A DNA stretch of 64,000 bases from an uncultured Hormoscilla sp. (lineage in GTDB: Bacteria; Cyanobacteriota; Cyanobacteriia; Cyanobacteriales; Desertifilaceae): assembly GCA_963921275.4 (NCBI GenBank), contig OZ001293.3, forward strand, positions 3,808,001 to 3,872,000, given 5' to 3'. Position numbers and translations under genes: made by a program. Below are positions 1-64,000 of this stretch, one piece after another. The notes under the pieces are model-generated. The model saw only the letters and a program-made list of their open reading frames with translations, did no database searches and was not told where the DNA came from. How positions within the stretch are numbered: position 1 is the stretch's first letter; each line of letters opens with the position of its first letter.

Positions 1-992
1 GGCGTAGTCGTTGCCGTCCCAAAGTGACGGACTACTAGACTCGCTGCCAAATTTCCCAACACCGCTGCTTCCCAAAAGGAAGCCCCTGCTATCAATGCTA
101 ATGTCAGGACCGCTACCACCGTATCTCCCGCACCCGTTACGTCAAATACTTCCGTGCGGTTGAATGCCGGAATGTCCCAATGAAGTATTTCTTCATTTTT
201 CCTTTCAAACAGGGTCATCCCTTCTTCACCGCGAGTAATTAACATTTGCCGTGCTTGAGTTAACAAGAGCAAATCTTGACCAGCAAGAGATAAATCTTGC
301 TCAGTGGCGATCGCATATCCGACAGCTTGTTCTGCTTCGGGCAAATTGGGAGTAAACAAACTGGCCCCAGCATAGCGCCTTAAATTCTTCTGGGTATCGA
401 CGATCGCCCGCTGGTGGGACAAAGCTGCTTCGATCGCTGGCGCAGTCAGCACCCCATCACCATAATTAGAACAGACTACCGCATCAACATTATTCAGTTC
501 GGAACGGATATACTCAGCTAACTGCAATTGTACCTTCAACTCAGGCAACCGATCGGACTTGCGATCGACCCGCACAATCTGCTGATTTACAGACTGACGG
601 GCATGACCAGAAATGCGGGTTTTCGTCACCGTGGGGCGAGTTGCATCCACCAAAACGCCCTGAGTATCAATTCCGGCAGCCTCAAAGATGCCGCACAGCG
701 CTTTTCCCTGGTCATCCTTCCCCACCAGTCCCACTGCCTTCACCTGGGCGCCCAACTTAGCTAAATTGTAAACCGCATTTGCCCCACCGCCAGGGATTTG
801 CTGTGTCGTTTCATGGCGCAAAATCAATACAGGTGCTTCCCGAGAAATTCGTTCTACCTGACCTGTGAGAAATTCATCCAGAGTCAAATCTCCCACCACC
901 AGAACTCGTCCCTGGTGCAAGCGGTCTATCAGGTCCAATAAGCGATCGGCTTGAGAATGTAGCCTCTTCACAAAATCAGCATCAAGATTCAT
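1..992 (-). CDS. rfaE: PfkB-family sugar kinase, RfaE/HldE domain I-like; 3' end runs off the window
   Basis: Manual minus-strand translation: MNLDADFV...VLVVGDLTLDEFLTGQVERISREAPV...GGGANAVYNL...DVTGAGDTV (PfkB motifs). Confidence 0.85.
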   Translation of the reverse strand, partial: MNLDADFVKRLHSQADRLLDLIDRLHQGRVLVVGDLTLDEFLTGQVERISREAPVLILRHETTQQIPGGGANAVYNLAKLGAQVKAVGLVGKDDQGKALCGIFEAAGIDTQGVLVDATRPTVTKTRISGHARQSVNQQIVRVDRKSDRLPELKVQLQLAEYIRSELNNVDAVVCSNYGDGVLTAPAIEAALSHQRAIVDTQKNLRRYAGASLFTPNLPEAEQAVGYAIATEQDLSLAGQDLLLLTQARQMLITRGEEGMTLFERKNEEILHWDIPAFNRTEVFDVTGAGDTVVAVLTLALIAGASFWEAAVLGNLAASLVVRHFGTATTT

Positions 993-995
993 TTG

Positions 996-2806
996 TCATT
1001 TGTCCATATCGTAGGGCGGGCGTCTCGCCTGCCCGGGGGCGTTTTGGCCACTGGCCGCAGTACCTGCACAGCTATCACTGTGGAAAAATTTGATTTCCAG
1101 CAGGTAAGCCTTGTACTCGCCAGATGCTGCAAAATCATAGCTGCGAGTAGCCTCCAGAACAATATCATTTAAAAGAGCATATCCCGTACTCTTGATTGTC
1201 TCTGGCTGGGATGATATTTTGCCCTCTAGATCTACTAATACCCCAACTGTGGGGCATCAGTAGCATTCTTGTCCAGTCCGATGCGGCAAGCCGCATCGGG
1301 ATATGAGGCCGTAATTCGCTTTAGTTCCCACAATAGTTCTGGGTTCTCAGCCGCCTTCTTGCTTGCATCTAACCATGCCTAGATGCTGGCTAGCGCTTCT
1401 GCTGGAGTTGTCCCCACTGGGTTGTAGGCAAACTGCTGTTGCAACTGACGCAATGTAGCGATCGCCCGAGCGGGTATCTTTGTGACTGTAGCTGTCGGCG
1501 TTGTTTCCGGGGCCGAGACCATCGGCTTTGCTGCTACCGTTTCTGGGGAACTTTCCACTGTTGTACTAAGAGGTGATGCCACTGTTTGTGAAATTGCTGC
1601 TTGGTCTACCATTCCGGAAAAATCAGAGTCCTTACTAGCTTCAAGTTCTGCCCGCTTTTGTGCTACCCTTCGTCGTAACTCATCTATTGCCTGCTGGGGA
1701 ATCTTCCTGGGCACAGCTATTGCTGTTTCCGACTGCCTTGGCACTTCTGGGGGAATGCTTGATGGTGCCACAGCTACTTGGGTGCCTGATGACCTCTGGG
1801 CGAGTTCTTGTCGTTTTTGTGCTACCCTTCGTCGCAACTCATCTATTGCCTGCTGGGGAATGTTCTGTCTCATCGCTGTAGAACCTGCTGCTTCTGGCTT
1901 TGGTGCCATCCCTACCACTATTTCCGCAGAACCCATTGAGATGCCAGCCGCCACAGTCCTTTCCAAGTTACTGGCCCTATTTTGCGCTACCCTTCGTCGC
2001 AATTCATCTATTGCCCGCTGGGGAATTTTTTCTGGCAGCGGTCCTACAACTCTCAAGGCTTTCGAGGCCACAGGTAGTCCCTCAAATGCCGACCTTCCAG
2101 ACTGTACCGTCCCGGAAAAATCTAGAAATTGCTGGGGACTCATAACAGATGGTTCCACTTGAGGCAACTGACTGAAAGGTGAATTCACCCCTAGCGGTCT
2201 GTATGCTTGCAGGTCAATAGCTAAAGGCAATTGACTCGTCCTACTCCGATTTTTCCGGAACGGTTCGACTTGCAGGTCTGGTGGTACTGGCAATTGCCTG
2301 ACCGGACCGCTATTTATCTCTGGTGGTAGAGGCAATTGCCTGGGCCGATTTTTCCGGAACGGTTCGCGCTCAATTTGCAGTTGAGACAGTATTGGCTCCG
2401 ATGATGTTATCGGTGGCAAGGACGAGAGATCTATGTAAGATGCTATTGGTGGTGGCGGCGGCAGGTTCAGGGAAGGTAAATCCGAAATTGGCCGTGGTCG
2501 ATCTAAATCTGATGATGTTGTTAACGGGGTGCCATTGTCCGCCGATGACGGTGGCAGTGAGTTGGCTAACAGATCTTTGTCTGGCGCTGTCAGCGGCAGT
2601 GACGGGTAAAGTTTTGGCAAACGGTCCTGTTGTGCCGCTGTTAACTCCAGCAGATTTACCTCTCTTGTTGTCTGCTGCGCTTCTCCTTTCTCAGACATCA
2701 TCGGTAGCACCACTCCCAATATTCCGTGGACTCCGATCGATACTATGGTTGCTATCCAAGAAGTTAGGTTGGCTGACTTCTGGCCAGAATTTGATAAATC
2801 ATACAT
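996..2806 (-). pseudogene. TonB-like proline-rich membrane-anchored protein with disrupted C-terminus
   Basis: ORF 1379-2806 has an N-terminal TM helix (SIGVHGILGV), a Pro-rich linker and three IPQxAIDELRRRVAQ repeats. After TAG at 1379-1381 and a further frameshift the sequence continues VGVLVDLEGKI...KSTGYALLND, resembling a TonB C-terminal domain. Confidence 0.6.
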
Positions 2807-2843
2807 AGTTGATATATAGCGCGATCGCTTGCGAGTAATCAGG

Positions 2844-2878
2844 TTGTCAGTTGTTCGTTGTCAGTTGTTCGTTGTCAG
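2844..2878. repeat. STRR-type heptamer tandem repeats (also about 3586-3650 and 8690-8730)
   Basis: Tandem GTTGTCA/GTTGTTC, TAATTGT/TCATTGC and TAACAAC heptamers at gene ends. Confidence 0.75.
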
Positions 2879-3582
2879 CGGCGATTAACAATCAGCAGGG
2901 AGAAGTAGGACAGTTTTAACTGGGAGTGTGAGCCCAAATCATTATACAGCATTTGGTCTGGCCATGTCGCCCGTTCCACTACATAAGCCTTCTCTAGCAA
3001 TTTTCGCCTGTGCAACACCTGCCAAACTTGAGGATATACCGAATTGACCTTCATCAGCACCACCACATCCGCCCAGTTTAAGACATTTTCCAATTCTTCT
3101 ACAGCATAGAGAGCTGGCAGGACTGCTAGACGCTGATCCTTCATGGTTAAAGGGATGCCCACTGCCGCCGCCGCGGCCATCGGCGAACTGATTCCTGGTA
3201 CTAGCTGGATGTTTACGGCCCCATGCAGTTGCTGCATGCAGTTAGCCAGGTAGTTGAATGTACTATAAAAACTGACATCCCCTTCACAGACAAAGGCGAC
3301 ATCTTGTCCCTGCTGGAGATATGACCATATTTGTGCTACTGCCCCTTGCCAAGCCTGACTTAAAACTGCCTGATCCTGCACATAGGGAAACTTCAACGGC
3401 AGTTGTATTTTTTCGGAATCCAGCCATTGTGATATAATCTCTTCCGCCATGCCTGGTTTGGACTCAACCCCCGCTGGATAGGCAACAACTGGCACCCTTT
3501 GCAGCAGTCGCAACCCCTTCAGGGTGATTAATTCTGGATCCCCTGGACCGACTCCGATCCCGTATAAAATACCTAATTGCAC
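2875..3582 (-). CDS. cobI: precorrin-2 C20-methyltransferase
   Basis: LYGIGVGPGDPELITLK, VAFVCEGDVSFYSTF, VPGISS, VVLMK and YFSL motifs; 235 aa. Confidence 0.92.
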   Translation of the reverse strand: MQLGILYGIGVGPGDPELITLKGLRLLQRVPVVAYPAGVESKPGMAEEIISQWLDSEKIQLPLKFPYVQDQAVLSQAWQGAVAQIWSYLQQGQDVAFVCEGDVSFYSTFNYLANCMQQLHGAVNIQLVPGISSPMAAAAAVGIPLTMKDQRLAVLPALYAVEELENVLNWADVVVLMKVNSVYPQVWQVLHRRKLLEKAYVVERATWPDQMLYNDLGSHSQLKLSYFSLLIVNRR

Positions 3583-3703
3583 CAGTTAATTGTCAATTGC
3601 TAATTGTTCATTGCTAATTGTTCATTGCTAATTGTCATTAACTATTAACAATTGCTCAATTCTCAATTCTCCATTTTCATCTGTTTAATCATAGCGCCAA
3701 ATC

Positions 3704-4057
3704 TTGAGAATTTTTTGGCCCTGCCCAATAAAATGCGCGGTAGCTTGGTTTGGTCCTTTAGACCAGTTTTTGTACATCGATACGGATATCATTGTGTTTG
3801 AAAAGATTGCCCAGGTACTAGATAATTTATCAGTACTAGATAATTTATCAGAGTATGGGTTGATCTGCTGTGATTACTATCACTCAGGCAGGGGGTTGCA
3901 GGATATTTTTTCGCCCCTTGTGCGAGAACAAGGTATTTTTACAGAAGCACAGCTAGCAGATGTATTCAATAGTGGCTTTTGGGCCTCGAAAAGGGGGACC
4001 ATATCGGAAGGGCAAATGTACGATCTTTGGTCAGAGGCTGCCAGACATCGAGAGTAA
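3704..4057 (+). pseudogene. fragment of a GT8-like glycosyltransferase-family protein
   Basis: FLYIDTDIIVF (DxD) and VFNSGFWAS motifs; no N- or C-terminus; internal VLDNLS duplication. Confidence 0.6.
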
Positions 4058-4176
4058 AGGTGGATGGCAGCAACGAGAAAGTAAAAAATAAATTGAAACG
4101 GACAATTTCCCGAAAATGATGGATAATTGTGAATTTAATTAAACCTGATAAAAAGCCGCGACTGTAGAATAGTAAG

Positions 4177-5613
4177 CTAGGGAAATAACTGTCTTTGCTG
4201 TTTATAGCGCTGCTTAAATTCCTGTTGCCTGAGTTTATGATCGACAATGGATTGCGGATAGCCAACTGCTGCGCACAGATCCTCTCGAATGTATCCTGCT
4301 ACTAAATATTCTGGATCCGCAGACCTGAGTTCTGGTATCCATTGGCGGATATATTCCCCTTCCGGGTCGAATTTGACGGTTTGCGCGATCGGGTTTATCA
4401 TCCGCATAGGTTGGGCGTCCATCCCGCTAGAAGCAGTCCATTGCCAACCGCCATTATTAGCAGATAAGTCCCCATCATAGAGTTTCTGCATGAAGTATTT
4501 TTCTCCCCACTGCCAGTCAATCATTAAATCCTTGACCAGGAAGCTAGCGGCGATCATCCGACAGCGGTTGTGCATCCACCCGGTTGCATTCAACTGGCGC
4601 ATGGCAGCATCGACTATCGGATAGCCTGTTTGGCCCTCGCACCAGGCTTGAAAATGGGCTTCGTTATTATCCCAAGGGAAGTTTTCAAAATGGGGACGAT
4701 AGGGCCCCGTTGCTAATGATGGTAAGTGATACATCGCATGTTGGTAGAATTCTCGCCATGCCAATTCTTTTTGCCAGGTTTCGATGTTAGTGCGGCTTTG
4801 ATCGCTGCGGGCTTGTTCGTATACTTTCTTTGATGCTTCCCAGACCCGACGAATGCCAATGGCACCAAATTTGAGCGCTGCACTTAGCATTGATGTGCCC
4901 TCCATATAGGGAAAGTCCCGCTGTTCTTGATAGGCTTCGATAGCCCGATCTACAAATAACCCTAAGCGATCCTGAGCTGCTTTTTCTCCTGGCGGCAACA
5001 ACAATTCATTCTCCCAGATAAATCCTAAATCCTTAGCTGTGGGCAGGGCAATTATCCCTGCTGCTTGAGCCCACTCTCGTTCCTCTGCTGTCAGGTTTTC
5101 CGCATTTGCCAGGGTTGCGACTGGTGCTAGCTTTGGTTTTCGGCGCCAATTTTTCCAAAATGGGGAATAAATTGTGTAAACTTTGCCTGCCTCCGTGCGA
5201 ATTTGCTCTGGCGAGTTCAGTAGCTGGTCCCAAAAACTCGAGAACTCTATGCCTTTCTCTTTTAAGGCATTACTTACCGCCTCATCCCGCTGCTGGGCAT
5301 AAGGTTCTACATCCCGATTCCAGTATACAGCAGTGGCTTTCAGATTATCTGCTAGAGAGGCGATCGCGTGAACTGGCAAGTCCCGAACTATCAACAGTTG
5401 ACTTCCCGCTTCTGCATAGCGCTGCTGCAATTCCTGCAAGCAACCGATCATATAGGTCACTCTTGCCGGTGCCACATCATCCCGTTCCAGGATCTGCGGG
5501 TCCAGACAGAATACTCCCACTACCTTCGGACTGCGATCGCGGGCTGCTGCCAGTCCGATATTATCATCAATGCGTAAATCTCGACCGTGCCAAAATACGA
5601 TTAACTCAGACAT
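4177..5613 (-). CDS. phrA: DNA photolyase (class I CPD)
   Basis: WHGRDLRIDDN, ELAWREFY, GQTGYPIVDAAMRQL, GWMHNRCRM and NNGGWQW motifs. Confidence 0.92.
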   Translation of the reverse strand: MSELIVFWHGRDLRIDDNIGLAAARDRSPKVVGVFCLDPQILERDDVAPARVTYMIGCLQELQQRYAEAGSQLLIVRDLPVHAIASLADNLKATAVYWNRDVEPYAQQRDEAVSNALKEKGIEFSSFWDQLLNSPEQIRTEAGKVYTIYSPFWKNWRRKPKLAPVATLANAENLTAEEREWAQAAGIIALPTAKDLGFIWENELLLPPGEKAAQDRLGLFVDRAIEAYQEQRDFPYMEGTSMLSAALKFGAIGIRRVWEASKKVYEQARSDQSRTNIETWQKELAWREFYQHAMYHLPSLATGPYRPHFENFPWDNNEAHFQAWCEGQTGYPIVDAAMRQLNATGWMHNRCRMIAASFLVKDLMIDWQWGEKYFMQKLYDGDLSANNGGWQWTASSGMDAQPMRMINPIAQTVKFDPEGEYIRQWIPELRSADPEYLVAGYIREDLCAAVGYPQSIVDHKLRQQEFKQRYKQQRQLFP

Positions 5614-5687
5614 TTCTTCCAGCCTTCAAACCTTGCTCAATCATTATCTTTTCATAATATCATCTTGCCCGGTTCGTAGTAAGCACT

Positions 5688-6242
5688 TCAGCTTAATTGC
5701 AAGAAAGGACGCGCTAGCTTTATGCTAGCAATTGACTTGGCATCCAATGCTTCCCCTGCCAGGATCGCCTGCTCAAATTCTTGGGGACTATACAATACAA
5801 TTTCTATATCCTCATCTTCATCTAGTTCGGGCGGGGTTACCAGGGGTTCCAAATCTTCCGCCAGAAAGGCATAGATAATTTCATCAGAATAGCCTGGGGC
5901 CAGGAAAAATTGCCCTAATTTCCGCCATTTGTGCGCCCGATATCCTGTTTCTTCTTCTATTTCTCGCCTAATGGTGATAGCCGGATCCTCATTCGGTTCG
6001 AGCGTCCCTGCGGGGAATTATAACAGACGTCCCTGGGTAGCAAAGCGATATTGCCAGAGTAATACCAGTTTACCATCTGGAGTGGCGGGAACGGCCAGGG
6101 CACCGCCGGGGTGACGGATGCATTCCCATTCCCCTTTCGCACCGTTGGGTAACCGGAGAGTCTTGGCTTCAAAGCCAAATTTGCGTCCTTGGTAGGACAT
6201 GCGTTGTTTCAGCAGTTGTGGGGGTTCCCGTTTTAGTGGCAT
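5688..6242 (-). pseudogene. NUDIX hydrolase (ADP-ribose pyrophosphatase-like) with an in-frame stop
   Basis: HPGGALAVP...GRLL*FPAGTLEPNEDPAITIRREIEEETGY: NUDIX box intact, but TAA at 6018-6020 sits where a Glu codon is expected. Confidence 0.85.
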
Positions 6243-6576
6243 ATTCCGAGTATAGATCGTTAGTTCGTAGGGCGGATCGCACTTCTGTGCTATTAAATCA
6301 TCATATAACAATATTTCCCAGTTTTAACTTCTCCCTTGCTGCTGTGTTCCCGGATCGAGATTCGATATCTCTGCTCCTTGCTCTTGTTTCAAGAGCGCAG
6401 TCCCGTAGAGGCGAGCACACGGCTGGCGCTCCCGCAAGGGATACGGCACACAGGAGACATCGATGTCTCCTAGGGCTTCGATGCACTCGAGACGACCCGA
6501 CGAAACTGTGGCTATCGACAAGAAACCCGGTCCTTTACTCAATTTCTTAATTCAAAACCTCAAAATGGCCGGTGTC

Positions 6577-7239
6577 CTATCCTTGAATAATGGCACTGAC
6601 CGTAGGACTCCAAGGTCCAGCCAAGCCCCTATTATTCACCCAGCGTAACATATAATGAGCAATTTTGTTAGCATCAACTCCCTGATAGGTGATCTTAAAA
6701 GGAGTGGATGTATTAATTCCTAAGAACTTTAACTCGCTACTGGGGTCAGTGGGCGGGGCATCTCCCAATTTAACCCATATTTCGCAACCGAATACCCCAG
6801 CAGGTTTCCTCCGACGCTGGCTTGCTTCGTCCACGAAATGAATCACGTGCTGAAAGCGGTCTTTTACATCTATCCGCCCCAATGGTCGAGAATAGGGAGT
6901 CCCAACACTGGTTCTTTGTGTCTGTGGCACTGTAATTTTCAGAGACTCACGAACCTCATCGGTGACCATGGGGTTAACTTGCAGCCGTTGAGTCACCTTG
7001 CGGAGCAGGGACTGTGAAATTTTGCGAGAATCATCTTTACCGCGACAAGCACTTTGGGCAGCTATTTGGGCGGTTTGGTGGTTGGTATAGGCGGTTTCCC
7101 AGGCAGTTTGGTTGCTCTTTAGTGCGGCTAATTCCTCTGAAGTCAATCCCAATTTATCCCGATTAGCAGCTACATATTCAACGAAGTTAGCCTGCCAGGA
7201 AGTATACTCGGCATCATTTTTGGGAATGTAATCATTCAT
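6577..7239 (-). CDS. hypothetical protein (220 aa): helical N-half and beta-rich FnIII-like C-half
   Basis: MNDYIPKNDAEY...YMLRWVNNRGLAGPWSPTVSAII. The reading frame stays open upstream into the repeat array up to 7470. Confidence 0.75.
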   Translation of the reverse strand: MNDYIPKNDAEYTSWQANFVEYVAANRDKLGLTSEELAALKSNQTAWETAYTNHQTAQIAAQSACRGKDDSRKISQSLLRKVTQRLQVNPMVTDEVRESLKITVPQTQRTSVGTPYSRPLGRIDVKDRFQHVIHFVDEASQRRRKPAGVFGCEIWVKLGDAPPTDPSSELKFLGINTSTPFKITYQGVDANKIAHYMLRWVNNRGLAGPWSPTVSAIIQG

Positions 7240-7302
7240 AATCTTGTCTCTTGTTCTATACAACTGCGAGTAAGCACTTGAGTGCTTGCGGGTTTGTAGT
7301 AA

Positions 7303-7623
7303 GCACTTCAGTGACTGAGTGCGGCACTTCACCTCAGTAGTCAGGCACTTCACCTCAGTAGTCAGGCACTTCACCTCAGTAGTCAGGCACTTCTCCGAAT
7401 GAGTGCGACAGTTCACCTCAATAGTCAGGCACTTCACCGAATGATTCAGGGACTTTCCCGAATCATTCAAGGAGTCTCCGAATGAGTGCGACAGTTCACC
7501 TCAGTAGTCAGGGACTTCCCCGAATGATTCAGGGACTTCCCCGAATGATTCAGGGAGTCTCCGAATGAGTGCGACAGTTCACCTCAGTAGTCAGGGACTT
7601 CCCCGAATGATTTAGGGACTCCC
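7303..7623. repeat. tandem array of about 15 degenerate 21-nt units
   Basis: Units GCACTTCACCTCAGTAGTCAG, GGACTTCCCCGAATGATTCAG and ACAGTTCACCTCAGTAGTCAG; two 20-nt units at 7471 and 7554. Confidence 0.92.
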
Positions 7624-8218
7624 TTGACTCCGTTAGAGACTCTTCTAGAATAAAATTTACACACATTAGATTATCACAGCGTCACTTTTGTTAAAGGTAG
7701 TGGGTCACAAGTAGTGATTACCGAAAACCCAGACTGTGACCCCGGCTGGCCCCGGCGGGGACACGGGACCGAAATCAAATCACTAAGCTGACGCACCGTT
7801 CCGGAAAAATCAGAATGGCCACTACCTCCCCGCCAAATCTGTCTCCTACAGGCTAACACTGCTGACGCTACAAGAGGCAAAGCCTTAAAGGCAGCATTGG
7901 CTCAGCCCCAAAAGTTTTTGAACTCATCAGTGATTACCCGGATGACACTAACCCGACTATTATCCTAAGATATATACGAACAGGAGTAGCGGGTCATACT
8001 CAATTATGATAGACGGTCTGCCAAAGATTGAGGGTACAAGTAGTGATTTTAGCGCCTGAAACCCAGAACCGCAATCAAAGCACTACCAGAATAATGGCTG
8101 AAACTCGCTTGCGCGGAAAATCGAGGGAGACTTCATTGACCGGCGATGTCTCCTTTTGTCCCGCTAGGGATCGGGACCGGCTCAATATGGGTCAAACACG
8201 AAACAAGGACACTATACT

Positions 8219-8350
8219 ATGAGTGCGATCGATAATTTCGTCAAAACCTACAGCGACAAGAACTACCAGCACACCACCATGGTGCGCCACAAGGGAACAG
8301 TCGTGGCTTTGGCAATGGATAACACACGGCACATCTACTACTTTGAGTGA
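8219..8350 (+). pseudogene. N-terminal fragment of a large LamG-domain-type protein
   Basis: MSAIDNFVKTYSDKNYQHTTMVRHKGTVVALAMDNTRHIYYFE*; from memory this resembles the start of large cyanobacterial LamG proteins. Confidence 0.4.
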
Positions 8351-8480
8351 TAAAATACAAGTCGATAATGTCCTTAACTTCAGCTCTATCCTCGAAGGCA
8401 CTGATTTTATTAGCTCCCATGTCCTTGAGGTTATTTAGGTAGATACCCGAGTCGGTTTGGCGCAAATAGCCGAACAAATT
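8340..8480 (-). pseudogene. AbiEii-type nucleotidyltransferase fragment
   Basis: NLKDMGANKISAFEDRAEVKDIIDLYFI matches the K..A..R...(R/K)D..D motif of the family. Confidence 0.55.
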
Positions 8481-8732
8481 AAATTCCTTTCGATTTGGAT
8501 GGTGAAGTCAGATGGAATCCTTAGCAATCAAATTAAAATCATCGGTGTAAGCAGGGTAATCGCAGCTAAATCAGCCTCTTGTAATACCCAAATTTTAGAG
8601 TCAATTTTCAGCATTATCAAAACATAATAAAGACCTGAAAACAGTATGAATGCAAACTGACAACGGATAGGCGAGACGTCTATCCCGAACAACTAACAAC
8701 TAACAACTGACCGCTAACAACTGACCATTGAC

Positions 8733-10715
8733 TTAACCAGAAAAAGGAGGAAGTAGAATCTCCTCCTTTTCTTTTTCCTTTTTTTCCGCTGTCAAAGACG
8801 GCCAAAGGACTGCTTCTGTGGTAGCAGCGAGAAGGATATCCTCCATCTCAGGCAACTTCTCCAGGGAGAGACTAGTAGACTGAATACCACCCGACAGGTG
8901 CTTGAGCAATTGCGGTCTGGGGTCTTTCAGGATATAGATGTAGATGATCTGATCGCCCGGACGCCACTCTTGAGAAGGTGAAGCCACTTCCAAACGGTCC
9001 GATCTTTTAATCAACAGTGGCAGTAACTCTCCTGCCCCCACTAATGCTTGCAGATGATCCTGCTGAAAGGAAAATCCCGGATCGTTAAGGGTCGTTGCTC
9101 CCAACTTCACCTGGCTTGAATGCAGGTGCTGGTTCCAAGTCTTAATTTGCAACTCCGGCACAAAGGCCTGAGTAACTTTCTTGTTACTGCCAACTGCGGC
9201 AGAAGCTTGTGGGTTACTAGGGAAGACAGCATGCACGCGCGGCGGCTCGAACTCCTCTAGGGCCCGCTGAGCCAACACCAGATTCACCTCACCATTATTA
9301 GTCATTGCTAGGAACGTCCCCATCGATTCGAGTCCCGCCTTCTCCAAGACGCTGGTATCGAGGGCACTGCTTAAATACACCCGCAGACCTTCCTCTTTCG
9401 CTTGGCGATAAGCTTCATCATTCGTATCAATCAGAACCACTGACTCTCCCCGGTCTTGATACAGACGGGCAATCAATTTACTCAAGGGATGAATCCCCAC
9501 AATTACGGCACCTGTAGCTTTTGTCGAAGTGATTTGTAGCAAACGAGCCACCAAGCCAGCTGTTAGTCCCTGACATGCCACTGTCATGATAATTGTCAGG
9601 AAAACTAGGGCTTTAATCGAATCTCCACCGTTGATTCCGCGTTGGGTCAGCAAAATCGAAAACAGAGAAGCTACAGAAGCCGAAACTATTCCTCTAGGCG
9701 CAATCCAGCTCAAAAATAGCTTCTGACGCCAGTTCAGTGAACTGTTCCAAGTGCAGACCAATATATTCACAGGGCGGACCACAAACATCAGGGTCAAGAC
9801 CGTGAAAACGCTACCCCAACCTAAAGCAAAGATACTGGCTATCGACAGGTCTGCTGCTAGCAGAATGAACAGCACTGAGACTGCCAGAATGGTCAATTGA
9901 CCTTTGAAGCGCCGCAACAATCTCTCCTCTGGCAGGGCCAAGGTGCGGACTACAATCCCCAATATGACCGTTGCCATCAATCCTGACTCGTTGAGGATCA
10001 TTTGTGCTAAACCAAACAAGGCCAACAAGCTAGCCAAAACTACCAGATTTTTCAGATCTTCCGAAAGAAAATGCATCCGTTTGAGCAGCAGTCCCAGCAG
10101 CCAGCCGCCCACACCGCCGATGCCGGCGCCGATAGCCAGGCGCAGCACCAGGCCAATAATCGCCGTCATCGGGTCAGCATCCCCATTAATGATGATGTCT
10201 AGTACCACCACTGCCAGAATCGCCCCCACTGGGTCGATCAAGACTCCTTCTCCCTCTAGTAAGGTGGCTACAGGTTGTTGCACCTTGACATGTTTCAGCA
10301 GGGGAGAGATTACCGTCGGACCGGTAACTACCACTAATGAGGCGTACAGAAAGGCAATTTTCCAGGGGAATTCGCTGAGAATATGAGCGGCTATCCCACC
10401 CCCCATCAGCGTAATCAGAATCCCAATAGTGACTAAGTTTCGCAGGCCCACGGAAACCTTTCCCAGGTCTCGCAGTTCTAAGTTAAGACCACCTTCAAAC
10501 AGAATCAATGCTACTGACAAGGCCACAATCACTTCCAGGCCGATCCCCAGCTGCTGGGGATGTAGCAGATTCAATCCACTCGGGCCTAAGATAATGCCAA
10601 ACAGCAGTAATAATACGATGGCTGGGACTTTCAGATAGTCTGCCACCACCTGCGCACTGATTCCTGCTGTCACCGTGAGGACGATCAGCAGGATGATTTC
10701 TAAAGATTCTTCCAT
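8733..10715 (-). CDS. CPA1 Na+/H+ antiporter with C-terminal TrkA-N domain
   Basis: Multiple TM helices; ILFEGGLNL, VVTGPTVI, EGEGVLIDPVG and WIAPRGIVSAS motifs; NAD-binding-like tail. Start placed at MEES. Confidence 0.9.
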   Translation of the reverse strand: MEESLEIILLIVLTVTAGISAQVVADYLKVPAIVLLLLFGIILGPSGLNLLHPQQLGIGLEVIVALSVALILFEGGLNLELRDLGKVSVGLRNLVTIGILITLMGGGIAAHILSEFPWKIAFLYASLVVVTGPTVISPLLKHVKVQQPVATLLEGEGVLIDPVGAILAVVVLDIIINGDADPMTAIIGLVLRLAIGAGIGGVGGWLLGLLLKRMHFLSEDLKNLVVLASLLALFGLAQMILNESGLMATVILGIVVRTLALPEERLLRRFKGQLTILAVSVLFILLAADLSIASIFALGWGSVFTVLTLMFVVRPVNILVCTWNSSLNWRQKLFLSWIAPRGIVSASVASLFSILLTQRGINGGDSIKALVFLTIIMTVACQGLTAGLVARLLQITSTKATGAVIVGIHPLSKLIARLYQDRGESVVLIDTNDEAYRQAKEEGLRVYLSSALDTSVLEKAGLESMGTFLAMTNNGEVNLVLAQRALEEFEPPRVHAVFPSNPQASAAVGSNKKVTQAFVPELQIKTWNQHLHSSQVKLGATTLNDPGFSFQQDHLQALVGAGELLPLLIKRSDRLEVASPSQEWRPGDQIIYIYILKDPRPQLLKHLSGGIQSTSLSLEKLPEMEDILLAATTEAVLWPSLTAEKKEKEKEEILLPPFSG

Positions 10716-11219
10716 AAGCGATGTTTTGCCAGCTGGAAGCTCAAGTGTTTCCACTGAGCACTCACACCACACAGCAATTGTTATTTTTTATCCTAGCTTA
10801 TATTCCTGCTGTTGCTCTGTTGCTACTGGGGCTCCACTAGGCAGTCACGATCTCCGGAACCTAATTATACTCCCGCTAAATCGGATTCTATCTAGGTGCT
10901 CATATACTATAATCTATTGTAACGATATTTAAAATATTTTGCCTTTTGGCCGCAGTACGATCGGGTTTTGCCAGGGTAAAATGTTAAAATATGTTATTAA
11001 AAGTTAAGTTAAAAGTACAGTTGCCCACTATTCGCACTACCCAGGGGACACCGAACGCTGGTTTTCCAGTCCGTAGTAGCTGGTGCATCCTTTTGAACTG
11101 TCCACAGCGGTGTCCCCTGGGAGATATATTCGCACTACCCAGGGGACACCGCTAGCTGATTGGCCCTGTCCTGTGCCTTGACGGGAGTTGCAGGTGAGGC
11201 TGAGGAGAAAAATTGAAAA

Positions 11220-11609
11220 TTGCAGAAACTTCACGATGTGCTTTATAATCAAGTTGGCTTAGTTGTGATTTTGCGGCTAATGCTCTTCGCTATAGTCCTT
11301 GTGCTCTCAATCAGCGCAGGCCTGATCGGGTATCAGCAGTTTCAACAGCAAGACCCCTACGTGCAAACTGTTCTCAGCCTGACTGGCTCTCGGGATCGGG
11401 GTCATGCCATTTTTCAAATGAACTGTGCTGGATGTCATGGATGGGAAGCTCATGGTAAAGTAGGGCCGACCCTGGAAGGGGTCTCGCAACGCAAGTCCCG
11501 GCGGCAGCTGGTCGCTCAGGTGACCAGTGGTAAAACGCCGCCAATGCCCCAGTTTCAACCCACTGCTCAAGAAATGGCAGATATTCTCAGCTATTTGGAA
11601 CAACTGTAA
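11220..11609 (+). CDS. cytM: cytochrome cM
   Basis: TM anchor, DPYVQTVLSLTG, CAGCH heme motif, GKTPPMPQFQP. Confidence 0.88.
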   Translation: MQKLHDVLYNQVGLVVILRLMLFAIVLVLSISAGLIGYQQFQQQDPYVQTVLSLTGSRDRGHAIFQMNCAGCHGWEAHGKVGPTLEGVSQRKSRRQLVAQVTSGKTPPMPQFQPTAQEMADILSYLEQL

Positions 11610-12292
11610 GTGGTCAGTTGTTTGTTGTCAATAAGATGTCCGGGAGACAATTTTACCTGGGATCCATGTCTGAGGTGCGATTGGATGGAAGCTTTGTGCT
11701 TCAGGGGCGACATGATCCGTCAAAAGCTTACTACATAAGGCTTTGAGGCACAGCGTCTGCCTGTCAGTTAATTATCGGGTGATATCGTCAATTGGCGTTG
11801 CACATTTTGGGGATGATACTAGTGCGTGTCATCAGTTAAGCCAGATGACACAAGCCGCCAGATAAATCGCCCCTAAAAAATTGCGAGCGGTTTGATCGTA
11901 ACGGGTGGCAATAGCAAGATACAGCATAAGATTGGCAAAAAAGTTTTTGGCGCAGATGGCGAGCTTTGTAGAGATGCCGATCGTAGGAGTGAGGTTCTTT
12001 CCGGTTCCCCTGAGAGGGAATAACCGCTATGCAACAAAGAGGGTGAAGTTTTCTGACGTACTCGCACTACCCCTCGCACATCGAGGTAGGATATGGCGCT
12101 TTGCACCGGTCGTTACCCCGATCGCAGCACCCAACCTAGAACGACAATTATCGGGTCTTGAGTCAGTTAACTCATGCTGTGCCCCGGACTGCAAACCTGG
12201 TTTCAAAATTGCTCGATTCGTGTCCGAGAGCGCCCGCCCATGACACCGCACGACAGCGTGTCAGGGCGGGCGTCTCTGGACACGACCACGCC

Positions 12293-14032
12293 CTAATGAA
12301 ACTGTTGGGCGTAGAAATGAGCATAGCGCGTGCCTTGTGCGAGGAGTTCCGAATGAGTTCCCATTTCGACGATTTGCCCGTCTTCCATGACTAAGATCCG
12401 ACTAGCGCGGCGGACGGTGGCGAGGCGATGGGCGATAATAAACACGGTTCGGTCTGCCATAATTCTTTCTAATGCTTGCTGTACCAAGGCTTCTGATTCG
12501 GCATCAAGGGCGGAGGTGGCCTCATCCAGGATCAGAATTCTGGGGTTGCGCATGATGGCCCGGGCGATCGCAATTCTTTGCCGCTGTCCCCCCGATAAGT
12601 TCATCCCTCTCTCCCCCATCCAGCTATTATAACCCTCTGGCAACTGAGTGATAAACTGATGGGCGTTGGCAATCTTGGCTGCTGCTTGCACTTCAGCCAT
12701 GTCAAACTCGGTCTGGCCAAAGGCGATATTTTCCGCTATGGTGCCAGAAAATAGGATAGTCTCTTGGGGTACTATGCCGATTTGACGGCGCAGACTGGAC
12801 AGGGTCACCTCGGCAATATTTATCCCATCAATGCAAATCTGGCCAGCTTCTAGATCGTAGAAGCGAGGCAGCAGATTGACCAGAGTGCTTTTACCAGCAC
12901 CAGATGCTCCCACCAGGGCGATCGCCTCTCCGGGTGATGCCGCTAAACTCAGATTTCTCAGAATCGGTAACCCGGGTTGGTAGCCAAAGCTGACATGACG
13001 ATATTCTACCTTGCCCTTGACTACTGACAGGACAATGGCATTTGGTTTTTCTCTGACTGTCGGTGCAACTGCTAGCAATGCAAAAATCCGGTCAACTGAT
13101 GCCTCTGTTTGCTTAAAATCGTTGTAATTGCTAGTCGCAAAAGATATGGGGTCAATCAACATTGCTGTAGCTACCACATAGCTAACAAAGCCATTGCCAG
13201 TCAAGTTTCCCTGGTCTATTTGCCAGCCCCCCAGAAACAACAGCAACAACACGCTCAAACTTTGCATAAAGCCCACGATCAAAAACTGAATTGCTTTGAT
13301 ATGTTCGACGCGATATTTCGCCCGAGAGTGATGTTCGGCTTCCTCGCTAAACTTTTGAATTTCATAATCTTGGGCAGCAAATGCTTTCACCAAGTAAATG
13401 CCATTGAACACTTCTGTCAGTAGAGAGGATAAGTTAGAAATGCGATTCGAGGCCCGGTGTGAAAAATGCAGCACTTGTTCGCCAAACCAGCTGATTAACA
13501 GCGCCATCAAGGGGGCTATTACCAAGGTCGCTAATGTCAACTGCCAGTTCAGCCAAATCATGTAGCCTAGCACGACTATCAGTTGTAAAATGCAGGGGGT
13601 AAACTCATGGAAAAACTTGTTGACTACTTCGGCAATCCGGTCAATGTCTTCAGTCAAGCGGTAGGAGAGGTCTCCCGTTTTAGCAGTGGCAAAATAACCC
13701 AGACTCAGCCTTTGCAGGTGGGCGTATGCCTGCTGGCGCAGATTCAGGGCAATCTTTAAGGCTGCTTTGGCCATCAAGGCATTTTGACCGTATTGCATCA
13801 CACCCCGGATCAGAAAAATGATTGCTGTCATGCCCGCGAGTTGGGCGATCGCCTGCACATCCCCTTTGCCTATAAATGCTGCCATTTCACCTGCCAGTTG
13901 GGCGAGAATCGGCCAGAAGATTGTAAATCCCAATGTACAGGCTAATGCCTGAGCAATGAGCAACCACTGTTCGCGGATAGAAGGCAAAATTTGCCAGTAA
14001 CTAAAGGTCTTTTTCAATTTATAATTCTTCAT
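12293..14032 (-). CDS. MsbA-like ABC transporter (permease + ATPase)
   Basis: TM domain, Walker A GASGAGKST, LSGGQRQR signature, ILILDEATSALD. Confidence 0.92.
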   Translation of the reverse strand: MKNYKLKKTFSYWQILPSIREQWLLIAQALACTLGFTIFWPILAQLAGEMAAFIGKGDVQAIAQLAGMTAIIFLIRGVMQYGQNALMAKAALKIALNLRQQAYAHLQRLSLGYFATAKTGDLSYRLTEDIDRIAEVVNKFFHEFTPCILQLIVVLGYMIWLNWQLTLATLVIAPLMALLISWFGEQVLHFSHRASNRISNLSSLLTEVFNGIYLVKAFAAQDYEIQKFSEEAEHHSRAKYRVEHIKAIQFLIVGFMQSLSVLLLLFLGGWQIDQGNLTGNGFVSYVVATAMLIDPISFATSNYNDFKQTEASVDRIFALLAVAPTVREKPNAIVLSVVKGKVEYRHVSFGYQPGLPILRNLSLAASPGEAIALVGASGAGKSTLVNLLPRFYDLEAGQICIDGINIAEVTLSSLRRQIGIVPQETILFSGTIAENIAFGQTEFDMAEVQAAAKIANAHQFITQLPEGYNSWMGERGMNLSGGQRQRIAIARAIMRNPRILILDEATSALDAESEALVQQALERIMADRTVFIIAHRLATVRRASRILVMEDGQIVEMGTHSELLAQGTRYAHFYAQQFH

Positions 14033-14378
14033 AGAACAGATAAATACACCCATAAATCAATGTGGCGATAATTATGCTAACAATATATAGTACCCCCACA
14101 AAGATCGCAATCTGACTGAGCTTAGCATAATCATGAAAGAAGACAAAGGCAACCCAATAACCTGGATAAATACTCAGTGACCACAGCATAGATGTCCAGA
14201 TAATCAGGGCGAATCCTGCCTCGGACTGAATTTTTTCTAGTGGGTCGCCTCCAAACAATAAGCTAATTACCGGTTGTGATAGCCATAAAATAAATATTCC
14301 TGGCAGTCCCGCTAAAAAGATTCCCAGGGCTGATATGCCCACGGCAATCACTAAACATATAAGCAGATTAATAATCAT
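14019..14378 (-). CDS. small hypothetical membrane protein
   Basis: Hydrophobic 119-aa ORF overlapping the ABC gene start; an IS630 end lies directly upstream. Confidence 0.55.
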   Translation of the reverse strand: MIINLLICLVIAVGISALGIFLAGLPGIFILWLSQPVISLLFGGDPLEKIQSEAGFALIIWTSMLWSLSIYPGYWVAFVFFHDYAKLSQIAIFVGVLYIVSIIIATLIYGCIYLFYEEL

Positions 14379-14390
14379 ATCACAAATGTT

Positions 14391-15533
14391 ATACCATTTT
14401 GCTATATACCTGCTACACATAAAGCATCGACAATAAATCCCCATTTACTTAAAGATGCAACAGCGTGATTGCTTAATTCTCCTAGTATCCTACTCAAAAT
14501 TTGACGCAATTCGTCCAAGTCTTTGAAGTCCAAGTCTTTGAACCATTTTTTTAATTGCTTTTTGATCTCCAGCCACAATCTTTCTATTGGATTAACTTCT
14601 GGAGAGTATGATGGTTGAAAAATCAAAATAATATTTGACGGTATTGAAAAGGTTGAGCCTTGATGTGCTCCGCTATTGTCCGTCTGGATAACATGTAGTT
14701 CATTAGGATAAGCTTGGGAAAATAACTCTAAGTATTTTTCATGACAGACATTATCTAAATGGGAAAATTCCTATAAAAAATGTTCCCCTGATCGTGGTTC
14801 AATTAAACCATAAAGCCAAAAATACTTAAATTCCCATTGTTCAGTTTGTATAGGTTTTACTCCTTTCCGAGTAATCCGGCGACCTGAAAGTGTCATTAAA
14901 CCCAAATCGAGTTTCATCTTGACACCAAAATCTGACTGATTTCTGAGGATTAGACCAAGCTCTAATCCTTGCCACCGCTGATTTTAGCACATTTGGCAAA
15001 TGATTTTTAACTGTTTCTCTTATACCTGAAATTTGTTTAATATGTCTTGGCCTCGGAGTTTTTAACTTCGCGTCGATAATGAACCCATTCATATACTGTC
15101 CAATAAGATCAATCTAGTTCCCAAAATATTTTCAACCACAACTTAATTTCTCCATAGCTATTAAACCATTCTGGTTCCGACAATTCCTTTTTGAGAGATT
15201 CTAGGGCTTCTTCGGGTATTAAACGGGGCCGTCCGGGGCTTTTTTTTTGTTCTAATAATTTTTCCAGACCCTCTTCTCGATAAATTGTCAACCAACGAGA
15301 TACGGTTGTCCGATGACAAGCTAAAAGAACAGCAATATGTTCAGTTGTTTCTACGACTCCAATTTTTAGCCAGTATAAAGCTTGTACTCGCCCTTTCTTA
15401 TCACCGGTGGTTCGGGCTAGCAATTTTTGAAGGTATTCTTTAGATTCGGTAATTTATATCTTAACTACGCCGGCCATACTTCCTCCTATTTAGGTCTTTA
15501 ACTAATTGTAGCATTGTTTTTCCAAAATGGTAT
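14391..15533 (-). mobile_element. IS630-family element, transposase inactivated
   Basis: Inverted ends ATACCATTTTG / CAAAATGGTAT; fragments HTH...PGRPR, FWCQDETRFG and QPSYSPEVNPIERLW. Confidence 0.88.
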
Positions 15534-15657
15534 TAGACCTCTTGCATAAGTCGAGGACATAAGTAAAAAGACTCAGTTCTTTTAAACAAGTTAGGCTATA
15601 ATAGGTGGTTAGTGGGTAGGCTGTTCACTTTGGGGGGATTTTCCCCCTAAAAGTTCA

Positions 15658-16654
15658 ATTAGGGGTCGATCTGGGAATCGCTTCCCAACCCTCCCTTTCG
15701 AACCGTGCATGCGGTTTTCATCGCACACGGCTACTGGTTAGTTGGACCTTGTCATTGGCAGGATTACTGGGGATTGCTCCCTTTGTCCCTCTTCTTATGC
15801 AGTTTTTCCCCTTTATGGTAGTCGATAGGACTGTTTCGTATCTAGCTCCGGAAGGTTCGCGGGGGGTATCCAGGAAACCACTTATACCGCTCTTTGCTAA
15901 CATTGCCCCTGTCTCGTCATTAGGGGACTTTTCAAGTTTTACCCGGCTAGAGTTTTAGTCCATATTACAATCTAGGATTTCTCCTGATTTTTGGTACGTA
16001 TTAGGGATACTTCCACCCAAGATTTCCAACTATATCCGACCCACGTCTGCCGGTACATTCCTGCACCACTTATACAAGGAGTTACCCCTGTCCTTTGCTT
16101 CTTGGGCCATCTCTCTCCACATGGCTTACGCTTATCATCTAACTGGTCCCTATCTCCTGACCACCGGTCGATAGTCGAGTAGTTATGGACAGCACACGTG
16201 GAGTTACTTCGTTCCCTGGTATCATTTCACGATGTTTTTAGGTCCCTGCTTTACCCCGGGAGCTACTTTGAGTGTGATGTTGGCCATATGCAACAGCCAA
16301 CACTAGCTACCATTTCCTTTTTAGGCCAGCGTGTAAGCCTTCTTCCGCTGGTTACACATAACGAGGCTTTCACAGATTCGTTTTCCTAACCATGAGCATC
16401 TTTCCTAGCGGAGTTGCCGACTTTGGGCTGTCAGCTATCCTACATTTAAGTCCTTGCTCCGCACCACGGTGATGTCACTCCGCAGCACTAAGGACCGGTG
16501 TCACCCCCACACCTGGGGAGAGGGAATTTAACCCCCATGATGACCAGAGTTACCATATTGAGCCTGATTATGATTAGTTTTGGTTCTAAACATTCAGTCC
16601 AATTTTGGCTCGGCTTTTCCGTGTTTGTACAGGTTAGACCGAAACGAGTCGCAC
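15658..16654 (-). ncRNA. ORF-less group II intron (about 1.0 kb)
   Basis: 5' GTGCGACTCGTT; domain V AGCCGTGTGCGATGAAAACCGCATGCACGGTT; DVI ending CCCCTAAT. EBS1 loop TGCATA is complementary to the 5' exon end TATGCA. Confidence 0.88.
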
Positions 16655-19338
16655 TGCATATTCTGTGTTTTGCCTCGCCTCCTTGGGCTTCAAGATCTCA
16701 CCGTTGCTTAACAATAAATATTTACTGCCTCTTTCTGTCACCCCGAGCTTGCAATTTGTTTAATTCACGATTGACATGTTGCATAACATGAAATCGAGCG
16801 TAAACTATTTGTGCAGAAGATTTTTTCGACAACTAAGGGATAACCTCCCCACATATTTATGCTGACCTCTACAACTCCTTCGCGGACCTCTAAGTCAAGC
16901 AAGGGTTTCAATTATTTCCCATAAGTTTATGAGAATTGATTACTTCTAATAAATGTAACTACTCACAGCAACAAGTAGGGCTTGTTGAGAAAGGGAAAAA
17001 CCCCGCAATTCTCAGCCCGAGAAACTGTCAAGTAGATTGCCATTAATCACGGAGCGCAGCCAGGAAAAAGTGGGGCTTAAAAAGCATGATAAACAGAGCA
17101 ATTCCAAGCCGGAGCAAGTATCAAGTAAATTTCATTCGGTCCCAGGCCGCTACTGGCAAGAAGTAGGGCTTGAAGAAAAGGAGATAAATTCCAAGCCCCC
17201 GGCCCTGTGTTAAGTAGATTGCCAGGCGGACCACGACCAGCCAAAGACAAAAGTTCACAGAGGCTAGCGCTCGCCGAACCTCCTTGCAATCCTGTAGTCT
17301 CTAAGAAGCTAAACATCATTGCAACCAACTTAGCGCCCCAAGCACTTCTAGCGCCACCACTAACTTGGCGATGTACTACTAGAGGACGTCGCGAGCGCAT
17401 CATTGTTATCAGGTTTAACTTCCTATGGGAGTTAAAAATGTGAACCACTCATTCCCATGACCTTCGAGTTTTAGGCCGCGTCTTTGGGCGTCTGCTGGCC
17501 ATCCAGCAGATGGCGGTTTAGCCAAAATTGCGTTGCGCTTCTACAGTAGGAGGTTTTTGCGCTCTGTTGTTCAAGACTCAATAAACCGGTGTGAAGTCGG
17601 TGATCAGCTTTTCTAGCTGTCCATAAAATTTGCTTAATCTGTTGTGCAAAATCAACATTCGCGGCCAAGCGACTGGTTAAGAGAGCGTCCAAATCTCCTT
17701 CTAGGTGAGCCAAGCATTTCTGTTTGGCCGCCGCTGTGGACCATAGGCGCTAAAACAATCACTGGTCAGAATACCGTCAAAATTTTCTGGGAGTAACTGT
17801 TTCAGTTCGGCGCTACCACGGGTTGGAGCCAAAAGCAGAACGTTGGTCACTGGTGGCTACCCATAACCAATACTTAATCCCATCAATGCCATAAGTTGTC
17901 TCCTCCACAGAGCCCACAGCAGGTTTTTGTACATAAGCTAGCCACTTTTGATAACTTGGCTCTCAACTTTCGCGCTTTCCATCGGTGCATCGAAGCTAAA
18001 CTACCTTGGGAAATTGCTATAGCCAATACATGTTCGACAAAATACTCTTGCTTTCGCCAGGTCAGGTTGCCACCATTCAAGCGCCAACCAACAACACTGC
18101 ATAACCTACCGCCATAACTAAACCCTTCCTTGACTCCCCACGGCAAAGGAGCATATCCAGACCAACCAGATGAGGGGCATTGGCAACGAGGACGCTGGTA
18201 TTCTCTGATTTCTACTGGTTGCTCTAGCAGTTCTGCGATTTGTTGAACTTTCTTGGGAGCACCTGTCACCGGCTCTACCTGGGCTCCACAAGTGGGACAA
18301 GCTACAGGCAATAGCTGTTCTGTGCGATCGGGTTCTCCAAATCCCGGAGCTTGTCTTACCACAGTGATTATCTTTAGGACCGCCTTTTTTACCTTTTTTA
18401 CCCTTGCTAGGGGCTGAAGGTTTTTTGAGAAGGTCTTGTGAGGGGGGGACGACCGGTTTTTCAGTTTCTTCAGCTCGGAGGAGAGTTGTAAATTTTCCTA
18501 GAGCCTCTAGTTCTTTCTGTTGCTTCTCAATTCTAGCCTGCTGTTGTTTGAGCAGTTGCTGCTGCTTGACCATCCACTCGATCACCAGCAGATAGTTTGC
18601 CATCTTGTCAGCAGGGATGGCGGAGGTCATCTGTGAGGTCTGTAGTGCAGCTGAAATTCTTATATGGCAATGGTAGGGAGCGATTTTACACAGTGGATGT
18701 TTATAGCAATGAGCATCGCCAGTTATCCATTCTCAATAAGCTTTATTTATTGCTGTGAGCAGTTACTAATAAATCTCCTGTATCTAGATCGCTAATGACT
18801 GTTACAAAATCGCGTCCTTTGCGTAAACTAATCTCATCAAGACTCAAAGGTTTTGGCTGACCCCATTTTTTTTTACTGCTTGGCGCGCTCAATAAATCAA
18901 ATATACTTTGAACCTGAGTTTCAGTTAATTTTTCTTCCCGAGTAACTTGAAGAACTGTAGTTACTTTAACAGGTTCATATATATACTCTTGATCTCCACT
19001 GGTTCGACGGCCAATCAATAAAGTCTAATTGCTCGTCAACATAATGTTGACAACAAGAACAATCTCATTGTCCATGAGGAATTTTTAACTATACGGCTCG
19101 CCCCTGACAAATTATCAATTAAACTTTGACGTTCTTGATGCAGTTTTGTTGTAGTTTCTCCACATTGTATTTTTTCATTAAGCCAGGGAATTTGGAAATA
19201 GCTGATATCATCAATGATAGAGCAACTTTCAACAGTTGCATGATCGTAAATTCAATAATTTATCGAGATTAAAATTCATTTCGTCACCACTCAAAATGTA
19301 ACACCGTATACATTTTACACCAAAAACCCAGGAGAGCC
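16655..19338 (-). mobile_element. ISL3-family remnant interrupted by IS66 and abutting the intron
   Basis: End GGCTCTCC at 19338; fragments MNFNLDKLLNL, LSLDEISLRKG-DFVTVISDL and FHVMQHVNREL. Confidence 0.8.
16955..18766 (-). mobile_element. IS66-family element, transposase frameshifted
   Basis: IRs GTAACTACTCACAGCAA / TTGCTGTGAGCAGTTAC; 8-bp TSD TAATAAAT at 16947-16954 and 18767-18774; CPTCG zinc finger and RQVSGGARS motif. Confidence 0.92.
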
Positions 19339-19900
19339 GCAAGGATTTATCTGCTGGCAGTGAAGCCGTTTCTTGCTCAATATAATCGAGCAACTTCGTT
19401 TTTAAGGCTGCTGAACGCTCCGACAACGGTAAGAAGCGGGTCTGTTCAATAAAGTTAGTTAAAGAGTGTTCTGTTAATCCCTGTTGCTTGAGCTGCTTTT
19501 GAAGGGTGCGCACTAAGATGGAATGGCACTGACGACGAAGGAGTGAAAAAAAGCTCCAAGGCATGCTAGATAAGGATTATAGCCCTGAAGCTTAGTAAGC
19601 TATTACCCGTAATCATGCCCAATCGAGCTGATCTTCTCAAGTGTCAATTGGCTTCAAAGCAATCGCTTTACCATTCCGACAGGTGCTGCCAGAATCAGAC
19701 ATTCAACAGTTATGCGGACCAAGAAAACGTCCCTCGTTCGCCATCGATTGTTTTCGCCGGTGGTTACCCTGTGGATGTTCTTGCTGTGGATGCAGGTCAT
19801 CGATATGGCTGCGCCCCCAGCGCAGCGCTATCAGCCTCTACTCGCACATTAGCAGTCAGTAAGGTTGTGGTCTGGTGCCGCGGGAGAGCAGGCCCCCGAG
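19339..19900 (-). pseudogene. degenerate transposase-like fragment
   Basis: Broken ORFs (QKQLKQQGL..., SLPADKSL) lying between IS elements; family uncertain. Confidence 0.4.
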
Positions 19901-20037
19901 GATAGCGCAGCGCTATGGGTAAAATCATGAGGGGTCCAGGGAGGTTCTTACAGGGGTATGTTTTTTAGATTTTGGTTTGTTTGAGGGGGTGAGGGGGTGA
20001 AGGGGTATAAAAGGTAAATCAACATGGCTCTATTATA

Positions 20038-21049
20038 ACTCAAGTTGCGACCTATAAAAATTGGATACAAAAAGCTATGATAAAGAGAATTATTTTCAAC
20101 TCTAATCCCTTAGATGTAACAGCATGAATTGACTTGGGAAACAAATTTGTGATTCGACTAAAACAGGTTTCAACTTGTTTTCTTGTTACTTTTTGTATAT
20201 ATTCAAAACAAGAATATTCTTTTCTTTTTGAGTTCTTTTTTCGCAAAGGTTTTAACATTATACTTGACGACTCTTTTAGTAAATCCTCTAATTGATAATC
20301 ATTATAAGCTTTATCTCCATAAACTATTGAATTTGATGGTAAGTCAAAGCCAAAAGATTGCAAAACTTTAAAATCATTATAACTACCAGGATCTAGATAA
20401 AATTCTATTGGCTTTCCATTTTTGTTTACCAACATATGAACTCTTAATCCATAAAAATAACGTTTTTTACTGGCAATATACCCTCGATATTCTTCCTTGT
20501 TATAAATTTGGCATCTATCAATCCTAATATTATCACATACTGGCACCGGGAAACTATCAAGAATATATTCTTGACCCGGATTGAGCTCTTTAAATGTTTG
20601 AGCTATAACTTGGAAGAAAAACATCCAAATTGGTTCCTCAATATTGTGTAATCGACGATTGAACCTACTTTTACTTAACAGATTTTTTATATACTTGTGT
20701 TGGACCATAAATTGACAAGAGCGATCGTGGTGTCCTCCGAAAAAATATGCAGCAACTAATCCGACTGTCATCACTTCGGCATTGTTCATTTTTACTTGTG
20801 GATCTTCTTTTATATTTAACGCTTTTAGTAGCTCGTCACAAAGAACAAAAATTGTTGTAATCATATCTTTCATCATCTACATCCCCCAGCAATTAACTAT
20901 TATTTTAGTACATTATAACCTATAAACAGCCAACCCGCCGTGTAGCACAAAAAAAATATAATTTTGTATCAAAAGCTACGAAATATCCCAAATATCTGTA
21001 AAGTCTAAGTGGGTAATTCATATTTTTTTTAATAGGTCGCAACTTAGGT
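20038..21049 (-). mobile_element. IS982-family element, apparently intact
   Basis: IRs ACTCAAGTTGCGACC / GGTCGCAACTTAGGT; 7-bp TSD TATTATA at 20031-20037 and 21050-21056. Confidence 0.92.
20052..20876 (-). CDS. IS982-family transposase
   Basis: SRFNRRL, ILDSFPVPVC, YFYGLRVH, YGDKAY and RKQVET (DDE) motifs; uninterrupted 274 aa. Confidence 0.9.
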   Translation of the reverse strand: MMKDMITTIFVLCDELLKALNIKEDPQVKMNNAEVMTVGLVAAYFFGGHHDRSCQFMVQHKYIKNLLSKSRFNRRLHNIEEPIWMFFFQVIAQTFKELNPGQEYILDSFPVPVCDNIRIDRCQIYNKEEYRGYIASKKRYFYGLRVHMLVNKNGKPIEFYLDPGSYNDFKVLQSFGFDLPSNSIVYGDKAYNDYQLEDLLKESSSIMLKPLRKKNSKRKEYSCFEYIQKVTRKQVETCFSRITNLFPKSIHAVTSKGLELKIILFIIAFCIQFL

Positions 21050-21840
21050 TATTATAATAGACAATTATGACCAAAGGCCAGCTCCCACTCCCTCACTCTC
21101 CCACTCTCCCCCTCAGTTCGATCTGGTAAAAATTCAAAACATACCCTTGAAAGAGAGGGAGGTCCAGGGAGAGGGGGAGGCGAGAAGATGTTGATTTTTC
21201 GTGTTCTGCACAGATGGAGAGAAAATGTCGGCCTATTATTAATGGACCGACGCTTTAGAAGCTAAAGTTACTGCGAGGGCAGCTATGGCTGCGCTCCCAG
21301 GGGAGATATCTCTGCTCCTTGCTCTTGTCCTAGGGTCCATAGGGCACACAGGAGACATCGCAGCGCTAATTAAGAAGTGTGCCTGCTAGATGGCTCTTCG
21401 GTGATTATGAGGGACACAACTCAGCTGGACAGTGGGAAGTTCTATGGCTGCGCCACGCTACGCGATTGGGGAACTGCTCAAGCATGGAAGTGGGTTTGGG
21501 CCCGAGAGACCTATATGCAGCAATTCGCGGGCTCCTAAAGGCTGTAAGCCTTTCGTCCCAAGGGGTTCAGCTTTTAGGATCGCTCCTATTTTCAGAGAAT
21601 TCGCACTCTCCAAATCCGAGACCTTTGTATAAAAATGCGGAAATCATGAAATTAAACGAAGAAGCTCAGGAAGCAAAAGAAGCAGTAGAGAAGACACGAA
21701 TAACACTTGAGTCCGAGAGAGCAGAGCATCAAAGTAATTTTTAATGCTCTGTTCTTTCCTCATCAAGTGCTCTCAGAAATGGGAAGAGATACAAAATTAT
21801 TCCGGGAGCATACCACTTTGGCAATGAGTAGAAATACTAT

Positions 21841-22641
21841 AGGTTCTGTTGACATTTGGCTTGACAAAAAGAGCGATTGCTGTTATAATCTATTCTGTCT
21901 AATGGATAAAAAATATCGCCAAATTAAATATGCAAGAAATACAAGGAAAAACTTGGGAAAAAATATTAGTATTTTTGAGAGGACAGAGTTAAATATACCT
22001 GGGAACAGAAGAGCAGAAAATTTATCAATGGAGTCTTATGGATAATGAGAAGCACAGAGAATTACCCGAACAATATGGCAAAGGGAATAGTGTTTTTATG
22101 CATATTTAACCGTTGGAGTGCCAAAGGAATCTGGAACAGTCTCTATCAAAATTGGATTGAGGATCCAGATTGAGAAAATCTATTAATAGATCGCACTGTA
22201 ATTAGAAGTCATCCTTGTGCCAGGGGGGAGCAAATCAAGCTAAGGGAAGATCTGTAGGAGGATTTACTACTAAAATTCATGCTGTTAGCGATGGGTTAAG
22301 GAACCCTTTAGATTTTACTCTGACATCAGGAGAAATTCACGATGTTAATTTTGCCATTATTACAGGAGCAACAAGGAGAAAGAGTAATTGAAGATAGAGG
22401 TTATGACTGTAATGAGTTGATTGATAAAATCGCGAGGTATGGAAGCAGTTATTCCTTCAGAACCGCAAGGAGCAAAGAGAATATGACAAACATACTTATA
22501 AAGAGAGACATTTAATAGAAGGTTTTTTTAACAAGCTATGTCGGATTTTTTCTAGATTTGATAAATCTGCTCGTAATTTTTGGAGTTTTATCTGTTTTGC
22601 CTCTACTTTAATTTGGCTCAAATGAAATGTCAACAGAACCT
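21841..22641 (+). mobile_element. IS5-family (IS427-like) element, transposase degraded
   Basis: 17-bp IRs AGGTTCTGTTGACATTT / AAATGTCAACAGAACCT; remnants GGFTTKIHAV, DRGYD and YKERHLIE. Confidence 0.82.
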
Positions 22642-22759
22642 ATAGTGCTCCCTATACATTTGTGCAAATTTCCGATAGGGGGAGATGGCGGCGCTCAGTC
22701 CTTGCAGGGTAAGGCTTTCAGGAAATCGACCGGTTGCACAACGAGCGCCGGGACTTGCT

Positions 22760-23097
22760 ATAGCATTTCTCAAAAACATGAGGTACAATAAGAGAGTCAA
22801 GAATATATGGAGGAGAAAGCCATGAAACCCTATTCAGTATATCTACAAAAATCGGTCTATAAAAATGAGAATATATCACAAAGAAAACTGGCGAGCAGAT
22901 TTAGGGTAGCTCTAAGTTTTGTTACCCAAATCATCCAGCAGGATCGGCGGCAATTTGTTACCTAAGAAAAGTCCTGGTCGTCTACGAAAACTTAAGGATG
23001 AAGAACTGGCAATTATTCATAATTTAGTAAAGGAAAATAATGACTGGACCTTAGAAGAATATCAATCTGGTCTTGAAAAAGAGACCAATCAATGCCC
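22760..23097 (+). mobile_element. IS630-family 5' fragment
   Basis: MKPYS...ISQRKLASRFRVALSF...PGRLRKL...NDWTLEEY; ends at the hicA 3' end. Confidence 0.65.
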
Positions 23098-23276
23098 AGC
23101 GAAGGAATAACCTGCCGCAAGGTTCCGATTTTGAGGTCTTTGGCACCCCAGTCCGGTATAGAGGCAAATCTCTCTGTGGCTGAGTTGTACCATTTTCGGT
23201 GCGAACCGCCCCCTCGGCGGGGAAGTTCTTCGCAACCAAGTCGGCGTATTTTTTTAGTCACCTCGCGATATTTCAT
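23013..23276 (-). CDS. hicA: HicA-family toxin; C-terminus altered by the IS630 junction
   Basis: MKYREVTKKIRRLGC...GGGSHRKW...IPDWGAKDLKIGTLR. Confidence 0.8.
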   Translation of the reverse strand: MKYREVTKKIRRLGCEELPRRGGGSHRKWYNSATERFASIPDWGAKDLKIGTLRQVIPSLGIDWSLFQDQIDILLRSSHYFPLLNYE

Positions 23277-23531
23277 GAAGCTGCTACCGTAATCAACGTC
23301 TCAGTCTAAATAGGAGTATCGGGTGCAGTTGCCACCGGCTGCAAAATTGGCGGTAGCGGTTTTCCTAAATCCTCATAAATCTCAATTAATGCTGCCGTCT
23401 GCTACATTAGGCAACACTTCGTCAATGCTATCAGCTTCCGTGACTAAATTAGGCAGCAGCGGGCAGGTAATAGTATATCCTCCCTCCGGTTGTGGTGACA
23501 AAATCAAGGGTAACTTGTATATCCTCTCCAT
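23273..23531 (-). pseudogene. hicB: HicB-family antitoxin, frameshifted
   Basis: MERIYKLPLILSPQPEGGYTITCPLLPNLVTEADSIDEVLPNVAD followed by a frameshift stop at 23382. The probable original stop overlaps the hicA ATG. Confidence 0.75.
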
Positions 23532-23690
23532 TATTCCTCCCTTAGCTGGCAGTTTTGGTGACTGTAGCTTTCTCAATGTAGAAATGCTACATATTCATTT
23601 ATATGTTAGCATATCTGCCACCCCAGGCCCGACCATAACTCGCAGTCATTAATATGCTAGCATATGATAGTCGCTCATATCATAATCATT

Positions 23691-23936
23691 ATGAACCTCG
23701 TGATTCCTGACGATATTATCCGCTCGATCAAGATGAGTGAAGATGAATTGAAGCTAGAACTGGCGATCGCCCTGTACAAGCAGGAGTTAATCAGTAGCGG
23801 GAAAGCCCGCGCCTGGACGGGACTGACCGTACTGGAATTCCAGCACGAACTGGCTAAGCGCGGTCTTTGTATAAACTATGATGTAGAGGACTTTCAGGCT
23901 GATGTGAGGACGCTGCAATCCCTGGGGCTACTATGA
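23691..23936 (+). CDS. UPF0175-family protein; partner gene truncated
   Basis: ELKLELAIALYKQELISSGKA...EFQHELAKRG...YDVEDFQADV; an overlapping ATG ATT ATT start stops after 5 codons. Confidence 0.8.
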   Translation: MNLVIPDDIIRSIKMSEDELKLELAIALYKQELISSGKARAWTGLTVLEFQHELAKRGLCINYDVEDFQADVRTLQSLGLL

Positions 23937-24066
23937 TTATTTTGAATTAAGAAACCGGGTAACTCCTGCGAAACCCGGTTTCTGGGTTACTGGTGAATAG
24001 AGTTCGCGGCAAAATTGAGAAGCACTCAACATAAATTATATAGTATCATATATAGGCGATACAATA

Positions 24067-26421
24067 GTGCGATTCGTTTAGTGTAAACCACCGGTGAAAG
24101 CCAGGTGGGGGACCACTAGCAGGGTCTCATTAGCCCTGACAACTTACAGATGATGGTGGTGAAAGTCCACCCCTCCAGGTGCAGGAGTGACAGCACATTC
24201 CCTACGGTAGCGATGGCATCAATCCGTAAAGCGGGAATGAAAGGCGCAATAACTGGTAGCCTAAAACTGGTTATCGTCGAGCAAGTAGTCATGATGAGCG
24301 TAAGCAAAGATTTGCAACGTCGTAACGCCTAACCAGTGTAATAAGGCTGATACACTGGCCCAAAAAGGGAAAGGATATAGGTCGTTGGCGGATTATTGAC
24401 CGACCAATAAGCACTGACAATAAACCCGGCGTATGGAATCCATCTAAAACTACAACCAATCGTCTGTAGGAACGAAGTAACCCAGTTATGTACTCTCAAC
24501 CACCGGTCGATAGCCACCAAAGGCGTAACATCTGCTTTCATCAGGCAGGTCAAAACTGGGAAAGATTGAGTGGAGAAGCAAACGCCTACCGGTAATAGGT
24601 AGGATACGCTGACGCCCTCACCGTAATGTCAATTGTGAAGTTGTAAGTAGCAATACAAACGTTATGAGCACGATGTCAAAATCGATGAATGAATGGAAGG
24701 CAATCCCTTGGCGTAAGCTAGAACGGAAAGTCTTTAAGTTGCTTCTGAGAATTTACAGAGCGGCACAACGTGGTGATAAGCGAACAGTTCGCAGACTCCA
24801 AAGGTTACTGGTAAAATCCTGGTCTGCCAAATGTTTAGCGGTACGACGGGTAACACAAGATAACCAGGGAAAGAAGACTGCCGGTGTGGATGGTGTAAAA
24901 TCACTGACCCCAGAGCAGAGGATGGAACTGGTAGGACAGCTTAAAATCTCAGAGAAGGCTAAACCAGCTCGTAGAGTATGGATACCTAAGCCTGGTAGAG
25001 ATGAGAAACGTCCATTAGGAATACCCACGATGTACGACCGTGCGACACAGGGGTTACTGAAAATTGCGCTAGAATCAGAATGGGAAGCGTATATGGAAGG
25101 AAACTCCTATGGATTTAGACCAGGGAGAGGATGCCATGATGCAATCGGGGCAATATTTAATGCTATAAGATATAAGCCCAAGTCGGTGCTAGATGCAGAC
25201 ATAGCAAAATGCTTCGATAAGATTGACCACAAAGCGCTAATGGAAAAACTAAATACGACTTCACCAATTCGTAAACAAATACGAGCATGGTTAAAAGCCG
25301 GGGTGATAGATAAGAAAGACTGGTATGGAACCGAAGAATGGACACCCCAAGGAGGAGTCATATCACCGTTATTAGCTAATATAGCCCTACACGGACTAGA
25401 AAAAGCTGTAAGGGAACTTGCAAAAATCCGTGAAGAGAAAAGTAAACTGACAGTGGTCAGGTATGCTGATGACTTTGTGGTATTGCATGACGACAAGGAA
25501 AAGGTAGAAGAAGCGCAGAAGGTCATAGCAGAGTGGCTAAAAGGCATAGGGTTAGAACTCAAGCCAGAAAAGACGAAAGTATCTCATACGCTAAAAGGAG
25601 AAGACCAAAGATTTGACTTCCTAGGGTTCAACGTAAGGCAATATGAGGTAAGTAAGAACAGAAGCGGTAAGAGTCCACATGGAAGACCTCTAGGCTACAA
25701 AACCCTCATCAAACCCAGTAAAAAGTCCATAGGTAAGCATAAAGAAAGGTTAGCAGAAGTAGTAACCAGCCATAAAGCAGCTCCGCAAGCTGCCCTGATA
25801 AGCAGACTCAACCCGGTAATACGGGGGTGGGCTAACTACTTCAGGGCTGTGGTAAGCAAAGAAGTTTACTCAGACATGGACACATACCTGTGGGAAATCC
25901 TGTGGAATTGGGCAAAAAGAAGACATCCTAACAAGTCAAAGCATTGGATAGCCAATAAATACTGGTCAAAAGGCCAAGAAATAGAGCAGAAGAGGGTGTA
26001 AAACTATACAAACACGCGAGTGTAGAAATAGTTCGGCACATAAAAGTGAAAGGAACAGCTAGCCCATACGACGGGAAGCTAACATATTGGAGCACAAGAC
26101 TAGGCAGGAACCCAGAGCTGAGTAATAGAGTAGCTTTGCTACTGAAGAAGCAAAAGGGGAAATGTCAACATTGCGGACTAACGTTCAAAGATAGTGACAG
26201 TTGGGAAGTAGACCACATGAAACCGCTTTCATTAGGTGGTAAGGACGGGTGGGACAATCTACAACTTTTGCACAAACACTGACACGATATAAAGACTGCC
26301 AAAGATGGTAGTTGCCGTACCCATGACAAGGGTGGCATCGCTGAGGATCAGGATGAGGTGAAAAGCAGATCGTCCGATTTTGAAGACGAGTCGGGGAGGT
26401 GACTCCTTGGCTTAGTTTAAT
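24067..26421 (+). mobile_element. group II intron (chloroplast-like lineage) with RT/maturase/HNH ORF, probably inactive
   Basis: 5' GTGCGATTCGTT; 3' ...CTTAGTTTAAT. EBS1 TATTG(A) pairs with exon (A)CAATA. Domain V is degenerate (GAGGATCAGGATG instead of GAGGAGCCGGATG). Confidence 0.9.
24664..26282 (+). pseudogene. ltrA: group II intron reverse transcriptase/maturase-HNH, frameshifted
   Basis: RPLGIPT, SYGFRPGR, TPQGGVISPLLANI and YADD motifs; stop at 26001. The HNH part (CQHC...EVDH...NLQLLHKH*) is in another frame and has a second stop. Confidence 0.9.
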
Positions 26422-26451
26422 AAATCATAACAGCAAGAGAGGAAGACTACT

Positions 26452-27771
26452 ATGGGGATGACCCTTACCGAAAAAATTATCGCCCGGGCCTCCGGACGGG
26501 ACAGCGTAACTCCCGGCGAGAACGTCTGGGTGAATGTAGACGTACTCATGACCCACGATGTCTGCGGTCCGGGGACGATCGGGGTCTTCAAGCGGGAATT
26601 TGGCGCCGATGCCAAGGTCTGGGATAAAGAGAAAATCGTGATCATTCCCGACCACTACATCTTCACCGCTGACGAACGGGCCAACCGCAACGTTGACATT
26701 CTGCGCGACTTTGCCCAGGAACAAGAGATCAAATACTTTTACGACATCACAGACCGTGCCGACTTCAAAGCTAACCCCGATTATAAAGGAGTTTGCCACG
26801 TCGCCCTCGCCCAAGAAGGGCACACCCGTCCGGGGGAAGTCCTGTTTGGCACGGACTCCCACACCTGCAATGCGGGTGCTTTCGGACAATTTGCCACGGG
26901 TATTGGCAACACCGACGCCGCCTTTATCCTGGGTACGGGGAAGCTGCTGATTAAAGTCCCCGCTACCATGCGCTTTATCCTGGATGGGGAAATGCCCGAC
27001 TATCTGTTAGCAAAAGACCTGATCTTGCAAATTATCGGGGATATCACTGTTTCTGGTGCCAACTATCGGACATTGGAATTCTGCGGCGAAACCATCGAAC
27101 GGATGACGATGGAAGAACGCATGACTCTCTGTAATATGGCGATCGAGGCGGGGGGCAAGAATGCCACGATCGCCCCAGACGAAATCACCTTTGAATACGT
27201 CCGGGGGCGGACGAACAAATCCTTCGAGCCAGTATACACCGATGCCGATGCCAGTTTCTACAGCGAGCACCGCTACGATGTTTCCCATTTAGAACCCGTC
27301 GTCGCCAAACCCCACTCCCCGGACAACCGCGACTTGGCCAAAAATTGCCGGGATGTGAAGATCGATCGGGTATATATCGGTTCCTGCACGGGAGGCAAAA
27401 CCACGGACTTTCTGAATGCGGCGCGGGTTTTGAAAGGAAAACAGGTGAAAGTGCCCACCTACATAGTCCCAGCAACCCAGAAAGTCTACGAAGACCTGTT
27501 TACAGTGAAGCATGAAGGGCAAACAATTTCCGAGATTTTGTTAGCAGCAGGATGTATCGAACCCGCAGCGCCATCCTGTGCAGCATGTTTGGGCGGTCCC
27601 AAAGACACCTTTGGGCGGATGAACACAGCAGAAATCTGCGTTTCCACCACTAACCGCAACTTTCCCGGACGCATGGGCGAGAAAACTGCTCAAATTTATC
27701 TAGCATCACCATATACAGCAGCGGCATCTGCCCTGACTGGCTATGTCACCTCACCGAGGGAGTTCCTGTAG
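26452..27771 (+). CDS. leuC: 3-isopropylmalate dehydratase large subunit
   Basis: MTHDVCG, GTDSHTC, IGSCTGG, CAACLGG, STTNRNFPGRMG motifs; intact. Confidence 0.93.
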   Translation: MGMTLTEKIIARASGRDSVTPGENVWVNVDVLMTHDVCGPGTIGVFKREFGADAKVWDKEKIVIIPDHYIFTADERANRNVDILRDFAQEQEIKYFYDITDRADFKANPDYKGVCHVALAQEGHTRPGEVLFGTDSHTCNAGAFGQFATGIGNTDAAFILGTGKLLIKVPATMRFILDGEMPDYLLAKDLILQIIGDITVSGANYRTLEFCGETIERMTMEERMTLCNMAIEAGGKNATIAPDEITFEYVRGRTNKSFEPVYTDADASFYSEHRYDVSHLEPVVAKPHSPDNRDLAKNCRDVKIDRVYIGSCTGGKTTDFLNAARVLKGKQVKVPTYIVPATQKVYEDLFTVKHEGQTISEILLAAGCIEPAAPSCAACLGGPKDTFGRMNTAEICVSTTNRNFPGRMGEKTAQIYLASPYTAAASALTGYVTSPREFL

Positions 27772-27850
27772 GCACCGCCCACCATTACCCACGCGATCGC
27801 CCACTTAAGGAAAACCAACCCTTTCAAAGTGCGGCGTAGGGTGGGCACCG

Positions 27851-28560
27851 CCAGCCCTTTCAACGTGAACCTTAGAACTATCGCTAGTCGCTCATCATTT
27901 GTGCCAACTAAGGAGAGAAAATATAGTGGCTGAAACTTTGGCATGGTAAGGCTTTCAGCCCCCGATGCCAGTTGCACGACTCAGCAGCGGCTTGCTTAAT
28001 TATGTTGCATGGGCTAGAGGCCGTCTTGCTGTTGAGAAATGGCGATGTTTTCTATCGATCCCGGAGAGGGCCTCGCTTCTTTTTAGCTCCCGGAAGGTGT
28101 TTTCAAAAAGCGTTTGAGTTTAACCTTCGCGGCGCACTGCTGGAGCCACCCTCGCCATTTGGGCATTTGAATACGTCCCAAAGGGTTCCCATTCTGATGC
28201 TGGGATGGCAATCATCATGCCTCGGTATGTGCGAAGATATCTCATTCACCAGGCAGTATCACTTGACATGCGTGATAATATATTAGATCACGCAATTGTC
28301 TTGTGATACTGGATATAAATCTGACAACCCTGCTTCAATTTTTCCAACACCGTGGACACACACCCTAGCAGCTCTCAAAGTGGCCAGGATGTTATACGCA
28401 ATTATTGCCATGCAATAAGAAAACAACGCTGCCTTGGGATAGGCGAGGGTGTTAATTTCACCATTGAAGTTTTCCGTTACCATAAAAAAGAGGGTTTCGA
28501 TTCTCCAACGATTTTTATAGAGCTTCCCAACTAGAGCGTCGGTCCACTAGAAGTCATTGA
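27851..28560 (-). mobile_element. IS4-family transposase 3' remnant
   Basis: IENxF..VTENFNGEINTLAYPKAALFSYCMAIIAYNILA. Confidence 0.65.
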
Positions 28561-28789
28561 CAAATAAATGTAAATATGATAAATAGTAACCAAGGCTCAA
28601 AATTTATGCAGTTGTCTCTTGAGTTGTTGCAGGCATCCTTGCCAAAACATGAAGATTATGAACAACAGCCAGACGTCGTAGATCGAAGAGGTTCTTACGG
28701 ACTCCCATCCTCTCGCGCGCTCACGCCCTGCCACTGACCGATGTGAGCAAGACTATGTTCTACGGTTAATCGTAGCAATAAAGGTTCTC

Positions 28790-30650
28790 CACCTCTTTTG
28801 ACTGATGAGCAACAAGCCAATTTAGAGCAAATTTTGTTAGGCCCTGCCCCTGATGGAGGACTCTGGAACGGTCGGAAAGTGGCAGACTACCTTTCTGAAT
28901 TATTGGATAAGCCTGTTTTGCGGCAACAAGGATGGCGAATTCTCAAGCAACTGGATTTTCGCCTCAAAGTTCCTCGACCAGCCCATAGCGAATCCGATCC
29001 TCAAGAGCAACAGCAGTGGAAAAAAAAACTGGCAGACGAAGTGGAGAAGGTGCAACCTGTGTCCCTTGACAGGGGTGAGATAATATCTTCTCACCCCTGT
29101 CAAGGGACACAGCAGGAGTATCCCGATGCCGAGGTATTGGTGTGGAGTCAGGATATGAACACCGCATAGGTCTACAGCCAGTAATGAGGCGAGTTTGGAC
29201 TAAGCAGGACTTTCAACCTCAGGCAATAGTTAACTGGAAACGAGAATGGTCCTGGTTATACGCCTTTGTTGAACCTCAAACGGGACAGACTTATTGGTGG
29301 ATGTGCGATTCGTTCAGGCGTAAACTGGCGACGGTGAAGTCTGGTCTGGTTTCATTTGCCGGATAACTCTGGTTATCATGGGGGTTAAATTCCCTCTCCC
29401 CAGGTGTGGGGGGTCGAGGGTACTACTGGTCCTTAGTGCTGCGGAGTCACATCGCCGTGGTGCTCCGCTAGGACTTAAATGTAGGATAGCTAGCAGCCTA
29501 AGCTAGTGACACCGCGCTTGTTAGATGCTCATGGTTAGAACAAGCGAACCTGTGAAAGCCTCGTTAATAAGAACCAGCGGAATAAGGCTTATACGCTGGC
29601 CCAAAAGGGAAATGGCAGTTAGTGTTGGTAGTATTTGCTTACCAGCATCGCACTCGAAGAACTCCCGGGGTATAGCAGGAACCTAAAAGCATCGAGAAAT
29701 GATACCAGGGAACGAAGTAACCTCACGTGAGCTGTCCCCATTTGGACCAGTTAGATGTAAAGCGCAAGCCGCGAAGAGGAAGGATGTTCTAAGAAGCCAA
29801 CGCCTGGGGTAATGCCTGGGATATGCAGACGTAGGACGGATATGGTAAGAAGCCTTTGGTGAAAGTAGCCCTAACACGTCGCAAAACTTAGGAGAAATCC
29901 AAAAGTATGAATATGGACTAGAGTCTCAGCCGGGTAAAGTTCAGAGCCCCGATAAATTGCCAGAATGGGGAAATGTTAGAGAAGAGCGGCTAGAATGGTT
30001 TGCTGAACTACCCTCCGCGATCGCGCAGCGTGCGCGCAGCGCATACCTTCCGGAGCTGAAATCATTAACGGTCCAATAGGATTGACCATAAGGGGTAAAA
30101 TTACAGAGGGTAAGGGGAAACGGGGTGACCTAATTATTGATGATGATATGCCTAAGGACAAGCCCCAGCGGTGAAAGTCGCAAGTCCGGTTCCGCTCTTG
30201 GAGGGTTGGGGAGTGATTCCCAGCTCGACCCCGACCATTACCTCGATGTCTCCGGAGTAGTGCTCCTAGCGCTCTCCGGAGACATCGAAGGGTGCGTACA
30301 GACTTGTTTGGTGCGGTTCTTAAAGATTTTGCCGACCATTTTGAGATGGGACCAAAAAAGCGGGTTATTCTAGCGGTGGATCGAGCAGGGTGGCATATCA
30401 GTAACAAGTTAGACGTTCCTGAAGGAGTTCATCTCTTTCCCTTACCTTCTTACTCTCCTGAGTTACAACCAGCAGAAAGATTATGGCCTTTAGTGAATGA
30501 AGTCCACAGCCTACAAGCTTTTGACTCAATCCTAGAGGTTGAATAACTTGTTTCCCAACGCAGCCGATATTTACTCAATCAAACTGGTTTAATCCGAGGT
30601 CTCACCTTCTTTCATTGGTGGCCCGAGATAATGGCATATGCTACTTAACT
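28790..30650 (+). mobile_element. IS630-family remnant hosting a group II intron and two hairpin inserts
   Basis: PDGGLWNGRKVA, RLKVPRP, YAFVEPQTG, DRAGWH and LPSYSPELQPAERLW motifs. Confidence 0.85.
29303..30235 (+). ncRNA. ORF-less group II intron (about 0.93 kb); domain V partly degenerate
   Basis: 5' GTGCGATTCGTT; colinear with the 15658-16654 intron; 3' GAAAGTCGCAAGTCCGGTT...CGACCCCGAC. EBS1 ATTTGC pairs (with G-U) with exon GTGGAT. Confidence 0.88.
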
Positions 30651-30669
30651 GTGGTTAATTAATGTGACT

Positions 30670-31195
30670 TTATATTAGGCTTGATTATGGCGTTATCTTT
30701 GTTAGTGTATAAGGTAGCAGAGAGGCGGATAAGGCAGACATTTAAACGGACAGGTTCAAGAGTAAAAAATAAGTTAGATCGCCTGACGTATAGACCAACT
30801 TTACCTTGGATATTTCAATGTTTTCAGTCAAGCCCTATCTATGTTGATCGCGGCATTAAACAGATTTCAAATATTAATAAGGAGCATTTGCACACGTGAA
30901 ATTCTTTCCCCCAGCATGGAGCGCGGTACTATTTACTGGCGTAACTTATGTAAAAACACACGCTCAAGTAATGAGTAGAACTTAGGGGTATTTACCTTTG
31001 AGTAGCTCTCTTGTGAGCAATAAGAGGGAAATTTTAGTGATTTTATATAAAGTAGGTTTGTTCTTGTTGATTGGTATAATTTTTTGGGTATTTTAAGGGA
31101 CTCAGTCGCGATATTTGCCCATATTTGTGATAGTGTAAGAGTTGAGAAGACCAATGTATTATGTATGTAGGATACCTGGAGTGCTAAATGTAGGC
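30670..31195 (+). mobile_element. IS1634-family 3' remnant (possible 5' remnant near 28590-28650)
   Basis: IMALSLLVYKVAERRIR...RPTLPWIFQCF; terminal AAATGTAGG. Confidence 0.6.
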
Positions 31196-31224
31196 TTAAC
31201 TGTAGTCAGCACATCTTATCGACC

Positions 31225-31600
31225 CCCCGTTAGCGCAGCGGCAGATTGCTAGCGCTCCTGCGTCGCGAGCACGCGCAGCGTGCGGCCGCTGCGCTAACAT
31301 GCCTCGCAACAAGCTCCGAAGCGCTAGCAATCTCACCGACGACGCCGGAGTGCTCTTCATCTCATACGGGGCCGGGGGGATTGCTAGCTGCTGCGCAGCC
31401 GCTGCGCTAGCGGGGGGGGGGTTAACTCAATGAAAGCATAAGTTAATCGCTACTTCTGTGTTCCCCGGTTGCTCGATGTCTCTTGGTCGCTCGATGTCCC
31501 CCGGGAGCGCTAACCGCACAAAAGGGGGGACATCGTAGTCGCACTACCCAAGAGACATCGTAATCGCACAAAAGGGGGAACACAGCCCCCCCCTCGCAAT
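31225..31600. repeat. cluster of nested palindromic small repeats
   Basis: Nested inverted pairs GTTAGCGCAGCGGC/GCCGCTGCGCTAAC, GATTGCTAGCGCT/AGCGCTAGCAATC and CGATGTC/GACATCG. Confidence 0.7.
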
Positions 31601-31739
31601 GACAAATAAAATGCAAAACCTTGAAGTATTGCCTCGCTTAGACAATTCTTTACTGCCCCAAAAAACGCAGTTTATGACCGTTCGGAGTATAGCCCAGAAA
31701 CCAGGTTTTTGGGAAAAACCTGGTTTCTTAATTCTGGCA

Positions 31740-33170
31740 TCAACCTACAAGAGGTTGCCCGATCGTATGGACTTTAATCAGACTGGTAGTACCAGAGGCC
31801 CCCACAGGCACTCCAGAAGTAATGACCACCTTTTCCCCTTCTTTGGCCAAACCCATCTCCACAGTTTTATTCACCACAGTCAAGAACATTTCCTCGGCTG
31901 ACTTTACCACTGGCATCATGGCAGGTTCCACGCCCCAGGACAAGGCCAACTGACGATAAGTTGTTGCTTCCGGGGTGAAAGCAACGATCGGGGTTTTGGG
32001 GCGATACTTAGATACCAACCGGGCCGTACTCCCCGATGAAGTATTACAGAGAATCGCCTGAGCACCAATATCATAGGCCAGACGGCAGACAGATTCAGCC
32101 ACAGCTTCCGTAACGCTGAAACTACCCTCATCGGTACGAGGCAGCTTCAGCACCCCCTCTTGCAGCGCTGCTTCTGTATAGGTAGCAATGCTGTGCATCG
32201 TCTGCACGGCCTCCACTGGATAGTCTCCTACCGCAGTTTCCCCAGAAAGCATCACCGCATCGGTGCCATCCAGAATTGAATTTGCCACATCCGTGGCCTC
32301 GGCACGAGTAGGATCCGGTGCGCTAATCATAGACTCTAGCATCTGGGTGGCAGTAATCACTGGCTTGCCTGCTCGGTTGCAACGTTTGATGATATCTTTC
32401 TGAATTAAAGGTACTTGCTTTAGAGGCAGTTCTACACCCATATCACCACGGGCAATCAGAACTCCATCTGCTACTTTCAATATCTCGTCAAAATTCTCCA
32501 CCGCCTCCCGTTTTTCGATCTTGGGGATGACCAGAATATGGTGACCCGCTGCCTCGATCGTCCGCTGGACCGGTTCTAAGTCGGCGGCGGTGCGCACGAA
32601 GGAGACGGCCACCAAGTCCACACCCTGTTGGATGCCAAAACGCAGATCCCTCAAGTCCTTTTCCGTCACCGGGGTGACAGGTAGCCGCGTATCTGGGACG
32701 TTAACGCCTTTGTGGGAGGAAAGTAAACCCCCAATGACTGCTTCGGCACGGATGATGTCTGCCTCCCGATCGGTCACTATCATCTTCACCCTGCCATCAT
32801 TAATTAAAAGCCGATCGCCTTTGCGCACCATTGCAAACAAAGCCGGAATTGGCAAGGGTAATTCCTCTATACTATTGCCAGAATCTGAGAGCACAAAAGT
32901 TGCTGTTTCTCCCGCTGCTATCGGCAGTCCTTCATCTGGTAAAGTCCCCAGTCGCAGCTTCGGTCCGCACAAGTCTTGGGCGATCGCGATCGGTTTGTTG
33001 TGTTTTTCACTAATTTTCCGCAAGTGCTCGATCGCCCGTGCGTGGGCCTCATGGGTGCCGTGGGAAAAATTCAGGCGGGCCACGTTCATCCCCGCCTTTA
33101 CCAAAGCCTCTAGGCGATCGGGGGACTCTGTAGCTGGTCCGACGGTGCAGATAATTTTCGTTCTACGCAT
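31740..33170 (-). CDS. pyk: pyruvate kinase
   Basis: RRTKIICTVGP, ARLNFSHG, KIEK, IARGDMGVE, ATQMLESM and MLSGETA motifs. Confidence 0.96.
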   Translation of the reverse strand: MRRTKIICTVGPATESPDRLEALVKAGMNVARLNFSHGTHEAHARAIEHLRKISEKHNKPIAIAQDLCGPKLRLGTLPDEGLPIAAGETATFVLSDSGNSIEELPLPIPALFAMVRKGDRLLINDGRVKMIVTDREADIIRAEAVIGGLLSSHKGVNVPDTRLPVTPVTEKDLRDLRFGIQQGVDLVAVSFVRTAADLEPVQRTIEAAGHHILVIPKIEKREAVENFDEILKVADGVLIARGDMGVELPLKQVPLIQKDIIKRCNRAGKPVITATQMLESMISAPDPTRAEATDVANSILDGTDAVMLSGETAVGDYPVEAVQTMHSIATYTEAALQEGVLKLPRTDEGSFSVTEAVAESVCRLAYDIGAQAILCNTSSGSTARLVSKYRPKTPIVAFTPEATTYRQLALSWGVEPAMMPVVKSAEEMFLTVVNKTVEMGLAKEGEKVVITSGVPVGASGTTSLIKVHTIGQPLVG

Positions 33171-33224
33171 AATTTTCCCTCTTGCATAGGATTCCCATAC
33201 AGTCTAGAACTATTCACACCCAGC

Positions 33225-34995
33225 TCATGTTTTCAGCGATACTAAGCCCTGGTAGCGAATGCCCACAGGGGTAACTTCAAAGCTACAGGGAAGCACCTCT
33301 AAACCGAGGCCGATCGCCTCTCGCAACAGCCGTCCGTAGACCGGGTCTGCCTTATCTCCCGGAGCAAAGGACGTGCAGTCTCCCCGGTTAATAAAATAAA
33401 GCATCACAGCACGATTTTGCGGCAGTTGTGCCATCAGTTCCCGCAAATGTTTCTGTCCCCGTGCCGTCACCGTATCCGGAAACAGAGCCACCTTCCCCTG
33501 GGCCCAAGTTGTGTTTTTCACTTCTATATATACTCGGATAGGGATCGACTTGCGCTTTTGTGAGAGTTATGATAGGAATGCCATCGAATTAGTAACATCT
33601 GTAACAATGATTAACAGATCATTTACTGCTGAAGAAAAAGAACAACTGAATTATTTAAAATATTATCATCCCAACCCGAGAGTTCGTAAGAAAATGCAGG
33701 GTTCAAGAGTCAAAACATAAAGCATAAAGAAATAGCCCGGCTTGCTGGGGTATGTCAAAATACAATGCGGGATTATTTTAAAGAATATTTGGCATGTGGT
33801 TTCGACAGGATATCTCAGTTAAATTCACATAAAAATCAAAGCGAATAATTTTGAAAATTTGATTAGAGAAGAATTTGAAAAACAGCCACCAGCAAGTTTA
33901 AAAGAAGCCAAAAAGAATTAACTGGGATTAAACGTAGCCAGGTCAGGAATTTTATGTTAAAGATGGCAATGGGGAAAGGTAGGACAGATACCAGGAAAAG
34001 CCGACCCAGACATACAACAAGAATATAAAGAAAAAACTCTATAACCCAGACTGTTAGAGGCTTCCGAAGGAAAAAAAATCGTTTTTTGATGCCGCCCATT
34101 TCGTGCATTTCTAGGATTTTTATGGTGTTTTAAGAGAATATTTATTAAAACAGCATCAGGGAGAAAAATATTTAATGTTTTAGGGGCATTAAATGCGATT
34201 GGAAGTTATAACCGTAACAAATGATGCCAAATGCTATAAGGGTTTGCGAGCTATTGGAAAAGATCAGAAAAAAAATTATATGCTAATTTCATTAGTAATA
34301 GATAATGCTCGCTATCAAAAATGCAATTTGCTTTGGCAAAAAGCTAAAGAACTCAAGGTTATTATATTTACCATCATGCGGAATTGAGCGGTTGTGGAAA
34401 TGGGGAAAAAAGAAATGTTTATCTTCCCAGTATTATGAAGATTTTGATTCATTTAAATCGGCAATTGCTGATCCGATACACAATGCTCATAGTCTCCACA
34501 AAGAAGATACAATCTCTGCTAACTCTGAATTTTCAAATAATTGACAAAGCTCAAATTATGACCTAGTGCAGTATATATAGGCAACCCCTGGCTATCAGTC
34601 AACAAAAAATCCACCCGACTTTTTTTTTCACGACCGTATACTACCTCAGAGCGAACTTGCTGGTAACTGCCCAATTCGGGAAACAGGTATTTCGACAAAG
34701 CCAGTTTAATCGCTCGATTCGGCATCTCCGTATTTACACCTACCCAAGTTGGTCCATTATCCCCTACCTGAATCATTTCCCAAGTATAGGGCAACTTGCG
34801 CTTGGGATTGTCACTATAAGACACCTGCACCGGACTTCCGATTTCACAAACACCCTGCATCGGTCCCGTATTGGGGCAATGTGCCACGATCGTTTCCCCT
34901 GTCGCCAGTTCTATCTCCGCCAAAAACCGCTTGTAATGTCTGCGCAAAATCCCCGGATAAAGAGTTTGGTAGCGATATAGCCAATCTGTTATCAT
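33225..34995 (-). pseudogene. sfsA: SfsA nuclease split by IS630
   Basis: N-half HYKRFLAE...HCPNTGPM...SRVDFLL...LPIY; C-half IEVKNTT...FPDTVTARGQKHLREL. Confidence 0.9.
33531..34573 (+). mobile_element. IS630-family element inserted in a TA run of sfsA; transposase degraded
   Basis: TA-flanked; fragments YHPNPRVRKK, FNVLGALN, DNARYQK and IERLWKW. Confidence 0.85.
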
Positions 34996-35122
34996 ACTCC
35001 CCTTTGCCTACTTTCTACTTCCACATGTATGTGATCAAAAATTTTTTTAATTATGATTTAAATCACTGATAAGTTTAATCTATTTATCGTAGCATAATAA
35101 ATAGATCGAGAGCGACGCAGAA

Positions 35123-36307
35123 GTGAAGATGAAGAAACTCAAATCAGTGGCCACCTCGGAATATCTGCCTTTTTCGGTGATTAAGTATGTAGCCATAACC
35201 GAAGAAAATCTGTTATTAAACGATGCCAAAGGCGATAAAATATTTGAATCAGATTATTACATCAAAAAAAATCAGCCGAAGTCAATCTTGTGCCTGGAGA
35301 TCAGGGGTAAAGGCAAGCTAATTGGGATAATTTATCTAGAGAATAAGATGACAGATAAGGCCTTTACTGCCGATCGGGTCCAATTTTTAAAACTGCTGAC
35401 CACCCAAGCGGCGATCGCCCTAGAGAATGCCCAACTATATCAGCAACTAGAGGAATATTCCTACAGCTTAGAGGATAAAGTAGAAGAGCGCACCCGGGAA
35501 TTAAAAGTCGCCCAAAAGCAGATCGTTACCCAAGAGAAACTCGCTTCCCTCGGGGCCCTCACGGCTGGCATAGCCCATGAAATTAGGAATCCCCTCAACT
35601 TTGTCAACGGTTTTGCCGAGATTTCTGGGGATCTAGTCAAAGGAATAACAGCAGAAATAGAAAGTATATCAAAGCATATAGATCCAGATAAACTTGAGGA
35701 GCTCGAAGAGCTATTAAATGACGTGAAAGGAAATCTGACCGAGATTAAGGAACAGGGGAAAAGGGCTGATGAAATTATTAAAAGTATGCTATCCCACTCT
35801 CGGGAGTCGAGTGGCGAACGAGAATTGACTGACATCAATGCTATCTTAGCGGAGTCGGTCAACTTGGTTTATCACGGTTTTCGTGCTAAAGATAATATCT
35901 TTAACATGACCGTAGAAACAGACTATGATCAGGATCTGCCGGGGATAGAGGTAGTACGATCCGATGTGACCCGAGGGTTTCTAAATATTATCAACAATGC
36001 CTGCTATGCTGCCAACGCCAAAAAAAAAGCAGCAGATGGGGAATTTACCCCACAGCTAAAAGTGAAGACTAGCAATTTGGGCTCTGCTGTAGAAGTCCGC
36101 ATTCGAGATAACGGTACCGGGATACCACCGAAGATCCAGGAGAAAATCTTCCATCCCTTTTTTACCACCAAGCCCACAGGAGAAGGAACGGGTCTGGGCT
36201 TATCTCTGGCTCATGATATTATCGTTGGACAGCACCGAGGAGAAATATTGCTGGAAACTGAATCGGGTGTCTATACAGAATTTATCATCCGCTTTCCTCG
36301 CGATTAG
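35123..36307 (+). CDS. GAF sensor histidine kinase, probably the C-terminal remnant of a larger kinase
   Basis: Partial GAF (PKSILCL..IYLEN), H-box [32 protein letters not shown]. Confidence 0.85.
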
Positions 36308-36524
36308 TCAGTAGTCAATGCAAGAATTTTGAATTTATAGATGGGTCCTACTACCTGGCGATCTGAAACAAGTTATAACTGTGATTAAGAGCACAAAAAA
36401 TATGCAAAAAAACTATGACATATTCACAAAAATTTTTCAAATGACTACTACTATGGAAATTGTAGTCAAGGTAAATGGGGAGATCGCTATAAATATAACC
36501 ATATCCCGCCAGGAGAAAGCAAAA

Positions 36525-36854
36525 ATGACAAGCAAAATCTTAGTTGTCGATGAAGAGTTGCTTTTGGAGCGCCTGCTGAAGCTGCGATTTAGAAAAAAGA
36601 TCCGAGATCGTCAATTAGAGTTTGTGTTTGCCCATAATGGCAGAGAAGCCTTAGAGAAATTGCTTTCGGACCGCCAGTTTGACATGGTGCTGACGGCTCT
36701 TAATATGCCGGAAATGGATGGTTTCACTTTTCTAGAGCAACTACAGGCAATAAACTCTCATCTGCCAGCAGTAGTGATGTCAGCTGATGAGGGTCTGACT
36801 AGTATGAAAACAGCGATGAACCGGGGTGCTTTTGATTTCGTGACCAACCGATAG
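36525..36854 (+). pseudogene. response regulator receiver, degenerate and truncated
   Basis: KILVVDE...DMVLTALNMPEMDG has Ala at the phospho-Asp position; a frameshift gives VTNR* where VTKP is expected. Confidence 0.7.
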
Positions 36855-37150
36855 ATTTTCACGCTCTAGAAGTGAAGATATCCAAAATTCTAGAACATGT
36901 ACGACAAATGAAAGCAACCATGACGCCTCAGCCGCTAGTGTCAGTGAACAGTTATCAGTTACCAGTTCTTTGGCATCAGTTCTAGATGTCCCACTGCGGG
37001 GCAGAGTAGTCAAAAATTAACAGCTGTACTAGTACAAAATCACCCCTGCATTTTCCCTCAAGAGGCAAATACAGCATCAAGTAGTTCCTCGATTTTTTTT
37101 AACCCTAATTGAATTTAACTCGGAACATTGCCTATCGGCCCTCATGGCTA

Positions 37151-38010
37151 GTCGCGGGAGCGTCATTAAATATATTGACAGTGGCAGGTAATTTTGTTAC
37201 TGTTACTATGGAAAGAATCTAAAATTACCTTGGATTACATAGGGCGATGGCAGTTGGGCAACTTGGGCCAAGCTGTACTCTTGTTTCCAGAATCTCGCGC
37301 TATGGCTGTGGGGGCTGCTATTACTATGGCCTCGAAGGGCGATCGCCGGCACCAATATAACTGGTCTGCCGATGGAGAGGCTCTCCGACTGCCGACTGTA
37401 CTGCCCGTTACCACCGACATGGTAGAATTGGCGGGCACGATGCCCTAGCCGAACGAGGGCCTTTGTGGTGGAGTGGCTTGTATAGGAGAATACGCCTGTG
37501 CTTGAGCAGAGATTGGTTACCATAATGGAAAAGACTTGTTTCAAGTAATCAAAAGCCAAGACGCTTCGTCAGGAATCCACGGCTCTCGGCTTGTAAACTG
37601 GACAGCGCCAGAAGCAACATACCTTTGGTGTTGCCTCGGAAATCTCGAAGATGCCAGCGCAGAGGGGAAGTCGCGGGAGCGCCATTAAAGATATTGACAG
37701 TGACAGGGAATTTTGTTACCATCGAAAGCATCTTAGCAGCACCACTCGCACCCCAAAGGGCGATCGCCAGCACCAATATAACTGGCCTGCCGATGGAGAG
37801 GCTCTCCGACTGCCGACTGTACTGCCCGTTACCACCGACATGGTAGAATTGGCGGGCACGATGCCCTAGCCGAACGAGGGCCTTTGTGGTGGAGTGGCTT
37901 GTATAGGAGAATACGCCTGTACTTGAGCAGAGATCGGTTACCATAATGGAAAAGACTTGTTTCAAGTAATCAAAAGCCAAGACGCTTCGTCAGGAATCCA
38001 CGGCTCTCGG
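37151..38010. repeat. tandem duplication, about 420-bp period, of unidentified degenerate sequence
   Basis: 37337-37590 is nearly identical to 37757-38010; 37151-37200 is similar to 37669-37719. Confidence 0.85.
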
Positions 38011-38017
38011 CAAAAGC

Positions 38018-38046
38018 TTGACAAATAAGAGTTGGTCAGATATAAA
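38018..38046 (+). promoter_or_regulatory. consensus-like sigma70 promoter, copy 1
   Basis: TTGACA-N17-TATAAA. Confidence 0.6.
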
Positions 38047-38116
38047 AGATGAGATGGGGAGGTCCAGGAGTTGAAGTCAGAAGCTAGGGTAGGAATGGTG
38101 CAATTAGTTGGAAAGA

Positions 38117-38770
38117 GTGCGATTCGTTCTAGTCTAACGTAGTCAAACACGGAACGCTAGCCTAAGAAATTAGGAACTCTGGTAATCATGGGGGTTCAAT
38201 TCCCCCTCCCCAGGTACGGGGGTCGAGGGTACTACCGGTCGGAGGTGCTACGGAGCCACATCGCCGTGGTGCCTCCCGAGGACTTAAATGTAGGATAACT
38301 GGCAGCCTAAGCCGGTGACGCCGCTAGGAACGTGAAATAATACTAGGGAACGAAGTAACCCATCGTGTGCTGTCTACCGAGACCAGTCAGATGTGAAGCG
38401 CAAGCTACGGTGGGAGGGATGGCCCAAGAAGCAAAAGCCCTAATTAATGCCTGGGATAAGCAAACAGGGGTCGGTGACAGTAGGAAATCTCGGGCTAAAG
38501 TAACCCTAATACGCCCCAATACCTAGCATGCGAAGGTGGGATAACTGGTGAAACGGACTCAGATAAATTGGTAATACTAAAGGTTATCCGGCAGCGCCAC
38601 TTACCAACCAGGAAAGGGGAGAAATTACATGAGATGAGGGACAACGGGAGTAATCCCCAGTAATCCTACCAATGACAAGGCCCTACTGCCCAGTAGCCGG
38701 GTGCGGTGAAAGTCGCAAACCCGGTTCCGCTCTTGGAGGGTTGGGGAGTGATTCCCAGCTCGACCCCGAC
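38117..38770 (+). ncRNA. ORF-less group II intron with an internal deletion of the EBS1 region
   Basis: 5' GTGCGATTCGTT; domain V AGCCGGGTGCGGTGAAAGTCGCAAACCCGGTT; ends CGACCCCGAC; lacks about 170 nt of domain I present in its relatives. Confidence 0.85.
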
Positions 38771-38822
38771 CAGGAAGTATAACTATTGCAGCGTCAAGAA
38801 AGATTAAAAAATCCCAAAAAGC

Positions 38823-38851
38823 TTGACAAATAAGAGTTGGTTAGATATAAA
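38823..38851 (+). promoter_or_regulatory. consensus-like sigma70 promoter, copy 2 (a third partial copy at 39022)
   Basis: TTGACA-N17-TATAAA, about 475 bp upstream of the NRPS start. Confidence 0.6.
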
Positions 38852-39325
38852 GAGATGGGGAGGTCTAGGACATCGAGTAGAAGCAAGAAACGGGATGGGA
38901 AAGTGCGGCTAGAAAATCGATATCAACTGAAATGAAAATCAAAACCAGGTTTCTAGACAAACGTTGAAGTTGCTCGGAAAGAAAGGATGACTGTCAAATA
39001 AAAAAGATGTTAGAAAAAAGCTTGACAAATAAGAGTTGGTCAGAGTGGAAAGCGCAGTCAGATAGATATTATGGGGGAAGATAAGTAGCAGTGTTTTGGA
39101 AAAAAATATGACAGTCGTTGCCCATAGCCACTAGCATGTCAATGCAGATACTGGGTCGATCTGGTCTGAGCATTGATATAGAGTTGATAACGATAGTAGA
39201 AACTAGGTATCTAGGTTAAATTGACCGACGATCGAGGTAATCTAAGGTGCGATTGTGGCTTAAATAGATTTTTGTGTAGGATTAGCTGTCAATTGAGTAG
39301 GTGGAAAGGTAAATAGAGATAAATC

Positions 39326-42300
39326 ATGAATCAAACAAAATCAACATCATTACCCAAAAATATGATTCTGGCTAATAAAGAAGAAATATCACTGCCTTTG
39401 ACAGAGGCCCAAAAACAACTCTGGATTTTAGCTCAACTAGATAAAGAGAGTTCAATTGCCTATAACCAATCGATAAATGTACAAATGCGCGGTCCACTGA
39501 GATTGGAGGCGATGAAGCGGGCGATAGAAAAAATTGTCGATCGGCACGAGGCTTTACGGACGAAAATTTTGCCTTCAGGCGATGGACAACAGGTTGGTCG
39601 GGCGGAGGAAATAGAGCTGCCAGTACTGGACTTTTCCAATGAAGAGAGTAGCAGGCTCCTTGAGGGAGCGCAGGATTGGTTTGAAAAGGAGAACCGAACG
39701 ATTTTTGATTTGAATGCAGGACCGCCTTGGCGCATGCAAGTCCTGAAGCTGGAAGAACAGCTTCATTGGCTGGTGTTTAGCGCTCATCATATAGGACTAG
39801 ATTTGCAATCGATGTTCTGGATTCTCCAGGAATTAGGAGTTCTGTATTCATCTGAGTGTCAGGAAAAACAGGTGACATTACAGGAACCAAAGCAATTTCA
39901 AGAATATATAAACTGGCAAGTAGGGCAAAGCCAGACTGGGGAAATGGCAGAGCATGAAGCCTACTGGTTGGATAAATTGGCAGGGGAACTCCCGGGATTA
40001 AACCTGCCGACAGACTGGAATCGCCCGGGGAATAGAGATTTTAAGATAAACAAGGAAACTGTTCGGCTAGATGATGATGTAAGTCACAAACTGGAAATCT
40101 TTAGCAGCCAAAGAGGTGGGCGGGTTGGAACGACTCTGCTGGCAGTATATATGACATTGCTGCATCGACTGACAGGACAGTCAGATATTATAGTAGGATT
40201 GCCGACTTCCGGACGGTACTTTGAAGGAAGCGAAGAAGTGGTTGGCTGCTGTGGAGATCTGTTGCCAATCAGAAGTTTGCTGGAGAGCAACCCCACATTT
40301 TCAGACTATCTCCGACAGATCGAGAAGGTATGGTTGGCAGCAGAGGCACATAAAAATTATCCCTTCGCGAGATTGTCTGAGGGACTGAATCGTCAAAATA
40401 ACTCTAGGAACTCGCCTCTGATAACAACATTGTTTAGCTGGGAAAGGCCAGTTAGCGAGCCGCAGATGTGGAAACTGGAAACAGCTTTATATCCTCAACC
40501 TCTCGATTTTAAGGATTATGACTTGTATGGTAAAATCATCGAGTCCAAAGAGAACCAGTTAGCATTGGAGGTAAGTTATAGCACGCAGTTGTTAGCAGCC
40601 TCAACGATTAAACGCTGGTTGGGACATTTTACAACTCTGCTAGAGGCAATATTAGAAAATCCCGATCGGAAGCTCTCGGAATTACCGTTGCTTACCAGGG
40701 AAGAATCCCAGCGGTTGTTAGTCGAATGGAATGACACGGAGTCGGATTATCCAGCGGATAAATGCGTTCATCAATTGTTTGAAGAACAGGTGCAGCTCCG
40801 GCCGGATGCCGTGGCAGTGGTGCTGGGAAACAAGCAACTGACTTATTCGGATTTAAATGACCGGAGCAATCAGCTGGCGCGTTACTTGGAAACTCTGGGT
40901 GTGGGACCAGAGGCGCTGGTGGGAGTTTGTGTAGAACGTTCTTTGGAAACGATCGTGGGGATGCTGGGAATTCTTAAAGCTGGGGGGGCTTATGTCCCCC
41001 TGGATCCCAGTTATCCTCAAGAACGTTTGGCATATATGTTGCATGATTCGGGGCTGAAGGTGCTTCTGACGCAGGATAAGTTTGTTAATTCATTGCCAGA
41101 ATATCATCACAAGCTGGTTTGTTTGGATGGAGATTGGGGAGTAATTGAGAAATACAGCAAGGAAAATAAAGAAACAGATGTAAAACCAAATAATCTGGCT
41201 TATGTAATATATACGTCAGGGTCTACAGGGAAACCAAAGGGTGTATTAAGTGCGCACCCGGGACTGTGCAATCTGGCATGGGCCTTCAAGAATATATTTA
41301 ATGTCGGACCAGAAGCTCGTCTTCTTCAGTTTGCTTCTTTAAGCTTTGATGCCTCAGTAGAAGAGATTTTTACGGCTGTCACATCGGGAGCGAGATTGGT
41401 TCTAGGAACAAAAGATAGTTTACTCTTAGGACATAATTTGCTACAGTTGTTGCGGGAACAGGGGGTTACTCACGCGACAATAGGACCGGCGGCTTTAGCA
41501 GTGTTGCCTCCAGAAAAATTGCCATGCTTAAATGTATTGATTGTGGCTGGAGAGGCGATATCTAGCGAGGTGGTCAGGAAATGGTCTTCGGGACGACAAT
41601 TTTTTAACGCTTACGGTCCTACTGAAGCGACTGTTTGTGCTACGGTAGCTGAGGTTGCCGATGCTAGCCAAAAGCCGCCGATCGGTCGCCCCATTCCTAA
41701 TGCTAAGGTTTACATCCTTGACGAACATCTGCAACCGGTACCGATCGGCGTGCCTGGGGAACTTCATATTGGTGGAGTTGGGTTATCTAGGGGCTATCTT
41801 AATCGTCCGGAGTTGACGGATAAAAAATTCATTCCTAACCCTTTTAGTGACGAGAAAGGATCGCGCCTCTACAAAACAGGAGACTTAGCTCGTTACCGAG
41901 AGGATGGTAATATCGAATTTATCGGCAGGATAGACTACCAAGTAAAAATTCGCGGTTACCGGATAGAACTGGGAGAAATTGAAGCATTGTTAAGCCGTAA
42001 CCCGGAAGTGCGGGAAGCGGTGGTGATTCAGAGGGAGGACCAACCGGGCGATCGGCGTCTAGTAGCTTATGTGGTCCCAGAAGATGATAACCGAGAGGTG
42101 GCGCGAGCAGATGATAATGAAACTGCTGTCGAACTCTGGCCTTCTGTGGCGGAATACTACGTATATGATGAATTGTTGTATTACGCCATGACCAACGATG
42201 AGCGCCGCAATCAGAGCTATCAAGTGGCTATTAACCAGTCGGTCAAGGATAAGGTGGTGGTCGAAATTGGCACGGGAAAAGATGCGATTTTAGCAAGGTT

Positions 42301-43687
42301 TTGTACGGAGGCGGGAGCCAAAAAAATCTATGCGATCGAGCGAGATGCCAAAACGGCTCAGCTGGCGGAAACTTGCGTTGCCGATCTGGGGTTGTCCGAG
42401 AAAATACAGGTTGTGGTTGGAGATGCAACTGAGTTAGTATTGCCGGAATTGGCAGATGTGTGCGTTTCAGAAATTGTCGGCTCGATCGGGGGTTCTGAAG
42501 GGGCAGCTGTGATTATCAATGATTCCCGGCGGTTGCTCAAACCAGGTGGGGGAATGATTCCCGAAAGAAGCGTGACGAAGATTGCTGCCGTGACTCTCCC
42601 CGATGAAATTTTGCAGCATCCCAAATTCACGAATATATCCGGGCATTATACCGATAAGATTTTCGAGCAAGTCGGATATAGCTTTGACTTGAGGGTCTGT
42701 ATTAAACGGTTCCCGAAGTCAAATGTGCTGTCAAACGTGCAAGTGTTTGAAGATTTAGACTTCACGCAACCAGTTGTTTTAGAAGAATCCCATGAAGTGG
42801 AGTTTGAGATCTTACAGTCGGGAAGGTTAGATGGCTTCCTGGTTTGGCTCAACCTGCATACGGTGAAGGGAGAGGAGATAGATATTCTGGAACACGAGCA
42901 TTGCTGGCTGCCAATTTACTTTCCCGTTTTCGAGCCGGGAATATCGGTGTCCAAAGGCGATCTCATACAGGGAATTTGCCAAAGAACCCTTTGCGACAAT
43001 CAGCTAAATCCTGATTATGCAATTAAAGGGGAATTGCTAAAAAGCGATGGAGAAGTGATAGAATTTGAACATATTTCTTATCACTACAAAAAAAGATTCA
43101 AGCAAAGTCCGTTTTATCAGCGGTTGTTTGCGGAGGGTGCGGGGACGGAAAACAATGGAGGTCAGGAGTCAAAAGCAAAATTTGTCAAAAGTATCAGAGA
43201 ATATATACGGAAGCATCTGCCTGAGTATATGGTGCCAGCGGCTTTGGTGGTAATGGCAAGTTTGCCTCTGACGCCTAATAATAAGGTAAACCGCAAGGCT
43301 CTCCCAGCTCCGGATACTACGGGGATATCTGATGCCGATTATGTCAAGCCTAATTCGGGGATGGAAAAAAATATTGCTGAGGTGTGGCAAGACGTGCTGA
43401 AGATCGAAAAAGTAGGAATTTATGACAACTTTTTTGAATTGGGCGGAAATTCTTTACTGCTAGTGAAGGTTTACAATCAATTGCTGCAAATAGATTCATT
43501 GTCACAAAAGCCGTCGATGGTAGAGTTGTTTAAGTATCCAACGATATCGACTTTGGCTAAGCAGATGAGCGGTAAAATTAAAGAGTCGGCGGCCAAGCCG
43601 GTTTATGGAGAGGCCCGTGGGGCAGCGCGGGAGGCGATGCAGCAACAACGTCAGCTCAGACAAAGACATCGTTCTAGGAAAAAATAG
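39326..43687 (+). CDS. NRPS module C-A(MT-interrupted)-T
   Basis: C HHIGLD; A YTSGSTGKPKG, YGPTE and YKTGDL; SAM methyltransferase at about 42128-43135 between the A8 and A9 motifs; T FFELGGNSL. Confidence 0.93.
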   Translation: MNQTKSTSLPKNMILANKEEISLPLTEAQKQLWILAQLDKESSIAYNQSINVQMRGPLRLEAMKRAIEKIVDRHEALRTKILPSGDGQQVGRAEEIELPVLDFSNEESSRLLEGAQDWFEKENRTIFDLNAGPPWRMQVLKLEEQLHWLVFSAHHIGLDLQSMFWILQELGVLYSSECQEKQVTLQEPKQFQEYINWQVGQSQTGEMAEHEAYWLDKLAGELPGLNLPTDWNRPGNRDFKINKETVRLDDDVSHKLEIFSSQRGGRVGTTLLAVYMTLLHRLTGQSDIIVGLPTSGRYFEGSEEVVGCCGDLLPIRSLLESNPTFSDYLRQIEKVWLAAEAHKNYPFARLSEGLNRQNNSRNSPLITTLFSWERPVSEPQMWKLETALYPQPLDFKDYDLYGKIIESKENQLALEVSYSTQLLAASTIKRWLGHFTTLLEAILENPDRKLSELPLLTREESQRLLVEWNDTESDYPADKCVHQLFEEQVQLRPDAVAVVLGNKQLTYSDLNDRSNQLARYLETLGVGPEALVGVCVERSLETIVGMLGILKAGGAYVPLDPSYPQERLAYMLHDSGLKVLLTQDKFVNSLPEYHHKLVCLDGDWGVIEKYSKENKETDVKPNNLAYVIYTSGSTGKPKGVLSAHPGLCNLAWAFKNIFNVGPEARLLQFASLSFDASVEEIFTAVTSGARLVLGTKDSLLLGHNLLQLLREQGVTHATIGPAALAVLPPEKLPCLNVLIVAGEAISSEVVRKWSSGRQFFNAYGPTEATVCATVAEVADASQKPPIGRPIPNAKVYILDEHLQPVPIGVPGELHIGGVGLSRGYLNRPELTDKKFIPNPFSDEKGSRLYKTGDLARYREDGNIEFIGRIDYQVKIRGYRIELGEIEALLSRNPEVREAVVIQREDQPGDRRLVAYVVPEDDNREVARADDNETAVELWPSVAEYYVYDELLYYAMTNDERRNQSYQVAINQSVKDKVVVEIGTGKDAILARFCTEAGAKKIYAIERDAKTAQLAETCVADLGLSEKIQVVVGDATELVLPELADVCVSEIVGSIGGSEGAAVIINDSRRLLKPGGGMIPERSVTKIAAVTLPDEILQHPKFTNISGHYTDKIFEQVGYSFDLRVCIKRFPKSNVLSNVQVFEDLDFTQPVVLEESHEVEFEILQSGRLDGFLVWLNLHTVKGEEIDILEHEHCWLPIYFPVFEPGISVSKGDLIQGICQRTLCDNQLNPDYAIKGELLKSDGEVIEFEHISYHYKKRFKQSPFYQRLFAEGAGTENNGGQESKAKFVKSIREYIRKHLPEYMVPAALVVMASLPLTPNNKVNRKALPAPDTTGISDADYVKPNSGMEKNIAEVWQDVLKIEKVGIYDNFFELGGNSLLLVKVYNQLLQIDSLSQKPSMVELFKYPTISTLAKQMSGKIKESAAKPVYGEARGAAREAMQQQRQLRQRHRSRKK

Positions 43688-43912
43688 CACAGGTAGCCGG
43701 TATTGCCAGCAAGTAAAGTGTATTGCTGGCAAGTCAGTGGTCATGTTCTGGTAGAACCGGGAAAAATTGAGTAAAAATACGGATGGACAGGTTCGCAAGA
43801 GGATGAGAAGAATAGATGATGCAAACAGAGGATGAGCGGAGAATGAATAATCAGGAAATAGCGGCGATCGCCATGTCAGGTCATTGGCCAGGGGCCAAAA
43901 ATGTAGAAGAAT
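43663..43912 (+). repeat. direct repeat of the NRPS end / PKS start (second copy about 46512-46770)
   Basis: AGACATCGTTCTAGGAAAAAATAG...GTAGAAGAATA present twice. Confidence 0.9.
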
Positions 43913-44133
43913 AATTCCCGAACCCTTTGGCAGGCAGATCCAGGGAACGAATCCCACCCAGAAACCAGGTAATTTCGGCGAAACCTGGTTTCTTAATTCT
44001 GGCATTTAGAAAATATTCTTATATCATGTCTGGGGAATTACCCTCAATTAAGAAGCGACTCTCACCTTCTAGAGGATCTCGCGTTACCGTGCGATCGGGC
44101 TAAGTTGTCACCTCTTCTCTGTCATATCAATCG

Positions 44134-44253
44134 GGGTGCATCTCACTTTCGCACGGGCGAAGCATTCCGATAGGATATCTGTTAATTTATGTCAGAGATT
44201 GTCGCCGGAATGCTTCGCCCCTACAGGTATCTTTGTAAATATGAGATGCACCC
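44134..44253. mobile_element. MITE with internal REP-like hairpin
   Basis: IRs GGGTGCATCTCA / TGAGATGCACCC; flanking TATCAAT direct repeat; internal GGGCGAAGCATTCCG...CGGAATGCTTCGCCC. Confidence 0.75.
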
Positions 44254-44639
44254 TATCAATAGACAAGGGAGTGTGGGGGAGGGGGGCGGCGCTTTCAGGG
44301 GTATGTTTTTAATATTTGGGTGAAAATGAGACTTGGTAGAGGGGGAAGACAGGTAGACTTTGAAGATTCTGATGACGAAATAATGAGCTTGCTCCCTCGA
44401 CTAGAACTTAGGGAACTGCCAAAAATAAATTATCCCAAAATTGGCGAAAATAGGCTTTTTTTTACTCGCTCTGGGGAACTGCTCCCGTGGCGCTAGTTTG
44501 GGGATTTTTTATGCGGATTTCCCTTATTAGTGCAAGAGTGGCTACCTAATTGGAAATTGCCTCGCCGCCAGAGTAATGCTTGTACTTTCTCCTTTGGGTG
44601 ATGACGGGATTTTAAGCTTTTCTGCCGCCGGAATTTATG

Positions 44640-45953
44640 ATTCTTGGCTTGACCGATCGTCAGGCTTCCGGTTGAAGTGGGCATGACTCTAAGAAAAATA
44701 AATTCCCTTTGTAAGTGTCTGATGTGCGATCCGATTTCATTATCTGTAGGCTTTGTCAGAGGCGATCGCCTCGGGAGGTGGAACTGTTGCAGTGCCATAG
44801 AGGCCGAGCTCTGGTCGGGCTCTCCGGTAGAGATTGCTTCGTACCTCGCAACGCTACGCGGTTCGAGATTGCTTCGTACCTCGCAACACGGCTGCGCCTA
44901 CGCGGTTTGAACAAGTGAACTCAAAATCCACAGATCACATCATTATAGCATTGTTGATTAACATTTGCAATATAAAAATAATTTGGCACTTGCACTTACA
45001 TGAGAGGCTGGGAACATACTCTTTTCATGTGCTGGGCATCTCAGGACTGACGGTTGAAGGCCACGGCTATCACCGGTAGAAAGCAGGACAAAAACGATTG
45101 CCCGTAAAGATTTGTTACAGCCCGACAGTGTCGCAGAAATATGGCTTATGGTAGAAGTGGAAATCACATAAAGAGAAAATAGATTAGCCTTGTAAGTATG
45201 TCAGATGTGCGATCCTATTTCAGAAGGTGTAGGCTTTGAGGTGGGAGAGGCTCACAGGAGGTGGAACTGTTGGAGAGCAATAATGGCCGCGCCATCGAAG
45301 GTTTCACCGGTAGTTGAGGGCTCGGGAACATACTCATCTCCGGCATCACAACTTGGACAAAAGAAGGCCCCCACCGGTAGATAGCTGGCCAAAAACTGCT
45401 CGACAAGGGATATGTAAAGAATCGTTACAGATTGAAAGAGTCGCAGCAAATCGGGCTTATGGTAGAAGTAGTAATGACGCCAAAAAAATCTTGCCGTTGG
45501 AAGTATGTCAGATGTGTGATCCGATAGAGCAGGCGAGGTCTGTAGTTTGAGGCATAAAGTTATGGCTAAAGGAGTGGTGAATGAACTTGCTTATGAGGGG
45601 TTGACGCCGGTGCAGTCGGCAACGCCATCGCAGGTTTCACCGGTAGTTGAGGGCTCGGGAACATACTCATCTCCGGCATCACAACTGAGGATGGACAAAA
45701 GAAGGCCCCCACCGGGAGATAGCTGGCCAAAAACTGCTCGACAAGGGATATGTAAAGAATCGTTACAGATTGAAAGAGTCGCAGCAAATCGGGCTTATGG
45801 TAGAAGTGGTAATGACGCAAAAAAAATATCTTACCGTTGGAAGTATGTCAGATAGGATAGAGCAGGCGAGGTCTGTAGTTTGAGGCATAAAGTTATGGCT
45901 AAAGGAGTGGTGAATGAACTTGTTTATGAGGGGTTGACGCCGGTGCAGTCGGC
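44640..45953. repeat. about four diverged copies of a ~310-330-bp unit
   Basis: 45290-45620 vs 45623-45953 near identical. Older copies share GGGAACATACTC, GGCTTATGGTAGAAGT and/or (GTCA/TCT)GATGTGCGATCC. Confidence 0.8.
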
Positions 45954-46090
45954 CAGGCTAGATAACAGGTATCGGAGTTGTAATCAGCAAAGCCTGGGAA
46001 ATTGGTCAGAACAGCAGGCAAAAAGTTAGTTGTGGTAAGAGGATCCCGATCCTGTATGAATGGGAAAGGTGATACGGAGAAACTATAAGA

Positions 46091-46310
46091 ATGCTTCAAG
46101 ACTTGGATAAAACATTAGAAGAACTGCTTAAAAACGAATTACCACCTCCGGTGATATCCCCCCCGGATGGGAAGTCAGTCACGATTAGTTTTTCAACTCC
46201 TGACAAAGATTTTGCTACCAGAGTTGAGCTGCCAGCAATAGACCTGTTCCTCTATAACGTGCGGGAAAACATGGAATTGCGGACTGCCCCCTGGTCAGTG
46301 GAACGGTCCA
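46091..46310 (+). pseudogene. DUF4255 (Afp16/Pvc16-like contractile injection system cap protein) N-terminal fragment
   Basis: MLQDLDKTLEELL...ISFSTPD...PAIDLFLYNVRENMELR; fused to duplicated PKS sequence. Confidence 0.75.
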
Positions 46311-46511
46311 AGGCAGAACCTGATATCGGGTGTAGAATCGATTTCTAGGTTTTCAGATGAGGAGTTGTTAGCTGAAGGTGTCAAGCCGGAATTGTTGAGT
46401 AACGATGATTACGTTAGAGCCGGGGGAGTGCTGTCAGACATTGATCTGTTTGATGCCAGTTTCTTGTGAGTCCTAGCGAAGCGAAGCTAATGGATCCCCA
46501 GCGATGTTCTT
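46311..46511 (+). repeat. degenerate duplicate of PKS 5' coding sequence (about 46773-46981)
   Basis: GGCAGAACCTGATATCGGG...GATGTTCTT with small deletions. Confidence 0.9.
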
Positions 46512-46672
46512 AGACATCGTTCTAGGAAAAAATAGCACAGGTAGCCGGTATTGCCAGCAAGTAAAGTGTATTGCTGGCAAGTCAGTGGTCATGTTCTGGT
46601 ATAACCGGGAAAAATTGAGTAAAAATACGGATGGAGAGAGTGGACAGGTTCGCAAGAGGATGAGAAGAATAG

Positions 46673-49600
46673 ATGATGCAAACAGAGGATGAGCGGAGAA
46701 TGAATAATCAGGAAATAGCGGCGATCGCCATGTCATGTCGTTTGCCAGGGGCAAAAAATGTAGAAGAATATTGGCAGAACCTGATATCGGGTGTAGAATC
46801 GATTTCTAGGTTTTCAGATGAGGAGTTGTTAGCTGAAGGTGTCAAGCCGGAATTGTTGAGTAACGATGATTACGTTAGAGCCGGGGGAGTGCTGTCAGAC
46901 ATTGATCTGTTTGATGCCAGTTTCTTTGGCATGAGTCCTAGCGAAGCGAAGCTAATGGATCCCCAGCAGCGCATGTTCTTAGAATGTGCATGGGAGGCAA
47001 TAGAACAGGCGGGTTATAACCCAGACATATATGATGGTCTAATAGGTGTATATGCAGGGATAGGAATAAATACATATTTAATTAACAATATTTACCAAAA
47101 TCAGGAGATAATGAAGTTGGTGAATCTGCATCAATTGGTGACAGCCAATGATAAGGATTATTTGCCGACCAGAGTATCATACAAGCTGAACCTGAAGGGG
47201 CCAAGTATAAACGTGAATACGGCATGTTCAACTTCATTGGTAGCGGTTCACTTGGCTTGTCAAAGTTTGTTGAATGGTGAATGTGACATGGCTTTGGTAG
47301 GTGGAGTGTCAGCGAGAATTCCTCACAAAGTAGGTCACCTGTACGAAGAAGGAATGATATTATCACCAGATGGACATTGTCGAGCTTTTGATGCGGGTGC
47401 AAAAGGGACAGTAGGGGGAAATGGAGTAGGAATAGTGGTCCTGAAACGATTGTCAGATGCGATCGCGGAAGGAGACGCAATCCATGGGATAATCAAAGGT
47501 TCAGCTATTAATAATGATGGTTCGTTGAAAATCGGATATACTGCTCCTAGCATAGATGGTCAAGCGGCGGTGATTGCTGAAGCCCAAGCAGTAGCGGGGG
47601 TAGAACCAGAAACGATTAGTTATATAGAAGCACATGGGACGGGAACGGAATTGGGAGACCCCATTGAAATCGCAGCACTGAAGCAGGCTTTTGCAAAGAA
47701 GAAGGATAAGAAAAACTTCTGCGCGATCGGGTCAGTAAAAACAAATATCGGTCATACTGATGCGGCATCTGGGGTGGCTAGCTTAATTAAAACGGTGCTA
47801 GCGCTGAAGCACGAAGTTATCCCTCCGAGCTTGCATTTTAACAAGCCAAATCCTAAGATTGATTTTGCAAACAGTCCTTTTTATGTAAATGCCGAACTAT
47901 CGGAATGGAAAAGCAATGGGGTGCCCCGTCGTGCAGGAGTTAGCTCTTTTGGAATTGGCGGGACTAATGCTCACATAATATTAGAAGAAGCCCCGCCGGT
48001 AGAAGCATCAGGAGCATCCCGACAAGCGCAAATTATGGTAATGTCAGCGAAGACAAGCACGGCCCTAGATCGGATGAGCGAAAATCTCGCTGTCTATTTA
48101 GAGCAAAACCCAGAAGTTAAGATCGCCGACGTGGCATATACTCTGGGGGTGAGTCGCAAGGAATTTAACTACAGACGGATGCTGGTTTGTCGGCAGGGCG
48201 AGGAGGCGGCGCGGACCCTAAGAGCATTAGATGGACAGCAAGTTTTCACCAATAGGATCGAAGATCGAGAGCGACCGGTTGTATTTATGTTTTCCGGACA
48301 AGGGGCTCAGTATGTAAATATGGGCCTGGGGATATATAAAAGTGAATCGGTTTTTGCAGAGCAAGTAGACCGCTGTGCGGAATTACTTTGGCCAGAATTA
48401 GGACTGGATCTGCGCCAGCTCCTTTATCCGACTGCTGAAAAGGCGGAGGCGGCTGTTTCACAACTGCAAGAAACGAAAATAGCACAAATAGCGATATTTG
48501 TTATCGAGTATGCCTTGGTACAGCTATGGCGCGAGTGGGGAATAGAACCAGAAGCGGCGATCGGCCATAGTATAGGGGAATATGTGGCAGCATGTATAGC
48601 AGGAGTTTTCTCCTTAGAAGATGCCTTGTCTTTGCTGGTGGCGCGAGGCCAGTTGATGCAGTCAATGGCCAAGGGGGCGATGCTTTCCATTCCGCTGCCA
48701 AAAGCAGAAGTGCAAGGGAGATTGGGAACTGAACTATCATTAGCAACAATTAACAGTCCATCTCGTTGCGTAGTTTCGGGTCCAGATGCAGCAGTGGCGG
48801 CTTTGGAAAAACAACTAGCATCGGAAAATATTCAAAGTCGTCGCCTGCACACTTCCCATGCTTTCCATTCCCAAATGATGGACCCGATGTTAGCAGAATT
48901 TGCAGGGCGGGTAAAGCAAGTTACTCTCCATCCTCCGGAAATTCCCTACATATCTAACCTGACTGGCACCTGGATAAGGGTAACCCAGGCGACAGATCCC
49001 AACTATTGGGTACAGCATTTGCGTCAAACGGTGCTGTTTGCACCGGGTTTGGAAAATTTATTGTCGGACCCCGATCGAGTCTTGCTGGAAGTAGGTCCGG
49101 GACGAACCTTGAGTACCTTGGCGAAAAGACATCCCGATAAGTCTGCCTCCCAGTTGGTCCTCACCTCCCTGCGCCATCCTCAAGAAGAATTGGCAGATCT
49201 GGATTTTCTGCTCGCCACTTTGGGCAATTTATGGTTAGCTGGAGTTAAGGTGGACTGGTTGGGATTCTACAGCCAGCAGCGACGCCATCGCTTGCCCTTG
49301 CCTACCTATCCCTTCGAACGCCAGCGTTACTGGATTTCACCTCAAAAGCAGCTTGAAAAAGTTGTTGACAGTAAGACAGAGGCAGGAAAAAAGCAAGATA
49401 TTGCCGATTGGTTTTACATGCCGACTTGGAACCGGTCCCTACTGGGGGCTGGCAGGAAATTGCCCGATCGCACTCTCCTGTTTATTGATGAGTATGGTAT
49501 AGGTTCTGAACTGGCAAGTAAGCTGCGATCGCAAGGTAAAGAGGCGATCAGGGTGAAGATGGGGGAATCCTTTGCGGAACTGGGCGAGGACCTGTATAGT

Positions 49601-51610
49601 ATCAATCCCAGGGAACCCAAGGACTACGAGACATTGTTCGCGGAACTACCGGAAATTCCCCAGACAATCGGACATATATGGAGTATGGTAGCCGACTACC
49701 AGCCATGCGGCTGGAAAGGAATTGAAGGGGCCCTAGATCGAGGCTTTTACAGTCTGCTGTTCCTGGTGCAAGCATTGGAGAAACAGAACTTAAATGGCGA
49801 GTTTCAACTGGCAGTCATCTCTAATGGGTTGCAAAATGTGACCGGACAGGAACGGTTGCTTCCGGAACAGGCCACGCTCATAGGACCGGTTAAAACTATC
49901 CCCCAGGAATGCCCTACCATTAACTGTAGGAGTATTGATATCGAAATTCCGACAACCAGCAACGGTCATTCAAGGGAAATGATAGAGCAATTGATGGCGG
50001 AGTTGGGCGCGAACTCCTCAGATGAGGCGATCGCCTATCGCGGACAGCATCGTTGGGTGCAAAGCTATGCACCCATACCCCTGTTAGATCCAGCAAATGA
50101 GGGGATCCAGCGATTAATGCCAGGTGGGGTATATATAATAACGGGGGGACTGGGAGGTATAGGACTGGTATTAGCAGAATATCTGGCTCAAACAGTCCAG
50201 GCCAAGCTGGTTCTAATTGGGCGATCGGCTTTTCCAGCGCGAAATCGCTGGTCGGAGTGGTTGGCCAGTCACGATAGGGGCGATCGCATCAGCAGCAAAA
50301 TTCATAAATTGCAAGCACTGGAAAAACTGGGAGCCCAGGTGTTATCATTATCGGCAGATGTTGCTGATTTCCAGCAGATGCAAAAGGCGATCGAGGGTGC
50401 AGAGCAGCATTTTGGTAAAGTTAACGGGGTCATCCACGCAGCTGGTCGGCCTGGTGGGGGCTTAATTCAGCAGAAAACCAGAGAAATTGCTGAAAAAGTT
50501 ATGGCTCCCAAGGTCAGGGGGACTCTCATTCTGGACGCCCTCCTCCAAGACAGACAGCTAGACTTCTTTGTTGTGGCATCTTCTCTAAATGCCGTTATTC
50601 CCGTCTTAGGTCAAGTTGACTATTGTGCTGCCAATGCTTTTCTGGACGCTTTCGCTCAGTATAGGACCGCAAAGGGGGCCTTTACCGTATCGATCGACTG
50701 GGATGCCTGGCAGGAAGTGGGGATGGCAGTGGATGCTGCCGAAAAATCACTTCTCACTGGCCCCAAACAAATTTCCCACCCACTATTCTCACGGGTCATG
50801 GTAGAGTCTGACGCGAGGCAGATATATATATCAAATCTAGGCGTCAGTCAAAACTGGCTGTTGCAGGAACATATAGTCATGGGGCAAGCAACAATGCCTG
50901 GGACTGGATACTTAGAAATAGTCAGGGCAGCTTGGGCAAAGATGACCCAGAAAGAAACAGCAGAACTGCGGGAAGTATTTTTCTTGAGTCCTTTAACTGT
51001 CAAAGCAGATGAAAACAAGGAAGTGAAGACGATTTTCACGAAAGCGGGAGATGGCTGGGAATTTGAGGTGGTAAGCTCGTTGAAGGGGCAATCAGAGCGA
51101 TGGCAGAAGCATTGTGAGGGAGAAATTTTTAGCCTAGATGTGGGCGATCGCGAGCAACTGGCTATTGAGGAAATAGAAGCAAAATGTCCAGAAGCAAAAC
51201 CAATTCCCGCCCCAGGGCAGGAACCCCAAGCAGGATTAATAGAATTTGGCCCCAGATGGGACAATGTCAAATGGGTAAAGTTTGGCGAAAATGAGGGATT
51301 GGCATTTCTGGAACTGCCGGAAAAGTTTATGGCTGACATCAAAGACTATAAATTACACCCAGCCTTATTAGATACGGGTACCGGTTTCATGGGATTGAAA
51401 AATATAGATGGCGCCTACCTGCCCTTTGGTTATAAAAAAGTCAAGGTCAAAGGACCGATACCAGCAAAAGCCTACAGCTATATAAGGCAAAACGCGCAAG
51501 ATGGGAAAGCGTCCAGTTTGAAAATGAATGTTACCATCGCAGACGAGATGGGAGAGGTGATGGTGGAGATAGAAGATTATACTCTGAGGCAGATAGAGCC
51601 AAGTAACTGA
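46673..51610 (+). CDS. type I PKS KS-AT(malonyl)-KR-DH, no ACP
   Basis: KS NTACSTS, HGTGT, KTNIGH; AT GHSIG and HAFH; KR GGLGGIG and YCAAN; DH HIVMGQATMP and HPALLD. Start may be 46700. Confidence 0.93.
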   Translation: MMQTEDERRMNNQEIAAIAMSCRLPGAKNVEEYWQNLISGVESISRFSDEELLAEGVKPELLSNDDYVRAGGVLSDIDLFDASFFGMSPSEAKLMDPQQRMFLECAWEAIEQAGYNPDIYDGLIGVYAGIGINTYLINNIYQNQEIMKLVNLHQLVTANDKDYLPTRVSYKLNLKGPSINVNTACSTSLVAVHLACQSLLNGECDMALVGGVSARIPHKVGHLYEEGMILSPDGHCRAFDAGAKGTVGGNGVGIVVLKRLSDAIAEGDAIHGIIKGSAINNDGSLKIGYTAPSIDGQAAVIAEAQAVAGVEPETISYIEAHGTGTELGDPIEIAALKQAFAKKKDKKNFCAIGSVKTNIGHTDAASGVASLIKTVLALKHEVIPPSLHFNKPNPKIDFANSPFYVNAELSEWKSNGVPRRAGVSSFGIGGTNAHIILEEAPPVEASGASRQAQIMVMSAKTSTALDRMSENLAVYLEQNPEVKIADVAYTLGVSRKEFNYRRMLVCRQGEEAARTLRALDGQQVFTNRIEDRERPVVFMFSGQGAQYVNMGLGIYKSESVFAEQVDRCAELLWPELGLDLRQLLYPTAEKAEAAVSQLQETKIAQIAIFVIEYALVQLWREWGIEPEAAIGHSIGEYVAACIAGVFSLEDALSLLVARGQLMQSMAKGAMLSIPLPKAEVQGRLGTELSLATINSPSRCVVSGPDAAVAALEKQLASENIQSRRLHTSHAFHSQMMDPMLAEFAGRVKQVTLHPPEIPYISNLTGTWIRVTQATDPNYWVQHLRQTVLFAPGLENLLSDPDRVLLEVGPGRTLSTLAKRHPDKSASQLVLTSLRHPQEELADLDFLLATLGNLWLAGVKVDWLGFYSQQRRHRLPLPTYPFERQRYWISPQKQLEKVVDSKTEAGKKQDIADWFYMPTWNRSLLGAGRKLPDRTLLFIDEYGIGSELASKLRSQGKEAIRVKMGESFAELGEDLYSINPREPKDYETLFAELPEIPQTIGHIWSMVADYQPCGWKGIEGALDRGFYSLLFLVQALEKQNLNGEFQLAVISNGLQNVTGQERLLPEQATLIGPVKTIPQECPTINCRSIDIEIPTTSNGHSREMIEQLMAELGANSSDEAIAYRGQHRWVQSYAPIPLLDPANEGIQRLMPGGVYIITGGLGGIGLVLAEYLAQTVQAKLVLIGRSAFPARNRWSEWLASHDRGDRISSKIHKLQALEKLGAQVLSLSADVADFQQMQKAIEGAEQHFGKVNGVIHAAGRPGGGLIQQKTREIAEKVMAPKVRGTLILDALLQDRQLDFFVVASSLNAVIPVLGQVDYCAANAFLDAFAQYRTAKGAFTVSIDWDAWQEVGMAVDAAEKSLLTGPKQISHPLFSRVMVESDARQIYISNLGVSQNWLLQEHIVMGQATMPGTGYLEIVRAAWAKMTQKETAELREVFFLSPLTVKADENKEVKTIFTKAGDGWEFEVVSSLKGQSERWQKHCEGEIFSLDVGDREQLAIEEIEAKCPEAKPIPAPGQEPQAGLIEFGPRWDNVKWVKFGENEGLAFLELPEKFMADIKDYKLHPALLDTGTGFMGLKNIDGAYLPFGYKKVKVKGPIPAKAYSYIRQNAQDGKASSLKMNVTIADEMGEVMVEIEDYTLRQIEPSN

Positions 51611-51713
51611 GTTAGGCGGGTTACGTGGAGCGTCTGCCAGTCAGGTGGAAGGTTACGTCGGGCGGGCGGATCGCCTGCCAGTCAGGTGGCGACAAGCAAG
51701 TTAAGGTGCAAAT

Positions 51714-53309
51714 ATGATAGCGCTCGAAGCAAAAACAGAAAAGAAACAGCTGTCAGAGGAAAGCGAAAACAGTTGTCTAGAAATTTCGGTCATTGGGTTA
51801 CTAGAAACTCTCAAATTTCAGTCAGTTCCCCGGGAGGAACCAGGGAGCGGGGAAGTAGAAATAGAGGTGCTAGCAGCGGGTCTGAATTTCAAAGATGTAC
51901 TCAGAGCATTGGGAATGATGCCAGTAGAACCGGGGGTACCGGTAAGATTTGGCTTGGAATGCGCTGGCAAGATAGTTAGGCTAGGAGATGGAGTTGCAGG
52001 ATTTGAGATTGGAGATGAAGTAATAGCCTTTGGTTCCAACTGTTTTAGTAGGTATATAACAAGTTCAACTTCATTGCTCGTTCCCAAACCCAAGTCCCTC
52101 AGCCTAGAAGCAGCGGCAACAATACCAGTAGCATTTATGACTGCTTACTATGGCTTGATTGAATTGGCAAGACTGAGAGCAGGAGAGCGAGTTCTCATTC
52201 ATGCTGCCACAGGAGGGGTGGGCATGGCAGCGGTACAGGTGGCCAAGTGGGTGGGAGCAGAAATTTTTGCAACCGCAGGCAACCCGGAAAAACGGGCATT
52301 TTTGCGCGGACAGGGAATAGAATATATTATGGATTCCCGGTCCCTGGATTTTGCAGATGAAGTGATGCAATACACCCAGTCAAGAGGTGTAGATGTAATA
52401 TTGAACTCCTTGGCAGGAGAATTTATTGCCAAGAACTTTGAGGTTATGGCTGACTTCGGACGCTTTGTAGAAATAGGGATGCGGGATATATACAGTAATA
52501 GTCAAGTTGGTCTGGAACCATTTCAGAAAGGCTTGTCATTTTTTGCCCTATTAGTAGGGCCAGAACTGCCCAAATTTAGTCAAATTTTTCGAGAACTGGC
52601 AGCAGGATTTGAAGAAGGCAGCTTTAATCCCCTACCGCTGAAGGTTTTCTCGGCAACAGAGATTGATGAGGCTTTTAGCTACATGGCGCGGGCCAAGCAT
52701 ATTGGAAAAATAGTTGTGTGTTTCCCAGGACTAGAGGAACACAAACAAAAAAATGAGTCTTATGTGACCTGGGTCACTTTTCGCAGACAAGAACGCCATC
52801 AAGAAAGAAACCTGTCTGTAGGAATCAGGTCCCAAGAAGGGGTAGAAGCTTTTCGACGAATTTTGAGCAATAGCCTGCCCCAGGTGGTAGTCTCGACAGC
52901 AGATTTGACCGCGCGACTCAAGCAAGCGAAGACGAAGGTGGGAGGCATTTTTCTACAAGAATCACAACCAGCAGCAGCATCAGTCAGCCATTCCCCCCGC
53001 CCCCAACTGCATAACGCTTATCTAGCCCCTAGTACGCCCACGGAGGAAAAGGTGGCGAAAATATGGCAAGATTATTTGGCGATCGACCAAGTAGGGATTC
53101 ACGATAACTTTTTAGATTTAGGTGGTGATTCTTTGCTAGCTACCCAAGTGATTGCGAGATTGCGGGAAGTGTTTGCGGTAAAATTATCTTTGGCGAGTTT
53201 GTTGGAAACCCCAACTGTGGCCCAGATTGCTAGTGATATAGAAGGGATGATTGCTACTGGACGCGGGCAGAAAGCGGAACAGACAGATAGAGAAGAAATA
53301 GAAATATAA
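51714..53309 (+). CDS. PKS ER - KR C-terminal segment - carrier protein
   Basis: ER AGLNFKD, VLIHAATGGVGMAA, AKHIGKIV; GIRSQEGVEAFRRIL..PQVVVST (KR tail); FLDLGGDSL. Confidence 0.9.
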   Translation: MIALEAKTEKKQLSEESENSCLEISVIGLLETLKFQSVPREEPGSGEVEIEVLAAGLNFKDVLRALGMMPVEPGVPVRFGLECAGKIVRLGDGVAGFEIGDEVIAFGSNCFSRYITSSTSLLVPKPKSLSLEAAATIPVAFMTAYYGLIELARLRAGERVLIHAATGGVGMAAVQVAKWVGAEIFATAGNPEKRAFLRGQGIEYIMDSRSLDFADEVMQYTQSRGVDVILNSLAGEFIAKNFEVMADFGRFVEIGMRDIYSNSQVGLEPFQKGLSFFALLVGPELPKFSQIFRELAAGFEEGSFNPLPLKVFSATEIDEAFSYMARAKHIGKIVVCFPGLEEHKQKNESYVTWVTFRRQERHQERNLSVGIRSQEGVEAFRRILSNSLPQVVVSTADLTARLKQAKTKVGGIFLQESQPAAASVSHSPRPQLHNAYLAPSTPTEEKVAKIWQDYLAIDQVGIHDNFLDLGGDSLLATQVIARLREVFAVKLSLASLLETPTVAQIASDIEGMIATGRGQKAEQTDREEIEI

Positions 53310-53311
53310 CA

Positions 53312-54946
53312 ATGAAAAGTAGTTCTGATTTTTTATCGCACTTGGCATCGCAGGACATCCAAGTCTGGGCGGAAGGAGATCGCCTGCGTTGCAATGCGCC
53401 CAAGGGAGTGCTAACATCAGAGTTACGCTCTGAATTAACAGCTCGCAAGCAAGAAATGCTGGCCTATTTGCAGCAAAAAACAGAAGAGCCGAAGATTAGT
53501 AGGGTCTCCCGCAGTCAAGAAATCCCGCTATCCTGGACTCAGCAACGACTTTGGTTTCTAGATCGACTAGAAGGAGGAAGTAGTGCTGCTTATAATTTGT
53601 CAACGGCTTTAGAAATAAAAGGGCCATTAAATGTCAAGGCCCTAGAAAAGACATTGGCGGAAATGATAAGGCGTCACGAAACATTGCGGACCACTTTCCA
53701 GTTGGTAAATGGGACAGCAGTACAGGCGATCGAGACTCAGGTTTCCCTGGCATTACCGATAAGAGACTTACAGGAGTTGTCTGCAGAGGAAAAAAATGTG
53801 GAAGTGCGCAGGTTAGCGATCGCGGAAATTTCGCGGCCTTTCGATCTGGCCAAGGGACCGGTAATCAGAAATATATTGTTACGACTGGGAAAAACATCCC
53901 ACGTGCTGCTTTCTACCATCCATCATATTGTCTTTGATGGCTGGTCAACAGTAATATTCATTAAAGAATTGTCGAGTTTATATCAAGCCTTTGTCAAGGG
54001 CTTGCCTTCACCTTTGCCAGAGTTGCAGATCCAATATGCAGATTTTGCGGTCTGGCAGCGGGAGTGGCTGAAGGAGGATATCTTAAAACCTCAAATAGAG
54101 TACTGGAAAGAAAAACTAGCTTCAGCACCGCAATTATTGGCATTGCCAACCGATCGCCCCCGTCCTCAAATAGATAGCATGGGAGGAGATAGCGAGACAT
54201 TTAAGCTAAATAGTCAGATAATGGCAAAACTCAAAAATCTGACCAAGCAGTCTGGCTCAACTCTGTATATGATTTTGTTGGCAGCTTTCGCCACCTTACT
54301 CTATCGTTACAGCTCTCAAACAGACATCACGATCGGTTCCCCGATCGGAAACCGTTACCCGCAGGAGACGGAACCGCTAATTGGATTATTTATCAATACC
54401 CTGGTATTGCGGACAGAGATGAGTGAAAATCCTAGTTTTCTGGAACTGTTAAAACGGGTGCGCCAAGTAACCTTAGAAGCATACGAAAATCAGCACGTGC
54501 CCTTTGAGAAGTTGGTAGAGGAACTGAAGATCGAAAGAAACTTGAGTCGGAACCCGTTGTTTCAGGTATGGTACACTCTGCAAGATACGACAGTGGAAGG
54601 CTTGGAATTAACTGGTTTAGAAGTGCGGCCACTGGAATTTGAGAATCCCACGGCGATTTTCGATCTCGAATTAATTCTGGAATATATACCATCAGGTCTC
54701 AAAGGCCAGTTGAGATATAAAACAGATTTATTCGATCGGGCGACAATAGCGCAAATGGTTCGACATTTCCAGACATTGCTGGAAAGTATAGTGGCAGCTC
54801 CAGAACAGCAGCTGAATAATTTAAGACTCTTGACAGATGAAGAAACAGGAGGTTATACTATAGAAGACTTCTCAGAGGCGGATTTCAGCCCCCAGGAGTT
54901 CGAGAAGTTGATGATGGAAATTGGCAAGATAGCCGTGTCTTTGTAA
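53312..54946 (+). CDS. stand-alone condensation protein with TubC-type N-terminal docking domain
   Basis: IQVWAEGDRLRCNAPKGVLT; LSWTQQRLWFL; HHIVFDG; COM-like acidic tail. Confidence 0.9.
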   Translation: MKSSSDFLSHLASQDIQVWAEGDRLRCNAPKGVLTSELRSELTARKQEMLAYLQQKTEEPKISRVSRSQEIPLSWTQQRLWFLDRLEGGSSAAYNLSTALEIKGPLNVKALEKTLAEMIRRHETLRTTFQLVNGTAVQAIETQVSLALPIRDLQELSAEEKNVEVRRLAIAEISRPFDLAKGPVIRNILLRLGKTSHVLLSTIHHIVFDGWSTVIFIKELSSLYQAFVKGLPSPLPELQIQYADFAVWQREWLKEDILKPQIEYWKEKLASAPQLLALPTDRPRPQIDSMGGDSETFKLNSQIMAKLKNLTKQSGSTLYMILLAAFATLLYRYSSQTDITIGSPIGNRYPQETEPLIGLFINTLVLRTEMSENPSFLELLKRVRQVTLEAYENQHVPFEKLVEELKIERNLSRNPLFQVWYTLQDTTVEGLELTGLEVRPLEFENPTAIFDLELILEYIPSGLKGQLRYKTDLFDRATIAQMVRHFQTLLESIVAAPEQQLNNLRLLTDEETGGYTIEDFSEADFSPQEFEKLMMEIGKIAVSL

Positions 54947-54980
54947 AAACCCCGGGGGAAAAGCAGGAAGGAAAAGGGAG

Positions 54981-56579
54981 ATGAGTAAGGAGAAAGTATA
55001 TCTGAAACAAAACGTGCAAGCAGAGCCATTATTCAATCAATGGTATGCTTGGCCTTACTTGATAGCGCCAGCGACGGCGGCCATGTATATGGTGAACTCG
55101 TACTTCAAGATTATGGAATCATTCGTGGCAGCGCCGCAATTCCACGTTTCTGCTTTGCAAAATCCGAAAATGAAAGGGGGTCCGTTCATAAACTACGATG
55201 CTAGTAGAGCGCCAGAAATTAAGGCGCTGCTGGAAAAAACACAAGCAGAGCAAGAAGAACTGGTAGAGTTGGCAGCAGGACTGAAAGAATTGCATTTATT
55301 ATTAATGGAGGAAGCCAAAGGATATTCAATCGAGCCTCTGTATAAAAAAGTACCAGAAGTTTTGAAAGGTTATGTGGAACTGAGTTACGATCTGAACAAT
55401 CAACCGTCAGTTCGTTTGATAGAAGGATTATTGTACAGGAGTAAGTATTATAAAAAGTCATCTCAAAGCCTGTCCCTATCTTTGGTGGAACGAGACGATC
55501 GCCCGTTTATATTCAGTAGCCCCAGGCTAGAAGATGAAAAAAGTTTGCGTCTGCATACTCATTTCCATCATCAAGGGTTAGATGAGTTGTTCAAAATGAA
55601 ACAAATTCCTCAACCATTAGGTTTGATTGAGGAAGTCCTAGATATTAAGAACGGAGATCGGGGAAGTTTGTGGAAATCATTTTTTACAGAGGAAGCGCCA
55701 TCACCACTGAAGAAATATACAGAGGAACCGGTAAGGGTGCGTTATTTCGGTCATGCTTGCATTTTAATTGAATCAAAAGACATCAGCATTTTGTGCGATC
55801 CGCTGATTAGCTATAAGTATGATGGCGGAATTACTCGTTACACCTATGCAGATTTACCAGAAGTAATAGATTATATTTTAATTACCCACCAGCACCACGA
55901 TCACTGTATGTTGGAAACTTTGCTACAGCTGCGCCATAAAACGAAAACCGCGATCGTACCTAAAAATAATGGAGGTGAATTGGCAGATCCGTCGATGAAA
56001 TTGCTGTTGCAGAATATGGGTTTTCAGCAAGTAAAAGAGATTGAAGAAATGGAAACAATAGAGGTAGAAGGTGGCGGGATTACAGGTTTGCCTTTTTTGG
56101 GCGAACATGCAGATCTGAAGATTAGAACAAAAACAGCTTATTCGATTAATTTGCAAGATAAGACGATCGTGGTGGGAGCAGATTCAACAAATTGTGAATC
56201 CCAGCTTTATGATAAGATCGGGGAAGCTATGGGAAAAGTTGATATAGTCTTTTTGGGAGTCCAATGTGATGGCGCGCCATTAAGCTGGGCTTATGGAGGT
56301 TTGTTAATTAAACCATTAGCACGAAAAATGGACCATTCGCGGAAATCAAGTGGTTGTGACTACGAAAAGGCGATCGCCTTAATAGAGAGTTTGCATCCGA
56401 ACGAAGTATACGTGTATGCAATGGGGTACGAACCGTGGTTGAGTTATCTGATGTCTTTTGAAAATTACCAAGAGAGTCGCTCCTTTGCAGAGGCAAATAA
56501 ATTAGTATCGGAGTGTCAGAGTCGCGGGATAATATCGGAGAGATTGTTTGGGCAAAAAGAATTATATTTAAACAAATAG
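54981..56579 (+). CDS. CmlA-type MBL-fold diiron beta-hydroxylase
   Basis: VYLKQNVQAEPLFNQWYAW, GGPFI, VELSYDL, RYFGHAC, THQHHDH, PFLGEHADL and YVYAMG motifs; 532 aa. Confidence 0.85.
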   Translation: MSKEKVYLKQNVQAEPLFNQWYAWPYLIAPATAAMYMVNSYFKIMESFVAAPQFHVSALQNPKMKGGPFINYDASRAPEIKALLEKTQAEQEELVELAAGLKELHLLLMEEAKGYSIEPLYKKVPEVLKGYVELSYDLNNQPSVRLIEGLLYRSKYYKKSSQSLSLSLVERDDRPFIFSSPRLEDEKSLRLHTHFHHQGLDELFKMKQIPQPLGLIEEVLDIKNGDRGSLWKSFFTEEAPSPLKKYTEEPVRVRYFGHACILIESKDISILCDPLISYKYDGGITRYTYADLPEVIDYILITHQHHDHCMLETLLQLRHKTKTAIVPKNNGGELADPSMKLLLQNMGFQQVKEIEEMETIEVEGGGITGLPFLGEHADLKIRTKTAYSINLQDKTIVVGADSTNCESQLYDKIGEAMGKVDIVFLGVQCDGAPLSWAYGGLLIKPLARKMDHSRKSSGCDYEKAIALIESLHPNEVYVYAMGYEPWLSYLMSFENYQESRSFAEANKLVSECQSRGIISERLFGQKELYLNK

Positions 56580-56665
56580 GGGAGCAGTTGCGTAGGAGGG
56601 GCGTCTCGCCTGTCCGAGATGTAGGAGGGGCGTCTCGCCTGTCTACCAGTTGTGAGTTGTGAATA

Positions 56666-59600
56666 TTGAATATGGATATCAAAAATGTTAGAGATATATA
56701 CCGATTGTCGCCAGTACAAGAAGCGGTCCTGGGGGATGATCGGCCAGGTTGCGGTCAATTAATTTGTGAAGTGCGTGGAGAGCTAGATTTTGATAAATTA
56801 GAACAAGCTTGGCAACAGACGGTAGAGCAGCAGCCGGTGTTGCGAACCTTATTTGTCTGGAAAAACTTAGAACGTCCGCAGCAAGTTGTAGTCAAAAAAC
56901 TGAAAGTTGCACTATTAAAACAAGATTGTAGCGAATCGATAGAGAGTTTTCTTGAAAGGGAAAGAGAGCAGATGGTAAGGCAGGATGCCTTACCGCTGGC
57001 CAGACTAGCAGTTTGTCGGATGTCAGAACAAGTGCAGCAAGTGGTGATGACGTATCATAACTTAATTATGGACAAACATAGTAGTTATTTGCTTTTAAGG
57101 GAAGTATGGAGTAACTATGGCGATCGGACAATAAATAGAGAAGAAATTCCAGCGTTCAAAGATTATATAAGTTGGCTCAAAAAACAGGATCGCTCTAATG
57201 CGGAAGCTTTTTGGAGTCAGTGGTTAAAGGGAGTTTCTCCATCGACCCCATTGGCGATCGCGCGGTATGGGGGAACGGCGTCGGGTGACGATCGCGCTTC
57301 TGTAAAAATCCCAGCAGCGGTAGTATCATCGTGGCAGGCCGAATATCAGTTAAGCTTAAGCATACTGGTGCAAGGGGCTTGGGCTCTACTGTTGAGTCGC
57401 TATGGCGACTCGGAAGAGGTGGTATTTGGTCTGGAAGTAACTGGCCGTCCAGAGGCGCTTCCAGGATCGGAGTTCATAATAGGGGCTTTTCAGAACAGGC
57501 TACCAGTCCGAGTACGAGTTTGTCCGGATGTATCTGTAAGAACTTGGCTGGAAGAATTACAAGCGCAGCAAGCAGAACTACAGCAATATGCCTACAATTC
57601 GCTAGCACAAATACGAGATTGGAGTAAGATAAATAACTTAAGCTTATCTAGCTATGTAAGTTATGCTGCGGACAAGCCCGAAGAGTGGGTACAACTGCAG
57701 GATGACAGCAGTAGGGTGGGCAGTGCCCACCCTGCTTTAGGATGGCTCGAAAGTAGGGAAAGTCGAAATTGCCCGATCGCTCTAACGGCCCAGGGGTCTA
57801 AAGAATTAACTTTAGAAATAATATACGACCGGGCCCGGTTTGAGTCAGGGGCGATCGCGCGGTTACTGGGACATCTAGAAACTTTAATGACTGCCATGGC
57901 AACAAGGCCCGACGTTGCTCTAGAAAAGTTGCCATTATTAACAGACCGGGAACGGGAACAACTGGCCAAATGGAACGAAGGCCAAACAGATTATCCTCAA
58001 GATCGATGCATTCATCAACTAATTGCAGCGCAAGCAGAGCAGACTCCCGATCGGGTGGCGGTAGCATTTTCCGATTTTTCCGGAACGGTGCAGCAGCTCA
58101 CCTATGGGGAGTTGAATAAACGTGCCAACCAACTAGCTCATTACCTGCAAGGAATGGGGGTGGGACCGGATGTCCTAGTGGGGATTTGTGTAGAACGTTC
58201 CTTGGAGATGCTGGTGGGAATACTGGGGATATTGAAAGCAGGTGGTGCTTACGTACCAATAGACCCCGGCTATCCTTTTGAGCGGATATCCTTTATTTTG
58301 GGAGATGCGCAGCCTCCAGCATTGTTAACTCAAGAGCATTTAGAAGCAGAACTACCGGTCCATTGGGGACAGGTAATTTGTCTGGACGCGGAGTGGGAGG
58401 AAATAGCAGCAGAAAGCGAGTCCAATCCTAGCAGCAATGTTACCGCAGAGAATTTAGTTTATGTAATCTATACATCAGGATCGACAGGAAAGCCCAAGGG
58501 AGTTTTAGTAAGCCATCGAAATTTAGTCGATTCAACGATCAACCGCTGTGATTATTATCCAGAACCACCGCAATCTTTCCTGTTACTCTCTTCTTTTGCT
58601 TTCGATAGTTCCGTAGCAGGCATATTTTGGACGTTGTGCTGTGGTGGCAAGCTAGTACTGCCACCACAGCAGTTTCAGTCGGAACCAGAACAGCTGGCAA
58701 GCGCGATCGCCCAGCATCAAGTAGAATATTTGTTGAGCATACCTTCTCTGTATGCTGTAGTTTTGGAGCAAGCAGCGGAACTATCGGGACTGCGGGGAGC
58801 GATCGTGGCGGGAGAAGCATGTCCGGGGAAGCTAATCGAGCAACATCGCCAGTTACTACCAGATTGCGCTCTCTTTAATGAATACGGTCCCACAGAAGGG
58901 ACGGTATGGAGTACAGTTTATAACTGTCAAGATTGGCAACAGGAAATATCGGTGCCCATCGGACGCCCGATCGGCAATACTCAAATTTATATTCTCGATC
59001 GGCATCTGCAACCAGTACCGATCGGGATTAAAGGGGAACTGTATATCGGCGGTGCGGGGATCGCGCGGGGCTATCTGCAACGCCCGGAGTTAACGGAATC
59101 AAAATTCATTAGGGATCCTTTTAGCGATCGCCCCGGGGCCCGTCTCTATAGAACGGGAGATTGGGCTCGCTACCGAGAAGATGGTAATATCGAGTTCCTG
59201 GGTCGCATCGACGACCAAGTAAAGATTCGCGGCTACCGGATCGAACTGGGAGAAATTGAAGCTATCTTGGGACAGCATCAGGGAGTGGCTCAAACCGCAG
59301 TTATCGCCAGGTCGGAGGGCGATCGCCAACGTCTAGTAGCCTATATTGTCCCTTCGGAGGAGTCCGACGTGCCTAGTGCTAATGACCTCCGGGATTTCCT
59401 CAAGAGCAAGCTGCCAGAATATATGGTGCCAGCAAGGTTTGTGAGTCTGTCGGCCATGCCACTCACCCCTAATGGTAAGATCGACCGCCGCGCTCTCCCA
59501 GCACCAGAAGATGTAAATCCCAGTTCGGACTCGGGTTTTGCCGCGCCCCGATCGCCCCAGGAGGAATGCTTAGCAAGGATTTGGAGCGAACTGTTAAGGC

Positions 59601-61213
59601 TAAAACAAGTTAGTATTCACGACAATTTCTTTGAATTGGGTGGGGACTCGATCGTCAGCATTCAAATGATCGCCAGAGCAAATCAGGCGGGTTTAGCAGT
59701 CAATCCCAAACAACTCTTCGAGCATCAGACCATTGCTAAATTAGCAGCAGTTGCAGGTACGACCTCTGGAATTATTGCTCAACAGGGGATAGTTACGGGG
59801 GCGATGCCCTTAACCCCCATTCAACATTGGTTCTGGGAGCAAAATTTACCCGCACCGCATCATTTCAATCAATCAATCCTCTTAAAGGTATCGTCAAAGC
59901 TGAAACCGGAATTATTGCAGCAAGCGGTGCAGCAATTGCTAGTACATCACGATGCTGTGCGCCTGCGCGCTCAAGGTTGGCCTCCCAAACAGGCGATCGC
60001 TCCAGTAGACGAGACAGGACCCTTTGCAGTCGTGGACTTGTCCGATATTGAGGCGCTAAAACAGCCCCAGGCGATCGCCTCTAGAGCCACAGAAATTCAG
60101 GCTAGCTTGAATTTGACAGATGGACCGATAATGCGGGTAGTGTTATTTAAGTTGGGCAGGTCGGGGCCCGATCGCCTGTTCTTAGTCATCCATCATCTAG
60201 CCGTTGATGGCATCTCCTGGCGCATCTTGCTGGAAGATATGAAGAACGCTTGCGAACAAGGATCGCGGGGAGAAACCATCCAATTGCCGCCGAAAACCAC
60301 TTCTTTCCCCGATTGGGCCGAGCGGCTAATTGCATATGCTGAATCTCCAACAGTAAACCAAGAACTAGATTATTGGCAAGCGCAATCCCCATCGGAGGTG
60401 ACGGCGATGCCAGTAGATCTACCAGAGGGGAAAGGCAATAACACTGTTGCTTCCAGTAAAACATTGTCAGTATCCCTGAATGCAGAACAAACCCGCCTGC
60501 TGTTGCAAGAAGTACCGTCGGCTTACAATACTCAAATTAACGAGGTGCTGCTCACAGCATTAACGCAAAGTTGGGTAAAATGGACTGGTGCTAGGGGACT
60601 GCTAGTGGAACTAGAAGGTCACGGACGCGAACAACTATGGGAAGATGTAGATTTGTCGCGGACGGTGGGTTGGTTTACAACTCGATTTCCCGTTTGCTTG
60701 CAACTCGGCGCAACTGTTAACCAACCAGGGGAGGCGCTCAAATCAATCAAGGAACAATTGCGGCAGATTCCGGCCAAAGGCATTGGTTACGGGATCTTGC
60801 GTTATCTCAGTCCGGATGGGACCATGCGATCGCAGCTAAAAAAACAGACGCAACCGGAGGTAAGCTTTAATTACCTGGGGCAATTTTATTTTTACCAGTC
60901 AGAATCGATTCTGCTAGGATTTGCCGGAGAAGAGACAGGTCCGATACAAAGCCCATTAGGAAAGCGCCGGTATCTACTGGAACTGAACGGATTGGTGGTT
61001 GAAGGTAAGTTACAATTAGATTGGACTTACAGCGAAAATATTCACAAAGAAACTACAATAGCACGGCTAGCCCAGGATTTTCTGGAAGCATTGAACTCGA
61101 TTATAGACCATTGCGTTGCGCCGGAGACGGGCAGCTATACACCTTCAGACTTTCCGGATGTAGCATTAAGCCAGTCAGAACTGGACGATTTGGTGGCCGA
61201 AATAAATTGGTAA
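56666..61213 (+). CDS. NRPS: degenerate C (interface-like)-A(His-like)-T-E
   Basis: C lacks HHxxxDG (YHNLIMDK); hand-read A code DSALIAEVWK; T LGGDSI; E HHLAVDGISW, EGHGRE and FNYLGQ. Confidence 0.9.
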   Translation: MNMDIKNVRDIYRLSPVQEAVLGDDRPGCGQLICEVRGELDFDKLEQAWQQTVEQQPVLRTLFVWKNLERPQQVVVKKLKVALLKQDCSESIESFLEREREQMVRQDALPLARLAVCRMSEQVQQVVMTYHNLIMDKHSSYLLLREVWSNYGDRTINREEIPAFKDYISWLKKQDRSNAEAFWSQWLKGVSPSTPLAIARYGGTASGDDRASVKIPAAVVSSWQAEYQLSLSILVQGAWALLLSRYGDSEEVVFGLEVTGRPEALPGSEFIIGAFQNRLPVRVRVCPDVSVRTWLEELQAQQAELQQYAYNSLAQIRDWSKINNLSLSSYVSYAADKPEEWVQLQDDSSRVGSAHPALGWLESRESRNCPIALTAQGSKELTLEIIYDRARFESGAIARLLGHLETLMTAMATRPDVALEKLPLLTDREREQLAKWNEGQTDYPQDRCIHQLIAAQAEQTPDRVAVAFSDFSGTVQQLTYGELNKRANQLAHYLQGMGVGPDVLVGICVERSLEMLVGILGILKAGGAYVPIDPGYPFERISFILGDAQPPALLTQEHLEAELPVHWGQVICLDAEWEEIAAESESNPSSNVTAENLVYVIYTSGSTGKPKGVLVSHRNLVDSTINRCDYYPEPPQSFLLLSSFAFDSSVAGIFWTLCCGGKLVLPPQQFQSEPEQLASAIAQHQVEYLLSIPSLYAVVLEQAAELSGLRGAIVAGEACPGKLIEQHRQLLPDCALFNEYGPTEGTVWSTVYNCQDWQQEISVPIGRPIGNTQIYILDRHLQPVPIGIKGELYIGGAGIARGYLQRPELTESKFIRDPFSDRPGARLYRTGDWARYREDGNIEFLGRIDDQVKIRGYRIELGEIEAILGQHQGVAQTAVIARSEGDRQRLVAYIVPSEESDVPSANDLRDFLKSKLPEYMVPARFVSLSAMPLTPNGKIDRRALPAPEDVNPSSDSGFAAPRSPQEECLARIWSELLRLKQVSIHDNFFELGGDSIVSIQMIARANQAGLAVNPKQLFEHQTIAKLAAVAGTTSGIIAQQGIVTGAMPLTPIQHWFWEQNLPAPHHFNQSILLKVSSKLKPELLQQAVQQLLVHHDAVRLRAQGWPPKQAIAPVDETGPFAVVDLSDIEALKQPQAIASRATEIQASLNLTDGPIMRVVLFKLGRSGPDRLFLVIHHLAVDGISWRILLEDMKNACEQGSRGETIQLPPKTTSFPDWAERLIAYAESPTVNQELDYWQAQSPSEVTAMPVDLPEGKGNNTVASSKTLSVSLNAEQTRLLLQEVPSAYNTQINEVLLTALTQSWVKWTGARGLLVELEGHGREQLWEDVDLSRTVGWFTTRFPVCLQLGATVNQPGEALKSIKEQLRQIPAKGIGYGILRYLSPDGTMRSQLKKQTQPEVSFNYLGQFYFYQSESILLGFAGEETGPIQSPLGKRRYLLELNGLVVEGKLQLDWTYSENIHKETTIARLAQDFLEALNSIIDHCVAPETGSYTPSDFPDVALSQSELDDLVAEINW

Positions 61214-61225
61214 GGAAGATCGATC

Positions 61226-64000
61226 GTGAACAAAGATAAAAAAAATATAGAAACCATATATCCGCTTTCTCCCATGCAGGAGGGTATCCTGTTTCATACG
61301 CTTTACAGGCCAGAATCGGAAATATACTTTCAGCAATTAAACTTGACATTGCAGGGAAATCTCAATGTAGTAGCGTTCCAGCAGGCGTGGGAGAGAGTAG
61401 TAGAAAGACATGCAGCATTGCGGACTCTATTTCTCTGGGAAAATAGGGAAAAGCCCCTGCAAGTAGTGGTAAAGTCAGTAAAAATGCCTTGGCAAAACCT
61501 AGACTGGCAGTCACTGCCCTTTGCAGAAAAACAAGAGGGTTTGCAAGCTTTCAAGCAAGCAGAATTGGAGCAGCAGGTACCGCTGAATCAAACCCCGCTG
61601 ATGCGTTGGACGTTAATTCAGTTGCAAGCAGATTGCTATGAATTAGTATGGTCTCACCATCATCTGGTGACGGATGGTTGGAGTCTGTCCGTTATCCTGC
61701 AAGAAGTATTGGCTTTCTATCAGGCGATCGATGCAGGCAAAGATATCTCCTTGGCACCGGTGCGTCCCTACCGGGATTATATTGCTTGGTTGCAGAAACA
61801 GGACTTGACTCAAGCGAAGGTCTTCTGGCAAAAAAGTCTGGATGGGTTCGCAGCTCCGACTCCTTTGGTCGTAGACCGTCGCCTCCCCCACCACAGGGCT
61901 TTAGAAAAGTCAGCATACGCAGAAGGGTATTTATCAGCAAAGACGACCGCAGCATTACAGTTACTGGCAAAGGCAAATGCTTTTACTTTAAATACGATCG
62001 TGCAAGGGGCCTGGGCACTGCTGCTCAGTCGCTATAGTGGAGAGTCAGACATTCTCTTTGGAGCGACGGTTTCTGGTCGGACTCCAACCTTGTCAGGAAT
62101 AGAATCAATGGTAGGGCTGTTTATTAATACAGTCCCGGTGCGAGTCGAAGTACCGGCAGCAGGACAATTATTACCTTGGTTGCAACAGTTGTTCTCTCAA
62201 CAAAGAGAACGAGATTTGTATTCCTACAGCCCTCTAGTAGAAATCCAAGCTAACTCGCAAGTGGCAGAAGGAATGCCTTTGTTTGAAAGCTTGTTGGTAT
62301 TTGAGAACTATCCATTAGACGAAGCATCTAAGCATAAATTTGGGGATTTAGAAATTAGCAAGGTGACGGGGGTAGAGCAAACGAATTATCCCCTGACAGC
62401 GATCGTCATTCCCGGGTCACAGCTCTTCATCAGAATTATCTACGATGCGGAGCGCTTTGAGGCGGATACGATCAGCAGGATGTTGGGGCATTTGCAAACG
62501 CTGCTAGAGGCGATCGCCAGCAACCCGTACCAACGGTTATCAGAGATTGCTCTGCTAACGAAAGCCGAAAAATATCAACTTTTAGAAGAATGGAATGATA
62601 CGAAAACTAACTATCCTGCCGACAAGTGTATTGGCAGGTTATTTGAGGAGCAAGTAGACAAGAACCCCCAGGCGATCGCCGCTATCTACGAAGACGGACA
62701 ACTCACTTATCAACAACTTAATAGCCGTGCCAATCAACTGGCACGTCACCTGCAAAGTCTGGGGGTTAAACCAGAGGTGCTAGTCGGAGTATATATCGAA
62801 CGCGGGTTAGATACGATCGTGGCGATGCTCGGCATCCTCAAAGCTGGTGGTGCTTACCTGCCCCTAGATCCCACCTATCCCCAAGAGCGCCTAGCCTATA
62901 TGATAGAAGATGCGGCCGTGTCTGTCTTGCTAACGAAATCGGAATTAACAGCAAAATTACCCTCATATCAAGTCAAAGTAGTCTGTTTAGATGATGCCAA
63001 ACTGATTAGCGATTACAGTACTGACAACCCCACAACAGCAGTAACGTCTAGCAACTTAGCCTATGTAATTTACACTTCTGGTTCTACCGGGAAACCCAAA
63101 GGGGTCGCAGTACCGCAACAGGCGATCGTCCGCTTAGTCAAGCAAACAAACTACCTACAATTAAGACAGAATGAATGCTTCGCACAAGCGTCAAATGCAA
63201 ATTTTGATGCCGCGACTTTCGAGATTTGGGGAGCTTTACTGAATGGATATAAGCTTGTAGGACTAACCAAGGAAATCATGCTCTCCCCAGAACAACTAAG
63301 AGAGCATTTGACTCGATATCAAATTACCATATTGTTTATCACGACGGCTCTTTTCAATCAATTAGTTAGCGCCCAAACCGATATCTTTACATCCCTACGA
63401 ACTATCTTGTTTGGAGGAGAAGCTATAAACCCATCCTGGGTAGAAGCGGTACTAAAAAATGGACCTCCCGAAAGATTGTTGCATGTCTACGGTCCTACAG
63501 AAAGTACCACATTTGCAACCTGGTATTTAATCAGACAGGTACCTGCTGGCGCGACTAACATCCCTATAGGTCGTCCCCTCTCCAATACAACCCTTTACGT
63601 TTTGGATCCTCACCAGCAACCGGTCCCGATCGGAGTTCCCGGAGAATTGTATATCGGCGGAGACGGTTTAGCACGGGGTTACTTAAATCGTCCGGAATTG
63701 ACGCAGCAAAAGTTTGTAGCGAACCCGTTTAGCATTAACCCAAGTCGCCTTTACAAAACGGGGGACTTAGTCGGTTACCTCCCCGACGGAAACATTGAGT
63801 TTATGGGGAGAATAGACAAGCAAGTAAAAATACGCGGTTTTCGCATTGAACTTGGAGAAATCGAGTCGGTCCTCTCGGGACATAATGCGGTGCAAAAATC
63901 TGTAGTTGTCGTCAGAGAAGATGATGGGAAAGATCGGCATTTAGTTGCTTATATTGTTCTTAATGAGGCGAAGAATAGCTTACAACAAAATGAATTAATA
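61226..64000 (+). CDS. NRPS C(DCL-like)-A(Ile-like), runs off the window
   Basis: Manual translation from GTG: NIETIYPLSPMQEGILFH, HHLVTDG, YTSGSTGKPKG; hand-read A code DAFFLGVTFK. Confidence 0.9.
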   Translation, partial: MNKDKKNIETIYPLSPMQEGILFHTLYRPESEIYFQQLNLTLQGNLNVVAFQQAWERVVERHAALRTLFLWENREKPLQVVVKSVKMPWQNLDWQSLPFAEKQEGLQAFKQAELEQQVPLNQTPLMRWTLIQLQADCYELVWSHHHLVTDGWSLSVILQEVLAFYQAIDAGKDISLAPVRPYRDYIAWLQKQDLTQAKVFWQKSLDGFAAPTPLVVDRRLPHHRALEKSAYAEGYLSAKTTAALQLLAKANAFTLNTIVQGAWALLLSRYSGESDILFGATVSGRTPTLSGIESMVGLFINTVPVRVEVPAAGQLLPWLQQLFSQQRERDLYSYSPLVEIQANSQVAEGMPLFESLLVFENYPLDEASKHKFGDLEISKVTGVEQTNYPLTAIVIPGSQLFIRIIYDAERFEADTISRMLGHLQTLLEAIASNPYQRLSEIALLTKAEKYQLLEEWNDTKTNYPADKCIGRLFEEQVDKNPQAIAAIYEDGQLTYQQLNSRANQLARHLQSLGVKPEVLVGVYIERGLDTIVAMLGILKAGGAYLPLDPTYPQERLAYMIEDAAVSVLLTKSELTAKLPSYQVKVVCLDDAKLISDYSTDNPTTAVTSSNLAYVIYTSGSTGKPKGVAVPQQAIVRLVKQTNYLQLRQNECFAQASNANFDAATFEIWGALLNGYKLVGLTKEIMLSPEQLREHLTRYQITILFITTALFNQLVSAQTDIFTSLRTILFGGEAINPSWVEAVLKNGPPERLLHVYGPTESTTFATWYLIRQVPAGATNIPIGRPLSNTTLYVLDPHQQPVPIGVPGELYIGGDGLARGYLNRPELTQQKFVANPFSINPSRLYKTGDLVGYLPDGNIEFMGRIDKQVKIRGFRIELGEIESVLSGHNAVQKSVVVVREDDGKDRHLVAYIVLNEAKNSLQQNELI

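Follow-up and report, generated by a model that had tools for sequence, protein, structure and literature searches.

Introns of the window

The window, by which we mean the whole 64,000 nt stretch of DNA analysed, contains three elements that we predict to be ORF-less group IIB-type introns of the chloroplast-like lineage, together with a decayed intron carrying a reverse transcriptase (RT) gene. Copy 1 (15658-16654) is on the minus strand; copy 2 (29303-30236) and copy 3 (38117-38771) are on the plus strand. All three start with GTGCGA, are colinear by BLAST, and have a putative branch-point A, assigned by direct reading, 8 nt from the 3' end (15666, 30228 and 38763, respectively). An earlier note on this DNA had described three colinear ORF-less introns sharing two sequence blocks, and this is confirmed: each block is found in the window three times and no more, with one occurrence in every copy (chance expectation of zero, from 100 shuffles for each), and no RT-like coding remnants are found by blastx in the ORF-less copies. 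The 3' ends given there for copies 2 and 3 (30235 and 38770) are corrected to 30236 and 38771, because the frame-closure test peaks at GACCCC+4. The 3' end of copy 1 is also at GACCCC+4, with the border set by empty sites, and frame closure places the 3' end there in four families. The EBS1-IBS1 and EBS2-IBS2 pairings with the 5' exon seen in group IIB introns are present in copies 1 and 2. There is no twintron in the window.

Copy 1 (family F6, 997 nt) is structurally intact and occupies a perfectly matching site. It begins GTGCGA, terminates ...GACCCCTAAT, and keeps 181 of 190 consensus pairs across domains I to VI (DI-DVI). EBS1 (TGCATA, 16287-16292, minus strand) lies in an 11 nt hairpin loop and pairs at all six positions, all Watson-Crick, with IBS1 (TATGCA, 16655-16660), as the earlier note had proposed; EBS2 (TGTGT, 16354-16358, minus strand) pairs 5/5 with IBS2 (ACACA, 16664-16668), three bases upstream of IBS1. 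These 5' exon targets (IBS2, spacer and IBS1; 16655-16668, minus strand) are part of a repeat of about 60 nt, four uninterrupted genomic copies of which read exactly as the ligated exons, so that the copy 1 borders are exact. The single joint at copy 1 (15645 to 16655, sides of 25-29 letters) is accounted for by the uninterrupted paralogous repeats. Domain V (15701-15732, minus strand) has the AGC triad, a GAAA loop and a single A-C mismatch in the upper helix, with 11 of 12 consensus pairs kept, and domain VI (15663-15695, minus strand), placed by Rfam alignment, contains the putative branch-point adenosine as a bulge. Genome-wide, the family has eight full-length copies at 99.6-100% identity and two split copies.

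Copy 2 (family F3, 934 nt) is inserted in the sense orientation within a DDE_3 / IS630-type transposase gene. Excision at 30236 closes the transposase frame to give a 177-codon open frame, and the 3' exon matches positions 58-141 of the PF13358 profile; this transposase flank is not found anywhere else in the genome. Family F3 has 14 copies, and two sister copies with 99.6% identity to copy 2 are at other sites. EBS1 (ATTTGC, 29633-29638, plus strand) forms the 6/6 pairing with GTGGAT (29297-29302) reported earlier, three of the pairs being G-U, and EBS2 (ATAAG, 29567-29571, plus strand) pairs 5/5 with CTTAT (29290-29294). DI-DIII retain 130 of 133 consensus pairs and DIV 23 of 32. Domain V (30160-30191, plus strand; 5' strand AAGCCCCA) is non-canonical ('type A'), with 8 of 12 consensus pairs; it has no Rfam match at E up to 10, the minimum-energy fold contains no DV hairpin, and comparison with two canonical sister copies shows that a whole block has been substituted. 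Adjoining copy 2 is a palindromic repeat of about 50 nt (30241-30290, plus strand; inverted arms at 30243-30257 and 30274-30288) that is in frame within the transposase and reads through as 17 codons; about 70 similar copies are present genome-wide.

Copy 3 (family F7, 655 nt) is, by comparison with its sisters, a deletion derivative of an 828 nt lineage. It lacks 173 nt that are present in its four sister copies, the gap falling between its positions 214 and 215 (about 38330/38331). The missing part of domain I held both guide loops, bearing out the reported loss of EBS1, and copy 3 is predicted to be dead through this internal deletion. Its 5' exon, GAAAGA, would pair 5/6 with the sisters' EBS1, TCTATC. 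DI keeps 53 of 100 consensus pairs, 45 being in the gap, and DII-DVI are kept, including a canonical domain V (38695-38726, plus strand; 12/12 pairs).

An Infernal scan with Rfam RF00029 (domains V-VI, gathering score 40) places copy 1 above gathering (43.5 bits at 15658-15735, minus strand) and copy 3 below it (37.6 bits at 38692-38770, plus strand), with no match to copy 2, so that this model misses or under-scores two of the window's three copies. The Rfam D1-D4 families have no match in the window at E up to 10.

The local RT-bearing intron (24067-26421, plus strand) has an ORF at 24664-26001 with RVT_N, RVT_1 and GIIM domains, the best solved match of which is chain 6ME0_C (E 3e-95), which we take to be the T. 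elongatus TeI4h protein. It had been described as dead, which agrees with an ORF that stops at 445 aa, an HNH endonuclease part that is out of frame and contains a TGA stop, and a decayed domain V that is degenerate in sequence and has no Rfam match. It had also been called a different subtype. The intron shares its GTGCGATTCGTT start, as well as DI and DV blocks in colinear order, with the ORF-less copies, and so is rather a diverged lineage of their RNA class; it is colinear at 78-84% with full-length RT introns elsewhere in the genome.

A chromosome-wide population

The genome contains 374 5' ends of such introns, 371 of which read GTGCGA. A 3' end can be paired with 351, and 325 of these are shorter than 1100 nt, the length below which a paired copy is counted as complete and ORF-less. 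These 325 copies form 54 clusters (subfamilies), so that the diversified non-autonomous family proposed in the earlier note extends far beyond three members, and 7.6% of the assembly is intron DNA. The earlier count of three copies in 23 kb is correct, but with a genome average of about one intron per 16-18 kb they do not constitute a local cluster. In the two largest families, of 140 and 72 copies, the median pairwise identity is 99.8%, and there are 123 and 61 distinct flank pairs, respectively. There are 355 canonical and 72 aberrant domain V motifs in the genome, and the domain V lower helix is perfect in 274 of the 325 copies, with compensating variants GGA/UCC, GUG/CAC and GGG/CCC. In sense orientation, 68 copies are in ORFs that close exactly on excision; another 53 are antisense in ORFs that would close, and 204 are outside any ORF of at least 150 codons that does so.

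Eroded RT remnants in domain IV and failure to fold as DI-DVI had been named as outcomes contrary to such a family. Domain IV retains no trace of an RT ORF at the nucleotide or protein level, its stubs are of at least two types among the ORF-less copies, and the blastx RT matches to these copies are artefacts in which an RT frame continues into an intron inserted in it. Applied to 49 lineage representatives, RNAalifold recovers DI-DVI, with 192 pairs, 95.2% of cells paired and 104 pairs with two-sided (compensated) changes. Slid-structure controls give 37-47.5% paired cells and 38-53 two-sided pairs, and 200 column shuffles average 87.1% paired, at most 87.6%. With a set of 22 sequences, a separate run yields 152 pairs, of which 74 are compensated.

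Tabulation of the guides shows that lineages differ in them and match their own exons above cross-class controls. There are 31 distinct EBS1 and 34 distinct EBS2 sequences. In 251 of 321 copies, and in 26 of 37 guide classes, EBS1 pairs at 5/6 or better with its own IBS1, compared with 7.3% of cross-class comparisons; EBS2 pairs at 4/5 or better with its own target in 237 of 301 copies, and perfectly in 15 of 37 classes, compared with 3.3% of cross comparisons. The proposal of an individually retargeted EBS1 holds in that the guides match their own exons, but the retargeting is per lineage rather than per copy: all seven clustered copies of the copy 1 family have one common EBS1 loop and varied targets.

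A helper elsewhere in the genome had also been predicted. There are 93 RVT_1 matches, of which 22 are in stop-free open frames of at least 550 codons and are candidate helpers. Intact RT frames are available elsewhere, but a search for RT-bearing introns whose RNA is that of the ORF-less copies found none. The RT introns begin like the ORF-less copies and have DI and DV blocks in common with them, and the link to a helper is one of class-level likeness, since there is neither a same-RNA RT intron nor a DIV ORF remnant.

Origin of the population

The most probable scenario, at roughly 80% in our estimate, is that the three elements are part of a non-autonomous ORF-less intron retroelement population that fills this cyanobacterial chromosome and has spread by guide matching. 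An intron copy would be transcribed together with its surroundings, and its folding and splicing would be aided by the RT/maturase of an RT-bearing intron of the same class elsewhere in the genome. The lariat-protein particle would then reverse-splice into DNA that pairs with the EBS2 and EBS1 loops, and the inserted intron would be copied into DNA. As lineages differ mainly in the two guide loops, each would strike its own set of sites. The covarying six-domain fold, the guide-target matching, the near-identical copies at many sites and the intact RT frames are directly observed; splicing, trans-mobilisation and the identity of the helper RT we infer, trans-mobilisation because near-identical copies sit at guide-matched sites. 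Counted against this scenario are the four perfectly matching copy 1 target repeats that are still empty, the lack of a same-RNA RT intron, the absence of a canonical domain V from copy 2 and 45 other copies, and the 53 antisense copies, where splicing cannot rescue the gene.

The introns could instead be fossils of a past burst, no longer spliced or mobile, with the three in the window inert. Copy 3 is deleted, copy 2 has a non-canonical domain V, the local RT intron is dead, the four matching copy 1 repeats are unoccupied, and the 204 copies outside closing ORFs fit this reading as well. We nevertheless consider it improbable given the 22 long intact RT frames and the median pairwise identities of 99.6-99.8% in families of 140, 72, 15 and 7 copies at distinct sites. 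The 68 sense copies in exactly closing ORFs also fit genes that remain in use, or insertions that took place very recently. A somewhat different possibility is that mobilisation in trans is provided by a free-standing maturase/RT or a host factor rather than by the intron-encoded protein (IEP) of an RT-bearing intron. Such a helper would account for the missing same-RNA RT intron and for the lack of ORF remnants in DIV, and among the 93 RT matches several seem to be short or to fall outside recognisable introns. We think it slightly less probable again, since the RT-bearing introns have their 5' start, DI blocks and DV in common with the ORF-less copies, and the IEPs of the closest known system are described as having relaxed specificity toward diverged ORF-less introns (PMC2882425).

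Least probable, in our view, is spread at the DNA level, by recombination, gene conversion or riding on an IS630-type or other element, and not by reverse splicing. The location of copy 2 within a transposase gene is suggestive of it, some flanks are identical (140 copies have 123 distinct flank pairs, and 15 have 12), and family F3 contains both guide sets with both domain V states, so that modules do recombine. Against this, flanks are unique for most copies and pair with their own EBS1/EBS2 far more often than with the guides of other lineages, the transposase flank of copy 2 is single in the genome, and the borders are exact to the base.

This chromosome has roughly 400 copies, mostly protein-less, in dozens of retargeted lineages, and some of them interrupt open genes, whether sense or antisense. 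Spread by guide matching would make it a natural example of an intron invasion, a process that for early eukaryotes is as a rule no more than a postulate. Bacteria normally hold only a handful of group II introns. Here the work would be divided between few RT-bearing 'drivers' and many introns that depend on them. Gene callers are blind to these ORF-less introns, which the Rfam model detects poorly or not at all in two of the three cases here, and host genes such as the copy 2 transposase are therefore called as fragments.

Aberrant domain V lineages and related systems

A more complex situation is seen with the 46 of 325 copies whose domain V is non-canonical and belongs to type A (copy 2 among them) or type B. 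These look recently spread, and we count them as unexplained. In family F2, of type B, the 15 copies show 99.6% median identity and have 12 distinct guide-matched flanks. The type A motif is present 21 times in this genome and is absent from four congeners, and the type B motif, with 51 occurrences here, is found a single time in each of two congeners. Among the aberrant copies with distinct flanks, 9 of 41 are sense in ORFs that close on excision. It is conceivable but doubtful that such lineages went on multiplying in this species despite their broken domain V. If they did, either disruption of the DV helix is tolerated when the intron is bound by a maturase, or the catalytic hairpin comes in trans from the hundreds of sibling introns. 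The latter would be a bacterial counterpart of the move from self-splicing introns to a splicing machinery that is shared and acts in trans. Alternatively, the aberrant block may have spread by gene conversion among resident copies, consistent with the module recombination evident from the four-gamete pattern in F3. These lineages offer a testable entry to how far group II introns can degenerate and yet spread.

The kind of population is already known from the Thermosynechococcus TeI3/TeI4 introns, and the scale here is more than 10 times larger. Mohr, Ghanem and Lambowitz (2010, PMC2882425) demonstrate experimentally that related IEPs mobilise ORF-less introns in trans in T. elongatus; such mobilisation was assayed for TeI3/TeI4, whereas we deduce it here. 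In both genomes ORF-less introns outnumber their RT-bearing relatives, families are set by differing EBS sequences that match their own sites, and twintrons have arisen by insertion into sibling introns (PMC2882425). However, T. elongatus has 28 introns, 17 of them ORF-less, in six guide families, compared with at least 325 ORF-less copies in 54 clusters here, and TeI3 keeps N- and C-terminal ORF remnants around one shared deletion, whereas blastx detects none in our copies (PMC2882425). The 46 copies with a non-canonical domain V are a further difference from TeI3/TeI4. Proliferation in T. elongatus is described as heat-aided (PMC2882425), a mechanism that we do not carry over to this genome.

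Arthrospira platensis and other Phormidiaceae, filamentous-type cyanobacteria, have comparable expansions of CL-type and ORF-less introns (PMC8919778). The survey of Miura et al. (2022, PMC8919778), which may include this genome, gives a maximum of 101 group II introns per genome, compared with our 355 canonical and 72 aberrant domain V motifs and 7.6% intron DNA. The Euglena chloroplast likewise has many ORF-less introns, in some of which catalytic domains are degenerate or absent, and its degenerate group II/III introns are presumed to depend on trans-acting factors (PMC2882425). Euglena provides an organellar case of much deeper degeneration (PMC2882425), whereas in this bacterium DI-DIV are complete and the disturbance is confined to the domain V helix of a minority of copies. 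An intron within an intron has also been described in a cyanobacterium as the Trichodesmium group II twintron (Pfreundt and Hess 2015, PMC4649490); in the present genome nested intron copies occur too, all of them outside the window.

A genome-wide population of ORF-less introns

A BLAST search of the 7.03 Mb assembly, that of a cyanobacterium with 16 phycobiliprotein matches, with the three ORF-less group II introns of the window (copies 1, 2 and 3, of families F6, F3 and F7) yields 374 intron 5' ends, 371 of which read GTGCGA. For 351 of these ends a 3' end lies no more than 6 kb away, and 325 of the pairs span less than 1100 nt. These 325 ORF-less copies fall into 54 clusters at 93% identity, the largest with 140 and 72 copies, and the clusters of copies 1, 2 and 3 have 7, 14 and 1 members, respectively. 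A motif scan finds 355 canonical and 72 aberrant domain V (DV) hairpins genome-wide, and intron-like DNA amounts to 536,955 bp (7.6% of the assembly), all on the chromosome. The earlier note drew attention to three copies lying close together; they are present but do not constitute a cluster, since the genome has one intron per 16–18 kb and three ORF-less copies plus one RT-bearing copy in 64 kb is therefore average. Related copies are present in all four congeneric genomes, and in 36 further genomes of the family and order the matches are weak, short and confined to a few of the genomes.

The 3' border is counted from the GACCCC near the intron end. Copy 1 ends at GACCCC+4, because four uninterrupted copies of its approximately 60-nt host repeat read exactly as the ligated exons. 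ORF closure on in silico excision, in four other families, peaks sharply at GACCCC+1, +4 and +7, and not at +3. With the border at +4, 68 of the 325 copies are in the sense and 53 in the antisense orientation within ORFs of at least 150 codons that close on excision, and 204 are in neither; with the border at +3, which is rejected, the spanning ORFs number 18 (sense) and 22 (antisense). The 3' ends first proposed for copies 2 and 3, at GACCCC+3, thus have to be moved to 30236 and 38771. Among canonical-DV copies, counted once per distinct 5' flank, 53 are sense, 33 antisense and 151 neither. We infer that the ORF-less copies splice and are mobile.

RNAalifold, applied to 49 representatives, predicts the classical six-domain layout with 192 pairs, 104 of them with two-sided changes, and 95.2% of cells are paired in this fold. 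Controls in which the structure is slid by 1–3 columns give 37–47.5% paired cells and 38–53 pairs with two-sided changes, and a column-shuffle control gives a mean of 87.1% paired cells. A second alignment fold, built on 22 sequences with copies 1 and 2 among them, has 152 pairs, 74 of them compensated. Two representative loci, L039 and L040, are truncated by 16 nt at the end. The possibility raised at the outset that the copies do not fold as domains DI–DVI is thus answered by a six-domain fold with covariation.

The guide loops are diverse: the population has 31 different EBS1 and 34 different EBS2 sequences. EBS1 pairs with its own 5' exon target, IBS1, at five or more of six positions in 251 of 321 copies, a conservative figure in that the extraction misplaces the loop in some small families. 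By guide class, this level of pairing is reached in 26 of 37, as against 7.3% of cross-class comparisons. EBS2 is paired at four or more of five positions in 237 of 301 copies, and pairing is perfect in 15 of the 37 classes as against 3.3% of cross comparisons. The proposal that EBS1 is individually retargeted holds insofar as guides match their own exons, but one EBS1 loop is common to all seven clustered members of the copy 1 family, whose targets differ and involve G-U pairing; it is therefore the lineage that is retargeted and not the single copy. A lineage group with EBS1 GGGAAT is inserted after ATTCCC within DI of sibling introns, forming twintrons. We note several small GGGAAT lineages in this arrangement on the chromosome (for example G000:C1 371227–371314, 1540259–1540347 and 6223364–6223456), and other nested copies in the opposite orientation, such as those around G000:C1:5732229–5734096.

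The three introns of the window

The two sequence blocks by which these introns were originally recognized each have exactly three occurrences in the 64-kb window, one per element, where none is expected by chance. All three copies start with GTGCGA and are colinear by BLAST, and nothing RT-like is found in any of them by blastx, in keeping with their description as lacking an ORF. With the Rfam DV-VI model RF00029, for which the gathering threshold is 40 bits, copy 1 passes at 43.5 bits and copy 3 falls short at 37.6 bits; copy 2 has no match to this model, and the Rfam D1-D4 families have none anywhere in the window, in both cases at E values up to 10.

Copy 1 (15658–16654, minus strand, 997 nt) keeps 181 of 190 consensus pairs, spread over all six domains, and its guides EBS1 TGCATA and EBS2 TGTGT are perfectly paired with TATGCA and ACACA in the 5' exon, as had been read for EBS1. 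It has seven full-length sisters at other sites, with 99.6–99.8% identity, and two more that are split by a nested insertion. Its host repeat (15610–15657 and 16655–16685) contains a GGGGG-AAAAT-CCCCC hairpin. Four unoccupied copies of the repeat with identical or near-identical IBS1 and IBS2 are located at G000:C1:2807926, 690929, 910655 and 5280695. Contigs of public runs of unknown or DNA kind provide joints across parts of the window, and one from 15645 to 16655, in a single contig each from sources X3, X4 and X9 (side 25–29), resembles a spliced or empty copy 1; it is explained by the four uninterrupted paralogous repeats.

Copy 2 (29303–30236, plus strand) has the same orientation as the decayed IS630-type transposase gene that it interrupts; the gene matches HTH_33 in its upstream part and DDE_3 profile positions 58–141 in its 3' exon. 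Removal of the intron with its end at 30236 creates an open frame of 177 codons (...YWWILP...). The EBS1 pairing reported for copy 2 is borne out at 6/6 positions (three of them G-U), and EBS2 pairs at 5/5. Domains DI–DIII are intact; a different block stands in place of the DIV 3' strand and the DV 5' strand. DIV retains 23 of 32 pairs and DV 8 of 12, and the minimum-energy fold has no DV hairpin. Among the 15 contig joints listed (there are 122 further joints) none crosses copy 2. A palindromic repeat of approximately 50 nt (30241–30290) lies directly 3' of the intron and contributes 17 codons in frame within the transposase; about 70 similar palindromes are present genome-wide, and the 72-copy intron family is often inserted in them.

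Copy 3 (38117–38771, plus strand) derives by deletion from a lineage of four copies. Its loss of EBS1, noted previously, reflects the absence of 173 nt that include both guide loops; DV has the canonical form. The DNA around copy 3, 5' of a 1453-aa NRPS ORF (39326–43687), is non-coding and locally duplicated, with two 261-nt repeats at 37330–38011 and three 35-nt repeats (38012, 38817 and 39016) containing TTGACA-17-TATAAA.

Lineages with an aberrant domain V

A perfect 8-bp lower DV helix is present in 274 of the 325 copies. Two non-canonical forms are seen: type A, with the 5' strand AAGCCCCA, in 18 copies including copy 2, and type B, with the 3' strand TTCAGGTT or TTTAGGTT, in 29. One copy carries both, giving a total of 46, and neither type forms the DV hairpin on folding.

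The aberrant copies look to have spread recently. Members of F2, a type B family (n=15), have a median identity of 99.6%, 12 distinct flank pairs and EBS1 paired at 5–6 of 6 positions, and copy 2, of type A, has two sisters elsewhere at 99.6% identity. Of 41 aberrant copies with distinct flanks, nine are sense insertions in ORFs that excision would close, a proportion not different from that among canonical copies (Fisher p 0.76). This genome has 21 occurrences of the type A motif and 51 of the type B motif; in the four congeners type A is absent, and type B is seen a single time in each of two.

Both types are scattered across a tree constructed without DV and DVI. In F3 (14 copies) and its relatives, the guide sets CATAG/CATCTA and ATAAG/ATTTGC are each found with both canonical and type A DV, and this four-gamete pattern indicates that intron modules recombine, via template switching or gene conversion. 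The aberrant forms may still be active, may be complemented in trans, or may have been spread by conversion.

RT-bearing introns, known systems and other mobile DNA

The RT-bearing intron of the window (24067–26421, plus strand) was previously judged to be dead, and rightly so: it is full length, but its ORF ends at 445 aa, after RVT_N, RVT_1 and GIIM, the HNH part lies in another frame and contains a stop, and the DV sequence is decayed. A contig joint from 24773 to 26276 lies inside this ORF, with a side (25) that is too short for interpretation. Among solved structures the local ORF is closest to chain 6ME0_C (E 3e-95), which we take to be the T. elongatus TeI4h particle.

Away from this intron, 22 of the 93 RVT_1 matches are in stop-free open frames of at least 550 codons, among them frames of 609, 607, 600 and 591 codons, and are candidate helpers. 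RT introns start with GTGCGATTCGTT, as the ORF-less copies do, and the two groups are colinear in blocks of DI and DV and otherwise diverged; the RT-bearing intron with the same RNA that the earlier note sought is not found in the genome. Paired elements above 1100 nt (n=26) consist of nested ORF-less copies and of elements with foreign or opposite-strand inserts; no sense RT match is seen in any of them, and comparison of DIV between RT-bearing and ORF-less introns reveals no anchors in common. Nor does blastx reveal independently eroded RT remnants in DIV, the other ground for doubt raised earlier; the top RT matches within introns are all on the reverse strand, to the terminal parts of RT frames extending into an inserted intron.

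The closest known system is TeI3/TeI4 of T. elongatus, which the Hormoscilla case matches in kind. As described in PMC2882425, it comprises 28 introns, 17 of them ORF-less, with six guide families and twintrons, and its ORF-less introns are mobilised in trans by 'driver' intron-encoded proteins (IEPs). Relative to that system, the Hormoscilla population is more than ten times larger, its introns have no ORF remnants, and aberrant-DV lineages are present. In a 2022 survey the largest group II intron count per genome is 101 (PMC8919778). A search of full-text literature that covers few subscription journals finds no paper reporting ORF-less group II introns by the hundred in a single bacterium.

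At 33527–34571, the sfsA gene (33225–33521 and 34519–34995, minus strand) is interrupted by an AT-rich, IS630-like insertion of 1045 bp flanked by TATATATA. Contigs of two related sources, X5 and X9, join 33526 directly to 34572 and have sfsA uninterrupted, so the insertion is specific to the lineage of this genome. Contigs of other samples skip 16945–18766, 19832–21343 and 19944–21173, where IS66-like and DDE transposase ORFs are located; the sides are short (21–29 letters), and these joints suggest that IS presence differs between samples. Contig C3 of the assembly (31,420 bp) has a G+C content of 17.6% as against 47.4% for the chromosome, and may be foreign or contaminant DNA.

Follow-up and report, generated by a model that had tools for sequence, protein, structure and literature searches.

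The window analysed here, a stretch of 64,000 nucleotides (G000:C1:3808001-3872000, G000 being the genome studied), carries seven genes of a hybrid NRPS-PKS assembly line. On balance we take this line to be complete, with nine assembly genes (ORF1-ORF7, ORF9 and ORF10), conserved across cyanobacterial genera, likely started at ORF1 without a donor and predicted to yield a five-unit depsipeptide. The cluster is real, intact and conserved, and it is likely self-contained. It reaches about 40 kb past the window with ORF9, ORF10 including its thioesterase, and tailoring genes; the line itself extends 25 kb beyond the window and ends in the thioesterase. All coordinates follow the numbering of the window, which is continued beyond its end (G000:C1 position = number + 3808000). 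The whole line reads C*-A-OMT-T / KS-AT-KR-DH / ER-ACP / C / diiron beta-hydroxylase / I-A(His)-T-E / C-A(Ile)-T / C-A(Ile-like)-T-E / C-A(keto acid)-KR-T-TE.

The seven co-oriented ORFs reported in the preliminary description were borne out. They are located on the + strand, from 39326-43687 through the gene starting at 61226, and the implied domains were found with Pfam. ORF1 (39326..43687) has the domains C*-A-(type III O-MT)-T (C-A-PRMT5-like MT-T in Pfam); from motifs and a tree it would carry an aromatic residue, likely O-methyl-Tyr, and its C* domain is likely a relic. The PKS genes, recognized by Pfam and motifs, are ORF2 (46673..51610; KS-AT-KR-DH) and ORF3 (51714..53309; ER-ACP with an acidic docking peptide at its end). 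ORF4 (53312..54946) comprises a TubC_N docking domain, a stand-alone C domain with an intact HHxxxDG motif and a COM-like tail (Pfam, motifs, tree). By Pfam (CmlA_N plus metallo-beta-lactamase) and homology, ORF5 (54981..56579) is a non-heme diiron beta-hydroxylase of the CmlA/FrsH type in a Glu-to-Gln variant. ORF6 (56666..61213; Pfam, motifs, tree) consists of an inactive C-like interface domain, an A domain with the His code DSALIAEVW, a T and an E domain, and ORF7 (61226..64000, continuing 453 bases past the window to 64453; Pfam, code, tree) of a DCL-type C domain, an A domain of the Ile type (DAFFLGVTF) and a T domain. Catalytic motifs had been described as retained, which holds for the KS Cys/His/His, the AT Ser, the KR Tyr, the DH His/Asp, the ER NADPH motif, the carrier serines and the E-domain HH motifs, but not for the ORF6 C domain, which is without its catalytic His, for the ORF1 C motif, which is without its Gly, or for ORF5, which has Gln instead of Glu. 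The docking ends fit a colinear order: the acidic tail of ORF3 goes with the TubC_N domain of ORF4, and the three COM-like tails (ORF4, 6, 9) match the three DCL-type N-termini (ORF6, 7, 10). Under the pairing rules that we assume for such ends, they support the colinear gene order.

When 185,579 genomes were scanned with the N-terminal part of ORF6, 10 loci were obtained, six of which are orthologous (68-75%): four from Microcoleus, one from Tolypothrix and one from a MAG. Four of these six clusters were read end to end (G041-G044: two Microcoleus, a Tolypothrix and a MAG); G093 was read in part, over a stretch that does not reach ORF10, and L010 over 23 kb only. All nine assembly genes are present in each of the four completely read clusters at 66-86% identity, and dN/dS is 0.10-0.26 in 36/36 gene pairs, values that average over long branches. 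The genes stand in a rearranged order in Microcoleus and Tolypothrix and are colinear in G042 and G000. The cluster is rare, with orthologue-level matches in 1/400 genomes of the class and 2/400 genomes of the phylum, all among the six.

For the first unit, a methylated aromatic residue, extended and fully reduced to a gamma-amino acid, had been proposed, and domains, codes, methyltransferase homology and KR/DH/ER motifs support this. The A domain code of ORF1 in G000, DAETIAAVC, is shared among 120 homologues only by its 98% twin P0001, and the relatives have DASTIAAVC (G093), DASIIAAVC (G042) and DAWTIAAVC (G041, G043, G044). The code would be of the Tyr type in G093 and of the Phe type in three others; this reading, as all code-to-residue assignments given here, is presumed from general knowledge of such codes. 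The methyltransferase interrupts the A domain at a late point, shares 71% identity with the CrpC and VatN methyltransferases and carries a GxGxxA SAM motif. This form is assigned to type III Tyr O-methyltransferases of Family 2b interrupted A domains in the accessible part of PMC8341866, and O-methyl-Tyr would be the best call for the ORF1 residue. The three orthologues with Phe-type codes keep the methyltransferase at 86-88%, a retention that the O-methylating role does not explain.

ORF1 opens with a C domain and has no adjacent starter, as had been noted; the same is seen in the four fully inspected orthologous clusters. From this it had been concluded that the pathway is split and that upstream modules elsewhere in the genome hand a residue X to ORF1. 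A search for such modules was made by a genome-wide domain census of G000 and an aminotransferase/FAAL search; neither gave an intact PKS-aminotransferase donor, and the split pathway was rejected on these grounds. No PKS-fused aminotransferase was found in G000, the FAAL loci and further PKS loci of this genome are broken up, and its other NRPS/PKS loci are mostly fragmented whereas the cluster described here is whole. Moreover, four distant genomes share the same closed set of nine genes: the C-domain census of the G041-G044 clusters showed no further NRPS gene, no loading module and no upstream starter. Since no inspected cluster has an upstream starter, both the split pathway and residue X are unsupported. 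The mobile gene order among the relatives would be in keeping with a split, as would the C domains following KS-AT-ACP-aminotransferase modules that are among the nearest relatives of the ORF1 C domain, and we nevertheless hold a donation from elsewhere to be very improbable.

The ORF1 C domain keeps HHxxxD in 5/5 sequences, and all five have Leu/Phe at the Gly position of HHxxxDG. Among its closest non-orthologous relatives (43-50%) are C domains situated directly after aminotransferase or aminotransferase-monooxygenase domains and also first C domains of large NRPSs. In a tree of 39 domains it is placed on a long branch inside the post-aminotransferase clade (SH-aLRT 100; quick IQ-TREE search, the careful search being unfinished), two members of which directly follow an aminotransferase(-monooxygenase) domain. 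The simplest reading is that the domain likely descends from post-aminotransferase C domains and is left over from a beta-amino-acyl starter that has been lost. Among the orthologues it is 69-72% identical, compared to 58-68% for the inactive interface domain and 75-84% for the active C domains. Because HHxxxD is kept and the conservation exceeds that of the interface domain, the ORF1 C domain may still act. It could then serve as a functional starter domain and accept an acyl group from an acyl-CoA or a primary-metabolism ACP. The product would be an N-acylated lipodepsipeptide, set free either hydrolytically or by lactonisation on the His hydroxyl, and the serine hydrolases of the cluster may remove the acyl cap. 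Apart from the motif and its conservation, this would be consistent with the acceptors of amino-acyl chains in its clade, with the presence of at least one beta-lactamase-family hydrolase in every cluster read and with the precedent of corramycin, for which the accessible part of PMC10099666 proposes an acylated precursor that is later deacylated. We regard an active starter as unlikely, as the Gly is replaced in 5/5, ORF1 has no N-terminal docking domain, no FAAL/ACP is found in any cluster read and the inspected hydrolases are without obvious signal peptide (by eye).

In the PKS part every catalytic residue of the KS, AT (malonyl-type), KR, DH and ER domains is present in 5/5, from which full reduction to a 4-amino-5-arylpentanoyl unit is predicted. 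The beta-hydroxy-D-His suggested for the next position is supported by domains and codes, a His module with epimerisation being located beside a beta-hydroxylase. The His-type code of ORF6 is identical in 5/5, an E domain is present, and the code also adjoins a stand-alone C domain in an unrelated cluster of G244. The leading C domain of ORF6 is DCL-derived, and its catalytic His is missing in 4/5 and present in G044. By comparison with the interface domains treated in the accessible part of PMC13638107, it is predicted to be an interface domain and ORF4 the working C domain.

ORF5 matches FrsH and CmlA over the whole length (8a90, E 5e-120; 4jo0, E 3e-109) and has the CmlA_N and metallo-beta-lactamase fold with the HxHxDH, Glu and Asp ligands present. 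The Glu of the GMEC motif, which we take to be an iron ligand of diiron hydroxylases, is Gln in 7/7 orthologue rows (two rows being from the same genome); among 19 non-orthologous cyanobacterial loci it is kept in 17 and Gln in two. ORF5 has the lowest dN/dS of the nine genes (0.10-0.15). It is located before the I domain, which points to His as its putative target. Since HynC hydroxylates Tyr and Leu modules (PMC8252469, accessible part), i.e. acts on two modules, and ORF5 is without the GMEC Glu, this target is not fixed.

Ile had been expected next after His, in agreement with the Ile-type A code of ORF7. The code of ORF9 is also of the Ile type, and ORF9 additionally has an E domain; a cluster in G004 that shares this A-domain code is without known product. 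The further modules surmised to follow do exist; the line does not trail off, however, as two NRPS genes lie beyond base 64000, for which a D-Ile-like residue and a hydroxy acid are predicted, and then a thioesterase. In the A domain of ORF10 a hydrophobic residue replaces the amine-binding Asp (Pro838 in 5/5), and a Gly-Met motif, an embedded KR and a pseudo-Asub like that of CrpD are present. The replacement of Asp, the Gly-Met motif and the pseudo-Asub are hallmarks of depsipeptide modules (PMC7923214, section 8), and by these sequence features ORF10 is a depsipeptide synthetase module of the StsA/CrpD type. Its pocket has Thr and Arg, differing from that of CrpD; the substrate is likely a small or polar keto acid, pyruvate being a guess. 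We found no reference of known substrate that has the ORF10 code. When metagenomes were scanned with the ORF10 A domain, the 26 loci obtained were all at <=62% identity; three of them share the pocket code and have no known product. The Ser/Asp/His residues of the ORF10 thioesterase are present.

From gene content, domains, motifs and conservation we infer substrates, order, release mode and tailoring as follows. ORF1 would load Tyr (Phe in some relatives) and O-methylate it, and ORF2/3 would add malonate with full reduction to give the 4-amino-5-arylpentanoyl unit. The stand-alone C domain of ORF4 would join this gamma-amino acid unit to His on ORF6, where His would be beta-hydroxylated in trans by ORF5 and then epimerised. 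ORF7 would append Ile and ORF9 a D-Ile-like residue, and ORF10 would reduce a small keto acid (pyruvate as best guess) and esterify the hydroxy acid. Release by the thioesterase would most simply form a 17-membered ring through the gamma-amine and the hydroxy-acid carbonyl, this closure being the simplest because an N-terminal cap is absent; alternatively, the chain might be hydrolysed off or lactonised on the His hydroxyl. The predicted product is composed of gamma-(O-methyl-Tyr), beta-OH-D-His, Ile, a D-Ile-like residue and a small hydroxy acid, and is probably cyclic and glycosylated. For a cyclic aglycone containing lactate, the calculated [M+H]+ is 657.361 (O-methyl-Tyr type) or 627.350 (Phe type), to which a linear form would add 18.011, a sugar 162.053 or 132.042 and a carbamoyl group 43.006; the corresponding residue losses would be 153.054, 113.084 and 205.110/175.100.

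ORF7 is followed by a carbamoyltransferase (64434-66323), a membrane-anchored protein that is SGNH-like by motif only (66466-67707) and ORF9 (67718-72463; C-A(DAFFLGLTF)-T-E), the 3' end of which occurs in nine 239-bp copies (72314-74464). Two beta-lactamase-family hydrolases (74790-77036 and 79096-80892) that enclose an IS and a micro-ORF, a GDSL-like protein (81011-82195) and ORF10 (83017-89229; C-pseudo-Asub-A-KR-T-TE) come next, then a split hydrolase (89407-90942), a further hydrolase in three copies (90996-97539), a CxxCH protein (97817-99010; L002:16818-18011), a GT2 (99157-100107), a flippase-like LPG_synthase_TM protein (100171-101139), a GT-C-like membrane protein on the minus strand (101358-103079; Atlas score 0.99) and an MFS protein (103079-104440). 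All four clusters (4/4) contain the SGNH-like gene, a tailed hydrolase, the CxxCH gene and the flippase-like gene, and at least 3/4 the GT-C-like gene and the MFS gene, the G042 contig ending there. A complete carbamoyltransferase gene occurs in G000 alone, G041/G043 having fragments of it. The MFS protein probably exports the product, and the GT2/flippase/GT-C set probably glycosylates it. Other peptide clusters follow a logic of lipid-carrier glycosylation, and by analogy the trio suggests such a glycosylation after export, with the His hydroxyl as the obvious acceptor. The hydrolases share a tail that occurs also on free micro-ORFs; their matches in the PDB are N-terminal only and gave no cyclase assignment. 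These serine hydrolases probably process or inactivate the product, self-protection, processing and off-loading being possible roles. Combining all this, the cluster might represent a new family of cyanobacterial glyco-depsipeptides having a 17-membered ring, a reduced arylalanine-derived gamma-amino acid and beta-hydroxy-D-His, with a lost lipid starter, a His-acting Gln-variant diiron hydroxylase, an extracytoplasmic sugar from a lipid carrier and hydrolases docking through COM-like tails; we advance this composite tentatively and do not expect it to hold in every part.

Lines with a C / hydroxylase / I-A-T layout are known from metallophores, and a TonB-dependent receptor within the cluster is a criterion for such compounds. 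The layout is shared here (compare the glidomide case in PMC13638107, section 14), and beta-OH-His is listed among the chelating groups of peptide metallophores in the accessible part of PMC12971057. A metallophore with beta-hydroxy-His as chelator nonetheless appears improbable to us. A siderophore role is disfavoured because no TonB-dependent receptor is found in the cluster in 5/5 genomes (in G000 the closest one is located about 370 kb from it, and none is present in G042); furthermore, a single chelating residue is predicted, and the hydroxylase is of the diiron type and not of the Fe/alpha-ketoglutarate type named in the same part of PMC12971057.

Each of the closest known systems shares one part with the cluster, and none passes as the same family. 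Cryptophycin CrpC resembles ORF1 (Tyr-type A domain 62%, same O-methyltransferase 71%) and CrpD resembles ORF10 in its terminal pseudo-Asub-A-KR-T-TE (A 52%, KR 47%); both names were assigned on the Nostoc sp. ATCC 53789 plasmid NZ_CP046706.1 from strain, size and neighbours. The keto-acid pockets differ (VAIFLG.. in cryptophycin versus PGIWLT..), and cryptophycin contains no His and no gamma-amino acid, involves no hydroxylase and starts on a PKS module. A PKS start before the O-methyl-Tyr module, a halogenase and a P450 were not found in this cluster, PKS and P450 being annotated on NZ_CP046706.1. Vatiamide VatN is like ORF1 in its O-methyltransferase (71-72%) and A core (62% identical), and differs by a second methyltransferase (N-MT) and a TE. 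The C domain of ORF1 is 48% identical to one in the microginin-type cluster of NZ_LR882964.1, a beta-amino-acyl lipopeptide line, and is found in the same clade of the quick tree; FAAL-ACP and KS-AT-ACP-aminotransferase of the microginin/puwainaphycin type were not found upstream of the first C domain here, and the C motif is altered. In tubulysin, TubC/TubF convert an amino acid by KS-AT-KR-DH-ER to a fully reduced gamma-amino acid, with TubC_N docking; compared by description, our cluster is without C-methyl, thiazole and pipecolate.

According to the accessible part of PMC10099666, corramycin has D-beta-hydroxy-His from a His module with E, a hybrid NRPS-PKS and a proposed maturation by hydrolase and flippase, and differs by 12 modules, a FAAL and FkbH start, a linear product, N-methylation on His and a hydroxylase that is not identified there; 12 modules with a FAAL-ACP-C-HAD-T start were not found in this cluster. 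Chlorosphaerolactylate ClyF is a terminal C-A-KR-T-TE depsipeptide module like ORF10 and converts pyruvate to lactate; compared by description, it has Val at the Asp position (Pro in ORF10) and joins a fatty acyl chain (PMC7923214). CmlA, FrsH and HynC share with ORF5 the whole-length homology, HxHxDH and the Glu and Asp ligands, and differ in the GMEC Glu; the substrates reported in the accessible part of PMC8252469 are Tyr and Leu, His being absent. The myxoglucamides, as described in the accessible part of PMC13638107, have a hybrid line, a gamma-amino acid, an interface domain, a beta-hydroxylase and glycosylation in common with the cluster, and differ by a Glu-derived vinyl gamma-amino acid, a FAAL start and an alpha-ketoglutarate dioxygenase. 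PMC6520454 describes no such cluster in its accessible text, and its supplements may list an unnamed region.

The product had not been recognized as a known compound, and our full-text literature searches, with most subscription journals, supplements and MIBiG outside their scope, returned no matching compound, no paper on the cluster or its product and no cyanopeptide with hydroxy-His. The cluster is apparently a new combination of known parts, and its predicted scaffold is apparently undescribed in the literature searched. All domain types are already known, and orphan clusters are common. To our knowledge, His-containing cyanopeptides are few. What looked like a fragment in a symbiont-like genome is now seen as a closed and conserved pathway, for which a concrete structure can be predicted and tested in free-living strains of Microcoleus and Tolypothrix. 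Should the prediction hold, cyanobacterial chemistry would gain a His-containing depsipeptide scaffold, diiron beta-hydroxylases would likely gain a new substrate, and the line would exemplify a pathway that became shorter when its starter module was lost.

The decay reported for the neighbourhood is real: a downstream kinase is in pieces, an IS and an ORF-less intron-like repeat upstream are present, and NRPS/PKS loci elsewhere are fragmented. The gap between ORF1 and ORF2, unremarked before, contains 2,985 non-coding bases. By repeat comparison and the sister run X5, a metagenome of a sponge obtained in a different study and ~99% alike over ORF1, it was traced to a non-coding insert of ~2.9 kb (43810..46672) with duplicated flanks of the ORF1 end and ORF2 start; the insert body is 92% like G000:C1:4215252-4216457. 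The insert must be recent, because X5 is without it and joins 43809 directly to 46673. An assembly artefact was ruled out, contigs of X1, X3 and X4 matching the unique part; the triple repeat is found at about 3.8-fold depth in X1, contig depth being a weak measure. A promoter scan of the insert gave 9 sites versus 4.5 +/- 2.3 expected and was judged uninformative. The insert could cut the transcription of ORF2-10. Among the runs listed as containing the sequence none is an RNA data set, which speaks neither for nor against expression. The second element, an ORF-less group II intron-like repeat by sequence likeness (38117..38771, + strand), is located 5' of ORF1, is skipped in X5, has about 320-400 similar pieces elsewhere in G000 and gave 0 Rfam matches at the gathering score.

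In X5 three single-base deletions (depth 11) are found in ORF10, and because the terminal module of the sister strain is thus frameshifted, the G000 lineage may be in the process of losing the cluster. It is conceivable, and compatible with the proposed product family, that the cluster is real but no longer productive here, as a recently silenced island in a symbiont-like lineage. Within or beside it lie the 2.9-kb insert, the intron-like element, the IS, tandem amplifications and the split hydrolase; the COM-like tail of ORF9 deviates at two positions that are conserved elsewhere; nothing of the cluster save short ORF2 remnants was found in 4/4 same-genus genomes (93-97% complete); and hisB was not found in 5/5 genus members versus its presence in 14/14 controls. 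On the other hand, all nine assembly ORFs are open in G000, and no differences are seen where the X1 and X3 contigs match ORF1, most of ORF2 through the ORF6 start and most of ORF10. The spaces between genes are dense with insertions and amplifications, the insertions sitting only there, and dN/dS is low, though averaged over long branches. We consider silencing possible but doubtful.

One further gene of the tailoring region could be compared by structure. CxxCH is invariant in a 118-row alignment of the CxxCH protein, its model has a confident fold (pLDDT 85), and its five best structural matches are all cytochrome c'/P460 proteins, the best with Z 6.9 (<8), an rmsd of 4.2 over 126 aligned residues and a Foldseek E of 9e-3.

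The module of ORF7, which carries an isoleucine-type A domain in the source genome, is not the same in all carriers of the orthologous cluster. In the MAG G042 the ORF7 orthologue (L024:4752-8906) has an A-domain code changed to DFWNIGMVH, which we take to be a threonine-type code, and an FkbM-type methyltransferase has been inserted; this orthologue is a natural module variant. Within the genus, the congener G004 contains a separate multi-module NRPS (L094/L095, G004:C27:25177-43715) that differs from the ORF1-ORF10 line. Since two of its A domains carry the ORF9 code and one stretch shows 83% DNA identity, the sequences suggest that A domains have been exchanged within the genus.

For ORF10, the predicted keto-acid module, the sister run X5 shows single-base deletions at L088:8755, 9915, and 10821, and the divergence of ORF10 is 3-5% versus about 1% for ORF1. 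Other contigs (L056, L057, L058, and L078) carry stand-alone or short A-KR-T genes whose keto-acid pocket matches or resembles that of ORF10.

Short DNA remnants of the PKS gene ORF2 (88-93%) are present in three of the four congeners, at G003:C5:13178-13506, G004:C24:117485-119246, and G002:C2:2399952-2400089. The source genome itself contains a decayed FAAL/A-T/KS-AT-KR locus (G000:C1:214185-223461) whose KS is 63-75% identical to that of ORF2.

We also considered the supply of histidine. In the whole genomes of all five genus members (the source genome and G001-G004) hisB (PF00475) was not found, and it was likewise not found in G042, whereas the gene is present in all 14 control genomes and in 4/5 other cluster carriers. 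PMC6520454 reports the absence of hisB in Hormoscilla. Two readings are possible: a histidine auxotroph could host a histidine-consuming line, or a nonhomologous HisB could be used. The histidine-type code of ORF6 recurs in an unrelated NRPS-PKS cluster of G244 (C22:15001-48157; L086, L087), after a stand-alone C domain and a 358-aa gene; this is probably a siderophore cluster.

Among the accessory genes, a 530-aa protein without Pfam family (L020:2993-4582) occurs in the Microcoleus and Tolypothrix clusters and is not found over the cluster stretches read in the source genome and G042. A flavoprotein is common to the G042 and G044 clusters only. Downstream of the window, two hydrolases and one micro-ORF share a C-terminal tail (L001:15915-16034, 17968-18042, and 19795-19890), which recurs in G041-G044 and G093 and, judged by eye, is similar to the COM-like helices of ORF4, ORF6, and ORF9.

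Two amplifications also lie downstream of the window: the 3' end of ORF9 is repeated in tandem, in nine copies of 239 bp (L001:11315-13465), and a 2,483-bp repeat comprising a hydrolase gene and the start of the CxxCH gene is present in three copies (L002:9997-18011). Inside the window, a group II intron reverse transcriptase adjoins an aconitase-family gene (24664-26001 and 26452-27771).
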